From Chiloscyllium plagiosum (lineage: Eukaryota): 64,000 bases of DNA. The stretch is from contig NC_057722.1 in assembly GCF_004010195.1 (NCBI RefSeq), positions 43,036,229-43,100,228 of the forward strand, in the 5' to 3' direction. The notes beneath the pieces were generated by a model. That model ran no database searches and was not told where the DNA came from. It was given only the letters and a program-made list of their open reading frames with translations. Shown one piece after another: positions 1-64,000 of the stretch; position 1 is the first letter of the stretch, and each line of letters starts with the position of its first letter. The translations under genes were made by a program, and so were the position numbers.

Positions 1-360
1 GGATTGGACATTCTGGAGGCAGGAAACATGTTTCCGCTGATGGGTGAGTACCGAACCTGAGGACACAGCTTAAAAATACGGGGTAGATCATTTAGGACAG
101 AGATGAGGAGAAACGTTTTCACCCAGAGAGTGGTGGCTGTGTGGAATGCTCTGCCCCAGAGGGCAGTGGAGGCCCAGTCTCTGGATTCATTTAAGAAAGA
201 GTTGGATAGAGCTCTCAAGGATTGTGGAATCAAGGGTTATGGAGAAAAGGCAGGAACAGGATACTGATTAAGGATGATCAGCCATGATCATATTGAATGG
301 TGGTGCAGGCTCGAAGGGCAGAATGGCCCACTCCTGCACCTATTGTCTATTGTCTATTGT
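1..360 (+). mobile_element. CR1 LINE 3' end (ORF2 C-terminus, 3' UTR, (CTATTGT)n tail)
   Basis: Translates to ...RT*GHSLKIRGRSFRTEMRRNVFTQRVVAVWNALPQRAVEAQSLDSFKKELD, the typical CR1 ORF2 C-terminus. It ends in a short tandem-repeat tail ctattgt x3 (about 340-360). Confidence 0.9.
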
Positions 361-496
361 GAGCAGTGGCAAGGCTGCCTAACACATTCCATACCTACAT
401 TTGTGCTCCAAGCAATATCTCAGTGGTTTGCATTATATGACTTCAGGATAGAATCAATTCAAGGCTCACCAGAATGGTGATGGGTAATGAACATGG

Positions 497-716
497 AGGT
501 GGATGGTCAAGTTCTGAAATTGTTAATCTCAGTGTTGAATGCTGGAGGCTGTAAGGTACATGAGCAAAAGATGTGATGTTGTTCCTCTAACTTATGTTGA
601 CCTTTGCTGGAGCATTGCAGCAAGACTAAGATAGAAAGACTGGCATGAGTAAACGGTGATGTGTTCCAACAGCTGGCAACTGGAAGCTCACGGTCATTTT
701 TACAGACAGAGCACTT
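497..716 (-). mobile_element. Decayed Penelope-like element, GIY-YIG endonuclease C-terminal fragment
   Basis: Minus strand reads about PVASCWNTSPFTHASLSILVLLQCSSKGQHKLEEQHHIFCSCTLQPPAFNTEINNFRT, resembling the PLE motif PVAxHFN...RKLEEQHLIFxLGTLQPxGLN. Confidence 0.75.
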
Positions 717-3029
717 GGTAAATGTTCTCTTGCATGTTTAACAATTTCTCAGTCCATATTGCAGCACAGGTCCAAGGACAAGGACACTGACCACTTCTTA
801 CAGCCATAATGTAGTTCCCTTTCATGAGGTGCTGGGTGCCTTTAAGTTAAATAAGGTCACTGTGATATTCATGTGCGCTTCCAATAAACAGTGCAGATAA
901 TGCTGTTTACACTAAGTAAACTGGTAAAGTAGCTCACATCGAGAATTTAAAATAACACTTGCAATTGCAGTGAATAGGTCAGCATTATTTGCACACTGCA
1001 ATTCTCATTGGATTTTCATGATTTGTCAAATATGGCCCCACAATGTGCTGATTCTAAAGTGGTTTGAAAGATGCATGTTCACAGAAGGCACCACGTCCAG
1101 TCAATGCATGTATGAGCCAAAACCAACATGGAACCCTGCATATGCCTGAAACTTCCTGGCCATCTATTATTCTGCAACTGAAGACTCTCACCTCATTAAT
1201 TTTATCTTTTGTTCCACCCAAAGCTCCCATTTTTGCAGTATCTGAATTAGCAAACGTGGCCCAGATGTTTCTAGACTATGTCACACCTCTTGTAACCTTC
1301 CACACTCAGTGGAGGTTTGTTTTTACAATCCAGTTTTAGTAACTGCTAATATAGTTAGAATTATTAAAATTTAATTACAGTACTTTTATAGTGCTGTTAG
1401 TTGAGGCTATAATTTCTGTCAAATACTGAGTATTCACTCAGATAAATGGGTGAACAGAAAAAAAATTTATAGACAATATTTATTCTTCATTCCTGTATCA
1501 GTTAAGATTACTAACACAAATGTGAACATCAATGATGATAACAGGGAATCACTATTTTATAATTGCAGAGTTAAGTAAAATTATTCTCACATGTACTTAA
1601 CAAAGATCTTATTAAAAGATGAAACATCATAAGTATGCTGTATAATTTAATATGCATGAAGAATTGTAAAATCTATTGTGAGTTACTGTCTCAGATTGCA
1701 GTATTTATTTCCCTGGGCTATATTCCAAAGTACACCTATAAAATCAAACTGTTCCCTGTTTTCTTTTCTGTAATTTGATCATTGTAATTTCTTGTTAATC
1801 AATAATCTCTTTACTGAGTTCTCCAGGTGCAAATATGTTTGAAAACATGAGTATTGGTGTGTTATATTTCCAAGGAAAAGCCACTCTCAAGTTATTTGTT
1901 TAGCTTTCAACAGATTGCTTTGAAGAAATGTGCAACCTTAATGGTTACATTTTGAGATTTTTTAAAAATTACATTTAGCAGATCTATTTGAAAGAAAGTC
2001 TAAATTGTATAGTTTATACAGTAGTCGATCTGCTTTACAGTATTGCTATCCTTGTTATATACTCAGTCATTAGTACACTGTAACGTGGGAACTCAAGGAA
2101 GTGCACCCCGAACAAATAATGCAGCATTCAATTTTCAGAGTTTCACTTGCCTCTCAGCAATGAAAGCTATACACTTAGTATGATGGAGTTAATTTCAGAC
2201 AAAGCTCATCTGTAGAATCTAGAGAAATATGCAGAATGAACTTGTTATTTGCAACCGGTAGCAGGCATGTGATGTTTTAGTTATAGTTTCGAATATTTTT
2301 CTGTAATTTATTCTATTATAGGCACAACTCTAATAAAGAAACCTTATTTTGCATAATACAATAGCATTTCAATCAAAAGCATCTTTATTATTATATGTAT
2401 AGATTGCTTTTCCCTCTAAACTTCAATTGTGAATTAAAGATTTTTTTGTAAACCACAGTTGAGTATTTACCTGCTGATGAGTAAAAGTGAATGGCTACAT
2501 GAATCACTAGTTCTGCATAATTGTATGCTGCTGCTGACATAATTTATGGATTGCAGCGTGAAAGTGTCTGGGAAAATAACATTTGGAGACACAGACGATA
2601 ATTAAGCAAATATGACACATATCACCAAGCTGTCGGCTGTTTACGGGGAATGAAATTTCCTCTGTTACATCTGGAAGGAATTCTAGTTAACATTTTAAAC
2701 TGATATTAAGTAAAGTAGTTATTTATTTACAAATGAGGAATAGATTAATTATTTTTGTGAAATGTAATGCAGATGATTGTGCAATGGTGTAGATTTTTTC
2801 TACACCAGAAACTTTTTTCTCAGAACGAGTCAAAATTATGTTAATTGGTACCTGTGAAAAGTACGTTTCTGAGATCTTTCCTTATTTACCAAATGGAAAG
2901 TTGTGGTGCTGGCACAGTCGATAATGTTCGGCCTCATGAGCTCGTCCACTCCAGGCTAGTCATGTGTTTTTCTCACCTTTCTCGTCATTTTCTTTATCTT
3001 TTTCTAATTTCTTCATATTCTGACATCAT

Positions 3030-3372
3030 AGGGAAGCGAGAGAGGTGCTTGGTGAGTCATTGGCTGCAGCAGTGGCGGTGCCCAGAGTGAAGATTTCTCG
3101 TTATTTGTGGCCCGGGGTGTGGACTCAGGGACTCAGCCAGTCTTCAGCGGGAGCGGTGACAGTGCTTGGTGTGAGGACTCCTGGCTGCGGTTGGCCTAAA
3201 GCGTGGGGACTCCTTAAAACCGAGGACAACCCTGGAGCTGTGATTGTAGATGCCTTGTACAGAAGATGAACTCTATTCATGTAATTTCATTTTCTTCTTT
3301 TTGTAACTCAAAATGGTGACAAAACAGTTTTCAAAGTGTCTTTCAAGATATATATGACAATAAGTAATTCAT
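3030..3372 (+). mobile_element. Non-coding retroelement remnant (GC-rich body plus TGACAATAA tail), related to 62807-63705
   Basis: GC-rich ggactcctgg/ggccta motifs like the reverse complement of 63130-63330. It ends in ...tgacaataagtaattca, like the tail of the 62.8 kb element. Confidence 0.45.
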
Positions 3373-4242
3373 AACTTATCACGTAATATTTTTGCAGGAT
3401 TATTGACTTGTTGTTCTTACATTTAGAGGAATTCCTCTGTAGCTTCTCACATACTTCAGGTGATGAGTCGGATGATCTCAGGCGATAGAAAATGGCTGAA
3501 GTTATTCCAGGAGATGGTTTTTCTAAAATTGATCATTTATGCTTCGCAAAGGATAAAACCACAAATGCATTTTTACAATAGCTACCAGATTCCCAATTCC
3601 AGCCAGGTAATAGTATGTTCACATTGCTGAACTCCTGTCTGGCTGGAGCTCTAATCAATTGGTCCTGGAGATAGCTCTGTATTTTTGCAGTACAGAAATA
3701 ATTAATAATAGAGATGTTTACAAACAATGGGTGGGAAAAGCATTTTTCTCTTTGCTTTCAACTAAATCAGATTAAGAAAATGTCCAGTAATGATACTTTA
3801 TGATACTTTGCAAATTCCTTGAATAGTCTCGAACACATGCTTTGTGACACTAATCTGTCTGGGATTTACTTCATAACTGAAATCTGGACTTTAATCGCAT
3901 AGTTAGCTACAATGCAAAACAGAATTACTTCACGTCAATGGTACATTTACGAAGTTAATATTCTCAAAGATAATTTTAGGCATCATTAAAACCAGTTTGA
4001 TAAAACAAAACTTAATGCATTGAAATTTGTAATTAAGCACTTTATGACTTTGAACGAATAAATCTAATTGTTACATAAAGTAGTGGTTCTGAAACAGTTA
4101 ATGCTGGTGACTGCATTAAGCTCCACCCAGTCTCATGATGCCATACAGTACTGGGTGGGGAAAGGAGAAATCTAGATTAAGATCCTGATGGAGATTAATT
4201 GCCATAATTTTCTCCTTACAAACATAGGGCTAAATTTTCATT

Positions 4243-4733
4243 GCTGAAAATGTGTTGCTGGAAAAGTGCAGCAGGTCAGGCAGCATCCAAGGAGCAGGAG
4301 AATCGACGTTTCAGGCATGAGCCCTTCTTCAGGAATGAGGAAAGTGTGTCCAGCAGGCTAAGATAAAAGGTAGGGAGGAGAGACTTGGGGGAGGGGCATT
4401 GGAAATGCANNNNNNNNNNNNNNNNNNNNNNNNNNNNNNNNNNNNNNNNNNNNNNNNNNNNNNNNNNNNNNNNNNNNNNNNNNNNNNNNNNNNNNNNNNN
4501 NNNNNNNNNNNNNNNNNNNNNNNNNNNNNNNNNNNNNNNNNNNNNNNNNNNNNNNNNNNNNNNNNNNNNNNNNNNNNNNNNNNNNNNNNNNNNNNNNNNN
4601 NNNNNNNNNNNNNNNGGGAGGTGTGGGCGCAAGTTTTGCATTTCCTGTGGTTGCAGGGGAAGGTGCCGGGAGTGGAGGTTGGGTTGGTGGGGTTGTGGAC
4701 CTGATGAGGGAGTCACGGAGGGAGTGGTCTTTT
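4243..4733 (-). mobile_element. Penelope-like element 3' portion (Cys motif, pLTR with hammerhead motif) spanning the gap
   Basis: Minus strand 4620-4700 encodes ...TSTPGTFPCNHRKCKTCAHTS, the PLE Cys-rich linker before GIY-YIG. 4243-4336 is the same pLTR sequence as the palindromic insertions. Confidence 0.85.
4410..4615. other. Assembly gap (206 N)
   Basis: Run of N inside the PLE copy. Confidence 1.
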
Positions 4734-4803
4734 CAGAGCCTCGATTACCTGCAATAGATAGTAATTCTTGTTCAGCACAGAAACCTGGTCATGATTTTTA
4801 TTA

Positions 4804-5011
4804 GAGCTGAAAATGTGTTGCTGGAAAAGTGCAGCAGGTCAGGCAGCATCCAAGGAACAGGAGAATCGACGTTTCGGGCATGAGCCCTTCTTCAGGCTTA
4901 TGCCGAAACGTCGATTCTCCTGTTCCTTGGATGTTGCCTGACCTGCTGCGCTTTTCCAGCAACACATTTTCAGCTCTGATCTCCAGCATCTGCAGTCCTC
5001 ACTTTCTCCTC
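4804..5011. mobile_element. Palindromic PLE pLTR insertion A with 14-bp TSD
   Basis: Inverted arms. TSD catgatttttatta at 4790-4803 and 5012-5025. Confidence 0.92.
4868..4895 (-). ncRNA. Minimal hammerhead ribozyme motif (PLE type)
   Basis: Minus strand reads CUGAAGA-A-GGGC(UCAU)GCCC-GAAAC-GUC. Confidence 0.75.
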
Positions 5012-5353
5012 CATGATTTTTATTAACCTGGGTCTGAAAGTTAAATAAATTGGGGAATCTTTATGTATTTAGTTTAAAATCTGCAACTTTCATGATGAGT
5101 CTGGGAGCAGCAGGGCTTGATTCTAGTGTAGTATCACAGTGAATCACAACAGGGCCAGTTACTGGATGACAGAACTACATTTTACACTGCCACATGGCAA
5201 ACAGTACACAATTCTTTCCAGTCTTTGACTAATAAGTGAGTGCAGGTGGGCCACAAGTGGAAAGACAGAAACACGGTTCATAGATATTAGTACTCCACTT
5301 CCAGCCCTTCCACTGCTGGACATTTATTCAGAATTGAGATGAGTTGAACATGA

Positions 5354-5457
5354 CTTCTGAAGAAGGGTCACTGAACCTGAAGCATGAACTCTACTTTGTC
5401 TCTACAGGTGCTCCCAGATCTGCTGAGTTTCTTCAGTAATTTCTGATTCGGTTTCAG
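5354..5457 (+). mobile_element. Older PLE pLTR remnant with degenerate hammerhead motif
   Basis: ttCTGAAGAagggtcactgaacctGAAgc... followed by gctcccagatctgctgagtttcttcagtaatttctg, a pLTR-like 3' part. Confidence 0.6.
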
Positions 5458-7559
5458 ATGGAACTTGTTAATAAAGCACCAGATGGTTGTGAAGGCTACA
5501 ACTGTTCCTGTTCCTTGCTGCTGCTGCTATCTCATATCCAAAGCTGCTTAAATAGCTCCATGCTGTTCTGAATGTTGACGAGTGAGAAATGTAAATCAGA
5601 GGAAGAAGTGTTAGAAATTCCATCCAAAGTTTTTGAAATCCCCTCCAGAGCAGACCAGTGCTCTGAGCAAAATCCTTTCTTTCGACAAAGAAACAATTGT
5701 GACACCTTGCTAGCGAATGGATTTTAGTCTATCGATTGCTCAGTTTCCTCATACTGTTTTCTTGGCCAGTTCCAGAAAACTTGAAAAATCCATCTATGTA
5801 AGCTTGAAGTCAGAGTTCAGGGTTAAAGAAGTAGATAATGTCTACTTTGCAACAAATCTGTCACATGGGGGTTTCTTGTCAATGCAGATGGCATTCTGGT
5901 TAAAGACCATAGTGAGTGAGCACCTGTCAATGTCCCAACATTTTGTAACTTCAGCTCTATGAATCTGCTATGCTCTTCAAAAATACCTCCTTCTAAAGTA
6001 AAAACTGGTCTAAGGTACAAGATATGAAGAGATTTTAAAACAGGATGACATTTTTATACTGAGAACATCGAGCTTGGCAGCTAATATCAGTAAGTGAGGA
6101 CAAGTAAGTGAAGCCTGGTGCAGAATAGAATAAGGATAACAGTTCTGAATAAGCTGTAATTTTCAAGTCATGAGGTTATACCCGGATTCTGATTGTCACA
6201 ACTGGAGGCTTGGTAGGTAGGGATTAGACTTGCCACAGTAAGTAGACTGAGAAAAGAAAAATATGGACAATTTTGATATGGAGTGCAGGCAGAAGACAGG
6301 CAATAGCAAATCTGCCACTAGTATGTACCTTGCCTCATCAACTTAACAGAATGGAGATCAAGTGAGATGTATGATGTACAGCCAATCTGCAACTATTAGC
6401 TTTCTGCCAAGGCGAAAGTAACTCTCACTTTTTGTATTGGATGGCAGTCTGGATGTCTGTCACTCGTACATGCAGTTCCCAAAGAGAAACTTATTCAGCA
6501 TTGAAAGGGTGAGTTCAACCCTTTATTTCATCTTAGATCCGATAGACTCAAATTTCTTTATTAAAACATTTACTTGCGCATTCTGGGAGATGTGCACATC
6601 AAGAAAATGACATACAGCTCAAATTTTATTGCAAGAATAAAGGTTTTATACTAATTTTGGAGATAATAAACTACCAATCAAAGGTTACAGATTTCCTCAC
6701 CCCTATCTCTGCCCAATCACATTCACATAGTTCACATTCCAGGTTAGTACATATGGATATATCATCCAATCATATTGAAACTGATATATATGTTTATATT
6801 ATCCAAACATTCCATTACAATTTCACAACACAAACTGTTAATACTTTGTAATTACCAGTAAATTTATACAGTCCGTATTTTCCATTTCTGTCTAGACTGT
6901 CTATTTTTCATTTCAGGCAGAATGATTAATAGCAAGAGACAAGGGAGTAAGCTGTAATCATATAGCCACATTGAGAGAATCAATAAAATATTCAGTTTGG
7001 AAGTTGTTCACAGAGCTGCTTAAGAATTGCCACGTTGCTATCGTCATTGCTAGCATTCTTTATTGTGGGGAAATGAAATTCATAACGCTAAGGAACAAAA
7101 TTGGGATCCATTGTGACTGAAGATGTGACGATATAAAAGAAGATTGTAGCATTCCACATAAGCTGACAATAAGAGCTGCAAGACAACAAAAGAAACAGCA
7201 CTGTGGTATTTGGCCAAGCCAAAAACAATCATTGTGAACAAAGACAGCATGACAAAGGCTATAAAAATCCATAATTCTAGAGATGATTTGGAGGCTCAAT
7301 GGCTTTGCGACATAACTTGATTGTTGACATTTCCACCACTGTGCTATTTACTGCTTGATCTTGGAGATATCTGGTTTGAGTTGGAGATTGTGGTATTACC
7401 TTCAATTCCATAGAAGCACCCAAATTCAGATTAGTTGGTTGGGTTATCAGATCAAAAATCTCTGGGAGTATTCCCCAGTAGACATGTTTTCTAGTGAGTT
7501 ACACATTGACAAATGCATTGCAATCTTCCTTGGATCTAAATTACCTAACGGAAGTGAAC

Positions 7560-8885
7560 CACAAGACCATGAGACTTAGGCAGTAGAAAGCCATTCAGCT
7601 CATTGAATCTTGTCTACCAGTCAATGATTTGATGAGCCTCAACTCTACTTTCTTGCCTTTCCCCTTTCTTGATTTCCTCTATATCTATCTCAGCCTTGAA
7701 TACACTTAATGGCCCAATGGCATCTGCAATAAAGAATTCCACAGATTCAGATGGCACCAAAATTGAAGGTGTAGTGGACAGCGAAGACGGTTACCTCAGA
7801 TTACAGTAGGAACTTGATCAGATGAGCCAAAGGGCTGGGAAGTGGCAGATGGAGTTTAATTTAGATAAATGCGAGGTGCTACATTTTGAGAAAGCAAATC
7901 TTAGCAGGACTTATACACTTAATGGTAAGGTCATAGGGAGTGTTGCTGAACAAAGAGACCTTGGGAGTGTAGGTTCATAGCTCCTTGAAAGTGGAGTCGC
8001 AGGTAGACAGGATAATGAAGAAGGTATTTGGTATGCTTTCATTTATTGGTCAGAGTATTGAGTACAAGAGTTGGGAGGTCATGTTGCGGCTGTATAGGAC
8101 ATTAGTAAGGCCACTTTTGGAGTATTGCATGCAATTCTGGTCTCCTTCCTATTGGAAGGATGTTGTGAAACTTGAAAGGCTTAAGAAAAGATTTACAAGA
8201 ATGTTGCTAGGGTTGGAGGATTTGAGCTATAGGGAGAGGTTGAATAGGCTGGGGATATTTTCCCTGAAGCGTCCGAGGCTAAGTGGTGATCTTATAGAGT
8301 TTTATATAATTGTGAGGGGCATGGGTAGGATAAATAGACAAAGTCTCTTCCCTGGGGTGGGGGAGTCCAGAACTAGAGACTATAGGTTTAGGGTGAGAGA
8401 GGAAAGATATAAAAGAGACCTAAGGGGAAACCTTTTCATGCAGAGGGTGGTAAGTGTATGGAATGAGCTGCCAGAAGAAGTGGTGGACACTAGTACAATT
8501 GCAACATTTAAAAGGCATCTGGATGGATATATGAATAGGAAGGGTTTGGAGTGATATGGACCAGGTGCTGGTAGGTGGGACTAGATTGGATTGGGATATC
8601 TGGTCGGCTTGGACGAGTTGGACTAAAGTGTCTGGTTCCGTGCTGTACATCTCTGTGACTCTGAGAAGAAATTGTACTTCATCTCTTTTAAATGGGTGAC
8701 ATTTTAGTCTGAGGTCATGTCCTTTGGTTCTAGACTCTACTATGAGGAAAATCAACTTCTGAGCATCTTCTTTGTCAAGCCATCTAAAAAACATAGATGT
8801 TTGAACAAGATTGTCTGTCATTCTTCTGAATTCCAGTAAGTACAGGGCCAATCTACTCAACCTCCCCTCATAAGAAAATCCCTCA
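7560..8885 (-). mobile_element. Old CR1 3' fragment interrupted by a younger CR1
   Basis: 8664-8885 minus gives ...RLALYLLEFRRMTDNLVQT...ESRTKGHDLRLK. 7560-7746 continues with the C-terminus and 3' UTR. Confidence 0.7.
7747..8663 (+). mobile_element. 5'-truncated CR1 LINE (RT end, ORF2 C-terminus, 3' UTR)
   Basis: ORF 7985-8554 contains LYRTLVRPLLEYCMQFWSP...QRVVSVWNELP, preceded by (A)DGTKIEGVVDS and WQMEFNLDKC. The 3' UTR ends ...tctctgtgactct. Confidence 0.95.
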
Positions 8886-9588
8886 ACTAATCAATCGCTG
8901 AAGACTAGACAGTGTCACGGATTGATCACATGATCTGCTTCCAAGGAAAGGAAAGTAAGAGACTTTGTGTCCAAGATCAATGCTAGCTGGCTTAGGAATA
9001 AATGTCATCAAATCAACAACTGGAGGTTGGGACAGAGCAGACTGATCATCTATTTCAATCTGACCCTTGAGCACATTCATGTAAACTGGGTCAGTTGTAA
9101 TTCTAAGAATTGTATGGATAAGCTTTTGATGTATAACAATTACAGCAGACTTTTTCATCTGCCATTCTTCAATAAAGAACAGTTGGTTATACACTATTTT
9201 AAGGATTACTTTGAATTATTGATAACTGGAGTAAATTTGACGGACTAGAGAAGGTAGGAATAAAGGTTACAGTGTCTGTCTAATTAACAATGGCTGAGGA
9301 TAGACCACTGGCGAGTTTTAATAAGACACACTTGTATACATGACAAGGGGTAGTTTATTGCATGATAGCAACAGGTATGATTAACATCGGCTCATTGGGC
9401 ATAATTATAACTATCAAAAGCCAGGCATGTTCTACCAGTCTCCATCAGGATCACATGCAAGACTAACTGTTTATCTGCCTAGAGATGGTATTACATCATC
9501 AGATTGGTTGTAACTAATAATACTTCAACATTACGTCTTTGAGAATCATTGTCTTATGCAACTTGGAACCTATGTTGTTGTTCCCTAT

Positions 9589-9755
9589 TGTCACTGGGTA
9601 AAAGTACTGGAACTCACTTCAATGCAGCACTCTCAGTGTACTTACATGGACTACAGTGGTTCAATAAATGGATCTTCAGTACCACTTCAAGGAAAGTAAG
9701 GAATGAAAAAGGAATTCAGTCCTCATAAGCAGTACTGTCATGTTATGGACAAATA
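9589..9755 (+). mobile_element. 3' tail fragment of the second LINE family (LINE-B)
   Basis: Similar to the reverse complement of 11170-11350 (ggactacagtggttcaa...accacttcaagg...aataaa). Confidence 0.55.
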
Positions 9756-12313
9756 AACAAAACGTGCATTTGCATACACATGTTTTTGAGGAAAAAAATC
9801 TCATTAGAAATTTGACTCTTTCTCACCACTCACTTCTCACCTCTGAATACTTAAAGCTAGTAAACCAAACAAAATTAAATCACCATTACTTCAAAACTGC
9901 TAACCCACAATTAGAAATAGAAAAATATAGTACAGAATTAACATTCTTGTGTTCTCATTTTGGCAAAGTTGGCTTCAATAATGTACTCTGATGCTTACTA
10001 ATACATCCGGTGCAAAGCAGCCCATAATGATAAGAGACAAACCTGGCTGCAGCCCAGCATACCATAGATAAGTTTCATGTAGCACCAGCTTTCAGAAAAA
10101 TAATGAAAAGAATGAAGCATGTTGAATAATATTCACAGTAGCAGAGAAAGGCTGACGCCACCAAGGAAGTGATGATTAACAGATCTAGGTAAACCATCTG
10201 AAACACTTCACCTTTTTTGATTCTTGAACCAGAAGTGTAGAATATTTCAAATTGTTATGGCTCTGAACTATCTTAGTTTAGCACAGTGTTACAACTTATC
10301 ATCTTTCAATTGTCAGATTTTCCTTTTTATTTCCTTCCTTCCTGTAAATCCAAATTAATGAAAAACAAAAGTGCCCAATTCATCCATGCAACTACAAGGT
10401 AATGAATTACATGCACAATGGAACTGACGTTCTTAAGGAACATGTATTATAAATCATTCAACAACATCAAAAATCTGCTCCATTGTTATTGCTCAGAAAG
10501 GTTGTGACAGAGCAGTTACAATCTGGCAAACCATTACATATAGCAGTTTTATTATAACCATGAAATATGAGACTTCTAGAATCATGAAGTAAAATCTTTG
10601 TAATGACTTGCCATACTGTAATATTTTCATAGAAAGGTGAGAAAGTGCGAATACAGAAATGGTCATTAGAATCCATGAGGCCCATCCCACTGTCCTTACA
10701 TATAGCATATAAAGCAAACTGCTCTAATGCATCCCTGAAAGATGATGAAACATACCAAACTTTTTGAGAGCTTATTTTGCCATATTGTCAGATTCCAATG
10801 AGTGCATCATAGTTCATACAACCATTTTTTAAAAAAATTAGCATATTGATGTGGCTAAAGTTCCCATTTGTGTGCTCTCCAGCATACAATCTATTTGTCC
10901 AATGAAATATTTAATAGGAAAATGGAAGAAAAAAAATCAAAAGCTCCAAATGGAATCTTGACAGTCATGAACTGATTTACCCAGGAAATAAACAACTAAC
11001 AAAATAGGCACAAACTTTTAACCTTCAATATAAAATAACCTGAAAAATAGAAGTGTATATTCAGAAGGGAACGCAACACAAGTGAACGTTATAAAGTGCA
11101 ATGATGCATCAGAACTGGCCTTTTTGAAATCCTTTGCTGAAGTTCTATGTGAAAGCTGCCTACATTTTCTTTTATTCATTGGTGGGACTTGGGCGTCACT
11201 GGCTGGCCAGCACTGATAGCCCATCCCTATTTGCCCTTGAGAAGTTGGTGGTGAACTGCCTTCTTGAATCGTTGCAGTCCACTTGCTGTGAGTTGACCGA
11301 CAATGCCAGTAGGGAGAGAATTCCAGGATTTTGACCACCATCTGTGAAGGAACGGTGGCATATTTCTAAGTCAGGGCGATGAGTAGCTTGGAGGGGAACT
11401 TGCAGGTGGTAATGTTCCCAAGTACCTACTGCCCTTGTCCTTCTAGATGGAAGTGGTCATGGGTTTGGAAGGTGTTGACGAAGAAATTTTGGTGAATTTT
11501 TGCAGTGCATCTTGTAGAGAGTACACACTGCTACTACTGAGCGTTTGTGGTGGAGTGATTGATTGTTTGTAGTTGTGGTGCCAATCAAGCAGATTGCTTT
11601 GTCCTGGATGGTATCAAGCTGCTTGAGTGTTGTTGGAGCTGCATCTATCCGGGCAAGTGGAGAGAATTCCATTACATTCCTGACTTGTGCCTTGTAGATG
11701 GTGGATAGACTTTGGCGTGTCAAGAGGTGAGTTACTCACCACAGTAGTAGTCTCTGACCTGCTGTTATGACACTGTGTTGATGTGCTGAGTCCAGCTGAA
11801 TTTCTGGTCAATGGTAACCCTAAGGATGTTGACAGTGGGAGATTCAGTGATGGTATTACCATGAAATGTCAAGGGGCAGTGGTTAGAGTGTCTCTTATTG
11901 GTGATAGTCATTGTCTGACATTTGTGTGGCACAAATGTTACTTGCTACTTGTTGACCCAAGCCTGGGTATTGTCCAGATCTTGATGCATTTGAGCACAGA
12001 CTGCTTCAGTATCTGAGGAGTTGCGAATTGTTCTGAACACTGTACAATCATCGGTGAACATCCCCACTTCTGACCTTATGACAGAGGAAAGGCCATTGAT
12101 GAAGCAGTTGAAGATTGTTGGGCCCCTAGGACATTACCCTGAGGGAGTCCTGCAGAGATGTCCTGGAGCTGAGATGACTGAACCTCAACAGCCACAACTG
12201 CAACCAACTTCCTTTGTGCCAGGTATGAGTCTAACCAGTGGAGTGCTTGCCCCCTGCCACTGATTGACTTCAGTTTTGCCAGGGCTCCTTTATGCCATAC
12301 TTGGTCAAATGTG

Positions 12314-12511
12314 AGCTGAAAATGTGTTGCTGGAAAAGCGCAGCAGGTCAGGCAGCATCCAAGGAACAGGAGAATCGACGTTTCGGGCATAAGCCCTTCT
12401 TATGCCCGAAATGTCGATTCTCCTGTTCCTTGGATGCTGCCTGACCTGCTGCGCTTTTCCAGCAACACATTTTCAGCTCTGATCTCCAGCATCTGCAGTC
12501 CTCACTTTCTC
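12314..12511. mobile_element. Palindromic PLE pLTR insertion B with 14-bp TSD, nested in LINE-B RT
   Basis: TSD cttggtcaaatgtg at 12300-12313 and 12512-12525. The arms are inverted and both CUGAnGA cores are lost at the apex. Confidence 0.93.
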
Positions 12512-13045
12512 CTTGGTCAAATGTGGCCTTGATGTCAAGGGCTGTCACTCTCACCTCACCTCTGGAATTCAGTTGTTTTGTCCATGTTTGAACCAAGGTT
12601 GTAATGAGATCAGGAGTTGAGTGACCCTGGTGAAACCCAAACTTGGTGTCACTAAGCAGGTGCTGCTTGGTAGCACTGTTGGTGACCCCTTCCATCACTT
12701 TACTGATGATGGAGAGTAGACTGATTGGATGGTAATTGGCCAGGTTGGATTTGTCCTGCATTTTGTGTACAAGACATACCTTGGCAACTTTCCACATCGT
12801 CAGATAGATGCCAGTGTTGTAACTGTACTGGAAGAGCTCGGTTAGGGGAGCAGCAAGTTCTGGAGTCCACATCTTCAGTATCATTGTCCGAATGTTATCA
12901 GGGCCCATTGCCTATGCAGTGTCCAGTCTCTCAGTCATTTCTTGATATTGCGTGGAGTGAATCAAATTGGCTGGAGATTGGTATCTGTGATGCTGGAACG
13001 ACTGGATGAGCCTGAGATGGATCATCCACTCGGTACATCTGACTG

Positions 13046-14415
13046 ACAAAAAAATGAAACCAGACAGACTACCTGGCATCGACTTTGGAACTGGAAAAGA
13101 CAATGGCAAAAACACAAACAGCCCTGTCGACCATGCAAAGTCCTCCTTACCGACATCTGGGGGCTAATGCCAAAAATGGGAGAAGTGTCTTGTCTTTTGC
13201 ACTGGTGTGTTGGACTCCTCCATCTTTGAGGATGGGAATATTTGTGGAGTCTGCTCCTTCAGTAGTTGTTTAATTGTCCATCATCAATTACGGCTGGATG
13301 TGGAAGGACTGCAGAGATTAGGTCTAATCCATTAGTTGTAGGATCACTTAGCTCTGCGTATCACTTGCTGTTTATGCCGTTTGGCACATATGTATTCCTG
13401 TTAGGCAGCTTCGCCAGGTGACACCTTATTTTTAGGTATGCCTGATGCTGCTCCTAGCATGCTCTCCTGCACTCTCCATTGAACCAGGGTTGATCTCCTG
13501 GCTTGATAGTAATGGTTGAGTGGGGAATATGCTGGGCCATGAGGTTGCAGAATGTGCTGAAGTACAGTTCTGCTACTGTTGATGGCCCACAGCATCTCAC
13601 GGATGCCCAGTCTCGAACTGCTAGATCGGTTCGAAGTCTGTCCCATCTAGCACAGTGATAGTGCCAAACAACACGATGGAGGTTATTCTCAATGTAAAGG
13701 CGGAACTTCATCTCCACAAGGACAGTGCAGTGGTCACTTTTACCTATACTGTCATGGACAGATGCTTTTGCAATCGGTAGATTAGTAAGAATGAGGTCAA
13801 GTATATTTTTCCCTTGTTGGTTCCTTCACCATCTGCCGCAGATCCAATCCAGCAGTTATATCCTTTAGGACCCTCCCAGATCAATCAGTAATGCTGCTGC
13901 TGAGCCACTCTTGGTAGTGGGCATTGAATCCACCTAACCAGAGTACATTTTGTGCCCTTGCCAACCTCAGTGCTTCCTCTAAGTGTTGTTCAACATGGAG
14001 GAGTACTGTTTCATCAGCTGAAGGAGGACAGTACATGGCAACCAATAGGAGGTTTCCTTGCCCATGTTTAACCTGACCACATGAAATTTCAAGGACTCTC
14101 AGGGCAACTACCTCCCAATTGTATACCCCTGTGCCACCAGCTATGCTGGGTCTGTCCTACCAGTGGGACAAGACATATCCAGGGATCGTAATGGTGGTAT
14201 CTGGGGCATTATCAGTAAGGTATGATTCTATAAGAATGACAATGTCAGGCTGTTGCTTGACCAGTCTGTGAGACACTTCTCCCATTTTTGGCATTAGCCC
14301 CCAGATGTCGGTAAGGAGGACTTTGCATGGTCGACAGGGCTGTTTGTGTTTTTGCCATTGTCTTTTCCAGTTCCAAAGTCGATGCCAGGTAGTCTGTCTG
14401 GTTTCATTTTTTTGT
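13046..14415. repeat. Perfect 145-bp inverted repeat (13046-13190 / 14271-14415)
   Basis: Base-by-base reverse complement with no mismatch found by eye. Confidence 0.92.
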
Positions 14416-14597
14416 TGTGATTTTCTAACAATTGATACAACTGGGTGGCTTGCTAGGCTTTTTCAGAAGGCAGTTGAGAGTCAACCACATTGCTGTGGCT
14501 CAGGAGTCACATGTAGGACAAATCAGGTAAGAATGGTAGATTTCCTTCCCTGAAGGACATTAGAGAAGCTTCAGAAGTATGAAGGTCTCCAGTCCAA

Positions 14598-15345
14598 AAA
14601 CAATCATTTGCTACCACCCTGTCTTGCACCATCAAACCAATTTTGAATCCAGTTGGCAAGCTTTCCCTGAATGCTGTGTGATCTAGCTTTACTAACTAGA
14701 ATACAATGCAGAACCTTGTCAAGGTCTTTACTAAAGTCCATGTAAGCAACATCTATTGCTCTGCCCCTGTCTATCTTCTTGGTCATGTCCTCAAAAAAAC
14801 TCATTCGAATTTATGTGACATGATGTCACGCACACAAAGCCATGCTGAATATCCCTAATCAGTCCCAGCCTCTCCAAATACATGTGAATCCTATCTCTCA
14901 GAATCTCCTCCACTAACTTACCCACCATTGATGTCAGACTTAACTATCTACAGTTCCCTGGCCTCTCCTTGCAGCCTTTCTTATATAAAGGCCCAACATT
15001 TGAAGATCTTGAGTGGCCTGGTGCTAATTTCACTGGGTTAGTAATCAAATATATTGGTTCAAATCCCACTAGCAGGTGGTGAAATGTGAATTCAATAAAA
15101 ATCTGGGATTTTAAAAAAAGCTATTAAACTGTAATCACTATCACTTATTAGGCAGCCACTAGTCCTTCAACATCTCATATACAGCTGTATATATTATAAA
15201 TATCTCTGCTAGGAACCCCTCAATTTCTTCCATAACCTTCCACAGCATCCTGGAGATTTATTCACCTTTAAGTTTTTAAAACCTCCAGCACTTCCTCTAC
15301 TGTTTTCACAATATCAATATTTATTTCCTGAGTTCGCTAGCTTCC
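14598..15345 (-). mobile_element. CR1 RT fragments, interrupted by a plus-strand tRNA-like SINE head at about 15010-15115
   Basis: ORF 14604-14804 FFEDMTKKIDRGRAIDVAYMDFSKDLDKV. gagtggcctggtg...ggttcaaatccc at 15011-15067 resembles A/B boxes. Confidence 0.8.
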
Positions 15346-15349
15346 ATGT

Positions 15350-15487
15350 TTTTATTAATTCATAAAGTGTGGGCATTGCTAGCTAGGCTAATATATGTTG
15401 TCAATCCCTAATTGCCTACAGGGCAGTTAAGAGTCAACCACCTTGCTGTGGTTCTGAAGTTACATATAGGCCGGACCAAGTAAGAAT
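15350..15487 (-). mobile_element. Deu-domain (SacSINE1-like) SINE, 3' half, cut by a CR1 insertion
   Basis: LINE-B tail (...atccctaattgcc) joined to agggcagttaagagtcaaccac... Confidence 0.75.
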
Positions 15488-15489
15488 AA

Positions 15490-17050
15490 GAACAAAGAAC
15501 AAAGAAAATCTACAGCCTAGGAAAAGGCCCTTCGGCCCTCCAAGCCTGAGCCGATCCAAATGTACTGTCTAAACCTGCTGGTCAATTCCTAAACATCTGT
15601 ATCCCTCTACTCCTCACCTACTCATGAAATTATGCAGACACATCTTAAATGACTCTACCGTGCCTGCCTCTACCACCTCTGCTGGCAATGTGTTCCAAAT
15701 GCCCACCACCCTCTGTGTGAAGTACTTGCTGCATGTATCCCCCTTAAACTTTCCACCTCTCACCTTGAAAGTGTGACCTTGCGTTCTTGAATCCTTCAGC
15801 CTGGGAAAAAGCTTGTCTCTAGCCACCCTGTCTATACTCGTCGGAATTTTATAAACCTCAATCAGGTCCCCCCTCAATCTCCTTTTTTCTAATGAAAATA
15901 AACCCAACCTACTCAACCTTACTTCATAGCTAGCACCTTCCATACCAGGCAACATCTTCATAAACCTTCTCTGCATCCTCGCCAAAGCGTCCACATCCTT
16001 TTGGTAATGTGGCAACCAGAATTGTACACAGTATTCTAAATGTGCCCGAACCAATGTCTTGTATAATGTTAACATGATTTGCTAGCTCTTATACTCAATA
16101 CCCCGCCCAATGAAGGCAAGCATACTATATGCCTTCTTGACCACTCTATCCACCTGTCCAGCAACCTTCAGGGTACAATGGACCTGCACTCCCAAATCTC
16201 TCTGCCCATCAACTTTTCCCAAGGCTCTTCCGTTCTTTGTATAATTCGCTCTGGAATTAGACTTGCCTAAATGCATCACCTCACATTTGTCTGGATTGAA
16301 AACCATCTGCCACTTTTCCACCCAACTCTCCAGTGTATCTATATCCTCCTGTATTCTCTGACAGTCCCTTATGCTTTCTGCTACTCCATCAATCTTTGTG
16401 TCACCTGCAAACTTGCTGACGTACCAACAGTGCCCTCTTCCAGATCGTTTATGTATATTACAAGCAACAGTGGTCCCAGCACTGACCCCTGTGGAACACC
16501 ACTGGCACCTTACTCCATTTTGAGAAACTCTCTTCAACTATTACTTTCTGTCTCCTGTTTCTCAAGCAGTTCTTTATCCACCAAGCTGGAACACCCTGTA
16601 CGCCATATGACTTCACTTTCTCCATTAGTTTACCAAGGGGAACCTTATCAAATACCTTATTAACATCCATGTATATGACATCAACAGCCCTTCCTTTATC
16701 TATCAACTTGGTCACTTCCTCAAAGAACTCTATTAATTTAGTAAGGCACGATCTCCCCCGCACAAACCATGTTGCCTATCACTGATAAGCCCATTCTTTT
16801 CTAAATATAAATAGATCCTATCCCTCCATATCTTCTCCAGCAACTTTCCCACCACCGATGTCAGGCTCACTGGTCTGTAGTTACCCGGAATATCCCTACT
16901 ACCCTTCTTGTACAGGGGACAACATGAGCAACCCTCCAGTCCATCAGCACCTCACCTGTATTTAAGGATGCCACAAAGATATCTGTCAGGACCTCAGCTA
17001 TTTCCTCTCTCGCCTCCCTCAGCAACCTGGGATAGATTTGTCCACCTTAA
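15490..17050 (-). mobile_element. 5'-truncated CR1 LINE (RT to 3' tail)
   Basis: ORFs contain GRSCLTKLIEFFEEVT, SKFAGDTKI, WQMVFNPDKCEVMH and LYKTLVRAHLEYCVQFW. Tail (aacaaag)2 at 15491-15504 on the plus strand. Confidence 0.95.
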
Positions 17051-17052
17051 TA

Positions 17053-17250
17053 TGCAGGTACAGTTATGCAGGTACAGTTACAGCATTTAAAAGACATTTG
17101 GGCAGGTACATGAATAGGAAAGCATTAGAGGGATATGGGCCAAATGCAGGCTGATGGAACTAGTTTAGTTTGGTTTAGTTTGGAAACAAGGTCGGCATGG
17201 ATGTGTTGGACCTAAGGGTCTGGTTCTGTGCTGTATAACTTTATGCTATG
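17053..17250 (+). mobile_element. Short CR1 3' end
   Basis: GTVTAFKRHLGRYMNRKALEGYGPNAG followed by a CR1 3' UTR. Confidence 0.8.
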
Positions 17251-17634
17251 AAGATAGAAGTTTACCGAGTTTCTGATAATGCAAGTGTAGGTGTTAAAAG
17301 TCAGAAAAATGGTGAACTATGTTTCAGTATTTATAAATAGGGGATAAAAAAATGGTAAATCCAATAAGGAACTTTTCAGAGACTTGAGATAATTCTGTGC
17401 CCATGGAGAAATTTCAGTTTGCCTGACAATCAGCAACCACATTAGCCATCTTTTAATGTTCAACTTAAAAGATAAGACCATTCCAGAAAATTTTATATGA
17501 AATACGGTCCACAGTTTAAAGTTATAAATGTGATATGCCTTTACTAGGCATGATAATGGTGTAATGATGGGAGGACAGATAGGTGTGGAGAGCAGATTCA
17601 TTCTGCATGAAGCTACTGCCATCTCCTTCAGCAG

Positions 17635-17853
17635 GGAGAAAGTGAGGACTGCAGATGCTAGGGATCAGAGCTGAAAAATGTGTTGCTGGAAAAGCACAGC
17701 AGGTCAGGCAGCATCCACGGAGCAGGAGAATCGACGTTTCGGGCATAAGCCCTTCTTCAGGAATTCCTGAAGAAGGGCTTATGCCTGAAACATCGATTCT
17801 CCTGCTCCTTGGATGCTGCCTGACCTGCTGCGCTTTTCCAGCAACACATTTTT
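17635..17853. mobile_element. Palindromic PLE pLTR insertion C with 15-bp TSD (1 mismatch) and hammerhead motifs on both strands
   Basis: Palindrome centred on GAATTC at 17761-17766. TSD catctccttcagcag (17620-17634) versus catctccctcagcag (17854-17868). Confidence 0.93.
17733..17760 (-). ncRNA. Minimal hammerhead ribozyme motif
   Basis: Minus strand CUGAAGA-A-GGGC(UUAU)GCCC-GAAAC-GUC. The mirror copy on + at 17767-17794 carries two CpG-decay changes. Confidence 0.75.
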
Positions 17854-18194
17854 CATCTCCCTCAGCAGCACTTCAACAATCCTACTAATTCATTTGGGAA
17901 TTGATTAATGGATTTCATGGACACTTTTCAAGCCACATGTTGTAATCCACAGTCATGAAGTAGCAGTCAGAGCCTACAAGATAGCAAGCTGATCTTACAT
18001 ATCTTCAATCTGGCTTCATGCTGCAGTATTCAGACATTGATTTGGTTTCAGCTTGTACTACCATGGAAAGAGCAACATTGACCTTCATAGGTTGCATCAT
18101 GCTTGGATGTTAATGGAGTTGATCATCATTTGTATAATGAAGAGGAAAAGTTCAACCACCGTGCACAGCACTGTATGAGTTACTCAGGTATTTA

Positions 18195-18462
18195 AGAGGA
18201 CAGTTAACCACTTTGCTGTACGCTGGGTTTATATATAAATCAGATTGCATAAAGACATTGGGTTCTCTTCCCTAAAGGGTAGAGTGAACCTGTTGGGTTT
18301 TATAATAATTTAGTTGTTTCATGGTCACCATTTATTGATAAAAAGTTATTTTCTCAATTTATTAACTTTCCCAGTTGCTGTTGAGGAATTTGAACTCATA
18401 TTTCTGGATTACCAGCCATGGATTATGAATTAGGATACCAGGAATATGTCGACTATGCTATT
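18195..18462 (-). mobile_element. Old, diverged Deu-domain SINE
   Basis: Collinear similarity to 41730-42016 (ttccctaaagg...gtgaacc...ttcatggtcacc...gaatttgaactc...tctggatta). Confidence 0.6.
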
Positions 18463-19533
18463 GTATCCTAGTTGTCCTGTCTTACTTAGATATGTATCAC
18501 ATTAGGTTGATTTCTGCAATCTTTAGGGCATACCCAACTTATGCAAATGGATCAGCCACCAACAGCTCCATTAAAACAAGAAGTTGGACACAGACCATAC
18601 TAATACTAAAAGACTTAAAGATTTATACTCCAAAACCACAATGTCTGGGGTTATTAGGTCTTCCCATTGAAATTGTTCTTTAGTAAAATTAACAGAATGA
18701 CTTTATTAAATGATAGTCTGAGTTTCTACCATTTTGAAGCTTTTGGAAAATGAATGCAAATGACCAATAATTTTTTTATTTTACACAATTATGTCAAGCT
18801 TTTGCTGAAATAAATGATAGTGAGCAGAATGATACCGTGGAAATCAAAGGAAGAATAAAATCAAGACAAATGCATTCACAGATTGTGGTATCCATTTGGA
18901 TTTTGTGGTTTATTGTTTGATTGGTTATGAGTTAATTGCCTGTAAATCATCAACTACTTATTGGAAATTATGTTGATAAACAAACTGCAAAGATGACAAT
19001 TAGTGGTTACTCATCATTTACTATAGAAAACTTGATGGTGCATTAAAAGGTGTTATTTACTTCCTCATGTTGATTTTCCATCTGCTTAGTGTAGCAAAAG
19101 AAAACAACAGCAGCAGTACATCATTTTATGGATACACAGTTCAAATATATCATTTAAGAACAAATGAGAATTTCACCTGAGGTGTACTTTGAGTGGGAAT
19201 GCCCAACCTGGGAAATAGCCAAAACTCTCATGATGCAGGTAAGGAGAGGTTCATCTGTGCCTGCTGCATATGTTATATTAAACTCAATTTAATAAATAGA
19301 AAACTGATGACGACTGACCATTTCCCCCACTCTTTAATGTCCAATCAGTTTGTGAACAAGAAGTTGATGCAATGTTCAGTGTATGCTACGCAATCAAAAA
19401 TGCTGGTCTCCCAAATCAGGATCATTGCTTTCTGCCATGGATCTTCATGTAGTGGAACAAGTTGACTTTTGATCCCAGATTTCGAACATTAGCAAGACAT
19501 GCCATGTGACAGTGTGATCCTGAGTAGAGGTTT

Positions 19534-19868
19534 TCATAGAATCCCTACAGTCAGAAAAGAGATCATTCAGCTCATTGATTCTACACCAACCCTCTGAAGA
19601 ACATTCCAGCCAATCTCAGTAATGCCACATTACCTTGCACAATCCACCTAGCTTGCACATCCCGGGATACTACAAACAATTTAGCATGGCCAATCCAACT
19701 AACCTGCACGCGTTTGGACTGTGAAAGAAAACCAGAGCACCCAACAAATCCACACAGCCATGGGGAGAATGTGCAAATGCTGCAGAAACAGTCACTGAGG
19801 CTTGATTTGAACGCAGGCCCTTGGTGCTGTGAGGCAGCAGTGCTAACCAGCAAGCCACTGTGCTGTCC
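19534..19868 (-). mobile_element. HE1-like tRNA-derived V-SINE (diverged)
   Basis: Matches the reverse complement of 33435-33746. Confidence 0.85.
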
Positions 19869-20953
19869 ATTTGCAGGTTCTCCCAGTTCTTGTTCAATGT
19901 TGTAAAAGATGGCCACGGAGACTCATTTATTCAAGAGAACCAAATACGTTTCATTCCCCCATACTACAGTGAAACAAATGAAGGGAACATACAGTTTGAC
20001 AAGGATAGCAAGCTAGTCTCTGGTGCAGGGTGCTATTGACTTCACAAACATTACTTTTTGTGAGTTGCACATGAATTTACAGATGTATCACAGGTGGAAA
20101 GCTTTGATTTAATTGTCTGGATGTCCAGGTTCACCATGTGCAGTGCTTCATGCACATCCATACTTGGTATCCTGGCAATAATGATGACACCTCCATTCTG
20201 TGACAGTCCACTACACAATTTGCCTTTACTGGGCATAACATGCCTCACACTTCTGTGAGTCCAAGTGCAAAACCAGAGAGTGGTAATAACAACAGCTGTA
20301 AACATTAGACATTGGGTTGACATAGAGAGGTTTTTGTTGTCAAACGTTTCCTAATGTGATCTTTAGAAAGCTGAGCTGGCACAGCTGATTCAGTATTAGA
20401 TCTCCTTGTTAATGCTAACTGTTCAACAAAATGGCCACCAAGGTATATTAAGTGCTCAATATTTTCCAGAAACCTTCAACATACATAGGAGGTCGAACAT
20501 TTGACTGATCAGATCAAATACATGAATTTGTTTTAGTAGCATTCAAAGATTGGCTGACACCCTTGTATATAGAAATAAAGGGTTCAAGAGTATTTTGTAA
20601 ATCTAGTGCTGAGTAGGCAAAGACACCTCAGTCATCTGAAAATCCTTCTACTACAGTGACACCTGAACTGTGTATCCAAGGAACATAAAAGAGCATAAGA
20701 GAACCCTGAATGGTTTTTCAGGGGTACAGCATAGATGTATTTGAAATGAAGATAGAAAACAACAAAGGGAGAAAAGAATAGAAGCATATGTTGATTGGAT
20801 TAGATGAAGTAAGTTGAGAGGAGACGAATGTGAGGAGCATAAATAAACCTAAATGTACTATATGTTAGATCTAGTTCTTTGTAAATATGGAACAATATAT
20901 GAAATTATGATGGAATATCCAACTCTGTGATCTCACCAGAGATAATGAATTAT

Positions 20954-21242
20954 TAAATTACTTACAGTGTGGAAACAGGCTCTTCGGCCCAACAAGTCCA
21001 CACCGACCCACCGAAGCGTAACCCACCCATTCACCCCTTTTACCTAACACTATGGGCAATTTAGCATGGCCAATTCACCTGACGTGCACATCTTTGGACG
21101 TGGGAGGAAACCGGAGCACCCGGAGGAAACCCACGCAGACAATGTGCAAACTCCACAAAGTCAGTCGCCTGAATCGGGAATTGAACCCAGGTCTCTGGCG
21201 CTGTGAGGCAGCAGTGCTAACCACTGTGCCACCGTGCCACCC
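20954..21242 (-). mobile_element. HE1-like V-SINE
   Basis: A/B boxes (tggcacagtgg; gggttcaattccc), V-domain and CR1-like tail on the minus strand. Confidence 0.92.
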
Positions 21243-21621
21243 AAGGTTAGCAAGGTTAGATCTCAATGAGAAGCCTTCTGCTTGCATTGATTTTTTTTTT
21301 AACTAGCCATCAATTTATGCTGAGTAAATATGCTAGCCATTAGTTCTCTTATTTGCAGCTTTTCTTCCTTATCTATTTATTGCAATAATGCCTCACATTG
21401 TTCACCACAACTATTTAGGAAAAGATGTCATGTTTAGTAAAGTGATTTCCTGAATGGTTTACCTGCCTATTTGAATATTTATTAAAGTTCTCATTACTAA
21501 AACTGAAAAATAAAAGTATTTGCTCTTTGCATTCTAATTTTTTTCATGTTATGCGGAAATTCCATCTTATTTTGTAATTTGAATATTGCTCTGGCAGATT
21601 GCAGTTTCATCCAATTAACAA

Positions 21622-21800
21622 GTGACGTTGGTAGTGGGCAAGTTGTTGGAGGGAATCCTGAAGGACATGACGTACCTGTATTTGGAAAGGCAAGGACAGA
21701 TTAGGGATAGTCAACATGGCTTTGTGCGTGGGAAATCATGTCTCACAAACTTGATTGAGTTTTTTGAAAAAGTAGCAAAGAGGATTGATGAGGGCAGAGC
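21622..21800 (+). mobile_element. CR1 RT fragment, inverted relative to and duplicating part of the adjacent CR1
   Basis: Reads VVGKLLEGIL...SQHGFVRGKSCLTNLIEFFEKV. It is homologous to about 22089-22250 on the minus strand. Confidence 0.9.
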
Positions 21801-23671
21801 TGTCCACTACACCTCCAATTTCGGTGTCATCTCCAAACTTACTAACTGAACCTCTTATGCTTGCATCCAAATCATTTATGTAAATGACAAAGTTAGAGGA
21901 CCCAGCACCGATCCTTATAGCACTCCACTGGTCACAGACCTCCAGTCTGAAAAACAACCCTCCACCACCACCCTTTGTCTTCTACCTTCGAGCCAGTTCT
22001 GTATCCACATGGCTGGTTCTCCCTGTAATCCATGAGATCTAACCTTGCTAACCAGTCTCACTTGGGGAACCTTGTTGAATGCCTATTGCTCTGCCCTCAT
22101 CAATCCTCTTTGTTACTTCCTCAAAAAACTCAATCAAGTTTGTGAGACATGAAGCCATGTTGACTATCCCTAATCAGTCCTTGCCTTTCCAAGTACATGA
22201 ACATCCTGTCCCTCAGGATTCCCTCCAACAACTTGCCCACTACCAACATCAGGGTCACTGGTCTATAGTTCCCTGGCTTGTCCTTAACACCTTTCTTAGC
22301 CAACTTCCAGTCTTCCGGCACCTCACCTGTGACTATTAATGATACAAATATCTCAGCAAGAGGCCCAGCAATCACTTCTCTAGCTTCCCATCGAGTTCTA
22401 GGGTACACCTGATCAGATCCTGGGGATCTATCCACCTTTACCCATTTCAAGACATCCAGCACTTCCTCCTCTGTAATCTGGACATTTTGCAAGGTGTCAC
22501 AATCTATTTTGCTACTTTCTATATCTTCCATATCCTTTCCCACAATAAGTACTGATGCAAAATACTCATTCGGTATCTCCCCCATTTTCTGCGGCTCCAA
22601 ACAAAGGCTGCCTTACTGATCTTTGAGCGGCCCCATTCTCTCCCTCGTTACCCTTTTGTCCTTAATATACTTGTAAAATCCCTTTGGATTCTCCTTAATT
22701 CTATTTGCCAAAGCTATCTCATGTCCCCTTTTTGCCGTCCTGATTTCCCTCTGAAGTATACTCCTACTTTCTTTATACTCTTCTAAGGATTCACTCAATC
22801 TATCCTGACTATACCTTATATGTGCTTCCTTCTTTTTCTTAACCAAACCCTCAATTTCTTTAGTCATCCAGCATTCCCTATACCTACCAGCCTTTCCTTT
22901 CACCCTAACAGGAATATACTTTATTTGGATTTTCGTTATCTCATTTCTGAAGGCTTCCCATTTTCCAGCCGTCCCTTTACCTGCGAACATCTGCCCCCAA
23001 TCAGCATTCGAAAGTTCTTACCTAATACAGTCAAAATTGGCCTTTCTCCAATTTAGAACTTCAACTTTTAGATCTGGTCTATCCTTTTCCATCACTATTT
23101 TACATCTAATAGTCTTATGGTTCTCCCCCACTGACACCTCAGTCATCTGCCCTGCCTTACTTTCCAAGAGTAGGTCAAGTTTTGCACCTTCTCTAATAGG
23201 TACATCCACATACTGAATCAGAAAATTGTTTTGTACACACTTAACAAATTCCTCTCCATCTAAACCCTTAATACTATGGCAGTCCAAGTCTATGTTTGGA
23301 AAGTTAAAATCCCCTACCATGACCACCCTATTATTCTTATAGATAGTTGAGATCTCCTTACAAGTTTGTTCCTCAATTTCACTCTATTAGGGGGTCTCTA
23401 ATACAATCCCAATAAGGTGATCATCCCTTTCCTATTTCTCAGTTACACCTAAATAACTTCCCTGGATGTAATTCCAGGAATATCCTCCCTCAGCACAGCT
23501 GTAATGTAATCCCTTATCAAAAATGCCACTCCCCCTCCTCTCTTGCCTCCCTTTCTATCCTTCCTATAGCATTTGTAACCTGGATCATTAAGCTGCAAGT
23601 CCTGTCCATCCCTGAGCCATGTTTCTGTAATTGCTATGATATCCCAGTCCCATGTTCCTAACCATGCCCTG

Positions 23672-23710
23672 ATTTCAACTGTCTTCCCTGTTAGGGAAGA
23701 CAGTTGAAAT
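23672..23710. repeat. Perfect 18-bp hairpin with a 3-nt loop
   Basis: atttcaactgtcttccct-gtt-agggaagacagttgaaat. Confidence 0.9.
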
Positions 23711-23874
23711 AAATGCAGTTTAATTTTTTAGTCCTACCTTGTCCCTGCCTGCCGTGACTGTTTGACTCATTTCTGTTCTCAACTGTATCAGCCTCAGATT
23801 GCTCTCTTTCCTCACTATCTCCCTGGGTCCCATTCCCCCCCCCCACCCCCCCATCCCGGCCCCCTCCCACCTTA

Positions 23875-24408
23875 CTAATTTAAATTCTCTCGAGCAGCTC
23901 TAGCAAATCTCCCTGCCAGCATATTAGTCACCATCAAATTTAGGTGCACACCGTCCTTCTTGTACAGGTCACTTCTACTCCAAAAGACATTCCAATGGTC
24001 CAAAAATGTGAATCCTCCTCCCATATACCAGCTCCTCAGCCATGCATCCATCTCCTTTATCCTCCTATTCCTGCCCTCACCAGCTCGTATCACCGGGAGT
24101 AATCCAGATATTACTACCCTTGAGGACCTCCTTTTTAAATTCCTGCCCAACTCCCTGTAATCTCCCTTCAGAATCTCAACCTTTTCCCTTCCTATGTCGT
24201 TGGTTCCAATGTGGACAATGATCTCTTGCTGGCCCCTCTCCCCCGTGAGAACATTCTGCATCCACTCTGAGACATTCTTGATCCTGGCACCAGGGAAACA
24301 ACAAACCATTCTGATTTTTCGCTGCTGGCCACAGAAATGTCTTCCTGTACCTCGGACTAGAGAGTCCCCTAACACAATTGATCTCTTGGAACTCGACGTA
24401 CTCCTCAT
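23875..24408 (-). pseudogene. CR1 ORF1p SGNH/GDSL esterase domain
   Basis: Blocks IVLGDSLVRG, CFPGARI, VHIGTND and DGVHLN. An upstream coiled-coil piece (RLERQLEAMRNLQ, 24489-24689) is in a separate ORF. Confidence 0.9.
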
Positions 24409-25586
24409 TGCATTCGAGCCAGTCTTAATACCAGAAACTTGGCTGTTCGTGCTACATTCCTCTGAGAATCCATCACCCCTTACATTTTCTAAAACAGCAT
24501 ACCTGTTGAAATGGGTATAGCCACAGAAGGTTCCTGCACTAGCTGCCCACCTCTCTTACCTTTCCTGGACTTAACCCATCTGTGTGAGTGTTTCTGAGAC
24601 TCTCCCCCCTTCCTATAACTGCCATCCATCACATACTGTTGCTGTTGCAAATTTCTCATTGCTTCTAACTGTCTCTCCAACCGATCCATTCGATCTGATA
24701 AGATTCACAACCAACAGCATTTATCTCAGATATAATCCGCAGTAACCCCTAAAGTCTCTTTAAACTCCCACATCTGTTAAGAAGCGCATATTACTCTTCT
24801 AAAGGCCATTTTTGCTCCTTCACAACCTACAGATTTATTCCTCTACAAAACACTGTCCCAGGTTAAATTAATAGTTACGGCTTATATTTTAAGTTTAATC
24901 AAGAGACATATCTCAAAAAACATATAATTCAAGAAAGAACCCACTCTACTCACTACTGCACACTTTCTGTAGGTCACACTTAAACACAATACACTTATCT
25001 GCTTCTGTGCTGTGAACTTTGCCAAAACAGTTCCTCCAAGATCCGTTGTGAATTTCACTGTTTGTTCATTTTCCCAAGCGCACTTCGATGTCCAGTGATA
25101 CATGAATTCAAACAGCAAAGGCAGTAACTGCACAGGTTCACTGCTGTGTCAGTTTCTCTCTCTCTCTCTCCAGCACTGTCCTCTTCATGTGCTTCCTTTG
25201 TTCTTCTTCCTTTTAAAACTGTTATTGTTTTGATTTTTTTTCCCCAAAGTTCCAAAATAATGCAACAGTATATAAAACAGTAATTGCCGCTCCTGGAACT
25301 CAAGGAAATCACCTCCAGCACCTAAAATGCCTCAAAAAAGGAGCAACTTTACAGCCAGAAATTTTCCCCATCCTCCATTATGTATTACCCAGAATCTTGC
25401 GTGGTGAAAAATTCAAAATCAATGCATTGTTCAAACAAAGAAAAGTTGCCTGCATTTTAGTGCTAAAAATTATTTCCTAAAGTATTCTTATTCTCAGAAA
25501 ATTTATGTTACCAATTTGTATATATCTACCATGAATTATTATGCTTTTTCTTTTCCAAATGATAAAACATGATGTTATACATGTTT

Positions 25587-25868
25587 TAGATTAGATTACT
25601 TCCAGTGTGGAAACAGCCCCTTCAGCCCAACAAGTCCACACCAACCCTCTGAAGAGCAACCCACCCAGACCCATTCCCCTACATGGCCAATTCACCTAAC
25701 CTGCACATTTTTGGACTGTGGGAGGAAACCAGAGTACCAGGAGGAAACCCATGCAGACACAGGGAGAATGTGCAAACTCCACACAGTCAGTCGCCCGAGG
25801 GTGGAATTGAACCTGGGTCTCTGGCACTGTGAGGCAGCAATGCTAACCACTGTGCCACCATGCTACCC
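25587..25868 (-). mobile_element. HE1-like V-SINE
   Basis: SINE consensus match with a (tagat)n tail and a possible TSD catgtt (25580-25585 / 25869-25874). Confidence 0.92.
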
Positions 25869-26171
25869 CATGTTGTTGTTTTCTGGTTTTCTGGTTTTCT
25901 GGCGGTTTATGTATCTTCACAGTGATGATGTATGAATCTGCATGAATACATGTTTCTCCTGTGTATAAATATTCCTAAAAACTTAACAACATTTAACCCA
26001 CCCAAAAGATAGACTGTTGTTAAGTTCCAAACCTTATTATCAATAGTAAGTGTCCAAGCAGAATGGAGACCAAAATTAGTAGCCAAAGAATTTGACTCTT
26101 TTTGTTTCTTTTCTTTTTGTGGTACATTTTTCCTGATTGTCATCCTTTGATTTTTACACCAAAAAGGCTTG

Positions 26172-28290
26172 TTTTTATTCATTCAGAAATGTGTGAAGCA
26201 TTGATTGGGCTAGCATTTATTGCTCATCCCTATGTACCTCTCAGAAGTTCTGGTGACATGTGTTCTTGAATCACTCCGATACATTTGGTGTAGTTACACC
26301 CACAATGTCTTTAGGGACAGTATTTCAGAATTTTGCCCTAGTGACACTGAAGGAATGGCAATATATTGTCAAGTAAGGATGGTGAGTGTGTTGGGGGGGA
26401 TCATGTAGGTGGTGCCCCATATATTTGCTGCCTTTGTCCTTCTGGATGGAAGTGGTTATGAATTTGGCAGGTTTTGTCAAAGAAGCCTTTGGGAATTTCT
26501 GCAGTGCATCTTGCCGCTGCTACTGAGCATCAGTGGTAGAGGGAATTAATATTTCTGAATGTGGTTCCTGCTAAATGGGTCACTTTGACCTGGATGGTGT
26601 CAAGCTTTCTCAGTGATATTGGAATTGCAAGTGTTCAGGCAAATGGGAAGTATATCATACACATTCCTGACTTGTGCCTTGATAGTGGACAGACTTTGGG
26701 GAGTCAGGACTCAAGTTATTCATTAAAGAATTCCTAGCCTCTGATTTGGTCTTGTATCCACATTAGACACATGGCTGGTCCAGTTTAGTTTCTGGTCATT
26801 GATAATCCCTAGTACATTAATAATGGAAGGTTCAGTAATGGTTTTGCCATTGAATCACAAAGGATGCAAGTTAGTTACAATTTGGTTGGGAAAGGTCCTT
26901 ATCTAGTACTTGTGGAATCACTTAGTTTTGTCCATCACTAGTTGTTTACATTGTTTGGGATGCTAATTACCCTACTCTGCAGCTTCATTGAGTTGACATC
27001 TCATTTTTAGGTATGCCTGGTGCTGCTCCTGGCATTCTCATTCCTGCACTCTCCATTGAACTTGTGTTGATCCCCTGGCTTGATGGTAATGGTAGAGCAA
27101 GAGTTATGCCATATCACAAGGTTACAGATTGTACTGGAGCATAAATCTGCTACTGGTGATGTCCCACAGCAACTCATTGATGCCCAAACTTGAGTTTCTC
27201 GGTTTATTCAAAGTCTATCCTATTTAGCATAGTGTAGTGCCACACAACATTTTGAAGGGTTTACTCAATGTGAAGTCAGGACTTTGTCTCCATAAAAACA
27301 GTGCAGTGGTCATTCTTACCAAAACAGTCATGGGTAGATACATCCGTGCCAGGCAGATTGATGAGAATGAGATCAAGTATGTTTTTCCCTCTTGTTGGTT
27401 TCCTCATCACCGGGCACAAATTCAGTCTAGCTACGTCCTTTAGAAGTTGACTAGCTAGGCAGTAGTGATGATGTCAAGCCTTTTCTGGTGATGAACATTG
27501 AAGATCTCCAGTCAAAGTTCATTCTGCACCTTTTCCATCTTCAGTCCTTCCTCCAAGTGCTATTCAACATGGAGGAGCACTAACTTATCAGCCAAGTGGG
27601 TTGCTGTATGTGTAATCAGCAGGAAGTTTCCTCTCCCATGTCTGACCTGATGCCATGAGGATTCATGGGGTCCAGATTCAATGTTGAGGACTTGCAGGAC
27701 AACTTCTTCCTAAGTGAATGCTGCCACGTCTTGTGTTTTGCTGGTGGGAGAAGTCTGGTGCTGATGTTGGTTGGGACCTTCTGTGTAAGCTTTGATTCTG
27801 TGACTAGAATTATATTGTTAGGTTGTTGCGTGACTAATCTAAGCTGTTGTGAAACAGCTTTCCCAATTTCGGCACTTAGTCCCCAAATGTTAGTAAGAAG
27901 GATTTTCAGGGTCAACAGTAATGTATTTGCTGTTGTTGCTTCCTGAGCTTTAGTTAATGTCAGGTGGTCTGTCTGGTTTCATTGCTTTTCTTTCTTTCTA
28001 AAGAATGATACAACTGAATGGCTTGATAGTCTATTTCAGAGAGCCAACTACATTGCTGTGGGTCTGAAGTTGTGTGTTCCAGACAAGGACAGCAGTTTCC
28101 TTTCCTAAAGAGCATTAGTGAACTGGATGGGTTTTTATGACAATCGATAATATTTTCATGGTCATCATTCAGCATGTTATTCCAGATTTTTACTGGATTC
28201 AAATTCTAACGTACGCTGCATTGGTACTCCAACCAAACCATTACTTGGGTCTCTTGATAACTCGTCCAGAGACATTGTCATTAGGCCAAC
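26172..28290 (-). mobile_element. LINE-B copy with internal deletion and full tRNA/Deu-like head
   Basis: Collinear with 11168-11950 and 13260-14560. APE start KILLTNIWGL...QQPNNIILVTES (27616-27915). 28035-28290 matches the SINE head. Confidence 0.85.
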
Positions 28291-31200
28291 ATGTTGTTTC
28301 TATGGCAATTAATACATTCCACCAATCGTGTGAGTTTTAGCTTTTTTATGACTTGAATGGTTGGCACTATTAGACATTAATATCATGACAAAAAAAAAGC
28401 ACATACAATGGATTTATCATTTATGATGACAGCTAATAAAGTGGAATGGACAAAACCAATAATTTTTTGTCCAGGTTGCATGGATGAGAATCTGGCAGGC
28501 TAGATTGTGTGTCCTTAATAGAATCCACCTAATGTTCACTCCATTCCTGTCAAAGGAATAAAAATTACACAAGTTCTATACAGGCTGTGTAATTTGCTCA
28601 TTCAGGTTTAAGGCTTAGGCAAAGACAATAAAAATTTACCCAAATATTATTATCATTTATCATATTTAAACACTTTCTTTTCAATGTGTTAATAGATGGA
28701 TTTAGATGTATTCTACTGCAACCAACAATCATAATTCATTGCTCCTATTTAGAATGAGGAATTAAATGGGTTATTTTAACTCTCTTTGTAACAGGAGAAA
28801 CTGAAGGATTAGAAGATATGAAGAACATCTGCATTGCACTAAATGGTTCCACATGCTCATTAATAAGTCAAAAATTACAATTCTTGCATTTATAGAAGTT
28901 TGGCAACATATGCATTATATTAATAGCAAAAAATACATTAATGGATTATGCTAAATTAGTCTACTTTACTTGCAAAGATTAGTTTAATTACATAACTACC
29001 TCCTTGCATTCAAAGTCAATAAACATAAGAAAACTATTGTGGTATCACCACATCCTATATATAGTGGGCTATCTTGGATTAAATGCAAAGAATATTGTCA
29101 TGGATAGGGGAAAGATGTAATTTGAACTCTTTTAATTCTCTTTAACTTCTATCTGTTTGCCAAGGTGACTTATTTTCTCCCCTCTCCTTTAAAATAGATT
29201 GTTGCATGCTTCACCAAGCCTCTGTTTGTGAAGTACAATTTTAAAGTGAGCCATTGAATCAGAAGCATGGTCAATTCATGCATTCAAACGCCTAAATTTT
29301 TTATATCACATGCACAAGTCAACAAGGAAGATAAAAGAAAGGAAGTCATTTACAAATTAGCACAACCTAGAAAAATAGTTATGGGGATATTAAATGATAC
29401 AGTTTTTAGAGCCCAGTGAAGCTTCAGTTCCATAGGAGCTCAGAATCAGGTATATACAAGAGTTGCAGAATTCCTTTTATTGGTGACAAAGATACAATCA
29501 TATGAATTTGACATATAGAGAAACTTGGTCCACTTTTTAGTTAAATATAAGGTTTCCTTTGGAGTTAGACTTTGACAAGGTTTATTTGGATTTGAGGAAG
29601 ACTCAGATAAGCATGGAGTGTGGCTGTGGAGTCATCTGCTAGATTCTTAATACACTGACTTGATGTAAAAAGCAAAGTAATTTGCAAGGGGTCCAGAAAT
29701 TACAATTAATATTTTCAGAAATCAGAGAAGTTTTGGTCATGTGACTGGGTTTCTAGATGAATCACTTTAACAGGGCAGTCTGTACACGACAGGACAAAAT
29801 CAATATTTGCTGTATGAGGCAGATGATAGACTTTTAGAGTCTTGTCAGACATAATGGGTTTTGATAATTCTCATTGCTTACCATACCCTGTTGGCAGTTA
29901 TATATCATTCACTGTTCTTTGTGTTTATGATCATGGTCTCTACACAATGAAAGAATGTGAGATTCTAGGAGAATCGTACCTGAACTCTGTTTTGTTAATT
30001 GCTGACTTAAATTTTCCCTAGATTGTAGTCACCTTGCTTAAGTGAGTAGTTATGTACATATTTTCATCCAGAAATGTCCATTTTAAAATTAAACAACAAA
30101 ATATCAGATTCAAAACAAACTTACAATCCCCTTCAAGTCTTGTGGACCTGACAATATTTATCCTGTAATGGAGCATATGCTTAAAATAACCAATAAAATC
30201 ATCAGTAGCCTGGGGAAGCAATAATTTAACATGCAAGAATGCTGAAAAGAGAATATCCAATTAATACTAAGTATTTAAGTTCTTTTCAGGGTTCTATCTC
30301 ACCATTCTATAACCACTGTATGAGAACAAAGCTCTGAATTTCTATCATATGGAGATCTTCATTATAATAGCAATTGTCAGCAAGAGTTTCCACATGGTAG
30401 ACATTTGCTGAAAGAGATCACATTTTTATCCATGTGGAGATCATTACTGATTGAACAGTCATGCAGAGCAGAAAGACTGAATTCCCTTAAACTATGTGTT
30501 AGTTTTAGTGGACGTTAGCATTGAATGTTGCTGTGAACTTTCCTTACTCTTAACTGAGTTGCAAAATAACTGATCTACATGCCACACTGACATTTACACT
30601 ACTGTCTGAATTTTGTAAGCTGGGTAAAAATGAAACTGTGCTGGTAAAGGCATAAAGGCATCTGCACTATCAACATTGAAGCAATATACATCACATTTTG
30701 ATTGATATTCTACTCTCCACCCCCTTACTTTGAAAAGATTGTTGGCAAAAGGAAACCTTGGCTGGAGGGGTATACAATCTGGCGTATAAACTGCTCTTAA
30801 AAGACTGCAGTTCACTGTAAAAAGGTGAGTTGTAGTCATGAGAAAAGGTGAACTAACTATATTTCATGGCACAGCAGAGACATCTGGGCTCAATATTTCC
30901 CTTTGATATCATGGAGTTCAAGGTGCTGCTGCAGGAGGTTTGTCAAAGCAAGATGGTTTACTCTATGGGGTTGAAGAGAAAAATATAATAACAGTATAGG
31001 CTAAGCTGATTGGAACAAGATCACCAATTGAGTCGACATAGCCAAACTTACAGGCAACAAGAAAGAATCAGGACCTATGTGAAGGTAAAATTATGCTCTT
31101 CATTTTGCTTGTGTTTCTTATGTGAATAATATGGAACAGACTCAAGCTGAAAACCAAGGTATTCAATGAAACATACCAATAGGAACATTGTGTATACGCA

Positions 31201-32639
31201 TTGCCAGTTTGCACCTAGCTTTTAATTGCCTCTCCGAAGTGCACACTTTTCTTGATTACAATAAGCTCCAAGGACAAACGAAAGTAAGGTGCTGTGGCAC
31301 ACCTAAGCTATTGTGAGTCTCTTTTTGAGGTCAACAGGTAGCATTGTTCACACAATTGCCTTCCAACTAGTTTCATTCTTTGAATGCAGACATGGCGGAC
31401 AATAAAAGGTATCATTGCTACTTTCTGGATGGCATTGCTAACCTGCATTATCATGTTTTTGTCCACAGATACAATTATTTTGAGTGCAAAGCTTTCTGTT
31501 CATTATTGTTATGTGGAGATGATGACTTTAATCATTAGTCATTAGTGATATCTTAGGTCTGATTTTAACCCATTCAAAGCCTATTCACTTGCACAGAGCT
31601 AAAATTTGGCACTTTGTTTTTAGAAAAGCTTAACAGAAATAAAACAGAAAAATGATGAACTTCTTTTTGTTACAGCATGAACTGAGAGATGGTGGGAGTG
31701 GGAGTGGAAGAAGAGAGAACACTCTTCACATGAAAATTCTCTGCACAGTATTTTCATTCAACACAATGTTAATATCTATGGTTTTGAAGTGTCATTAAAT
31801 GAAAGGACACTAACATCGAGCTATTTTGCCTCCACCTGTATATGTTCCCTATTCTCTACACCACTTTGTGTAGCTGGACATGAAAGGGATCCTGTCTTAG
31901 CTGCCCTTGCTTGATAAGAGAGAATGCCACAGAATTAGCTTTAGCAATTTGTCTCTGGAACAATAATGCCAGCCGAAGAGGGCACAAGCCTTTTGTCATC
32001 TGAGCAGCAGTGTGTGACATTCATGAGCTCTTCCTCCTTACTTGAAACATCTAAAACATTCATCACTCGGCAAGGGATGTATTCTGCGAAGAACAAATAA
32101 TCGAAGTAGTAGTGGGCTACAAGTCCCCAAACCTGCTCTACCATTTGGTGATATCATGTCATCAATGATAGCAGCCCTTTCTCACTCTATTGTCCCTTCA
32201 TTTTCTCAGAAAATTAATCATCAGCAGCAGAACAACTCCCAAAAAAACAAAAATATCAGAGTTCACAGCAAAAACAAATGACCAAAAACTTAGTAAATCT
32301 GGCTTGGAGACAAGAAAATAAAACATTATGCCTAAATGTTCATTTATGTTAGCAGCTAAGACTTACAATCTCCAGTGCATAAACATAAAAGCAAGTGAAC
32401 ACCAGCCCAGTTGTTGTCCCCAACCCATTCAAGAATTTCATGCATTTCATGTGCGTTTTCCTTTCAGTAAAAGCAAAACCGCATGTGACTGGGAGTCCAT
32501 CAAATCACCTCAAATTTACAAGATGGGAACAAGGCCTTTGGGTCCCACTGCTCCAGGTTTACTTATGCTCGAGTCTCCTCACATCCCAGAAAGAAGTCAG
32601 ATTGGGCTCAAAATTTCTTTTTCTCCCTGCACAGATTCT

Positions 32640-33062
32640 TTTTTTTACTCATTCATGAGAGGAGGGTGTGATTGGCTGATTTGTTGCCCTTGGTAGGTTG
32701 GAAATGGACCACCTTCTGGAACAGCTGCATTCTGTTTGGATTACAAACATCCACTGGTGCTGATGGAAGAGGGTGTTGAGATTTGGACGCAGTGACGTGA
32801 AAGGAATGGTGATATTGTTTCGGGTTAGGATGATGTGTGGCTTGTAGGGGGCACTTGCAGCTGGTGGTGTTCCTGTGCATGTGCCAACCTTCTCCTTCTG
32901 GGTTTGGAATGTGCTGTGGAAAGAACCTTTGTAACTTTCTGCAGTGCATCTTGTAGATGGTACACAATGCTGTCATTCTGTATCACGAGAGAAGGCAGTG
33001 ACTGTTGAAGATGGCAAATGATGTGCCCATCAAAAGGGGTGTTTTGTCCTAGATGGTGCCAG
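32640..33062 (-). mobile_element. LINE-B 3' fragment
   Basis: ALCTIYKMHCRK... and a tail homologous to 11170-11620. Confidence 0.8.
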
Positions 33063-33434
33063 ATCTATTGGGTTTCTCCAGCATTTTGTATTTATTTCAC
33101 TCACCCACTACTTACCATTTTGTCCTATCAGTTTGTTGTTCTCTTCCTTCATGTGTCTAACAAGCTTCCCTTCAAAATGGTTATTCATCTCAACATATTT
33201 TCTGAAGTAGCAAGTTTCATTCTCTGGATGAAGATGTTACTTTAGAATTACTTCTTGGGTTTATTAATGAAAATCACATTTTATGTGTTTTGGCTTCAGC
33301 ACAAGTGTTGCTGACCACTTCTGTTGCTAACCATTCATGACCTTAAAGGAACGTTTACGAAGCATCGAGTTGAGCACTTAAAATGGCAGGCTATAGTAGA
33401 TTATAGACCATGTGCACGTAAATGGAGTTAGTTT

Positions 33435-33746
33435 GGGGCGGCACGGTGGCACAGTGGTTAGCACTGTTGCCTCACAGCGCCAGAGACCCGGGTTCAATTC
33501 CCGCCTCAGGCGACTGACTGTGTGGAGTTTGCACATTCTCCCCGTGTCTGCATGGGTTTCCTCCGGGTGCTCCGGTTTCCTCCCACAGTCCAAAGATGTG
33601 CAGGTCAGGTGAATTGGCCATGCTAAATTGCCAGTAGTGTTAGGTAAGGGGTAGATGTAGGGGTATGGGTGGGATGCGCTTCAGCGGGTCGGTGTGGACT
33701 TGTTGGGCCGAAGGGCCTGTTTCCACACTGTAAGTAATCTAATCTA
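33435..33746 (+). mobile_element. HE1-like tRNA-derived V-SINE, young and full length
   Basis: A box tggcacagtgg, B box ggttcaattcc, V-domain tgtggagtttgcacattctccccgtg...ggtttcctccggg, CR1-shared tail and (taatc)n end. Confidence 0.95.
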
Positions 33747-34589
33747 GTATATTTAGTGTTTCTTGGTCAGCACGGATATAGTGGGCTGTAATGATGCTGT
33801 ATGACCCAATATAAGGCATCAGCATATTATCCAGTGTTAATTGGGGTCTGTACAAGCATGCAGTAAAGAATGATTTTTGTTCCTTAAGTTGCAAGGTAGG
33901 AATCCAGGTATAATGTATTTTTGGACATGCACACTCTGTATGCAGCTGTCAATGTTCCATGCCATCAGCACACCAGGAAAATTGAAGTCTAATAACTTAT
34001 GATAAAATACTCTTATCTGATTCATACTGGGAACAGTGGGACTGCTCATCCTCTCCCTACCAGTAATCTTCAGATTGAGGAAATTCAAGTGGTGCATTAC
34101 TCTTAGCTTCAGTTGTTGTCTTCTAAGACATCCATGTGCTGGCAGTTATGCTGTTTGCTGAGGCTGGTGTTGATCATTCTCCAAATCATGCTCTATCCAA
34201 AACAATACTGCAAGAATGGTACCTATAATGAGCAGACAAAGCTTATACTGGGACAACAAATTTAAATAACAACAAAGAGGAGTAATGTTCTACTCACAAA
34301 TCAAACAGTTGAAGAGTCTGTGGTCCAATAGAGTGCCCCAACATCCAGCCATGTGTTCTCAAAAACTTTTGATTGTAAGACTGAGACCAGATGGGACATC
34401 CATGATTTAGAGTTAAAACGTAATAACGTCAGAATGTTTCTTCAACGTTTTAATTAGCAGTAGATGGTAGGGATTGATGGGCACAGGGTAGGGGGTAGGA
34501 TGAGGTTGTGGGAACCGTGATGATAGAAAACAATGCTGGAAAGTTGTAGGAAATCTCCAGATTTAGCAATGATTTAATCAGTCAATAAC

Positions 34590-34899
34590 TATCACCTTCA
34601 TCCCCACCCCCATTCACCCATTGTACTCTTTGCTACCTTCCCCACTCTCCTCTCTGACCTATCACCTCCATCCCCACCCCCACTCACTTATTATACTCTT
34701 TTCTACTTTATCCCCACCCCCATCCCCCTCTCATTTATCTCTCCACTCTGCAGGCACCCTGCCTCTATTCCTGATGAAGGGCTTTTGCCCGAAACGTCGA
34801 TTTTCCTGCTCCTCGGATGCTGCCTGACCTGCTGTGCTTTTCCAGCACCACTATAATCTAGACTCTGGTTTCCAGCATCTACAGCCCTTGTTTTTACCA
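34590..34899 (+). mobile_element. PLE 3' end (second subfamily) with pLTR
   Basis: Pyrimidine-rich PLE 3' region followed by a pLTR homologous to insertions A-D. Confidence 0.85.
34771..34798 (+). ncRNA. Minimal hammerhead ribozyme motif with canonical CUGAUGA
   Basis: CUGAUGA-A-GGGC(UUUU)GCCC-GAAAC-GUC. Confidence 0.8.
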
Positions 34900-34949
34900 T
34901 TTAACCAGCAAGCAATATCAAGTTAAGTATAAAGTCAGCTCAATGCAGA

Positions 34950-35612
34950 TTATAGGGTTAAAGGGGGGATTCTTGGCAGTGTGGAGGAACAAAGAGATCT
35001 TGGGGTAGATCCCACAAAGTTGCCACCCAAATTGATAGGGTTATTAAGAAGGCATAAGAGCTGTGAAGTTATGTTGCATGGTTAGACCACACTTGGAGTA
35101 TTGCATCCAATTCTGGTTGCCTCATTATAGGAAAGATGTGGAAGCTTTAGAGAGGGTGCAGATGAGATTTACCAGGATGCTGCCTGGTTTGGAGGGCATG
35201 TCTTATGAAGAAAGTTTGAAGGAGCTAGTGTTTTTCTCATTGGAGTGAATGAGGATGAGAGGTGACTTCATATAGGTGTACAAGATGATGAGGCATAGAT
35301 TGGTTATCCACTCTGAAACATTTTCTCAGGGTCAAAATGCTATCATGAAGGGACATAATTTTAAGGTGATTGGAGGAAGCTTTAGGGGAGATCTCAGAGG
35401 TAGGTTCTTTACACAGAAAGTTGTGGGTGTATGGAATGCACTGCTAGCAGTGGTAGTAGAGTCAGATACATTAGGGACATTTAAGCGACTCTTAAATAGG
35501 CACATGGATGATGGTAAAATGTAGGGCATATCAGTTAGGTTGATCATAAAATAGGATAAAAGGTCACACAACATCAAGGGCTGAAGGGTCTGTACTATGT
35601 TCTATGTTCTAA
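34950..35612 (+). mobile_element. CR1 3' end
   Basis: VRPHLEYCIQFWLPHYRKDVEALERVQ...FFTQKVVGVWNAL, with a (ctatgtt)n tail near 35596-35611. Confidence 0.92.
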
Positions 35613-38600
35613 TGTGATCTTTTTCCAAAAATTGAGTCTATTTCAGGGAAGAGCTCCGGATTAGTGATGTCTACCTTATAGTCTACTCACTTGGTAACAT
35701 TCAGATTATGAGATGGGCCTGTAAAAAGACAATCAGAAGCCATTCCTTTCTATTCCATCGTCAAATTTCAAAACACCAGCAAAATAAATTAGGGAACCAA
35801 AATCAGTACAGAGCACTAGATTCTTTTGAAAGAGGAATCCTGGTCCTGGATTTACTGAAACAATTTGTCAGGTTTTTGGGCATGCTGATGTTTTAGTACT
35901 AAATTACTGCTATTATTCAAGGGATGATTATTTACAATTCAAAGTTACCCCACTGCAATTACTTTTTTACACTAAGAAGTATCTGTCATACCATATGTTT
36001 TGTGAATGTTAAGAGTTCTGGATTCTCGGTTACTGTAACATATGTGTGTTCCTACTGATCTGAGGCTTATAGCCTGTCTGTATATGATCCACTGCCAGAA
36101 ATAAAACAAGCTCCACTGCTCAACCTGTTTAGTAATTAAATATTTATATAGTTTCAAAAGCTGCTCTGGGGGAACTATATAATTAGCCACATGCAGTTTT
36201 TCTTTCAGCTGAAAACGTCATTCGTTTTTAAAGCAAAAAGGAGTGGTAACAGACGCGTTTAGGAATGTCTCAGTCTAATCCTTTTGGGAATGCAGCAACA
36301 TTTCCCATTTCTCTTGTCACATGTTGTGTCTGGTTATTCTGACTGTCCACCTGGTAAAATGTGCTAAAGATTTCATGGCATGAGTCAAAATTTACCGTAG
36401 GCATGTTTCTAGTGCTTCAGTCACTCTCTGTTCTAGCAGTTGTTTCATGTTACAGTATTTTGATTTTGTTTGCCAACAATACCAATTAATTATGCCATCA
36501 AAAGTGCCAACACAGTCTATGCTATACATTTTCGTACTCCTTAAAAGGAGTTAAACAATAACATCAAATCACAGAATAATATAGCAAAGAAGGAGGTCTT
36601 TGGCCCATCATATCAATATAGGGCCTTTAGCAGAGCTGTCCAACTATTGACACTATCCCACTCCTTGCCAACAGTCCTAGACATATTTTTCCTTCAACTT
36701 TTTGTTTCGTGATACTATTGACTTTGACTCAGGTAGTTACTCATAATGGGAATGGATTTTTTTTTGTTTTCAAGATCGCTTATACATTTCTGCTTTTACC
36801 TGTTTAAACAGGAAAACTGTAAAGTAACTACTTTGGAATAATAGAAGTCAAGGGAGCACTTGGAGCGCATCACTTATTAATACTGGTGTCAACGGCTTAG
36901 TCTATTTCTACATTGATTGGACCTCATCAGCTTTGGCATTACAAGTCTCTAGTAAGTCTTTGCTGAAACATACAGAGCAGACACAGTCCACCAAAATTTA
37001 ACTGGCTGACGTCATTCCACTAGCATTCTTGAAACTATCCAATTAACAGATCTTTGAGTTATAACATAACTGAATAACTAACCAATTATAGCTCTTTTAA
37101 AACTCCACTTTCTTTTTCTTAATATCCTCTTTCTTCTCAGCTTTAGTTTTACTGTGTATCACAGTGTCTGGCAGTTCACTACAACTAAATTATTGTAATC
37201 TCAGAGTCTGTAAATGACACAATATAGAGCAGAAAACATTTAGAAGCAATATTGGAAACATTATGCATTCAACTCTATAATAAGTCCCACTGTTGAAAAG
37301 TCAATATTTGCTGAAGTGCCTGAATGTGTAGTGTAAGTTTAGATTGGGTTGAAAGAAGAGCGGTTGAAGTTAAAGGTTAAAGATCATAAATTTGAATTTT
37401 CACCACTTACATTCAAGTTACTTATGACTGGAAGGCACTTCTTCATTCATTATTACTTTACTTCTGTGAGTTCTTTTGTAAAGCAGAGAAACTGGTGAGT
37501 AAGGGTTGAATGATGGACGTGTCTTTTGAACTACAAAAATTATGTGTCATTTTCTTATTTTACTTTGTTGCTTTTATCCTAACCTTGCAGAAATTAAGGC
37601 TACGTTCCCAGAGTGCATCTTAAGAATGCAAAGAACTCTTCCATATGATGTATAAAAGAATATACATTTAAAAAGACAGCTTTGATGACTGAAAATGAAA
37701 TAGGTAAATTGACATTTTCTGCCCTTCATTTCATGGAAGCTTGTCTGTTTCTACACCCATTTTTTTTTCCTCTTTGGGATATGTTCCAAACACAGTTGAA
37801 AGGAAAGATTGGTCTCAGCAAAGGTATTTGAAATTGCCAGACAGAAATAAGTGGGAATCGGCTGGTTTGAACTTTATCTTTGTGGTTGCCTTCTTCCTTA
37901 CCTCTGTTCTGCACCTTTCTGCAATTATGTAATTGAGATAGAGAAGGGTTGGTAAATAGGGAAGCAAATGTAGCCTAACCCTCAAGGTCACCAATATTAG
38001 AGCATCTGTCAATTGCTCTACTGTGCTGTTTCCGGTAAATCCATATTTTAGATTTACATTTGTTTTTGATTTACTTTTGTCAGTAATTTCATATTCAATG
38101 TCAGCCTAAGAAAGCTTTGACTATAAGCTGGAAAATGTTTGATTCCCTCACAATTCATTAAACACAAGCATTATAGTTAAATTAACCAGACCTAGGTGGT
38201 GTTAAATGTAAACAGCAGGCAATTTTATAATTGATAATAATCTGGCATAGAAAGGCAATCAAAAATAATAACCAGACAGGACTTAAGTTGCTATCATATG
38301 ACTACACTGGAAAGAGATACATCACAGCTAAATTAAAGTAGAATAGTTTTCACTCTATGGCACAATAGTTATTTAATATTTATTACCTGAGCTCCACATA
38401 AGGGTTGTTCCTTACAAGGTATTGAAATATTGGAAGTAAGGGCCAGAACCTCAGATGAAGAGGGAAAAAAAATGATGGAAAGACCACACTTTGGCTTAAA
38501 AGCACTGTTTAACTGAAACCATGATAAAGATAGGAAATGTATGAAAAATACAGAAAATGCAAGAAGTTAATCTGTGGAAATAGACCTTTTGAATTGCAGC

Positions 38601-38824
38601 ATCTACGCCATCACACATATGCGCAGCTCACCTTAGCGTTGGCCAGCTTCCAGGATTGACTTGGGGTTTCCAGAATTTAAGATCAATCTCTAGGACACTG
38701 CTGAGCGCAATTCTGGAGAAAACTTACAGGGACATTTAAAAAATGGTTCTCGTTGTCACTTCCTTTGAATATTTTTCAATGTTAGATTAAAAACTAAAAA
38801 TAAGTCAGAAAAGATAATGATATT

Positions 38825-38955
38825 GTGAGTGCAAGTACGCCAAACAGACTACAGTGGTTCATGAAGGCAGCTCATTACCACTTTCTCAAGAGCAATTAGG
38901 GGCAGGCAATAAATACTGCCCAGTCAGTGAATGCACATCCCAGGAAGAAATAAAG
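38825..38955 (+). mobile_element. LINE-B 3' tail fragment
   Basis: gactacagtggttcatgaaggcagctca...ggcaataaatactg...cacatccca. Confidence 0.7.
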
Positions 38956-39552
38956 AAAAGTCTCTCTTATCTGATAAAAGCTTGTTTCACTTGTGGAGCT
39001 TAGCCTGCCTGTTGAACTGTGTTGATTTTGGCTCATGTAAAGTCTTCCGCGGACTGCTTGAATTCTGATAAAGCATCATTCAATGTCCTCAATATGATCA
39101 GTTTTTATGAGCTTATCTGTCACGCTTCCATCGTGTGAATAATCTGAGTCAGGACATGACACTTATGAAAAGAATCAAGTTTCCAATGGTTCCTGGCTGT
39201 ACTGATTGAACTTCATTTGGTCTGTTATGCAGCTGTTCTGCAGCCTGTAATAAGCAGCAAAGACCTTATTGACTATTTCATCTTCAATCTCCTTCCTAGT
39301 CAGAATGGCATTGGCATTGTTATTGATTATTGATCAGGTACACTAACCTGATCCTTGTTGATCTTCTGTGTGAGTTTGGAGTTGGTCCATTATCAACGTT
39401 ATCAATTGATCCAATGCATAGTTTGGTTGAAGAAGCTCTCTTAATGGCTCAGGGACTCCAAGAAGATTTTTCTATTGTTGTGTTTACTTTCAATGAGTAG
39501 TCATGGAATTCATAGTAATGATTAGTTGCTTCTATTATTATTGCAGTCATTT

Positions 39553-39877
39553 TTAGATTAGATTAGATTACTTACAGTGTGGAAACAGGCCCTTCGGCCC
39601 AATAAGTCCACACCGACCTTCCAAAGGAGCAACCCACCCAGACCCATTCCCCTACATTTACCCCTTCACCTAACACTACGGGCAATTTAGCATGGCCAAT
39701 TCACCTAACCTGCACATTTTTGGACTGTGGGAGGAAACCGGAGTACCCGGAGGAAACCCATGCAGACACGGGGAGAATGTGCAAACTCCACACAGACAGT
39801 TGCCTGAGGCAGGAATTGAACCCGGGTCTCTGGCACTGTGAGGCAGCAGTGCTCACCACTGATCCACCATGCCGCCC
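39553..39877 (-). mobile_element. HE1-like V-SINE
   Basis: Full-length match with a (tagat)3 tail. Confidence 0.93.
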
Positions 39878-41689
39878 ATTTTCTCAAATGTTTTCTGCTG
39901 TGCTAATAACCTTCCATTTGCCCCTTTATCAGTGTTGTCTGGGAGCTTTGGTAAACTGCTCATAACCCATTGTTGCCACAAATAAATACTACAATTAGCT
40001 GTGGGATGTTCTGACAGAGGTAGACTGGAAACCTTGCTAGTGTGAACCAATGAACATTTATTAACTATTTCCAGAGATCAGCAGGGATCCATTGGAATCT
40101 TTTTCCCTCAAATCCCAGTTCCAAGTGATCTGACATTATCTGACATCACTGAGTCACTTCAGCTATTAGCTCAACTATTAATTGCACAGACAACTATTTT
40201 TTATCTCAAAAACTAATTGCAGAAGTGTATTCCATTGGCTCAATTGTGCAAAGATGTTTCTCCTGTTCTCTGTTCTAAATGTCTTACAATTAAACTTAGA
40301 ACTTAAATATTGTTACTTTATAAAGAGCGACATAAGGAGTGCATGAACTCCAGCTGTACAAAAGGCTTGCATTAACATCTGAACTTTTAATGATCATTTT
40401 GTCCAAACCAAGAAATAAAATGCAAACTAATTATGGCAGGGTATACCGGCACACTGTTGATTGTCATTAAATTGCTCAAAAAAGGTTTATTTCTCCATTT
40501 TAATAGTGGATCAATCACATGTGAAATCTTCATTGCAAGTTTTAATTTAGGATAATTGGTTTACAATTAAAACAAGCTAGTGACGAACAAAAACCCATGT
40601 TCATCACCTGTGTTGTAGTTGATGGCACAGCAGTCAATAGGATTAATCATTGTCTGCAGCTTGGTTAATGTTTCTTTTGTCTTATTTTGTTTACTTTTTG
40701 CTTCAACATTCTGTATTTTTCTTCCTTTTTCCTTATTTGTTTTACTTCTTGGATACATCTGCTTTTCTCTTGGGAAAATAAAGGAAACAGGAGACCATTA
40801 TGCAAGTCATGCTATCTCGCAACTGCATCTGTTGAAAAAATTACCCCAAAAATGTTTATTCAATATGCCTTCCAATTTCTATTCCAGTTTATAGAAATAT
40901 AAAACAAATACAAGTTTTTTTATAAAATGTTTGTAATTTGGGGCTCCAAACACATAATAGCTAGTGTGAAACTTGATTATTATTGGGATTTAGTTCTCCT
41001 GCTACCAAATGCTGAGAAAACAAAGCCAGCTATTGAAAAACATGAATTCTTTAAAACTGAAAACTTTTTTATCTTAAATATTATAAATCTTGAAAACTGC
41101 ATTCTTACCTGTCATGGTTGCATTGTAAGCATTATTTTCATGTGTCATATACAATTGGTACACCTGACTTCCTCAGTTGACTAGTCTTGACGTGGATATT
41201 AAATTTGGTGACAATCGAGTTCCCTGTGAGGAAGCTTACAACATTGCTCTGGGGTAATAAACCTCTCGCTTCTCATTTCTCAAGCTGGTGGGACCATCAT
41301 TGAAGAGAATTACAAATATATTTATAACATTATAATATTCCCATGAAATCAACAAACTGTCTCTGCATTTAAAATATAACTTGCGTTAATTTGTCATTTG
41401 TAGTGCAAAGCTGGAATGGTGTGAGGCTATCTAAGAGAGGTAATCGCTTTACTGTGCTTGGAAGTTAAAGCGTAAACTAGACTCTGGAGTTATGCTGCTA
41501 TTTTCATTAACATTTCAACAGACAGGTAAATGGTTCAGCCAAAGCAAAGCATGATTTTATATGTTTTGGTCAAGAAAACACACTTTACATCAAAAATTCA
41601 TTTTTGAATCTACTGGCTAAAAAGCTTGAATTAATTTTGTTTTAGGAAATAAACAAAACTCCAGCAATTCAATTTTTAAAAAATACATT

Positions 41690-42016
41690 AATGGTATTTG
41701 GACATCACTGCCCATCGTAAATGCCCAGAGGTCAATTAAGAGTCAATCACATTGATGTGGGTCTGGGGGTCACACGTAGGCTAGACCAGGTAAGAATAGC
41801 AGATTTACTTCCCCAAAGGGCATTGGTGAACCAGATGTTTTTTTTTCTGACAATCAACAATGGATTCATGGTCATTGTTAGACTCTTAATTCCAGATTTG
41901 TAATGAATTCAAATTCCACCATCGACAGTGGCAGAATTCAAAACCAGGATCCCAGAACAGCATATGGATCTCTGGATTAATAGTCCAGTGATAATACCAC
42001 TAGGCCATCATCTCCC
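41690..42016 (-). mobile_element. Deu-domain (SacSINE1-like) tRNA-derived SINE
   Basis: Minus head gggagatgatggcctagtggt (A box) ...ggttttgaattc (B-like), a conserved body and a LINE-B tail. Confidence 0.85.
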
Positions 42017-42139
42017 TGATATTCCAGTGATTTGAACATACCCTCGCATATGAATACACAATTTGTATCTCTGTACTGTCCAAATTCCAGCATCTAACCT
42101 ATCTTCAAAATACAACCAAAGAAGCCTACCAAGTGAATT

Positions 42140-42362
42140 GGAGACAGTAAGGACTGCAAATGTTGGAAACCAGATGTGAAGCTGGAAAAGCACGCAATCA
42201 GACAGCATTCGAGGAGCAGGAAAGTCAATATTTCAGGCCGAAACACTTTGTCAGGACTGGGGAAGGGGAGGCAGCCTGGAAGTATATCGAGGGAATGGGT
42301 GGGGCTGGGGGAAGGGTAGGTGGGATGGTGATAGGTAGATGTCAAGGAGCAGGATAGTCAAC
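42140..42362 (-). mobile_element. Older PLE 3' end with degenerate pLTR and possible 14-bp TSD
   Basis: pLTR homology (ggactgcaaatgttgga...ctggaaaagcac...gaggagcagga). Flanks are gcctaccaagtgaa (42124-42137) and gcctatgaagtgaa (42366-42379). Confidence 0.75.
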
Positions 42363-44599
42363 TAGGCCTATGAAGTGAAAGCACCTGGACTGTTGAATGC
42401 AGCCTCAAGCCAGCCATAATTTGTACACCCCTTTAATTCTGCCTATTTCTTACTTGCTAAATCCATCCCTCCCCACTCTAATGTAATTGCATTTTTGGAA
42501 AAATTAGAGCATAAATATTTTACTTAAAATCAAGGTAGGTGTTTACCTTTGTTAAAATCCAAGAAAATTTGTCAGATTGTGCACTTTATGATTGCAGCAT
42601 ATAAATAGTTAAAACACTTGTTGAATTAGTAAGTAAATCCATTTTTTTTGCAAAGAAACCTCCTTGTTGTAGTCAAACAAAAAGAGACAAAGCAGGAAGG
42701 TTGGTCGATTCTTCCTCACCTTGTGCATAACAGTTCCTCGAGGCTAACATTGACTTTTGCATGGATGGTCAATTGTGATCCACTAGTCCACATTGTAGTT
42801 CAATAGTTACCATCTCTACAAGCAAGGTAAGTCATTCTCAGGTTTAAAATGGGATTTACTTAGTGATTCAATAATAAAAGAATGTTTCTGTCAACAGCTT
42901 TTCTGACTCCTGAAAAGAATGCATACAAAATTATAAAATACCCATTATATCTTATTTGTCACACACTAGACCAAACCCTTTTCTGGCAATTCATTTTTCA
43001 TGGTCCCAAAAATTCCAGAACTATCTTATTTTCCCCCACAGCTTTTCATTATTCATTTTCGTACTTACATAAATAACTCAATGCTTTTCCCTCTCCTTTC
43101 AAAAAAAAGAACATAATATTAATTGATTCAACTGAGTTTATTTCACGTATCTATCTCTCTGAAAGGGGAAAACTGTAATCTCCCATAGTGTCAGTTCATT
43201 TAACACTCATCTTCTTGCATGGTGCTCAGGTCCAAGTTAAACACATACGCTACTCATTCTTCTTAAACATTCTTTAACAGTTTGGTCACGTCTTGCTCAA
43301 TCTTTAATGAAAAATATTCCATCCTCAATAATATTAAAACCTGGTGGTCACATTGGTCCTGTGCCAGGCCACTGGACTGAATTATTCATGTTTGGAAATG
43401 TTTGGCACCCTATGGCGACCCTTGGTAAGTAGGGAGTGGCATAGGATTGGTGCTGAACAAGGAAAAGCCTGGTCCTACTATTGAAAAAGGAAAACATGAA
43501 AGCAGAAAAATAGCAAATACGAGAATATAAAAACAGATTTACAGAAACATGAAATCTCTTCAGAAGTTGCAACTACAGAATTTCTATTTGTAAGAAAATC
43601 ATAAGGTATGCTTACATATAAATTCTAGTATATTGCAGATTAAAGTAGGAAATCACTGTACATTATTGAAGAAGAAAGTTTATGCAAAGAATTCCCTCGT
43701 AAGCTGATCTTATTAGTTACTTTACACAGAATATTTAAACAGGAAATTCTCACCACAACCACAGAACGCTCTCATTAATTCCAGATTTTAAACTGTTGCC
43801 CTGTTGTCTGAGGCACGATTCAAACAACGTGAAATTAATCTACTCCAGAGGTGTAATTGTTTCAAGGATGTTGCAATCAAGTAACTTGTTCACTGTGTTT
43901 TGTTATTTGGAGAACAACTGAAGCAACAAAACAGGGCCAAATATTACAGTTGTTTCTCAAGTATATGATTGGTGCTTTCTTTATCATCTAACAGGTCAAA
44001 CAAATTACAGCTAGTGTAGCTGGGGGAACCATATCCTAAACTTCCATTACCATTGGTTCACAGCTGCAGAGTGATGAAATAAATATGCAATGATTTGCTA
44101 AAAGGTGGAAACGTTTGGTTTATAAGAAATATGAGGTTAACAGAGCAGACAATTCTTTTTTTGTGTGTCTAGTCCCTTTCAAAGAAAAGGTTGACACAGA
44201 AACAATGCAGAACAGCAGATCACACACAGTGCTCACCCCCTGTACTGGCAAAGCTGACACAGTCAGTGGGAGATCTTCAATCTTCATAGATTAGACCACA
44301 ATCTTGGCGTAGGCCCAGGTTGTGATTTTTTACTGTTTTGATATACGTTTTGCCAAAGATGAAAGGGCAGGAATCCAAAGTAATGGAAAAGTTCAGTCCC
44401 AATCTCCATGTTGTTGGTTAGAGAGTTGGAAGTGAAATTGTTGGAAGTGAAGTGGCTTTGTGGATGATTGCCCAATTGAAATCTTCAAAACATCTCTCCA
44501 AGAGAATATAGGAGTACATCTTTTCTGGTGCATGAAGCACAAGATTTAAAAATCCACAAACCTCCAACAACATAGCTTGAATTAGAAAAGAGGGAATAC

Positions 44600-46250
44600 A
44601 AGCCACTAGGGAGTAAATTCAGTAGCAGAACTTCATAGACACTAATACAGGATTGCTACCTGAGTCATGATCAAATTGGCATTGAGCACATAATATTAGA
44701 GAGTTAATTAAATGGTTAAATATTGGTGTAGAAGAAGGGGGTTTTGATTTGTGGGACACTGGCACCAATACTGGGAAAATTTGGATCCATACCATTTGGA
44801 TTGTCTTCATTTGAAACATGCTGAGAAAGTGTTCTAGTGAGGTGGATATCTATAGAGGCATTGAAAGGCAAACTAAATAATAGAGCAGAAGTATCAAGTT
44901 TGGGCATGTGATAAATTGAACACAGAAAATAATGTAAAAGAGCACAGTAGCAATATGAGAAATAATGATCAGAATGTGGCAGGGAGTAACAGAATGTGCA
45001 ACTCTAAGACTGCTGCAACAGAAAATAAGACAAAATAAGAAATAAGGCCCAGTATCTGAATACACAATGCACTTGTGAGAAAACAGATGAATTAACAGCA
45101 CAAATAGAAATAAATAAACATGATATGATAACCATTACAAAGATATTGTTGTAAGCAGCCAAAGATGAATATTTTAAAGTACATAATATGTAGAATGGAT
45201 TGGAAGCTTAGAAAGAGATAAGGTAGCTCTATTAATTAAGGACAATAGAGAAAGGACTTTAAGTTCTGGTGTAGAATCAGTTGTTTTAGAGATGAGAAAT
45301 AACACAAATTGGGAGTTTCTGGTGGGAAGGGTATATAGGCTTCTAAGCTAACCAGGGAGAAATAATAGAACCTTGTAAGAAATGTAAGGCAATGATCATG
45401 ATAATTTTAATTTACATAAAGGGTGAACAAGTTAGATCACCAAAAGTATCCTGAATGATAAGTTCATGGAATGTTTTCATGTTAGTTTCCTAAAACAGCA
45501 CTGTGAACTAGAAAGCAGCCCATAGAAGATTGGATAATTGAAATGAAGCAGATTTATTAATGACTTAATAGTGAAGCCACCCTGAGGACACAATTTGAGG
45601 GAAAGAGCAGTGAATCTGAGAATAATGCTTTAACATGAATAAGAACAATTGTAAATTATGAGGGCATGAAGACACAGCCAACTGTTGTGAACTGAGAAAT
45701 TAGGTTATGGGACAGGCCAATAGAGTTGTGGTGGCCGATGTTAGAAGTATTCTAGAATACTCACAGAGTGTTTTTCTTTAGTTTTCCTACAGTGTGGAAA
45801 CAGGCCCTTCAGCTCAACATGTCCACACCAACCCTCTGAAGAGTAACCCACCCAGACCCATTTCCTTCTGACTAATGCACCTAACACTATGGGCAATTTA
45901 GCATGGCCAATTCACCTGACCTGCACATCTTTGGACTGTGGGAGGAAACCGGAGCACCCAGAGGAAACCCACGCAAACATGGGGAGAATGTGCAAATTCT
46001 ACACTGACAGTCACCCAAGGCTAGAATCGAACTTGGGACCCTGGTGCTGTGAGGCAGCAGTGCTAACAACTGAGCTACCGTGCCAAAATGCACAGAAGGA
46101 AGAAATGTACCATCTGTGGCTAACTAAGAGGGAAAAGATAGTGTTGATAGCTGAAAGAGAAAAAGTATATAATTCTAACAAGATGAGTAGTAAATCCAAA
46201 AACTGGATGTAAATAAAATGCATGGAAAAATGTGGTTATGCAGCTTTAAC
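44600..46250 (+). mobile_element. Highly decayed CR1 (ORF1 end and APE region), interrupted by a SINE
   Basis: WCRRRGF*FVGHWHQYW..., YLNT...KTDELTAQIEINKHDMITIT. Confidence 0.65.
45779..46085 (-). mobile_element. HE1-like V-SINE
   Basis: SINE consensus match. Confidence 0.92.
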
Positions 46251-46310
46251 ATCAGGATTCATAAGAAACAGAGTTGTTGTTAGAATGACTGATGAGCCTT
46301 TGTCAAATGT

Positions 46311-47367
46311 CATAGAATCATAGAGATGAACAGCATGGAAACAGACCCTTTGGTCCAACTAGTCCATGCCGACCAGATGTCCCAACCTAATCTAGTCCCA
46401 TTTGCCAGCATTTGACACGTAGCCCTCTAAACCCTTCCTATTCTTATACCCATCCAAAAACCTTTTAAATGTTGCAATTGTATGAGCCTCCATTACTTCC
46501 TCTGGCAGCTCATTCCATACATGCACCACCCTCTGCATGAAAATGTTGCCCCTTAGGTCTCTTTTATATCTTTCCCCTCTCACCATAAACCTATGCCCTC
46601 TGGTTCTGGACTCCTTGACCCCAGGGAAAAGACCTTGTCTATTTATCCTATCCATGCCCCTCATGATTTCATAAACCTCTATGAGGTCCCCCCTCAGCCT
46701 TCGACACTCCAGGGAAAACAGCCCCAGCTTATTCAACTTCTCCCTATAGCTCAAAACCTCCAACCCTGGCAACATCCTTCTAAATCTTTTCTGAACCCTT
46801 TCAAGTTTCACAATCTACCTCTGATAGGAAGGAGACCAGAATTGCATGCAATATTCCAACAGTGGCCTAACCAATGTCCCGTACAGTCACAACATGACCT
46901 CAACTCCCGTACTCAATGCTCTAACCAATAAAAGAAAGCATACCAAATGCCTTCTTCCTATCTCCCTGTGACTCTACTTTCAAGGAGCTATGAACTTGCA
47001 CTCTAAGGTGTCTTTGTTCAGCAACACTCTCCAGGACCTTATCATTAAGTAGAAGTCCTGCTAAGATTTGCTTTCCCAAAATGCAGCATCTCAAATTTAT
47101 CTAAATTAAACTCCATCTGCCACTCCTCAGCCCATTGGCCTATCTGATCAAAATCCCATTGTAATCGGAGGTAACATTCTTCACTGTCCACTACACTTTC
47201 AATTTTGGTGTCATTTGCAAACTTACTAACTGTACCTCTTGTGTTCACATCCAAATCATTTATATAAATGACAAAAAGTAATGGAACCAGCACTGATCCT
47301 TGTGGCACACCACTGGTCACAGGCCTCCAGTCTGAAAAACAACCCTCCACCACCACCCTCTGTCTTC
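46311..47367 (-). mobile_element. 5'-truncated CR1 LINE
   Basis: VTSGVPQGSVLVPLLFVIYINDLD...SKFANDTKI, and KLERVQKRF...QRVVHVWNELP. Confidence 0.95.
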
Positions 47368-48451
47368 TGGATCTGACTTTGGAGAAAGCTCTACAGATGT
47401 TGAGTGAAGCAAAAATCTGGAAGAAACCCAGACCAATCCTCAAAAGGAGAAAACTATCCTTATCACAACAAATCTGTTAACGCTATTTGGTTTTGAAGGT
47501 CCGTATACCCTGAAGACCAATGGGAGAAGCAAGCACAGAATAGGCCATATAGCTGAAAACATGAGTCAGCGTCAGTACTGTGGACTCAGCAAATCTCATG
47601 GACACAAGCAGTATCCAGCTATTCTAAAATAACTGCTAGATCAGTAAAATAATAGGTCACTTCTAGAAAATGTGAAGAAGTAGAACATAATTACAAAGAA
47701 GCAAAAGGTCAAATAGATATTTGCACAAATATGCTAATAAGATATCACATAATACAGAAGAAGAGAAATCTCATGTATTTCAATGAGAAATTCGTGATGT
47801 AACCAGATCATTTGGACAAGAAACGTTTTGTCAATGGACAACCCATTAATTTTAGGTTTGATACTTGGGGAGTGTCACTATATTATCACATTCTATATCA
47901 CAGGTGAAGAAACACTATTTACATCCTACAACATTGCAGCTACATGGTCCAGAGGTACATCATTTTATGATTAAAGATATACTATAAACATTCAAGCTTT
48001 TTAATTCTTCAGTATCTCAATGTTTGGAAGGGAAATGACTGGGTCTAAGACTTGTACTTTAAAATTAAAGAAGGTTGAATATGACTTCATGAATGCTGAG
48101 CTAGCTACTGAACTAGAATACTATGCTAGGTGATAAATCAATACAGAACAATTAGCTGATAATTAAAGGAGGTACTTCAGAAAGTTCAAAAATATATACT
48201 CCTACATCAAGGGAAAAAATCCGAGACGAGAACCTACCATCCATGATTAACAAATGAAGTTAAGGAAAGCATGAACATAGAGAAAAAAAATGATTGTTAA
48301 AAGGTGAATAGCAAGTCAGATGGTTAAGGCAGAGAATGGTAGAGAATGAAAGATTAATCAGGAGAAAATGGAGTTTGAGAAGCTGACTAGAAATATAAAA
48401 ACAAATATAATTTCTATCGGAATTTAAAAAAAGGAAAGAATGAGTAAATAA

Positions 48452-48565
48452 AACAAAGAATTGTGGATACTAGAGATGCTGGAGAAAGTCAACAGATCTG
48501 GTGGCATCTGTGGAGAGGGAGAAATAGAGTAAAAGGTTCAACTTCTTTGGCTTTTCTTCAAAACT
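48452..48565 (-). mobile_element. Old PLE pLTR remnant
   Basis: aacaaagaattgtggatactagagatgctggagaaa...cagatctggtggcatctgtggagaggg, same family as 5354-5457. Confidence 0.6.
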
Positions 48566-48954
48566 CAACTTGAAAGAAAACTAAACCGTGTGTTGGAACT
48601 CGAGAGAGTGAGAATGGGGAGGTAATTATAGATAATATGGTAATGAAGAAATAAACAAATATACTGAGCTAAATTTTATGGTTTGTTTTTGCTAAGGTAG
48701 ACTTTCACCATGTGATTTGGAGGGATTACTGATGTGAGGCCTAGCAAGTTTTCTTGCCAAATCTTACTGCATTAACTACCTATGCCGCCGTATGGCATTC
48801 ATCACATCTGACCCATCTTACCACATGGCATTCACAAAACCACTCACCGGATATCAGCTGACAGGTTGGCATTTCTTGTATCCACATGATCTTTGAAGGG
48901 CCTGGACACACCAAGACCAGCGTTGGCAATCAGGTGATGCTTACAATACCTTTC

Positions 48955-49308
48955 TGGGTGACATGGTGACTCAGAGGTTAGCATTGCTGCCTCACAGTGC
49001 CTGGGACCTGGGTTCAATCCCAGCCTCGGGTGACTGCCTGTGTGGAGTTTGCACATTCTCCCTGTGTCTACATGGGTTTTTTCTGGGTACTCCGGTTTCC
49101 TCCAACAGTCCAAAGATGTGCAGGTTAGGTGAATTGACCTAGCTATATTGCCCATAATGTTCAGGAATTTGTAGGTTAGGTGCATTAGTCAGGGGTAAGT
49201 GTAGAATAATAAGGTAGGGTAATGGATCAGGGTGGGTTACTCTTCAGAGGTTCCATGTGGACTTGTTGGGCCGAATGGCCTGTTTCCACACTGTAGGGAT
49301 TCTATGAA
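48955..49308 (+). mobile_element. HE1-like V-SINE
   Basis: A/B boxes, V-domain and CR1-like tail. Confidence 0.92.
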
Positions 49309-49839
49309 TCCTTCATTGTCAATATCATGGTATGGCAGCTATGAAGGACATAGTCAGCATGGCTGGCACTCCTTCACACATACAGCCTCTCCTACTGTCA
49401 CTCTCCTCACTATTTAACCATGATGCCTTTTGTTACATTCTGATTGAACACCCTTTCTAAATCAGTACTATCCTCTTCTCACCACTCACTGTAGACTTGC
49501 ACCTTATCATTATCCAGCAGGGGTATATTACACAAGCAAGCAATTGGACAAATCTAAACGTGTGAAGAGGAACACAAACAAAACGAACTAAAGCTGACGT
49601 TCACCCTGATAATATAAATCAAGTTTCAGCATTGTGATTGATGAATATTTTATGGTCCATAATAGGCTGCCTCATCCAGCTGTCATCTGTGAGAAGCCTG
49701 TGTTATTGAGGTTCTATTTTATTTGTTGTGCCCAAACAGTGGAGTTCTGTCATTGATGACTGCTTCCTCCTGCACAATAGCCTCATGCTCCTTCTCGGGA
49801 AACCGATATCATTCTCCCAGTACCCAGCATCCTGCACAT

Positions 49840-50560
49840 TGCCTTATTGCCTGCTTCAATTGTGCAGAGCATAGCACATCAGGATGCTGTTGCCCAGTCT
49901 GTGAGAACTTTATTGCAAACCCCACTCTTTTCTGTCCAATCAGCAGAACTGTGCCTTCAGCAGCCCTGTTGTCTGCTCCATCGTGAATCAGGTCATGGCA
50001 TGGAGACTGTTAAATCTGCACTCTGCATCAGTGATGGGGCTACACAATGGTCCAAAGAGCCATCATTGCTGAGGATATGCCTTGTCTCCCACTAAGACTT
50101 AGGCACCTTCAAACAGACCAGATACACGAGAGCGATCCTGGATGTAGGAGCTGCCAAGGTAGCAGGCAACTCTTCCAGAAAATGGGAACAATGATCATAG
50201 ATCACTTGGACATTAAAGGAAGGGAATCCTTTACGATTGATGAGCTGTGCAGTATCATGACACAATTACCTCAGTGTCATGGTTGTTAGGTCAATGGCAC
50301 TCTGCACCTAGGGAATGTTAACCATGTTTGTAAATCCTATAACCCAGGATGTAGCATTGATGTCGACACGGGGACACTTCATATAGATAGAGCTGTCATT
50401 TTCACAGCCTTTGGATAAGGATAACCTCTCACTCCTGCTGCACAGGATCTGGCATAGTTCTGGCACCATGTCCCAGGACAAACAGAGTCTATATCGACAG
50501 TGAACCTTGCTCATCCCCAGGGAATGAAGAAGGACCAACAACACTCTGGACCTACTGCAC
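49840..50560 (-). pseudogene. Decayed PIF/Harbinger DDE transposase
   Basis: Manual translation with stops and frameshifts gives IP*VQSAIDLT...LINRKGFPSFNVQVIYDH...YLGSS...LVGDKAYPQQ*WL...AECRFNSLH...MEQTTGLLKAQFC*LD...CYALHN, matching HARBI1-type motifs in order. Confidence 0.85.
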
Positions 50561-50889
50561 ACCCAATGCATCTTGAGGGGCCTTGCAGCAGTTACCTTTC
50601 TCTCCTCTTAGATATCAGAAAAGTCAAAAGTGGCATTCCCTGCAGCTGAGGGTTGAGCATGTTTCTCCATACAGGGGGATAATGAGGGATATATCCCGAG
50701 TATTCATCCACATTTAGGCTCAGCCTCTTCAGAAACTTAGTGAAGGTTCTGTATGGGCTGTGTGACCACCTCATATCATTGAGAAGGGAATGCCTCAGCA
50801 CTCAGACACCCTTCCAATCCCACAGACATACTAGACATTCAACTTCTCACTGCATTCAATACATTTACGTGGCAGGTGAGGAAGCAAGA

Positions 50890-51579
50890 TGTAATGATGT
50901 GTGCCTTTAAGAGGGATTGGTCTGTCCTGGTTCTGTTGAAGTGACGTGTTGTAAACCTAATGCCTACGTGGGGGGAATGCTCCTTGGAAAACACAATAAA
51001 TAGCTTTGTTTCTTTTTATTAGGCAAAAGAAGCATGAGAGGTAGAGTCAGGCTCACACAGAGCCAAGGTTGTATTTTAGCTTTCAGTTTTTGAAGTGGGG
51101 ATTTTGGATTTGAAGTGGGGTTTTTTATGTTGAAGCTGCTAAATACAGCTCGCTCTCTGCTCATGCAAAAAAAAATAAAATTGTGTTCTCTTTTTGCTGT
51201 GAGATTCATTCTGTCATTACTCCTTCTCCTGGACTTGAGTAGAGAGCAAGTAAGGGAAATCCGCTTTGGCAAATTTGCCTTTGCCAAGGGTGTTAAGAGG
51301 ATGCTGCTATATTGGAACAATTGATGAGTAGCAGTTAAAAGATACATTATTTTGTTAAGTATTTTGATGAACTTAAAGGTTATGCCAATTCTTCTTTTAT
51401 TGTTTGCCCTTTAACCGTGGTGTAGGAATAAAGTGTGGCTTTGCTTAAAGCCAAATAGTTTGACCAATCAAATCACATCTGGAACGCAGGACCTTACTCC
51501 TGCCACGAAATTAGTTAAAAGTTAGGGTTGAGGCTATCTCATTGATATGTTTTGAAGGGATTTGGTCTGGTCCATAATG
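50890..51579 (+). mobile_element. Probable solo LTR
   Basis: Starts TGTAATGATG...cctttaag, has AATAAA at 51427-51432 and ends ...ggtccataatg (possibly a decayed ...ACA). No clean TSD. Confidence 0.55.
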
Positions 51580-54500
51580 AATATGTGGCATACACAGGAC
51601 CGTTGGATGTTGCACAATTTGTGTTTCCCTTCGACCAGCATTGGACATTACACATGAGTTTCGCTAAATTGTGCACCACTGCGAGGCACAAGTTCAATTT
51701 GAAAGCACCAAAAGCATGTTGAAAATCACCTTTGACCAGCAAGTGACCCCTAAGCACCCTCAGTCTGCATGCATGACAAATAGGCAAGGGGAATGATTGC
51801 AAAGTAAATGTAGCTAGGGTTTGCAACTGTCTGCTTCATGTCTTTGTTGCTTCAGTGACTTTGTGTCCAGAAAATATGAATCTTGCCCTTTCCACCCAAC
51901 AAATTGAATTTTAATCTGATCACTCTGGACATTGTCCCAGCCATTTTCTGGGAGCACTTTGTATTTAGAGAATAGCAAATGATGGCAGGAATGAACATCA
52001 CAAGAATCAGACCCACCTTATTACCAGTTTTCATGACCATACCAAAGTCTCCAAGTCCCATTTTACCTAATATTACTCCAACAGCCCAGTTTCATCCATT
52101 CCCCCCCACATAGGCATCCACCACATTGAACATCCTCTCCAAATGTCCTCCCCCTTCCTGAACTCCAATGTTACATACTAATGATACCCAAAGTTCTCCT
52201 CTATACTCCCCTTTGGGGGCCGCATATAGATACTTCCACTAACACTCTCCACACTTCCTGTAGCCTGCCATTCCCTTTCATGCTATTTCATATAACCCTC
52301 ACTCATCTTGAGTTTCCTCCATTATGTCCTCACTTCCACATTGACAAATTCCTCTGCTTTACCCCATCAGACCTGAGTCTCCCACCTTGTCTGCTCCCTA
52401 CAGGATCTCAATGATCTCACAGGTGGGTTCAAAGGATGGATAGCGAAAACTGTTAAATGTCTGATTGGCTTGAACCAGCATCCCCTTGACATGACTAACC
52501 AGAACTCTGTGTTTGCAGCTTACTGACTGAAAGCACACAATTCTTTAGAGAGATTATTGATGGTCCTACCGACTGGCTACTGCCCATTCCCTGGACAGAT
52601 TTCTTAGATATGTGTATCCCAATCCATTGTGTGCAGACTGTACCCATGTCTGATGGTACTGAGACACTCCAACCAACAATATCTCCCCCTCAACTGCACT
52701 GAAGACTATCCCTCACCAGTTTCTGATATGGCCATTCAGTTGATGAATTTCCAATCTTCTGGCACATGATGTTGGTATTAGATTGAAGTCTCAGTCTGCT
52801 GTTCATCAAGATTACAGCCCCATGCCATCCACAGACCCTTACTGACAAGCAGCTTGTGGTGTCAGTAATAAAGACCACATTGATGTAACAACTCTAATAT
52901 GACGCATTAACACAATCGCACTAAAAGAATTTGGCTCTGGCTGAAGCACTTATGTGCTAAGAGGAAAAAGGCATGGCATGTCATGGCAATCCAGAACATG
53001 GATGTCACGGGTATGTAGGTTGGGGCTAACCGACCAAGTACTGAGATAATTAGCAAGTGACCCTGAGATACAGTCTGGTTCAATCCCTGAGCTGGCTGCC
53101 AATTCCATTTGTGTAAAGTGTCCGTGCTACAGCCTTTCAATGCCAGGCACCAATGCGACCTGCTCTTGCTGAATGGTTCCAAGTGCAGCAAACTTTGGTT
53201 TAAGCTGCACCTTATCAAATGGCATTCCTGATAAACCAGCAGAAAATATATTCTTCAAATACCACAATGCTCGAATATCTAGAAGAGCCATTTGTGTTCA
53301 GGGTCATGAAAAAAGATAGGACTGAAGGTGTTCTCCATTCACTTCCTGGTCTTTCTCAGCCTGTCTCCTGTGGGTTTCTTGATGAGTTGCTGGGCTTTCC
53401 CCCTTATGTAGGTGCCAGCGGTCCCTCCCTTGGCCGTGAGCAGGGCTGTGTCCATTGGTGGTTCAGCCCACCGCTTGTGGCCAGCACTGAGTGTGAGGGA
53501 GCCGGTGGCTTTGGTCTGCATCAGTGAGCTGCAACTGTGGATGGCCAGCTGCACAAAGTTTTGGTTGCCCTGCATGTAGCAGCCCGTTGCGCAGCAGTGC
53601 CTTCTGGAGGGAGGTGAGCAACAGGCCATCCTGATGTGCTGCTGCCTCTTTGACACTGGGCAGCCAGCTGAGACTTTGTCACAGTCAGCAGGTTGAATTT
53701 ATGCTGTAAGTAAGGTATTACAGTGATACCCCTGCATAATGTTTCTATTACTTACTGTATGTTGTTATATTGATTTTAAGAGGCAGGTGATGTTTTTAAC
53801 ATTTTTTTTAGGGGTGTTGATATCTCAAAGCTTTGCTTGGTCAGGATTTATTGCGATTGTGTACCTCTTGATGATCCAGAATATTTGATCAACTGGCTCA
53901 TTCCTGGTCCCATAGTTACCAGTTAATAAAATGTTTGTGAGGTACCACGACAGTCATGTGATGCTGGTAAAGGCCAGATGTGAATGTCTGTGGATCAAGG
54001 GTACATGCTTATACACTCCAGTAGCTTATGACCCTACTTAGTTGAATTGTGAATGTTTCTGATGATTTTGTCTTTACTACCTTGCATAAAGTTGTCCCTT
54101 TTTTCTACTGTAATGGCTTTGTGTGTGTATAAAGGTGGATTTAGCTTTTCTAAGCTATTTACTACTTTATACATTTTTATAAAGTTAGCTTAGTCGCTAC
54201 ATTCCATAGCTCAACTTATAACAAGGTTCAGCTTTTAAGATCTGCAGTGCACTGCCTCCCAGGTTTAAATATTTCCCTTGTGCCTTTGAACAGTAGAGAT
54301 TTTCTCTGTGCATGAATTGTAGCACACTTAAACTCATTGCTTATGAATACTTTATGGTCTCTATATAGCAAGCACAGCAAATCTTCCCTTGGGTGACCAA
54401 ACGAAGGCACAGTAGACAGAGCTCAGCAGTTGTTCTTCTGTAAAATTAGGACTTGGTTTTAACTTGGAGGCACATCCGATTTGGAGGGAGGTTATTTTAT

Positions 54501-55014
54501 GGTTGGGAAGCCCATTATTCCAACTTTAATGACCTGCAGCTTTTAACAGCTTGACTCCTTTAAAAACAATTCTATCAGATTCTGGTTCATGGGCAGTCTG
54601 GTGCAGGATTGATGAAGTCTGCCAAACACAACAGCAGCTGCAGTCTAGATAGGTAGACAGATAGGGCAAGAGAGAGATCATGAGCACTATCATGATAATG
54701 TTACAGGGAGGGTAAAGCAGAGCAACAGTTCAAATACCATCATGTTAGCTGTTGAAACTTGTATTCTGTAAATGAATAAATCTGGAATCTGAGCTAGTTA
54801 CAGTAATGATGGTAATAAAATGATTGTACTATTGTTAAAACCCCCCTGGTTCATAAATGTCTTTAGGTGAAAGAGATTTGTCACCATTATCTGGTTCAGG
54901 TTACATGTTACTCTAGACCCCCAGAATGTGATTGACTTTTTAATGCCCTCTGTAATGAACAAACAAACCATTCAGCTGTAAGAAACTGCTACAAAGAGGT
55001 CAAAAATAAATAAA

Positions 55015-55184
55015 GCAGGAGAATCGACGTTTCGGGCATGAGCCCTTCTTCAGGAATGGCGTGAAGAAGGGCTCATGCCCGAAACGTCGATTCTCCTGCT
55101 CCTTGGATGCTGTCTGACCTGCTGTGCTTTTCCAGCAACACATTTTCAGCTCTGATCTCCAGCATCTGCAGTCCTCACTTTCTC
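55015..55184. mobile_element. Palindromic PLE pLTR insertion D with 14-bp TSD
   Basis: TSD caaaaataaataaa at 55001-55014 and 55185-55198. A short inverted arm (about 43 bp) precedes the full arm. Confidence 0.92.
55026..55053 (-). ncRNA. Minimal hammerhead ribozyme motif
   Basis: Minus strand CUGAAGA-A-GGGC(UCAU)GCCC-GAAAC-GUC. The plus-strand mirror at 55061-55088 lacks only the first C. Confidence 0.75.
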
Positions 55185-55633
55185 CAAAAATAAATAAAAC
55201 CAAACATAAAACCTGTATTGACCTAGACACTTGAAAAGGACAATGGCACATCTTGTAACAGAGAACTCTGTAAAATCCTCTTCAGTAATATCTGGGGGCT
55301 TGTGTCAAAACTGGGAAAGCTATCATACAAACGAATGAAGTAGCAAACTGATAATAGTCATACTCACCATATCAATCAGTCAACCAGACTCCTCCATCAC
55401 CAGCCTTGGGTTTTTCCTCTCCCACCAGCAGGACACAATCACCAGAAGTGGTCGCACACTGTTATACAGCTGAGTGTGTGTTACCGCTCCTTGACAGCTC
55501 ATAGAATCAAGTCAAATATTAGAAAGAAAATCTCCTGCTGATTACCACCTGCACCCTCCCTAAACTAATAAATCAACACTTCTCCACAATGAACACAAAT
55601 TGAAAGAAGCACTGAAGGTAGCAAAGGTACCTT

Positions 55634-56775
55634 AGATGGGTCAGTTTTTGTCCAATGTATGCATGAGAGTTTCCTGACACAGAATGTAGATAGGTCAGCA
55701 AGAGGTGAGGCCACATTGTAAAGGATCGTGAACTGGGCCAGGCTTTAGATTTGGAGGTAGGTGAGCATTTTGGTGATAGTGACCCCAATTTGGTTATATT
55801 TACTCTAGTGATGGAAAGGGATAGGTATACACCACTTGACAAGAGTTATATCTGGGGGAAAGGCAACAATGATGTGATTAGACAAGATTTAGGATGCTTA
55901 GGATGGGGAAGGAAATTGCAGGGGATGGGTGCAATTGAAATGTGGAGCTTGTTCAAGGAACAACTACTACATGTCCTTGATAAGTATGTTCCTGTCAGGC
56001 AGGAAGTGATAGAGCGAGACTGCCGTGGTTTACTAAAGAAGTTGAATCTCTTGTCAAGAGGAAGAAGGAGGCTTATGTAAAGATGAAGCGTGAAGGCTCA
56101 GTTAGGGCGCTTGAGAGTTACAAGTTAGCCAGGAAGGACCCAAAAGAGAGAGCTAAGAAGAGCCAGGAGGGGACACGAGAACTCTTTGGCAGGTAGGATC
56201 AAGTAAAATGCTAAAGCTTTCTGTCGGTATGTCAGGAATAAAGGTATAACTGGAGTAAGGGTAGGGCCTGTCAAGGACTGTAGTGGGAAGTTGCGCATGG
56301 AGTCTGAAAAGATAAGAGGTGCTAAATGAATATTTTTTTAGTGTTCACACAGGAAAAAACAATGTTGTCAAGGAGAATACTGAGATACAGGCTATTTGAC
56401 TAATTGGGATTGAGGTGTCCCAATTTGCAAATGGCACTAAGGTCAATGAAGTTGTGGACAGTGTTGAAGGATGTTGCAAGTTACAGCGAGACACAGATAA
56501 GCTACTGAACTGGGCTGAGAGGTGGTCAATGGAGTTTAATGCGAAAAAGTGTGAGGTGAAAAGTGGAAGGAATAACTGGAGTACAGAATACTGGGCTAAT
56601 GGTAAGAGTCTTAGCAGTGTGGATGAGCAGAGAGATCTCAGTGTCCATGTGCATAGATCCCTGAAAGTTGCCTCCCAAGTTGATAGGGTTGTTAGGGCAT
56701 AGTGTAGATTTAGTGTGCCATTAGCAGTACAGACTTAATAGACTGAAGGCCCTCTTCCTTACTCTATGATTCTGC
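55634..56775 (+). mobile_element. Internally deleted CR1 nested in LINE-B
   Basis: APE end VGEHFGDSD, linker, then a jump to SQFANGTKV...WSMEFNAKKCEV and a 3' tail ending ctctatgattct. Confidence 0.85.
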
Positions 56776-57362
56776 ATATGACTGTTAGGCAACTTTGCTG
56801 CATAATCTTTGTGGAGATGAGTCTCATTTTCACTCTGAGAATACTCTTCATTATGATATGTGGCACCACCACCATGCTCAATAGGATAGCTTCAAAACAG
56901 ATGTGGTAGCACAAAATTGTATATCCATGAGGTGCTGGGGACCATCAAAACCAGCAGATTTATATTCAACCAAAATCTGTAATGTTATGACCCAGCAAAT
57001 ACCCCAGTTTGGTATTACCATCAAGTGAGAGAATCACCACAAGTTCCATGAAGAGTGCAGGTGAAAATATCAAGAATAGCAGTAGACATATCTAAAATGA
57101 AGTCTTAACGTCTTAATGCTATAACACTACATGCATGCCACACAGAAGAAGTAACATTTTAAAGCCAAACTAAACAATCCCACAATCAATGGATTGGAGC
57201 AAAGCTCTGTAGCACTGCAACATCTAGTCATAACTGGATGACAATTAAAAACTAACCACATGAAAATCTACAAGTATTCCCAATTCTCAAATGATAGGGG
57301 AACCAGGCACTCCAAAGACAATATTGAAGCATTTGCAATTGTCTTCAGCCATATCAATTTTC

Positions 57363-57652
57363 TGTACATTAGTACATGTAGCAGATAGCACAGATAGTCT
57401 GATTTGTCTTGAGTCAGATGTCATCAAGTTTATTTACAAGTCTGCACTATTATAGGCTTACACACATAATTAGATGGCATGCTTACTGATGTTGCTGTCC
57501 CATACACATAATGACTGCACTTACCCCATTGCAAAGAGAGACAGATGGAAGGTAAGGTGGGTATCTTCATATTGGAATGTCACATGTCATGAGGTCATTC
57601 AACATTCTTAAAAGGGACAGGCCTGTTTTGGAATCTGTGACATAACACAACA
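57363..57652 (-). mobile_element. Possible short solo LTR nested in LINE-B
   Basis: About 290 bp of unrelated sequence interrupts LINE-B and is bounded by TGT...ACA. Minus-strand AATAAA lies at 57428-57433. No TSD seen. Confidence 0.4.
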
Positions 57653-59949
57653 TGTGTTAAGTAGGTGATCCATTTCATCCTCCTCCTGAAGTTCAAGATA
57701 TTATAGTGTTGATCTTCAGCCACTGCAATTCATTCCATGTGAGATCACGATAATGTTGAATATATCGAATATGGCAAAGTTTGAGTTCTGACAACATTCC
57801 AGTTACAGAAGACTTGTGCTCCAAAATAATACTTGACCTGAATAGACTTCTTTCAATATAGCTCCAACTCTGTTATCTATTGGGCAATGTGGAAAACTAA
57901 GCAGGTAAGTCCTTTCATAACAATGCAGTACAAATCAAATGTGACCAATTACAGTTCCAACTCATAAATAATCAATAAAGAAATGGCAAATGTCATTGAC
58001 AATGATATCAACAACACTTATCCAGCACAAGTTTTGGTCTAAACATGGACAGAAGAACCTCAAGGAGGTAAAGTGAAAATGACTACTCTTGACCTCAAAT
58101 CCACATTTGCCCAACTGGCATCAGGAGGTCTAGAAAAAACTTGAATTATTTTGGACTAGGAAGAAAAGTGGAGTCATACCCAGGACAAGGAAGGATGTTC
58201 CTTTTGGGGCTGAGGCTTTATGGCAGAACATCCTCAGCAGACAGTTCTACGCCCAATCATCTTGGGCTACTTCACCAATGGTCTTCTCTCTGTCAAATAG
58301 TCAGAATTGTGGATGCTCATTAATGATTTCACTGCATTCATTAGCAGTCAGAGTTCCTCAAAAAATGAAGCAGTCCATGTCCATGTGCAGGAAGACCTGG
58401 GTAATATTCAGGCTTGGGTATTAGGTAGCAAGTAGCATGAGTCACACCGGAGTAAGGCAATGATTGAGTTCTGCTGCAATAACCCATCTCCTGAGTCACC
58501 AAAGCATGTCCGCCATCTGCAAGGCATAAATATGGAACATTCTCCTCTTGGCAGAATAAGTACAACAGTCCAACAAATCTCAACACCAATCTGGGACAAT
58601 GCAGCCTATCTGAATGGCACACTACCTACCACTGCTACACAGTGACAGCAGTGTGTACTATCTACAAACAAGCTGGTCCAACAGGTGACTCCTGGACTAC
58701 AATGTGCCTGCCAAGAGCTCACATCCAGTCTGTGACCCATTTTTCAAATACAGGTCAGTACATGGGAGATTTAAAGGAATATTCCTCCAAGCAAAGGCCA
58801 TTTCTCTCATTTGCAGTGAGCTGACTAGAAGAGAAATTGCTTCTGATCAGAGGTCCAGTGAGCTATGAGGCTATTTCTATCTTCACTGAGCCAGAGACCT
58901 GGACATTGGAAGCATCGGTGAGTCTGCAGAGATTGCAAAGTCTATGTTGATGAGGGAACCAGGCTGGGGTTGGTGAGTGGGTCAGTAGTCCATTGTATAA
59001 GCAAACCACAGACTGAATTAACAAAATTATTAAGGGAAGGGAGAGAATTAGAGAGATTGTGAGTGCGTCTCTATGTGGCAGGGAGTGAGAATGAAACTAT
59101 GTGTTTGTTGGAAGAGTGGAGTGAGAAGAGAAGTGTGCATGTAAATATGGGGAGGAATGAGGAAGTGAGAGTGTATATGAACACAATTAAGGGAGATAGA
59201 ACACATATACCTTTCCAGAAAGCAGGCCAAGAACTGAAGCAAACTCACTTTGAAAGGTAACCTTCTGTTGACATCCAGTTTCATCTGAATTTCACTAAGC
59301 CCACCTTGGAGTGTTCACCACCGGGATAAAAAATATTTTAGCAATTAGTTCTAATGCATTGTAATTTCTAAAATAAAAGTTTTCATCAATGACTCATTTA
59401 TTAAATTATTAATTTATTGCTTTGGAATTCTTTTTGTTCTCTAAAATCCATGTTTACTGTTGGATCAAACCTTATCCTTGTGATATTTGAGTATTGTTGA
59501 AGAAAGGCACATTTTCTCAGATTTTTGTGTTGTACTCATCAGGACATTCATCATTATCTGGCTCATTTTCCAATCCCATCAGAGTCAACCTTTCTGTTTT
59601 AAATTTAAACAAAGCTCAGCTGTTAACTGTCCATCATCATCTAACTGGTAATTCCTTGTACTAATCAGAATAAACCTGCCAACCAATCATTACTCTCTTT
59701 TAACTCAATAACAATTTTCCACTTTATTAGTATTCTTATGACTGTTCTGATTTGTAAAAGACAAAGCCCTTTGCCAAATCAGATCTTTTCTCAACAATAC
59801 TTAAGTTTTGTCCTACAATTCCCCCCCTCCCCCCCCCCTCCCTTATTTGAGAGGAAAACTGAGATCTGTCTTCCAATGGAAAAGGTTGGGCAAACTCAAT
59901 CTATTATAAGGTTAACTTGAATGAAAGAAACTGTTGCTTTGTAATCTAT

Positions 59950-60320
59950 TAGAGTCATAGAGATGTACAGCATGGAAACAGATCCTTCAGTCCAACCCGT
60001 CCATGCCAACCAGCTATCCCAACCCAATCTAGTCCCACCTGCCAGCACCCGGCCCATATCCGTCCAAATCCTTCCTATTCATATACCCGTCCAAATGCTT
60101 TTTAAATGTTGCAATTGTACCATCCTCCACCACTTCCTCTGGCAGCTCATTCCATACATGTACCACCTTCTGTGTGAAAAAGTTGCCCCTTAGGTCTGTT
60201 TTATATCTTTCCCTTCTCAACCTAAACCTATGCCCTGTAGTTCTAAATTTTCTGATGCCAGGAAAAAGACTTTGTCTATTTATCCTATCCATGCCCCTTA
60301 TAATTTTGTAAACCTCTATA
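59950..60320 (-). mobile_element. CR1 3' end
   Basis: GHRFRLRRERYKTDLRGNFFTQKVVHVWNELP plus 3' UTR. Confidence 0.93.
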
Positions 60321-60626
60321 ATTCATGGGATGAGGGTGTTAGTGGCTAGGCCCTTCTCTAAATGCCTAGAGGGTAGTTAAACGTTAATCACATTGCTGTG
60401 ATTCTGGAGTCACATGTAGGCCAGACCAGGTGAGGATGGCAGTTTCCGTCCCTAAAGGGCATTAGTGGCCCAGATGGGTTTTTCCTGACAATGATCATCA
60501 TTGAACTGTTAATTCCAGGTTTTCCTTGAATTCAAACTCGTTGGAATTTGAACTCAGGTCCTGAGAATACTGCCTGGGTCTCTGGATTAACAGTCCAGTG
60601 ATAATACATTGGACCATTGCCTCCCT
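60321..60626 (-). mobile_element. Deu-domain (SacSINE1-like) SINE
   Basis: Full collinear match to 41690-42016. Confidence 0.85.
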
Positions 60627-60844
60627 GAGCTGCAGCAAGAGGAACAGGGTGACCTGGCGAATGCAATTGAGAAGCTAAATGTCAAGGCTGTAAGTTTTAA
60701 AACATAACAATTATTCCAATTCCCAAGACACCTCCTATTTTATACCACAATGTAATCACAAGGAGTAAATTGAATGATTTAATGATTACAATTTTTTTTT
60801 AAAGCAAGTCTTCCTTATAAATAAAAAATAAAGAATAGGCAGAG

Positions 60845-61031
60845 GACATTTGATCGGTCATGTCTGGCTGTATATGAAAACTATAGGAAAGATGTGGTGA
60901 AACTTGAAAGGATTCAGAAAAGATTTGGAAGGATGTTGTCGAAGTTGGAGGGTTTGAGCTACAGGGAGAGGCTGAATAGGCTAGTTGGGTCACAGAGTCT
61001 GTTTCCACGCTGTACATCTCTATGACTCTAT
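60845..61031 (+). mobile_element. Short internally deleted CR1 3' fragment
   Basis: YRKDVVKLERIQKR..., then the terminal 3' UTR ...tctctatgactcta. Confidence 0.8.
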
Positions 61032-62806
61032 AACAACTCAACTAGACTTTTGCACGTATACATCTAGATTCTTCTGCTTTTTTACATTTTTTTTTCTGAT
61101 TTTCCCATCAAAATGTATCCATTTACATTTTTCCCATTTTTGCATTGCTTGATGCAAAGAAATGAATAGCTCCAAATCCTTCAATTATGAAGGTTTTTAA
61201 TCTCAAATCGCACATATTTCAAAACATTATTGGAATCATTAATGTGACATTATTCACATTAAGTGTCCTACCAGCCTGAAGTACCTGGAGTAAATAGAAA
61301 TGAACTGCAATAAATGCCTAGATTATTTACTGCTGAAATTGCAACAAAAGGTGAAGAAACTGAACAGGCCTGCTTAAATATATTTATTTGATTTTCCTAT
61401 TTATTAGCACTTTCATATTAATTTGATTTTACTCATACAAATAACCACTGGCCACAGGTGAATCTTTCAGCTAAAAGTTTGAGTAGTTTATCAACTTTGG
61501 CTCTAAGTAGCAGCTCACATAACCTGACACCACTTGTCCTGTCACTGATGCTGTATAATCTGATGGGAAACATCGTAAGTAACAAAATCCTTATGACCTA
61601 ACAATGAAATACAAGCTCTGAGCATTGAATTACCTATTCTCTGCTTTCCTACCTCATCTTCCTATGATACTTTTTATCCAAAACTTTGACTGTAATTTTG
61701 CTGTTCTTCCTTTTCTTTTGACACCAGCAAATGTTCTATGCCACAAACGATGACAGCTCCAGGTATACATGAGACCACAAAAGCTGTGTTTGTTTGATAA
61801 ATGAAATTCAACCTTTTGCTGGACCAGAATGAATGTTGAGCTGCTATCTGGCCAAATGCAGATGTCTGTTGTTCAAATTATACATCATTAATCCAGGAAA
61901 TAGATAGTCATCATTGTGGTGCAAGGATTTCTCTTTTCTAATTAATCTTTAATTGCCTAACAGCTTATAATACCCCCTCAAATAGCTGAGAAGTGAAAGA
62001 AGATGTATTTTTAATTGACAATTATCATCTAGCGATATGTCTGGAGCAGGAGAATCATGTTAGTAATAATGCATCATTTAAATAAGATTCAAGCAAACCA
62101 TATGCCAGTTTTCAAAACAAAGAAGTCTAGCATATTTCTACCTGACATGATCATTCTCGTGAATACAGTATAGTGATTACTAAATGTGATGCAAAATGGT
62201 CTGTTTCTTCATACTTGAAATTTTGAGATCAGGAAGAGCAATTTAATGTAAATTTTCTGGCTTGTAAGAATGTTTCCACTATGGGAAATGTACATGTGAA
62301 ATGTACAGGTGGAACCAAGGAAATGAATCAGAATCTCTTTCTCCCAATCACAGACCAATTAGTGCAGAGGACAATCTGCTGGCTAGCTTAGAGTTTATTT
62401 ATTATATTAACCTTTGCAATATTTTTTCCCTTTGCCAGAATCTTTGGGTTTTTTTTTAAGAAATCTTGGTATGATAGCAGAGTGAGAATGTGAGGGCAAT
62501 GCAAAACTAGCTGAAGGTTATCTGCAATATCACTAGAAAGTTAACCATAAACATGTAGTTTGTAAAACTTTAGAATAGAAATTACTGAAAAATGTATTCA
62601 CTGTGAAAAAGCTGTCTAGTATGGCAATCTTCAAAGGAGCTTCAGTCAAAACTAGGTAAGTCCATTATTTTATTCACTCCAACGAGATTTTTGACCACCA
62701 CACTAATAAAGTAGCTTAAAACAAAGGCAAGAGTGGCATTATCTCCCCCTTTCCTACCCCCCCCAACCATAGGACCAATTCTTGTGCTAATGAACGGACA
62801 TTTTAT

Positions 62807-63705
62807 ATTTGAATTTGAATGATTTATTGTCACTTGCATTTTACAGTGAATAACACAGTACAGTGCAGTGAAAAGTTTCAACTGTCTCCATTTTGAATAG
62901 CTGAAGAATAAATAGAGTAAAAAGATACACTCTCTTTCATTTATCGTTGCTCCATTGTCTCAACCATGAGTCCTGAGTTGGCTCACCAGCAACACGACAC
63001 CTGCACCGTCACTCCTCATCCACCATCTCACTGCCATCTACGCCGGACCCAACATAATAGCAGTCACCAATGTTTAGGTGCCATCTCTTTGCAGCTGGGC
63101 CCACCTTGCTGACACCACCACCCAGTCTCATACTGAACCCACGTGCATCCCACAATCAGGAGCTCCCACTCTGGGCCTATCTTGCTGCCGCCACTGCAAC
63201 TGCTGCTCCATTAAAGTCAGTAGTCCCTGCTCTGGCCTACCACAATCAGGAGTCCCTATCTCCATTTCTGCCTCAATGATGCCAGGAATTCCTGCTCTGG
63301 GCCTACCATAACCAGGAGTCCCTGGCTTCACCGCCAGTCCAGGCAGCAGCCTTGCCAGAGTAACACTCCAGCCTTCCTCCTCTAAGATGTCACCATACCG
63401 GTGCCACCATTTTGAAGAATCCACTGCCACCACCTCCAATTGCTGGAGGAGTTTTGCCACTACAGCCACCAGCCCCGAGGAGGTGCTACGTTCGCCACTG
63501 TCTCCAACCACCAAGAGGCGGCTGGCACTCTACACACAGCCCACTCTTGCTGCCATATTGATGCTGCCGAATAACCCACCAAAGAAAAGAGAAACAAAAA
63601 AAAGAGAGCAGAAATAAAAAGAAAAATACTAAAGAAAGCAGATAGGAGCAGATGAGCCCCAGATAAGAGGCTGCACACAGTCCTGCTACCCCGCCGCCAT
63701 CTTGG
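62807..63705 (-). mobile_element. Non-autonomous retroelement with a CCAAGATGGCGGC 5' end, GC-rich subrepeats and a TGACAATAAA-(TTCAAA)n tail (Rex1/Babar-like ends)
   Basis: gccgccatcttgg at 63693-63705, repeated cacaatcaggag/ctctgg(g)ccta units at 63150-63325 and atttgaatttgaatgatttattgtca at 62807-62832. No RT ORF. Confidence 0.5.
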
Positions 63706-64000
63706 ACATATATTGTCCTACATTGCATTCTGACTCACACACAAATTGACTTGCAAATGGACTCAGGAACATATGCCATTTTCAACCTGAGAACTGCCTA
63801 TATGTTATTTATTTCAGCATCTACTATTATCACATCTGTCTGAAAAACTGTGGGATACTTTTCATCAAAGATGCTGTATAAACAAAAATTGTAAATGTTG
63901 TCATTGCTTCTCTGCAAGCCATAAAGTTCTACAAGACAAGGCAAATAAGAATAATTGGCCTGATCAGTTTTAAAAAAAGAAATAAGAAATGTTGGTTGTG

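Follow-up and report, generated by a model that had tools for sequence, protein, structure and literature searches.

The window that we analysed, a 64-kb stretch of Chiloscyllium plagiosum DNA, contains four hairpin inserts (c1 to c4, 170-219 bp in total length), each made of two pLTR arms joined head to head (4/4), and three non-hairpin PLE copies (c0, c5 and c6). The hairpins were present at the coordinates of the original prediction, which had left out the three non-hairpin copies; c3 lies in the opposite orientation to the other hairpins. The features are as follows, min-HHR denoting a minimal hammerhead.

4243..~4740, minus: c0, 5'-truncated PLE copy of the same young family; ORF remnant, N gap, 3' UTR, min-HHR with C3 at 4332; upstream limit approximate
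4790..4803, plus: c1 left TSD copy, 14 bp, exact repeat of 5012-5025
4804..4896, minus: c1 short (tail-less) arm; complete min-HHR core, C3 at 4895 on the minus strand; the apex cuts helix I to 1 bp
4895..5011, plus: c1 long arm; begins within HHR helix II; GG (4895-4896) common to the short arm; 35-nt tail at 4977-5011
5012..5025, plus: c1 right TSD copy, exact repeat of 4790-4803
12300..12313, plus: c2 left TSD copy, 14 bp, within an old LINE RT remnant; exact repeat of 12512-12525
12314..12401, minus: c2 short arm; incomplete HHR core
12399..12511, plus: c2 long arm; apex CTT (12399-12401) common to both arms; 33-nt tail at 12479-12511
12512..12525, plus: c2 right TSD copy, exact repeat of 12300-12313
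17620..17634, plus: c3 TSD copy at the tail end, 15 bp, one mismatch with the other copy
17635..17764, minus: c3 long arm; complete min-HHR, C3 at 17760; unpaired 39-nt extension at 17635-17673
17763..17853, plus: c3 short arm; min-HHR core at 17767 with helix III CG decayed to CA; AT (17763-17764) common to both arms, giving a symmetric apex
17854..17868, plus: c3 second TSD copy, one mismatch with 17620-17634
55001..55014, plus: c4 left TSD copy, 14 bp, within an old LINE-like repeat; exact repeat of 55185-55198
55015..55058, minus: c4 short arm, 44 bp; complete min-HHR, C3 at 55053
55059..55061, no strand: c4 apex, 3 nt matching neither arm
55062..55184, plus: c4 long arm with tail; HHR core without C3
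55185..55198, plus: c4 right TSD copy, exact repeat of 55001-55014
~34585..34898, plus: c5, older non-hairpin PLE 3' end; min-HHR with C3 at 34771, and tail; 5' limit approximate
42140..~42340, minus: c6, oldest non-hairpin PLE 3' end; tail, decayed HHR; 5' limit approximate

Arms of the hairpins and the PLE family

The short arms measured 93, 88, 91 and 44 bp in c1, c2, c3 and c4, matching the predicted range of about 43-92 bp. The long arms had been described as full pLTR arms with an invariant 3' end, but the 5' part of the hammerhead core is missing from those of c1, c2 and c4, and the 3' end carries three extra nucleotides in c1 and one in c3. The long arm exceeds the short arm by 35, 33 and 39 nt in c1, c2 and c3, respectively, and in these three of the four hairpins the difference is the known one-sided PLE "tail", which the original prediction had missed. 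In c4 the short-arm end does not coincide with the usual proximal site, lying 85 nt from the long end. The two arms of one copy differ at 4/84 (c1), 1/81 (c2), 4/91 (c3) and 0/38 (c4) positions, several of the changes being CpG transitions.

The c0 copy, whose 3' end is tail-less, joins the arm sequence across an N gap (4410-4615) to a short, frameshifted ORF remnant (4617-4732) with a CX4CxxC motif in 4617-4712 on the minus strand. The motif suggests that this remnant comes from a PLE ORF. A homology search with it returned no homologue candidate, its RING-finger Pfam matches were weak and under the cut-off, and the Atlas lead was an unrelated zinc-binding domain (0.90). A CX2-5CxxC linker upstream of the GIY-YIG motif is a Neptune/Nematis feature (PMC8557442); in c0 the N gap would cover the GIY-YIG motif itself. 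We read the arms as the pLTR end, with its hammerhead, of a PLE that is probably of the Neptune/Nematis type; the predicted PLE pLTR origin and the minimal hammerhead in the apex region are both supported.

Neither tblastn with the remnant nor the ORF list revealed a PLE RT sequence in the window, and comparison of the c1 read-through frame with predicted proteins gave no candidate. A representative protein search gave three matches, namely one real arm-derived stretch in XP_043538280.1 of Chiloscyllium plagiosum (85% over 27 aa, not spanning an apex), a chance match to an unrelated repeat protein and a match without an aligned stretch; an exact scan of a prokaryotic genome collection with the arm found 0 loci. 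No clear TSD was found around c0, c5 or c6, c5 having a possible decayed TSD of ~13 bp (a weak 10/13 match). The c0 and c1 copies are not one element, as c1 has its own TSD and ~50 bp lie between them. Hairpins make up 4/5 of the young copies in the window.

Target-site duplications, junctions and hammerhead cores

Direct repeats of 14, 14, 15 (one mismatch) and 14 bp abut c1, c2, c3 and c4, respectively, as predicted; in c3 the last two bases also match the element, and the true length is possibly 13-15 bp. Among random intervals of the same size, 3/19,833 reached a 14-bp repeat and all three had landed on c2 or c4, while none of the remaining 19,830 had a flanking repeat longer than 10 bp. 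The c2 target exists in one copy only in a paralogous LINE at ~58100, and that of c4 in one copy only in a paralogue at ~14400 (2/2 testable copies), so the repeats of c2 and c4 are true TSDs. The LINE RT remnant around c2 matched RVT_1 with E=4.9e-6, under the gathering score. Seven SINE-like copies in the window give no TSD comparison, because their flanking repeats (7-10 bp) stay within the random background (7-13 bp in 144/150 controls).

The probability that four TSDs fall within a range of 1 is 0.005 under a uniform law of 7-20, 0.017 under an SD of 3, 0.05 under an SD of 2 and 0.12 under an SD of 1.5. We call the range narrow rather than fixed, because a broad law is unlikely, yet an SD of 1.5-2 is compatible with it; the predicted stagger of ~14 nt is partly supported, by four copies from one window. 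The accompanying contrast with variable PLE TSDs was weaker than stated, the insertions named for A. vaga in the accessible part of PMC3846280 having TSDs of 8, 9 or 10 bp or none. The 14-15-bp TSDs may preserve a trace of the way in which a PLE cleaves the two DNA strands and copies itself into both simultaneously.

The apex junctions are all different (4/4), with overlaps of GG in c1, CTT in c2 and AT in c3 and three untemplated nucleotides in c4, and the short-arm ends also differ in 4/4 hairpins. All eight arm 5' ends fall within 17 nt (0 to +16 relative to the HHR 5' edge), and the mutual similarity of c0, c5 and c6 also starts about there. The HHR cleavage site can be rejected as the position of the apexes, which in the sense direction are 17-33 nt upstream. 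At the target junctions 1-2 nt match in 8/8 cases; the short-arm ends share 1-2 nt with the template (4/4), and the TSDs start with a C beside the C-rich long-arm end (4/4). The tail pairs with upstream arm sequence as a 12-bp stem enclosing the proximal ends in six long arms, with only one compensatory change; compared with shuffles the stem was not significant for young arms (z -1.0 to -1.1), and c5 gave z -2.1. At three polymorphic sites, variants were common to both arms in 4/4, 3/4 and 3/3 copies, the arms of c1 being discordant at one site that segregates in the family and adjoins the apex.

The HHR calls rest on our own descriptor scan, which matches the consensus in PMC4209133 Fig. S3, and on that paper, because Rfam at gathering score gave 0 matches in the whole window. 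The scan found six min-HHR cores in the window, all inside these PLE elements, and 0 in each of 30 shuffles. A complete core is kept in only 4/8 hairpin arms and on neither strand of c2. The hairpin RNAs are predicted to fold into one long duplex (-98 to -173 kcal/mol).

Origin of the hairpins

The analysis supports the first of the two origins proposed in the original prediction, a stereotyped product of PLE retrotransposition. We lean towards twin target-primed reverse transcription by a Neptune/Nematis-type PLE as the source of the hairpins, each of which would then be a minimal insertion that arose on its own. The PLE RT-GIY-YIG protein, probably as a dimer, would nick both strands ~14 nt apart and the 3' overhangs would become the TSD; the TSDs are observed and point to such a stagger, and nicking and extension of both strands have been demonstrated in vitro for the anole PLE PAc. 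Both 3'-OH ends would then pair over 1-2 nt with the PLE RNA and prime reverse transcription, one at a distal start that gives the tail and the other at a proximal start 33-39 nt upstream or earlier; the junction matches and the tail are seen directly and suggest this priming. The RT starts would sit only ~95-130 nt from the HHR 5' edge, probably near the RNA 5' end, so that both cDNAs would run off there; the 5' ends do cluster, and the cluster may mark the end of the RNA. The two cDNA 3' ends would anneal by 2-3 nt or be joined with a few untemplated bases, and repair would produce the head-to-head hairpin, a route to which the observed junctions point. The products would be dead ends, because the hammerhead is frequently truncated and would, once transcribed, be trapped in a duplex of ~80-90 bp (~40 bp in c4).

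Twin priming is favoured by the true TSDs of c2 and c4, the unique apexes, the clustered arm 5' ends, the match between the long-short difference and the published one-sided tail, the junction matches, the tail stem and the cleavage and extension of both strands by PAc. Counted against it are the sample (n=4, all from one window), the aberrant end of the c4 short arm, the non-significant stem of young arms, the loop on the short arm in 3/3 asymmetric apexes, whereas a ratio of ~50:50 would be expected (P~0.125), and the mostly shared arm variants, which need the same RNA or the same source locus. The last two observations suit a fairly unlikely alternative, in which the 3' end of an antisense pLTR RNA folds back on the RNA to prime sense cDNA and the resulting hairpin is integrated at a staggered cut; it predicts the loop on the short (antisense) arm, and the PMC3846280 Discussion proposes such a model for the palindromic head-to-head junctions of Adineta PLEs. 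However, self-priming alone leaves the target-template matches at both ends unexplained and does not by itself explain why the two fixed 3' ends equal the sense-strand RT start sites of PAc (PMC11167929). The discordance between the c1 arms also speaks against it and is expected if the arms come from two templates. A DNA snap-back of the first cDNA was ruled out, since the long arm lacks the loop in 3/3 cases and the short arm cannot template the tail.

It is unlikely that a canonical insertion (inverted pLTR, pLTR-ORF-pLTR and tail) lost its ORF by direct-pLTR recombination, as in a solo-LTR, leaving the hairpin with the original TSD. The canonical structure of the Pen2a_Av type, as given in PMC3846280, would yield exactly the hairpin anatomy after such a deletion, but there is no ORF trace inside any hairpin, and collapse between repeats of ~130 bp would have to be very fast, because hairpins form four of the five young copies and their arms have diverged by only ~3% (9/294).

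The second predicted origin, in which the hairpin itself is a non-autonomous amplifying element, retrozyme- or MITE-like, is improbable and in this window largely refuted. The high local density of the hairpins (four in 64 kb), their likeness in size, the narrow range of TSD lengths and the min-HHR in some arms would suit such an element, but unique apex junctions had been named beforehand as the refuting outcome, and all four are unique. An amplifying retrozyme or MITE is thus unsupported, because the apexes all differ and only half of the arms keep a complete core; the variable short-arm ends and the long duplex that the RNA would form also count against it. Retrozymes are defined as head-to-tail tandems with one HHR per unit (bioRxiv 10.64898/2026.07.22.740005), and the hairpins are single head-to-head units. 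Nor do they resemble a MITE or fold-back element, as their ends are not inverted repeats of each other and one end has a 33-85-nt unpaired extension.

An assembly or library artefact (a fold-back chimera), to which the N gap inside c0 and an unexplained 145-bp perfect inverted copy in the same window (13046-13190 / 14271-14415) might point, is very improbable, because the arms differ and have aged independently, TSDs are present, the flanks are unique and unduplicated beyond them, and the paralogous LINE copies hold the c2 and c4 targets once, in the empty state.

Twin priming can be extended, more tentatively, to the possibility that the default PLE product is that of a two-ended reaction, in which a dimeric RT-GIY-YIG protein would nick the two strands with a ruler-like stagger of ~14 nt and reverse transcription would proceed from both 3' overhangs at starts near the RNA 5' end. 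If so, unit-length transcripts would yield only ~200-bp hairpins, because of the position of these starts, and ORF-bearing copies would come only from read-through tandem transcripts. The inverted pLTR, the tail at one end and the dependence on tandem copies would then have a single cause throughout the PLEs, and shark genomes would hold very many such minimal products, a natural archive in which the two nicks, the two RT starts and the RNA 5' end are all preserved.

Comparison with known systems

The inverted-plus-tail layout is already published from longer copies, and the hairpins do not constitute a new class of element; the literature searched yielded no ORF-less hairpins with a narrow 14-15-bp TSD. 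The origin of the tandem and inverted pLTR structures and of the tail is called an undefined feature of the transposition cycle in PLE reviews (PMC8557442), and the in vitro study of PMC11167929 demonstrated two-strand nicking and two RT starts and left later steps unvalidated. Within ~200 bp, a minimal hairpin with clean TSDs preserves the two nicks together with the priming site and the cDNA end of each strand, and such hairpins from shark assemblies could separate twin priming from self-priming and give the GIY-YIG stagger length. Four in one 64-kb window suggests that they are abundant. Perfect palindromes of ~90 bp may also matter as a source of double-stranded RNA, as sites of cruciform fragility or through misannotation as MITEs.

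In L1 twin priming, reverse transcription is primed by two target 3' ends and microhomology joins the cDNAs, so that an inversion lies within a TSD of ~15 bp. The L1 cDNAs copy different parts of one RNA, whereas both cDNAs of a shark hairpin would copy the same ~100 nt, and the L1 endonuclease is of the APE type, that of PLEs being GIY-YIG.

Dimeric PLE hammerheads were reportedly described by Lunse et al. in 2017. The minimal type I HHRs of PMC4209133 are like those found here in CUGANGA, the extra nucleotide after position 9, G10.1-C11.1, the 4-bp helix II, GAAA, the palindromic CG, the UC cleavage site and the 2-bp helix I; none of the 56 motifs in the available part of its Fig. S3 is from a shark. 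Pairs of min-HHRs, one on each strand and separated by ~100-700 bp, are reported from S. mansoni (PMC4209133), whereas the two predicted HHRs of the shark hairpins abut at the apex and half are truncated. Non-LTR retrozymes (bioRxiv 10.64898/2026.07.22.740005) are likewise ORF-less and pLTR-derived, carry a type I HHR and are known in a chondrichthyan, but they are head-to-tail tandems with complete HHRs in consecutive units, whereas the shark hairpins are single head-to-head units with unique junctions.

PAc (Poseidon of Anolis carolinensis), which cleaves and extends both strands and is modelled as a dimer (PMC11167929), also has two internal RT starts separated by the tail, ~110-120 nt downstream of the HHR and in an AC-rich start region; the tail is the stretch between the two starts. 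PAc belongs to the Poseidon clade, without the CX2-5CxxC linker, whereas the c0 remnant has one, and homology between the PAc RT start and the target is said to be absent, in contrast to the short matches in the shark hairpins. A term search of the text of PMC11167929 found no TSD, stagger or hairpin product.

The closest likeness is to EN+ PLE insertions, as described in PMC2377424, PMC8557442 and PMC3846280. These have a 30-40-bp tail at one end only and an inverted 5'-truncated copy (PMC8557442), a layout also seen in form C of D. virilis (PMC2377424); in Pen2a_Av the inverted pLTR overlaps the direct one and is 37 bp shorter, with a 31-bp tail and a 9-bp TSD (PMC3846280). The shark hairpins share with them the head-to-head inverted pLTRs, the one-ended tail, the overlap or palindrome at the inverted junction, the TSD around the whole unit and the min-HHR in the pLTR. 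They differ in having neither an ORF nor a second direct pLTR between the arms, in their length of about 200 bp, in a longer TSD (14-15 bp, against 8-10 bp for the named A. vaga PLEs), and in being, in this one window, the commonest young product.

Hairpin inserts and their flanking repeats

The four short hairpin inserts of the original prediction, in each of which a long and a short pLTR arm meet head to head at an apex, were recovered at their coordinates, c3 being in the opposite orientation. Self-BLAST and a motif search of the window added three copies, all non-hairpin, and the hairpins are four of the five young copies in the window.

Copies of the element in the window
c0, 4243-~4740, minus strand: non-hairpin, of an age like the hairpins; spans an N gap (4410-4615); ends without the tail (the unpaired extension of the long arm)
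c1, 4804-5011: hairpin; exact, abutting 14-bp direct repeats
c2, 12314-12511: hairpin; exact, abutting 14-bp direct repeats
c3, 17635-17853, opposite to the other hairpins: hairpin; 15-bp direct repeats with one mismatch
c4, 55015-55184: hairpin; exact, abutting 14-bp direct repeats
c5, ~34585-34898: non-hairpin, older; tail kept
c6, 42140-~42340, minus strand: non-hairpin, older; tail kept

All four hairpins thus carry putative target-site duplications (TSDs) of 14-15 bp. A 14-bp flanking repeat was reached in 3 of 19,833 random intervals of the same size, all three falling on c2 or c4, and the remaining 19,830 gave 10 bp or less. The hosts of c2 and c4 are old LINE-like repeats with paralogues inside the window, and the two flanks of each insert, aligned separately, converged on one target copy in the paralogue (at ~14400 for c4, for which three further paralogous stretches aligned with one flank only or less completely). 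Because the target is single-copy in these paralogues, the c2 and c4 repeats are true TSDs; a paralogue for the same comparison was sought for c1 and c3 and none was found. The arms of c1, c2, c3 and c4 differed at 4/84, 1/81, 4/91 and 0/38 positions, respectively, several of them at CpG. Since arms within a copy differ in this way, they are aged genomic sequence rather than read fold-backs, and it is scarcely credible that the hairpins are an artefact.

The four TSD lengths span a range of 1, with P=0.005 under a uniform distribution of 7-20 and P=0.017, 0.05 and 0.12 under SDs of 3, 2 and 1.5, respectively. The TSD lengths are therefore narrow, which falls short of demonstrating a fixed stagger of ~14 nt (n=4, P=0.12 at SD 1.5). 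No clear TSD was found around c0, c5 and c6; the best candidate was a possible decayed ~13-bp TSD of c5 (34572-34584 / 34899-34911), a weak 10/13 match, and if it is real the ~14-bp length would not be specific to hairpins.

Identity of the family and neighbouring repeats

A descriptor scan of the window for the minimal hammerhead ribozyme (min-HHR) returned six cores, every one inside these elements; 30 shuffles gave none. The cores fit the consensus of Penelope-like element (PLE) pLTRs as excerpted from PMC4209133, which bears out the hammerhead predicted in the arms; Rfam at gathering score gave no match in the window. The ORF remnant of c0 contains a CX4CxxC motif, and a linker of this type marks the Neptune and Nematis PLEs (PMC8557442, in part). 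Database searches gave no name for this remnant, whose putative PLE identity rests on the motif and its position. Hairpin c1 (4790) is only ~50 bp away from this young fragment, which ends at the proximal, tail-less site; the N gap of the fragment may conceal a more complex structure. The translated antisense arm occurs in one predicted Chiloscyllium plagiosum protein (XP_043538280.1, residues 78-104; 85% over 27 aa), and the family is therefore present in the bamboo shark; the match suggests exonisation or a gene-model error.

The window also contains a 145-bp inverted copy, 100% identical (13046-13190 / 14271-14415), within an old LINE. Compared with a paralogue, it stands in place of ~320 bp, and its right edge shows a short direct overlap; a recent templated insertion accompanied by deletion would explain this, as would a misassembly. 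A SINE-like family of ~310 bp has seven copies (19533-19872, 20944-21248, 25582-25880, 33434-33755, 39554-39883, 45769-46094 and 48955-49308), around which flanking repeats were sought and none exceeded background. A LINE remnant (22130-24555, minus strand) has an ORF1-like frame matching Pfam PF13472 (E=1.3e-10), the GDSL/SGNH esterase domain typical of CR1/L2-type ORF1, and an imperfect 39-bp palindrome (23672-23710) is unrelated to the PLE arm.

Formation of the hairpins

Twin target-primed reverse transcription is the simplest account of the hairpins, and we lean towards it. Two nicks ~14 nt apart would leave 3' overhangs, each of which may pair with the PLE RNA over 1-2 nt, one at a distal and one at a proximal start; both cDNAs would run off close to the hammerhead 5' edge, where the RNA 5' end probably lies, and could be joined by repair through a 2-3-nt overlap. 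The observed parts behind this account are the TSDs, the junctions, the clustering of 5' ends and the tail. The long arm is the longer by 35 nt in c1, 33 nt in c2, 39 nt in c3 and 85 nt in c4. Where the short arm ends, the TSDs of c1-c4 close with 1, 1, 2 and 1 nt, respectively, that match the onward sequence of the element; where the long arm ends, each of the four TSDs opens with C beside the C-rich terminus. RNAalifold on six long arms predicted a 12-bp stem between the tail and upstream sequence, enclosing the proximal ends and including one compensatory change; single young arms folded no better than shuffles.

The eight arms start at 0, +1, +1, +4, +6, +8, +14 and +16, where +1 is the A at the hammerhead 5' edge. 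Because these starts lie upstream of the cleavage site, the apex is not set by ribozyme cleavage. At the same edge, c0, c5 and c6, from three subfamilies, have a pyrimidine-A-pyrimidine (4328-4336, minus; ~34765-34771; ~42256-42262, minus) that we take to be initiator-like, a degenerate motif and so weak evidence. Both c3 arms start at its position. The c6 motif is also similar to a splice acceptor.

Against twin priming stand the sample of four, the loop lying on the short arm in 3/3 asymmetric cases, and the mostly concordant arms of a copy, which agree at three polymorphic family sites in 4/4, 3/4 and 3/3 copies (c1 being discordant). Self-priming on the antisense strand agrees with this loop bias but does not fit the matches at both target ends, and we consider it unlikely. 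Canonical insertions may instead have collapsed when their direct pLTRs recombined, which would yield the same anatomy; we hold this to be slightly less probable still. The retrozyme- or MITE-like amplifying class, one of the two readings proposed originally, is very improbable: the apex junctions differ in 4/4 (overlaps GG in c1, CTT in c2 and AT in c3, and three untemplated nt in c4), the ends are unique, and a complete core is present in only 4/8 arms and in neither arm of c2.

Beyond twin priming itself, a two-ended ruler, in which a ~14-nt staggered double nick has both 3' overhangs reverse transcribed with the hairpin as default product, is a tentative proposal for this PLE. With ORF-less hairpins and narrow TSDs, a simple census could put the mechanism to the test.

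Comparison with published elements

The following draws on portions of the papers cited. In vitro, cleavage and extension by PAc, a PLE of the anole, involve both strands. PAc is modelled as a dimer, and its RT begins at two internal sites flanking the tail, 111-118 nt into an ORF that opens with the HHR (PMC11167929); a term search of the available text turned up neither TSD nor stagger data, on which its supplementary figures and GenBank file may bear. Min-HHR pairs on opposite strands lie ~100-700 bp apart in S. mansoni (PMC4209133), and retrozymes are head-to-tail tandems (bioRxiv 10.64898/2026.07.22.740005). Palindromic head-to-head junctions were attributed to self-priming on an antisense template in PMC3846280.

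In literature titles and abstracts, ORF-less PLE hairpins with 14-15-bp TSDs and shark PLE structure were not found, prior description in reviews, Repbase or Dfam being quite possible; two features, the ORF-less hairpin as chief product among young copies and the narrow TSD length of 14-15 bp, appear to be unreported. A 5'-truncated copy in inverted orientation, together with a tail of 30-40 bp at one end, is frequent in PLE insertions (PMC8557442, PMC2377424, PMC8969392). In Pen2a_Av of Adineta the inverted pLTR overlaps the direct one and is 37 bp shorter, and the tail measures 31 bp and the TSD 9 bp, the TSDs of other named insertions being 10 bp, 8 bp or absent (PMC3846280). By the tested features, the hairpins belong to this known inverted-plus-tail class of PLE insertions, cut to a minimum.

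Follow-up and report, generated by a model that had tools for sequence, protein, structure and literature searches.

Insertions of endonuclease-bearing Penelope-like elements (PLEs) have been described as head-to-head structures with an inverted, 5'-truncated copy, a tail of 30-40 bp at one end, a target duplication and a palindrome at the junction (PMC8557442, legend to Fig. 2; PMC3846280, for Pen2a_Av; PMC2377424). Inverted pLTRs, one-sided tails and junction palindromes are thus already published (PMC8557442, PMC3846280, PMC2377424, PMC8969392), and their cause is, in the passages of these papers that address it, left open, assigned to antisense self-priming (PMC3846280) or assigned to resolution by the endonuclease. 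The PLE cycle and the origin of the tandem and inverted structures are called undefined and open in PMC8557442.

In Poseidon of Anolis carolinensis (PAc), two internal reverse transcription (RT) start sites bound the tail, which is the span between them, and a hammerhead lies just upstream (PMC11167929). The anole protein, a predicted dimer, cuts and extends both target strands in vitro on an uncleaved RNA template, and the second-strand steps were left untested in this, the only in vitro system (PMC11167929). PAc differs from the element considered here in belonging to the Poseidon clade and not to Neptune, and the passages of that report considered here present no inverted products, no paired use of the two sites and no 5' wall. 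The minimal type I hammerheads of PLE pLTRs are characterized by their core, an extra base after position 9, a G10.1-C11.1 pair, a palindromic ACGU helix III and a short helix I, and dual motifs on opposite strands, 100-700 bp apart, were noted in the same work (PMC4209133).

The insertions reported here, from a shark genome, have the shape of the published PLE insertions and differ in that the whole insertion is often just two pLTR stubs, at ~43 per Mb, both ending at one boundary that we refer to as the wall. A literature search found neither a cap wall nor a paired use of the start sites described, and older reviews and supplements may contain such a description. The original prediction placed the fold-back point of such stubs at the 5' boundary of a hammerhead motif and ascribed it to ribozyme structure or processing; the stubs are a real and very common PLE insertion product, with the hotspot correctly recognized and its cause probably misassigned. 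We propose, at a probability of about 0.6, that these are pLTR stubs of a Neptune-type PLE in which the wall is likely the capped start of the RNA and the two arms likely derive from two separate target-primed reverse transcriptions and not from a fold-back. The pLTR start site would then be the ribozyme's first base, a placement relevant to the role of PLE hammerheads.

Palindromic stubs and their source element

The window, i.e. the whole stretch analysed, comprises 64,000 nt of Chiloscyllium plagiosum DNA and contains four copies, A to D, each a head-to-head pair of a 90-130 nt repeat between target duplications of 13-14 bp. Positions within the pLTR are given as idx, where idx 0 is the first T of (A)TTCCTGAAGA, the core C3 is idx 3 and cleavage is predicted after idx 30. 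The four apex sequences quoted in the original prediction are present in the window.

The centre of copy C lies between 17763 and 17764, and its arms are 95% complementary over 96 nt. The tail-bearing arm (17635-17764, minus strand) extends from idx -1, the inferred RNA start, to idx 128, which is RT start site 2; its outer part (17635-17674, minus strand) is the 40-nt PLE tail, bounded by RT start site 1 at ~idx 88 and by site 2, and is found in one arm only. The tail-less arm (17763-17853, plus strand) runs from idx -1 to ~idx 89, that is, to RT start site 1. At the apex (17763-17764) both arms reach idx -1 and overlap by a self-complementary AT, and the pair is enclosed by a left target duplication at 17620-17633 (plus strand, 14 bp with one mismatch to the right copy) and a right one at 17854-17867 (plus strand).

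Copy A (4790-5025; 14-bp duplications at 4790-4803 and 5012-5025) has a tail-less minus-strand arm reaching idx 2 and a tailed plus-strand arm from idx 12, with loop II reading TCAT in the left arm and TTAT in the right. In copy B (12300-12525; 14-bp duplications at 12300-12313 and 12512-12525) the tail-less minus-strand arm reaches idx 6 and the tailed plus-strand arm begins at idx 14, a complete CUGA core being found in neither. Copy D (55002-55198; 13-bp duplications at 55002-55014 and 55186-55198) combines a short minus-strand arm, idx 42 to -2, with three inserted bases and a tailed plus-strand arm from idx 4. A longer, non-inverted copy of the same family (4243-4737, minus strand), with an internal assembly gap, passes the wall into the 3' UTR and ORF and carries the native initiator-like TCATTCC at 4338-4332, and a non-inverted copy of a second subfamily with a CUGAUGA core (34627-34897, plus strand) extends at least 140 nt upstream of the wall. 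An older copy of a third PLE family (42139-42339, minus strand) has CAGTCC at the initiator-like position and a decayed hammerhead core.

On sequence grounds, the repeat of copies A-D is the pLTR of an endonuclease-bearing PLE, because longer copies join it to a pyrimidine-rich UTR, to broken RT and GIY-YIG coding sequence and to a C-x4-C-x2-C linker. Pieces of RT (YIDD) and GIY-YIG are contiguous with the pLTR in loci L005 and L009, and in L005 the linker is accompanied by a CxxC...H...H (CCHH) motif. The Pfam match to GIY-YIG (E=0.0017) scored below the curated cut-off of the family, and the closest proteins are from sharks (82% identity, to a Chiloscyllium protein), several of them containing RT and GIY-YIG domains. 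Every coding copy found was broken, and none had an intact ORF. Neptune elements are recognized by a CX2-5CxxC linker before GIY-YIG together with CCHH, features shared with Nematis, and Poseidon is described without the linker (PMC8557442); by motif, the present element would be of Neptune type, the same motifs occurring in Nematis. The hallmarks of a pLTR, i.e. partial tandems, an inverted copy and a one-sided tail within the 30-40 bp criterion, are all present, and target duplications flank 39 of 65 sampled pairs (median 15 bp by a permissive count) and none of 300 shuffled flank pairs.

A frame that crosses the pLTR (MLPDLLRFSSNTF...) opens with an ATG at idx 48 (window 17812-17814), which lies downstream of the predicted cut; L086 and L210 downstream of idx 128 may be compared. 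Should this ATG be the start of the ORF, as it may be, both RT start sites would lie inside the ORF, as in the anole element.

The wall of arm ends and a putative capped start

Arm ends were counted in a blind sample of 160 stretches of 10 kb taken at round coordinates from contigs C1-C34 (1.55 Mb without N). The first 30 loci were excluded from all histograms because the query that retrieved them began at the wall and was therefore biased. A first pass gave 236 clusters, including 67 simple head-to-head pairs, and the resulting ~43 per Mb extrapolates to ~150,000 pairs in the 3.56-Gb genome. With subfamily-matched references there were 78 head-to-head pairs; removal of 9 with N at the apex or less than 80% identity left 69, and removal of 4 at locus edges left 65. 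The 129 single-arm copies were reduced to 54 by dropping 75 that had less than 84% identity, belonged to the third family, lay next to N or were too short. Inverted arms of 250-500 bp were found in L006, L009, L018 and L025, and long inversions are undercounted in these figures owing to assembly gaps and an 80-nt pairing limit.

The deeper arm ended within idx -9 to +14 in 58 of the 69 pairs, upstream of this band in 5 and downstream in 6. Among the 186 arms that reached idx 14, 141 stopped at -9 to +14, against ~16% expected from the downstream stop rate (p ~1e-71), and 40 ran on past idx -9. Expressed per nucleotide, the stop rate was 0.128 at idx -5 to -1, 0.075 at 0 to 4, ~0.007 at 15 to 45 and 0.003-0.008 upstream of -10 (248 arms, 21 censored). 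The histogram of breakpoints is hence far from uniform, and the predicted clustering at the 5' edge of the hammerhead holds, whereas the assertion that the fold-back point always maps there does not survive the pairs and arms that end elsewhere. The same boundary appeared in a second subfamily chosen by its distal end (arm ends at idx -7 to 0) and in a third loop variant, in which 20 of 21 opposed pairs had a spacing of 14-44 nt, whose lower end is about the smallest that a single complete arm permits. Raw reads from another run had loose ends at idx -1, 8, 83, 88 and 127-128, and strand-switch joints between idx 10 and -1. Single-arm copies also ended in the band (37 of 54, some keeping a small inverted remnant), and the wall therefore belongs to the template and not to the turn-around.

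We regard it as probable, from the base composition of the junctions, that this wall is the capped start of the element's RNA. The initiator consensus is YYANWYY. A motif of this kind, with its A at idx -1, occurs in all three families and in 6 of 7 reference copies, and a short AT-rich patch is situated ~25-33 nt upstream of that A. Penelope and Chlamys-3 are known to have start sites within their pLTRs (PMC2377424, PMC8557442). In L1 and SVA, an untemplated G is accepted as the signature of a cap that has been copied (PMC4859970), so that the additional G found at the wall points towards an RNA end with a cap. In 16,912 exact copies across the genome, the base before the A at idx -1 was the native C in 12,282, and of the others 2,747 had G, 515 had T and at most 1,368 had A; a non-native G thus preceded the wall in 2,747 of up to 4,630 junctions. 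After removal of 655 junctions explicable by overlap with the partner arm, G made up 53% of the non-native bases, compared with nulls of 29% (genome) and 48% (arm). In symmetric apexes with two middle bases, a G of the cap type stood directly before one arm in all 15 that lacked a native extension (p ~1e-4; 50 of 61 apexes listed), and AA, TT, AT and TA were absent as middle bases among the 50 listed of the 61. Locus L210 begins G|ATTCC and continues past the pLTR into the element body.

Other observations count against this reading. With the native C kept in 12,282 of the 16,912 copies, the wall is a band rather than a single base. The genome-wide control position, idx 17, was swamped by a subfamily with a UAAU loop. 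In the local sample G before the arm end was frequent at other positions too (10 of 32 at idx 10 to 60 and 8 of 20 at 3 to 9, compared with 5 of 11 at -1), in numbers too small to decide. In single-arm copies A before the wall was about as common as G (5 of 7 A-loci and ~9 of 30 G-loci being single-arm), and target preference could add to both bases. No pile-up of molecule starts was seen in the only RNA run covering the element, a poly(A) single-cell library labelled with another species and of the wrong type for such a signal, and a second raw RNA run had no reads on the element. A splice acceptor was rejected as the cause of the wall, families 1 and 2 being without AG there.

Two RT start sites and the origin of the arms

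The outer ends of the arms fall at two sites, ~idx 88 and idx 128, whose separation of 40 nt is the PLE tail. Single-arm copies use site 2 and site 1 equally (28 and 25 of 54), and in 59 of the 65 pairs exactly one arm carries the 40-nt tail. The outer-end classes were tail/site 1 in 49 pairs, tail/short in 10, site 1/site 1 in 3, site 1/short in 2 and tail/tail in a single pair, against 28% tail/tail expected if the sites were used independently as in single-arm copies (p=6e-7); in 12 of the 65 one arm had its outer end at neither site. Of 130 site-2 junctions of family 1, 99 had a T directly after the tail end. This is the base with which the native sequence continues, and it suggests that primer and template pair over a short stretch at the 3' junction.

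In the mechanism that we propose, the enzyme would cut the two target strands ~14-15 bp apart, which is the spacing of the duplication observed, and the 3' end of each cut strand would prime at one of the two internal RT start sites recorded by the outer ends. Both primings would probably take place on one RNA held by a protein dimer. Each reverse transcription would have only 90-130 nt to travel before running off the 5' end of a transcript that is capped, uncleaved and begins at the initiator A, in keeping with the observed wall at about idx -5 to +2 and the extra G, and host end joining would then fuse the two cDNA ends. Overlaps, one-arm trimming and small insertions were all observed at the fusion; by alignment ends, 22 of 69 junctions overlap, 7 are blunt and 40 contain inserted bases. 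Ribozyme cleavage would be needed at no step. Templated insertions are typical of polymerase theta end joining, and the apex insertions in L027, L053, L105, L149, L273 and L291, which are copied from nearby arm sequence, resemble them.

In L1, twin priming starts from a poly(A) primer, and the segments that become inverted are adjacent and do not overlap. That arrangement was not found in the stubs, where the arms duplicate the same stretch; unlike in L1, both cDNAs would copy this stretch from two fixed internal sites, and a duplication results. The likeness would lie in the second target strand priming a second cDNA, which produces the inversion, and in the extra G at the capped end (PMC4859970).

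The alternative that survives best, though we consider it unlikely, is a snap-back at the 5' end of the RNA, in which a single cDNA primed at site 2 would run off the transcript start, fold and be copied to about site 1, with later deletions at the centre creating the asymmetry; the wall would still be a start site. For the PLE palindromes of rotifers, self-priming has been put forward, with an antisense template (PMC3846280). Perfect or near-perfect apexes such as that of copy C fit such an origin, which would also explain one tail per pair without a dimer, and a minority of the pairs fits it in other respects, i.e. the 12 with a short outer end and L311, in which the inverted arm repeats the junction of the other arm and ends at idx -35. 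The nesting of the arms speaks against it as the general route. Snap-back requires the copied arm to be contained in its template. Of 59 pairs, however, 25 had a tail-less arm that was the deeper by at least 10 nt, and 10 a tailed arm that was; in those 25 neither arm contained the other, which snap-back by itself cannot give, although later deletions at the centre could imitate it. The same held in three of the four window copies, A, B and D, in which the tail-less arm likewise reached further 5', by smaller margins, so that a fold-back origin does not hold for most copies. The tail-less arm was deeper equally often among the least diverged pairs (arms differing by 5% or less; by at least 5 nt in 9 of 20, against 8 of 20). 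In L310 the inverted arm continues natively to idx -120, past the junction of the other arm at -71, and in L312 the two arms carry different internal junctions, structures that later deletion at the centre of a perfect palindrome cannot explain. Site 1, moreover, is the normal 3' end of single-arm copies (25 of 54), and is hence a start site and not only a place where copying stops.

The sharing of diagnostic bases between arms, which snap-back would also account for, was put forward in the original prediction as a sign of one template per insertion. Across the sampled pairs this agreement is borne out, only 59 of 508 diagnostic positions being discordant within pairs, close to the 7.5% background and against 42% between insertions, although the loops of copy A differ. 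A single template source per insertion is thus upheld; the agreement reflects a shared source and cannot separate one RNA molecule from two of the same master. Gene conversion was rejected as the cause of the likeness, since the arms are not homogenised (7.5% apart at invariant sites, compared with 9.0% between insertions).

It is improbable that the short arms come from a separate non-coding master of 130 nt, SINE- or retrozyme-like, or from a processed RNA end, mobilised in trans, with the wall being the end of that RNA. The very high copy number of the stubs would suit such a source, as would the preprint account of PLE-derived non-autonomous retrozymes, which concerns tandem units (bioRxiv 10.64898/2026.07.22.740005), and L304 and L314 share an internal junction in both arms, an indication that junction-bearing templates were transcribed. 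Against this, L210 starts at the wall and runs on into the element body, the same subfamily variants occur in long and short arms, and the initiator-like motif is within the pLTR of the coding element itself. The 1.55 Mb contained no short-unit tandem arrays except two-unit partial tandems, and the architecture of non-LTR retrozymes, tandem head-to-tail units each with a hammerhead, was not found, the 78 pairs being head-to-head.

Several structures at individual loci may be recorded here. The same internal junction is present in both inversion arms of L304, L311 and L314, and junction-bearing short derivatives were probably transcribed and mobilised. Inverted arms at L088 (5860-6017), L142 (6120-6271) and L310 begin at site 1, omit 30-60 nt of internal sequence and then continue near the wall. 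In the partial tandems (L301-L314; L210, 1590-1715; L086, 2135-2708) the upstream unit extends to about idx +242 to +263 of the body, where it is followed by a pLTR whose truncation lies between -60 and -90. The end of the upstream unit could mark a third internal RT start region, bearing in mind that the query selected for such ends. In three reads of run X21 (compare L009, 1467-1591), idx 4 leads back to idx 128 through four additional bases; they represent either a head-to-tail repeat or a circle of a 125-nt unit and are too few to weigh.

The hammerhead motif and the remaining explanations

The original prediction identified a Penelope-like pLTR with a minimal type I hammerhead, having an extra A after A9, an ACGU helix III and a weak helix I, and this assignment is retained on the strength of pattern counts and of the published description (PMC4209133). 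A relaxed hammerhead pattern matched 105 times in the blind sample and twice in the reversed sequence, whereas the Rfam scan returned no hammerhead family at E ≤ 1; a search for the ribozyme thus gave a positive answer by pattern only. Seven of the eight weak Rfam matches were miRNA models over the palindromes. The present motifs differ from those described in PMC4209133 in having a helix II of 4 bp and a helix I of three pairs plus a U.U mismatch, where 4-5 base pairs are expected for a minimal type I, and in that the transcript apparently starts with the first base of the motif. Counts for helix I among the 105 motifs were C-G 77, U-A 91, U.U 61 (U-A 14) and A-U 76, followed by C.C 44, and helix III was ACGTC in 64, the remainder being mostly CpG decay. 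A subfamily with a compensatory change in helix II, GAGC...GCUC (L073, 8597-8752; L082, 5459-5669), may be taken as a sign that the ribozyme fold was under selection in master elements.

Copy C has motifs on both strands, as was predicted, and only that on the minus strand (17733-17764) is intact, with the 5' strand of helix I, CUGAAGA, the extra A, helix II as GGGC-UUAU-GCCC, GAAA and ACGU, and a predicted cut after 17733. The plus-strand motif (17763-17794) carries two CpG-type changes, GCCT for GCCC in helix II and ACAT for ACGT in helix III. The back-to-back arrangement arises because a palindrome of this stretch yields it, and the palindrome alone accounts for the pair.

That folding or self-cleavage of the hammerhead sets the point at which RT stops and turns, as originally inferred, now appears very improbable. 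The wall does coincide with the first base of helix I, and helix II pairing is kept across the 105 motifs, a few double changes included. Cleavage predicts ends at idx 31, but no clear peak was seen there among 192 arms, of which 3 end at that position and nearly all read through; at idx 30-33 the same table holds 8 arms against ~4 expected by hand count, which leaves room for a small cleavage-derived class. Folding offers little more, as the helix I described above is short and the monomer folded no better than shuffled sequences (z 0.95, 0.18 and -1.28). A structural block to RT would be expected 3' of helix II rather than immediately beyond the motif, no fold could supply the added G, and the sharing of the wall by single-arm copies and the extra G that points to a cap are both at odds with a ribozyme-directed turn. 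In other systems, ribozyme mutants of the anole element insert normally in vitro (PMC11167929), and Naiad PLEs form inverted structures without hammerheads (PMC8557442). Since the putative start site falls on the first base of helix I, position alone cannot fully separate the fold from the start site.

An artefact of assembly or alignment can practically be dismissed and is already largely refuted: assembly gaps adjoin many long copies and alignments to the wrong subfamily do stop near idx -9, but target duplications accompany the pairs and not the shuffled flanks, the arms differ by decay, subfamily-matched references give the same wall, and the idx 10/-1 strand-switch joints are present in raw reads. 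Contigs of four further runs did not extend over the flanks of copy C.

Separate priming of the two arms from a capped RNA might be extended, tentatively and with slightly more doubt than confidence, to a coordinated double priming general to PLEs, in which a dimer cuts both strands and the two reverse transcriptions start 40 nt apart, from opposite ends of the tail, on one capped, uncleaved RNA, with the hammerhead at the start of the mRNA acting, when it cuts, as a self-decapping switch. If so, inverted pLTRs, one-sided tails and junction palindromes across PLE clades would all follow from one geometry, helix I would double as the initiator, and the hammerhead cut would act outside integration. 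The ~150,000 shark palindromes would be a base-by-base record of the start site. In an in vitro PLE system, a tail should then be found on exactly one arm, the apex should track the 5' end of the RNA, the extra G should appear only with capped RNA and cleavage should be dispensable. Short palindromes at ~43 per Mb are also a large source of hairpin RNA and of false microRNA calls in shark genomes.

The window contains other repeats in addition to the PLE copies. A dispersed repeat of ~300 bp, which we take to be SINE-like by its size, occurs on both strands at 21132-21248, 25578-25874, 33436-33755, 39554-39883, 45769-46094 and 48955-49174. Segments at 8075-8662, 46306-46901, 59943-60321 and 16500-17230 are presumably fragments of a LINE-like repeat, again on both strands. 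A 145-nt inverted repeat (13046-13190 and 14271-14415), 100% complementary with its halves 1,080 nt apart, is either the end pair of a DNA transposon or a feature of the assembly.

Follow-up and report, generated by a model that had tools for sequence, protein, structure and literature searches.

The window analysed here, a stretch of 64,000 nucleotides of the Chiloscyllium plagiosum genome (contig NC_057722.1, positions 43,036,229 to 43,100,228 of the forward strand), contains three copies of a LINE family that opens with a tRNA-like head. A family majority sequence of 3.3 kb was built from 55 genome loci. In this element the tRNA-like head (nt 1-95) is followed by a body extending to nt 293, a linker to nt 432 and then APE and RT in one frame, which ends at nt 3234 and is succeeded by a short tail with an A-rich end. 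The focal copy (26172-28290, minus strand) is 73% identical to the majority sequence and comprises element nt 9-1445 and nt 2583-3258; it is without nt 1446-2582, hence its RT core has been deleted. Its tRNA-derived head and body (28037..28290, minus strand, element nt 9-293) were matched by nhmmer from element nt 9 onward (E 5.5e-61), the start of the family at large being GGGGAG, and carry an A-box-like site at 28278-28288 and a decayed B box at about 28224-28234. The linker (27907..28036, element nt 294-432) includes a conserved AUG at 27980-27982, whose reading frame differs from that of APE. Next on the minus strand lie the decayed APE endonuclease together with the region that follows (26910..27906, element nt 433-1445; Pfam Exo_endo_phos and Exo_endo_phos_2 were detected on the sister copy L017), the C-terminal part of the ORF (26240..26863, element nt 2583 to about 3226) and a 3' tail with an A-rich run at its end (26172..26239), common to a companion SINE.

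The second copy (11165..14567, minus strand) belongs to a younger subfamily and is 5'-truncated at element nt 190. Its AUG lies at 14405-14407, its APE start at 14324 and the family ORF spans 11230-14324, all on the minus strand. A MITE is inserted at about 12313-12513, and the ORF also contains an inverted copy of element nt 342-486 (13046-13190), 145 bp long and 100% identical to the linker of the same element, which reflects either local duplication in the recent past or an assembly artefact. The third copy (54728..58670, plus strand), the oldest of the three, retains the head from the B box onward and has a MITE in its linker (about 55014-55187), an APE start near 55273 and further insertions downstream. 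The three copies thus differ in age and subfamily; in all of them body, linker and APE start are joined alike, and the APE start motif K-V/I-L-L-T-N-I-W-G is reached via the same linker. An earlier sequence-only reading of this DNA had described the same junction in three copies, which proved right for the order of head/body, linker and APE; its linker of about 150 bp is closer to 140 nt, and the body motif was quoted as the reverse complement, not in sense orientation. In addition, an old head-only match (18164..18465, minus strand, element nt 6-323, E 2.5e-12) represents a SINE variant or a truncated LINE.

Other repeats are interspersed with these copies. A young, palindromic MITE-like family of about 200 bp, with copies up to 95% identical and two of them inside Zenon copies, occurs at 4243-4340, 4800-5010, 12313-12513, 17635-17859, 34767-34888, 42140-42256 and 55014-55187. 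Another tRNA-headed SINE family of about 300 bp, presumably resembling the shark V-SINE HE1, is found at 19669-19872, 20952-21243, 25587-25885, 33436-33746, 39559-39897, 45778-46085 and 48955-49304. Canonical CR1-type fragments lie at 7748-8662, 14587-16909, 21623-22298, 23878-24555, 46298-47369 and 59937-61035; the fragment at 23878-24555 (minus strand) contains a 226-codon frame with a VLGDSLV motif, which we take to be like an esterase ORF1.

The head of the element has an A box at nt 11-21 and a B box at nt 74-84, the spacing between them being lengthened by a hairpin of about 20 nt in the variable region. When aligned to genomic tRNAs (22 distinct sequences, from 30 of 61 loci), it scored best with tRNA-Thr (z 7.9) and tRNA-Leu (z 6.9), and the isotypes Thr, Leu, Cys and Gln gave close scores. 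ARAGORN called no tRNA in the window or in four family loci and Rfam called none in three family loci. Folding against shuffled sequences revealed no significant structure in four natural heads (z -1.7 to +0.7) or in the majority head and body (z -1.0 to -2.0, the majority head being at -2.0). An extra hairpin at element nt 30-68 (about 28225-28270 in the window) resembles a duplicated anticodon arm in the dogfish consensus and shows, by eye, paired changes between species. We also considered a hammerhead ribozyme, as the younger subfamilies have a CTGATGA-N4-GAAA look-alike at about nt 143-157; it was dismissed by eye, since the look-alike is kept neither in the SINE nor in the published white-shark, catshark and dogfish versions.

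An ORF1 is absent. The 432 nt before APE have stops in all frames and the longest AUG frame there is 37 codons, which bears out the earlier statement that no room for an ORF1 exists. Copy L044 has 437 open codons through RT in one continuous frame and gave a Pfam RVT_1 match at E 2.4e-27; the Exo_endo_phos_2 match of L017 was at E 2.9e-11. The majority sequence is one base short near nt 2212, a point across which L044 is open. Most of the 12 copies having both ends terminate in short A-rich ends, some of them decayed. No intact copy was present among 154 protein matches or among the fetched RVT_1 loci (27 of 30 analysed; other families), and no convincing target-site duplications were seen in 12 LINE and four SINE copies. 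The copies fall into two subfamilies sharing 94.7% identity, and diverge from the respective majority sequences by 6-10% in one and 8-21% in the other. In the supplement of PMC13343379, three of 612 stingray copies are listed with an intact ORF2. Between the subfamilies, 50 of 84 differences in the ORF are at third positions, indicating purifying selection in the transposing lineage.

The head is the regular beginning of this LINE. A junction search of the genome returned 7527 candidates, and all 40 that were scored matched at 84-100%. Furthermore, to avoid bias towards the head, loci were picked by the APE protein alone, and 30 of the 154 matches were fetched. Of these 30, 27 reach into nt 1-293 and 11 start within nt 1-20; no alternative 5' UTR was found in this sample, the remaining three loci ending in the linker without a common alternative leader. 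GGGGAG is a start point shared by many family copies. These data support the conclusion that the junction is not chance nesting and that the head is the normal 5' end of the LINE, so that two proposals of the sequence-only reading, an autonomous-type LINE with a tRNA-derived, Pol III-type SINE head and a junction too constant for chance, are supported by these searches.

Judged by its sequence, the family is an elasmobranch Zenon LINE of the CR1 group with a single APE-RT frame and no ORF1. Zenon elements without ORF1 and with a poly-A tail are reported from five elasmobranchs in passages of PMC13343379, and two motifs from family loci have exact matches in the portion of its supplement that was available. 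By eye, the first 400 nt of all seven published shark and ray Zenon consensuses, from five species, show the same head, body and linker (RhiTyp_, CarCar_, ScyCan_ and HypSab_Zenon-1 and SquAca_Zenon-1/2/3); they are near-identical to our family, the whale-shark consensus being the closest. Over the same 400 nt, A/B-box-like heads open 7/7 of the shark and ray consensuses (the stingray B box is degenerate) and 0/3 of the hagfish and coelacanth ones. According to the same excerpts, the elasmobranch -1 consensuses are 3.24-3.31 kb long, with a single APE-RT frame, no ORF1 and an A-rich tail, as in the family described here. The best protein matches were APE-RT proteins 33-39% identical, one of them from lancelet. 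In a quick RT tree of 67 rows the family joined lancelet and butterfly proteins in a clade of 24 rows (SH-aLRT 99), apart from the CR1 of the genome, on a long branch and with no row named Zenon. Zenon membership rests on the match to the published consensuses, exact for the motifs and by eye for the 400 nt.

As head, body and linker are contained in the published shark and ray consensuses, the family is already published as sequence. The architecture had earlier been supposed undescribed; that supposition does not hold for the Zenon family and its lack of ORF1, and the tRNA head, though contained in those consensuses, goes unremarked in the main text of PMC13343379. Its main text and preprint contain no mention of tRNA, promoter or polymerase, and the passages of the paper that were available do not bring up the head, the T-run deficit, the out-of-frame AUG or the companion SINE. 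What was known is thus the shark Zenon, its lack of ORF1 and its consensus sequences; what is new is the lack of TTTT over 3.3 kb and the deficit of TTT in the ORF.

The same head also opens a companion SINE, in which element nt 1-293 (94% identical) are joined to the last 75 nt (83%). A search of the genome returned 10267 candidates, and 24 of 25 fetched loci were the short SINE form, the other one being a LINE head. Three lie in the window, all on the minus strand: 41680..42016, where element nt 2-293 are directly joined to the 3' tail; 60300..60625, with an approximate 3' boundary; and the 5'-truncated 15380..15487, which consists of element nt 223-292 and the tail, again with an approximate 3' boundary. 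In a second SINE form (L340, L344, L347 and L351) nt ~317 is joined to nt ~3223 and about 24 more 5' bases are kept. The short elements likely arose by internal deletion of the headed LINE. The two deletion junctions fit SINEs derived from a headed LINE, and it is equally possible that a SINE was the donor for the first graft. As for the head itself, a headless Zenon likely acquired it by grafting in the common ancestor of sharks and rays, as is suggested by the headless, T-rich Zenons of hagfish, coelacanth and a metagenome. Among 80 metagenome loci none matched the head (best E 0.25), these loci being distant at 26-39% protein identity, and a tRNA was called in one of 44 scanned, and not in front of the ORF. 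In a headless metagenome relative (L193:150-520) the 5' UTR is T-rich and has, by eye, short motifs in common with hagfish and coelacanth Zenon 5' ends; this leader may be the ancestral Zenon leader.

Pol III terminates at runs of four or more T. Internal terminators of this kind, which the sequence-only reading had proposed to look for, are missing from the element: the majority sequence has no TTTT and six TTT in 3.3 kb, as against 15 AAAA, and the older subfamily has no TTTT in 2.66 kb. Being 94.7% identical, the two subfamilies do not constitute independent tests. We compared the ORF with 2000 synonymous permutations in which protein and codon usage were held fixed. TTT runs numbered four, with 12.3 expected (ratio 0.33), and none of the 2000 permutations was as low (p below 0.001). 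Interrupted T-runs were likewise depleted (one observed, 6.3 expected, p 0.015), and AAA, CCC and GGG were not depleted in the same test; the absence of TTTT, with 2.1 expected, was not significant alone (p 0.085). As controls we used 55 distant ORFs of at least 450 codons from the 80 metagenome loci, and five LINEs of this genome, namely its CR1 and four family representatives from the RVT_1 search. TTTT was present in 55/55 and 5/5 of these, respectively, the comparison being one of majority sequences of the element with mostly single natural ORFs. The genome's CR1 alone has six TTTT in 1.2 kb, and L193, the nearest headless relative, has 36. The lowest observed-to-expected TTT ratio among the 55 distant ORFs was 0.65, compared with 0.33 in the element; expressed as a z-score, the deficit was -3.3 in the element and one of the 55 controls was comparable (-3.9). 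TTT occurs 5 times per kb even in a family whose T content is lower (16%), compared with 1.4 times in the element. Moreover, by eye and within the first 400 nt of the published consensuses, TTTT occurs in 0/7 shark and ray Zenons and in 3/3 hagfish and coelacanth ones. TT itself is depleted, so another compositional cause of the T-run deficit is possible. A deficit of T-runs on the sense strand is predicted by Pol III and not by Pol II transcription; as evidence for Pol III it is indirect. Reads from one poly-A single-cell sample (1559 from about 2% of one run, 0 from the other run) were skewed to one direction and piled at the head and the 3' end, with no start or end clusters.

How the protein could be made is less straightforward. 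No AUG in the APE frame occurs before nt 1180. The conserved AUG at nt 350, preceded by nine upstream AUGs, is the start of a 37-codon frame, which overlaps the APE start in a different reading phase, and in the published consensuses, as compared by eye over their available portions, homology begins at this AUG after a spacer of variable length. Of the four differences between subfamilies before nt 389, three fall at third positions with respect to the AUG frame; all four differences in nt 405-470 fall at third positions with respect to the APE frame. These eight substitutions suggest that the true N-terminus is encoded by the short frame, with a change of reading frame by the ribosomes somewhere between about nt 389 and 430. 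The linkers of the two subfamilies differ by an indel of 6 nt. No slippery site common to all species compared was found. The coding strand is more stably folded than synonymous-codon shuffles, with a mean z of -1.5 in the majority sequence (18 folding windows) and -1.3 in the natural copy L044 (ORF L044:1824-3134, eight folding windows), the mean z of seven other LINE ORFs used as controls being -0.5 to +0.3. This stable fold may help to protect an RNA that has no ORF1 protein.

Taken together, the tRNA-derived head and the near absence of T-runs make Pol III transcription likely. We judge it somewhat probable, on what can be read from the DNA, that Pol III transcribes this elasmobranch Zenon LINE, directed by the A and B boxes of its head, that the uncapped RNA is translated and that the element's own APE-RT carries out the insertion. 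TFIIIC and Pol III would start at nt 1 and Pol III would read all 3.3 kb because the terminators have been purged, stopping at the first T-run in the flank as in SINEs. In the uncapped RNA, translation would begin by internal initiation at the conserved AUG of nt 350, internal initiation being needed in view of the nine upstream AUGs and the missing cap. Ribosomes would then move into the APE frame, by a -1 shift or by re-initiation, between about nt 389 and 430, and the resulting APE-RT would attach to the 3' tail of the RNA and integrate it through target-primed reverse transcription. Counting against Pol III, passages of PMC10886601 describe non-LTR retrotransposons as Pol II transcripts and the length of SINEs as limited by Pol III processivity. 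The fuller proposition falls somewhat short of an even chance in our estimation: a protein-coding autonomous retrotransposon under Pol III, an "autonomous SINE", in which the Zenon 5' UTR gave way to a tRNA promoter in the ancestor of sharks and rays and the 3.3 kb were cleared of terminators. Translation of its structured RNA, which has no cap, would combine internal initiation with a programmed frame switch, and the SINEs would be deletion derivatives.

Alternatively, the head could be a captured SINE 5' end on a LINE made by Pol II, whether from a cryptic internal promoter or by read-through. The tRNA-like fold would then serve 5' processing or ribosome entry, at the place where other ORF1-less LINEs have a ribozyme. 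Such an element would obey the rule, stated in passages of PMC10886601 and PMC5786205, that LINEs use Pol II, and its translation would be more easily explained; the paired changes in the extra head hairpin, seen by eye between species, would point to selection on the RNA, and the TTTT test alone is not significant. However, Pol II transcription does not predict a deficit specific to T-runs over the whole sense strand, and it has against it that the same head, at 94% identity, opens a short SINE and that five species have retained the A and B boxes. We regard this explanation as rather unlikely. Less likely still, and to our minds distinctly improbable, is a division of labour in which Pol III makes the RNA that is copied and the protein is supplied in trans by Pol II read-through transcripts of other copies. 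It would account at once for the purge of T-runs and for the poor translation prospects of an uncapped RNA, and the abundant SINE, with its 10267 candidates, shows the enzyme working in trans; the purifying selection on the ORF (50 of 84 differences at third positions) is nevertheless easier to understand if the RNA makes its own enzyme.

The body had also been identified as a Deu domain, with a bearing on the origin of AmnSINE1 and SacSINE1, and this identification failed: no similarity was found by eye, blastn or nhmmer. The published Deu alignment (PMC7245038 Fig. S4) is, by eye, unlike the body of the element, as are the Meta and UCON3 SINE bodies in PMC7245038 Figs S2 and S4. A Deu motif had 14 exact matches in the genome, and the 12 that were fetched (L076-L087) are true Deu-SINE copies of an old, separate family. 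The best blastn match between these 12 copies and the head was at E 0.40, nhmmer gave none at E 10, and a profile built from them had no match in the window. As described in excerpts of PMC4824008, PMC5499810 and PMC7245038, the DeuSINEs SacSINE1, AmnSINE1 and LmeSINE1 are tRNA- or 5S-headed with a conserved body, SacSINE1 being a tRNA-headed shark SINE; they differ from the element in body and in their L2-type tail, and in this genome form a much older separate family. The SacSINE1 tail, in the relevant passage of PMC5499810, is L2-type and L2-2_CM-like, in contrast to the Zenon tail of the companion SINE. With neither head nor body matching Deu, our finding is silent on the origin of that domain. 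A Deu-domain SINE of the SacSINE1 kind as 5' end, or repeated SINE insertion before truncated LINEs, was a natural guess for a shark element with a tRNA head and a SINE-like body, but given the lack of Deu similarity, the Zenon rather than L2-type tail (PMC5499810, in part) and a junction identical in all spanning copies and in five species, it is extremely improbable.

Among known systems, those covered in passages of PMC5786205 (Bov-B/Bov-A/Bov-tA, Ingi/RIME, Vingi and RTE) resemble the present one in that a LINE without ORF1 contributes both the 5' part and the 3' tail of the short element. In those systems the short element alone has acquired a tRNA head, which its LINE lacks; here a full-length LINE of the CR1 group bears the head itself. 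The TRIMp3 elements Cassandra, Helenus and Ajax, as presented in part of PMC10886601, are non-SINE retrotransposons with a Pol III promoter derived from a small RNA; they are non-coding, non-autonomous LTR elements of 0.3-1.3 kb, in contrast to the 3.3-kb Zenon with its own APE-RT. No description of a tRNA-headed autonomous LINE was found in searches of the openly accessible literature.

Pol III normally makes only short non-coding RNAs, and the usual rule, as given in PMC10886601, sets LINEs, coding and made by Pol II, against SINEs, non-coding and made by Pol III. If our reading is true, a tRNA promoter drives a 3.3-kb coding element that sharks and rays have both retained; this would break the rule and furnish a natural example of a Pol III transcript that is translated. 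Losing the ORF by deletion would, moreover, turn a headed LINE directly into a new SINE. Bipartite derivatives are ascribed, in passages of PMC5786205, to RTE, Ingi, Vingi and R2 only, and the elasmobranch Zenon would add a clade of the CR1 group to these four.
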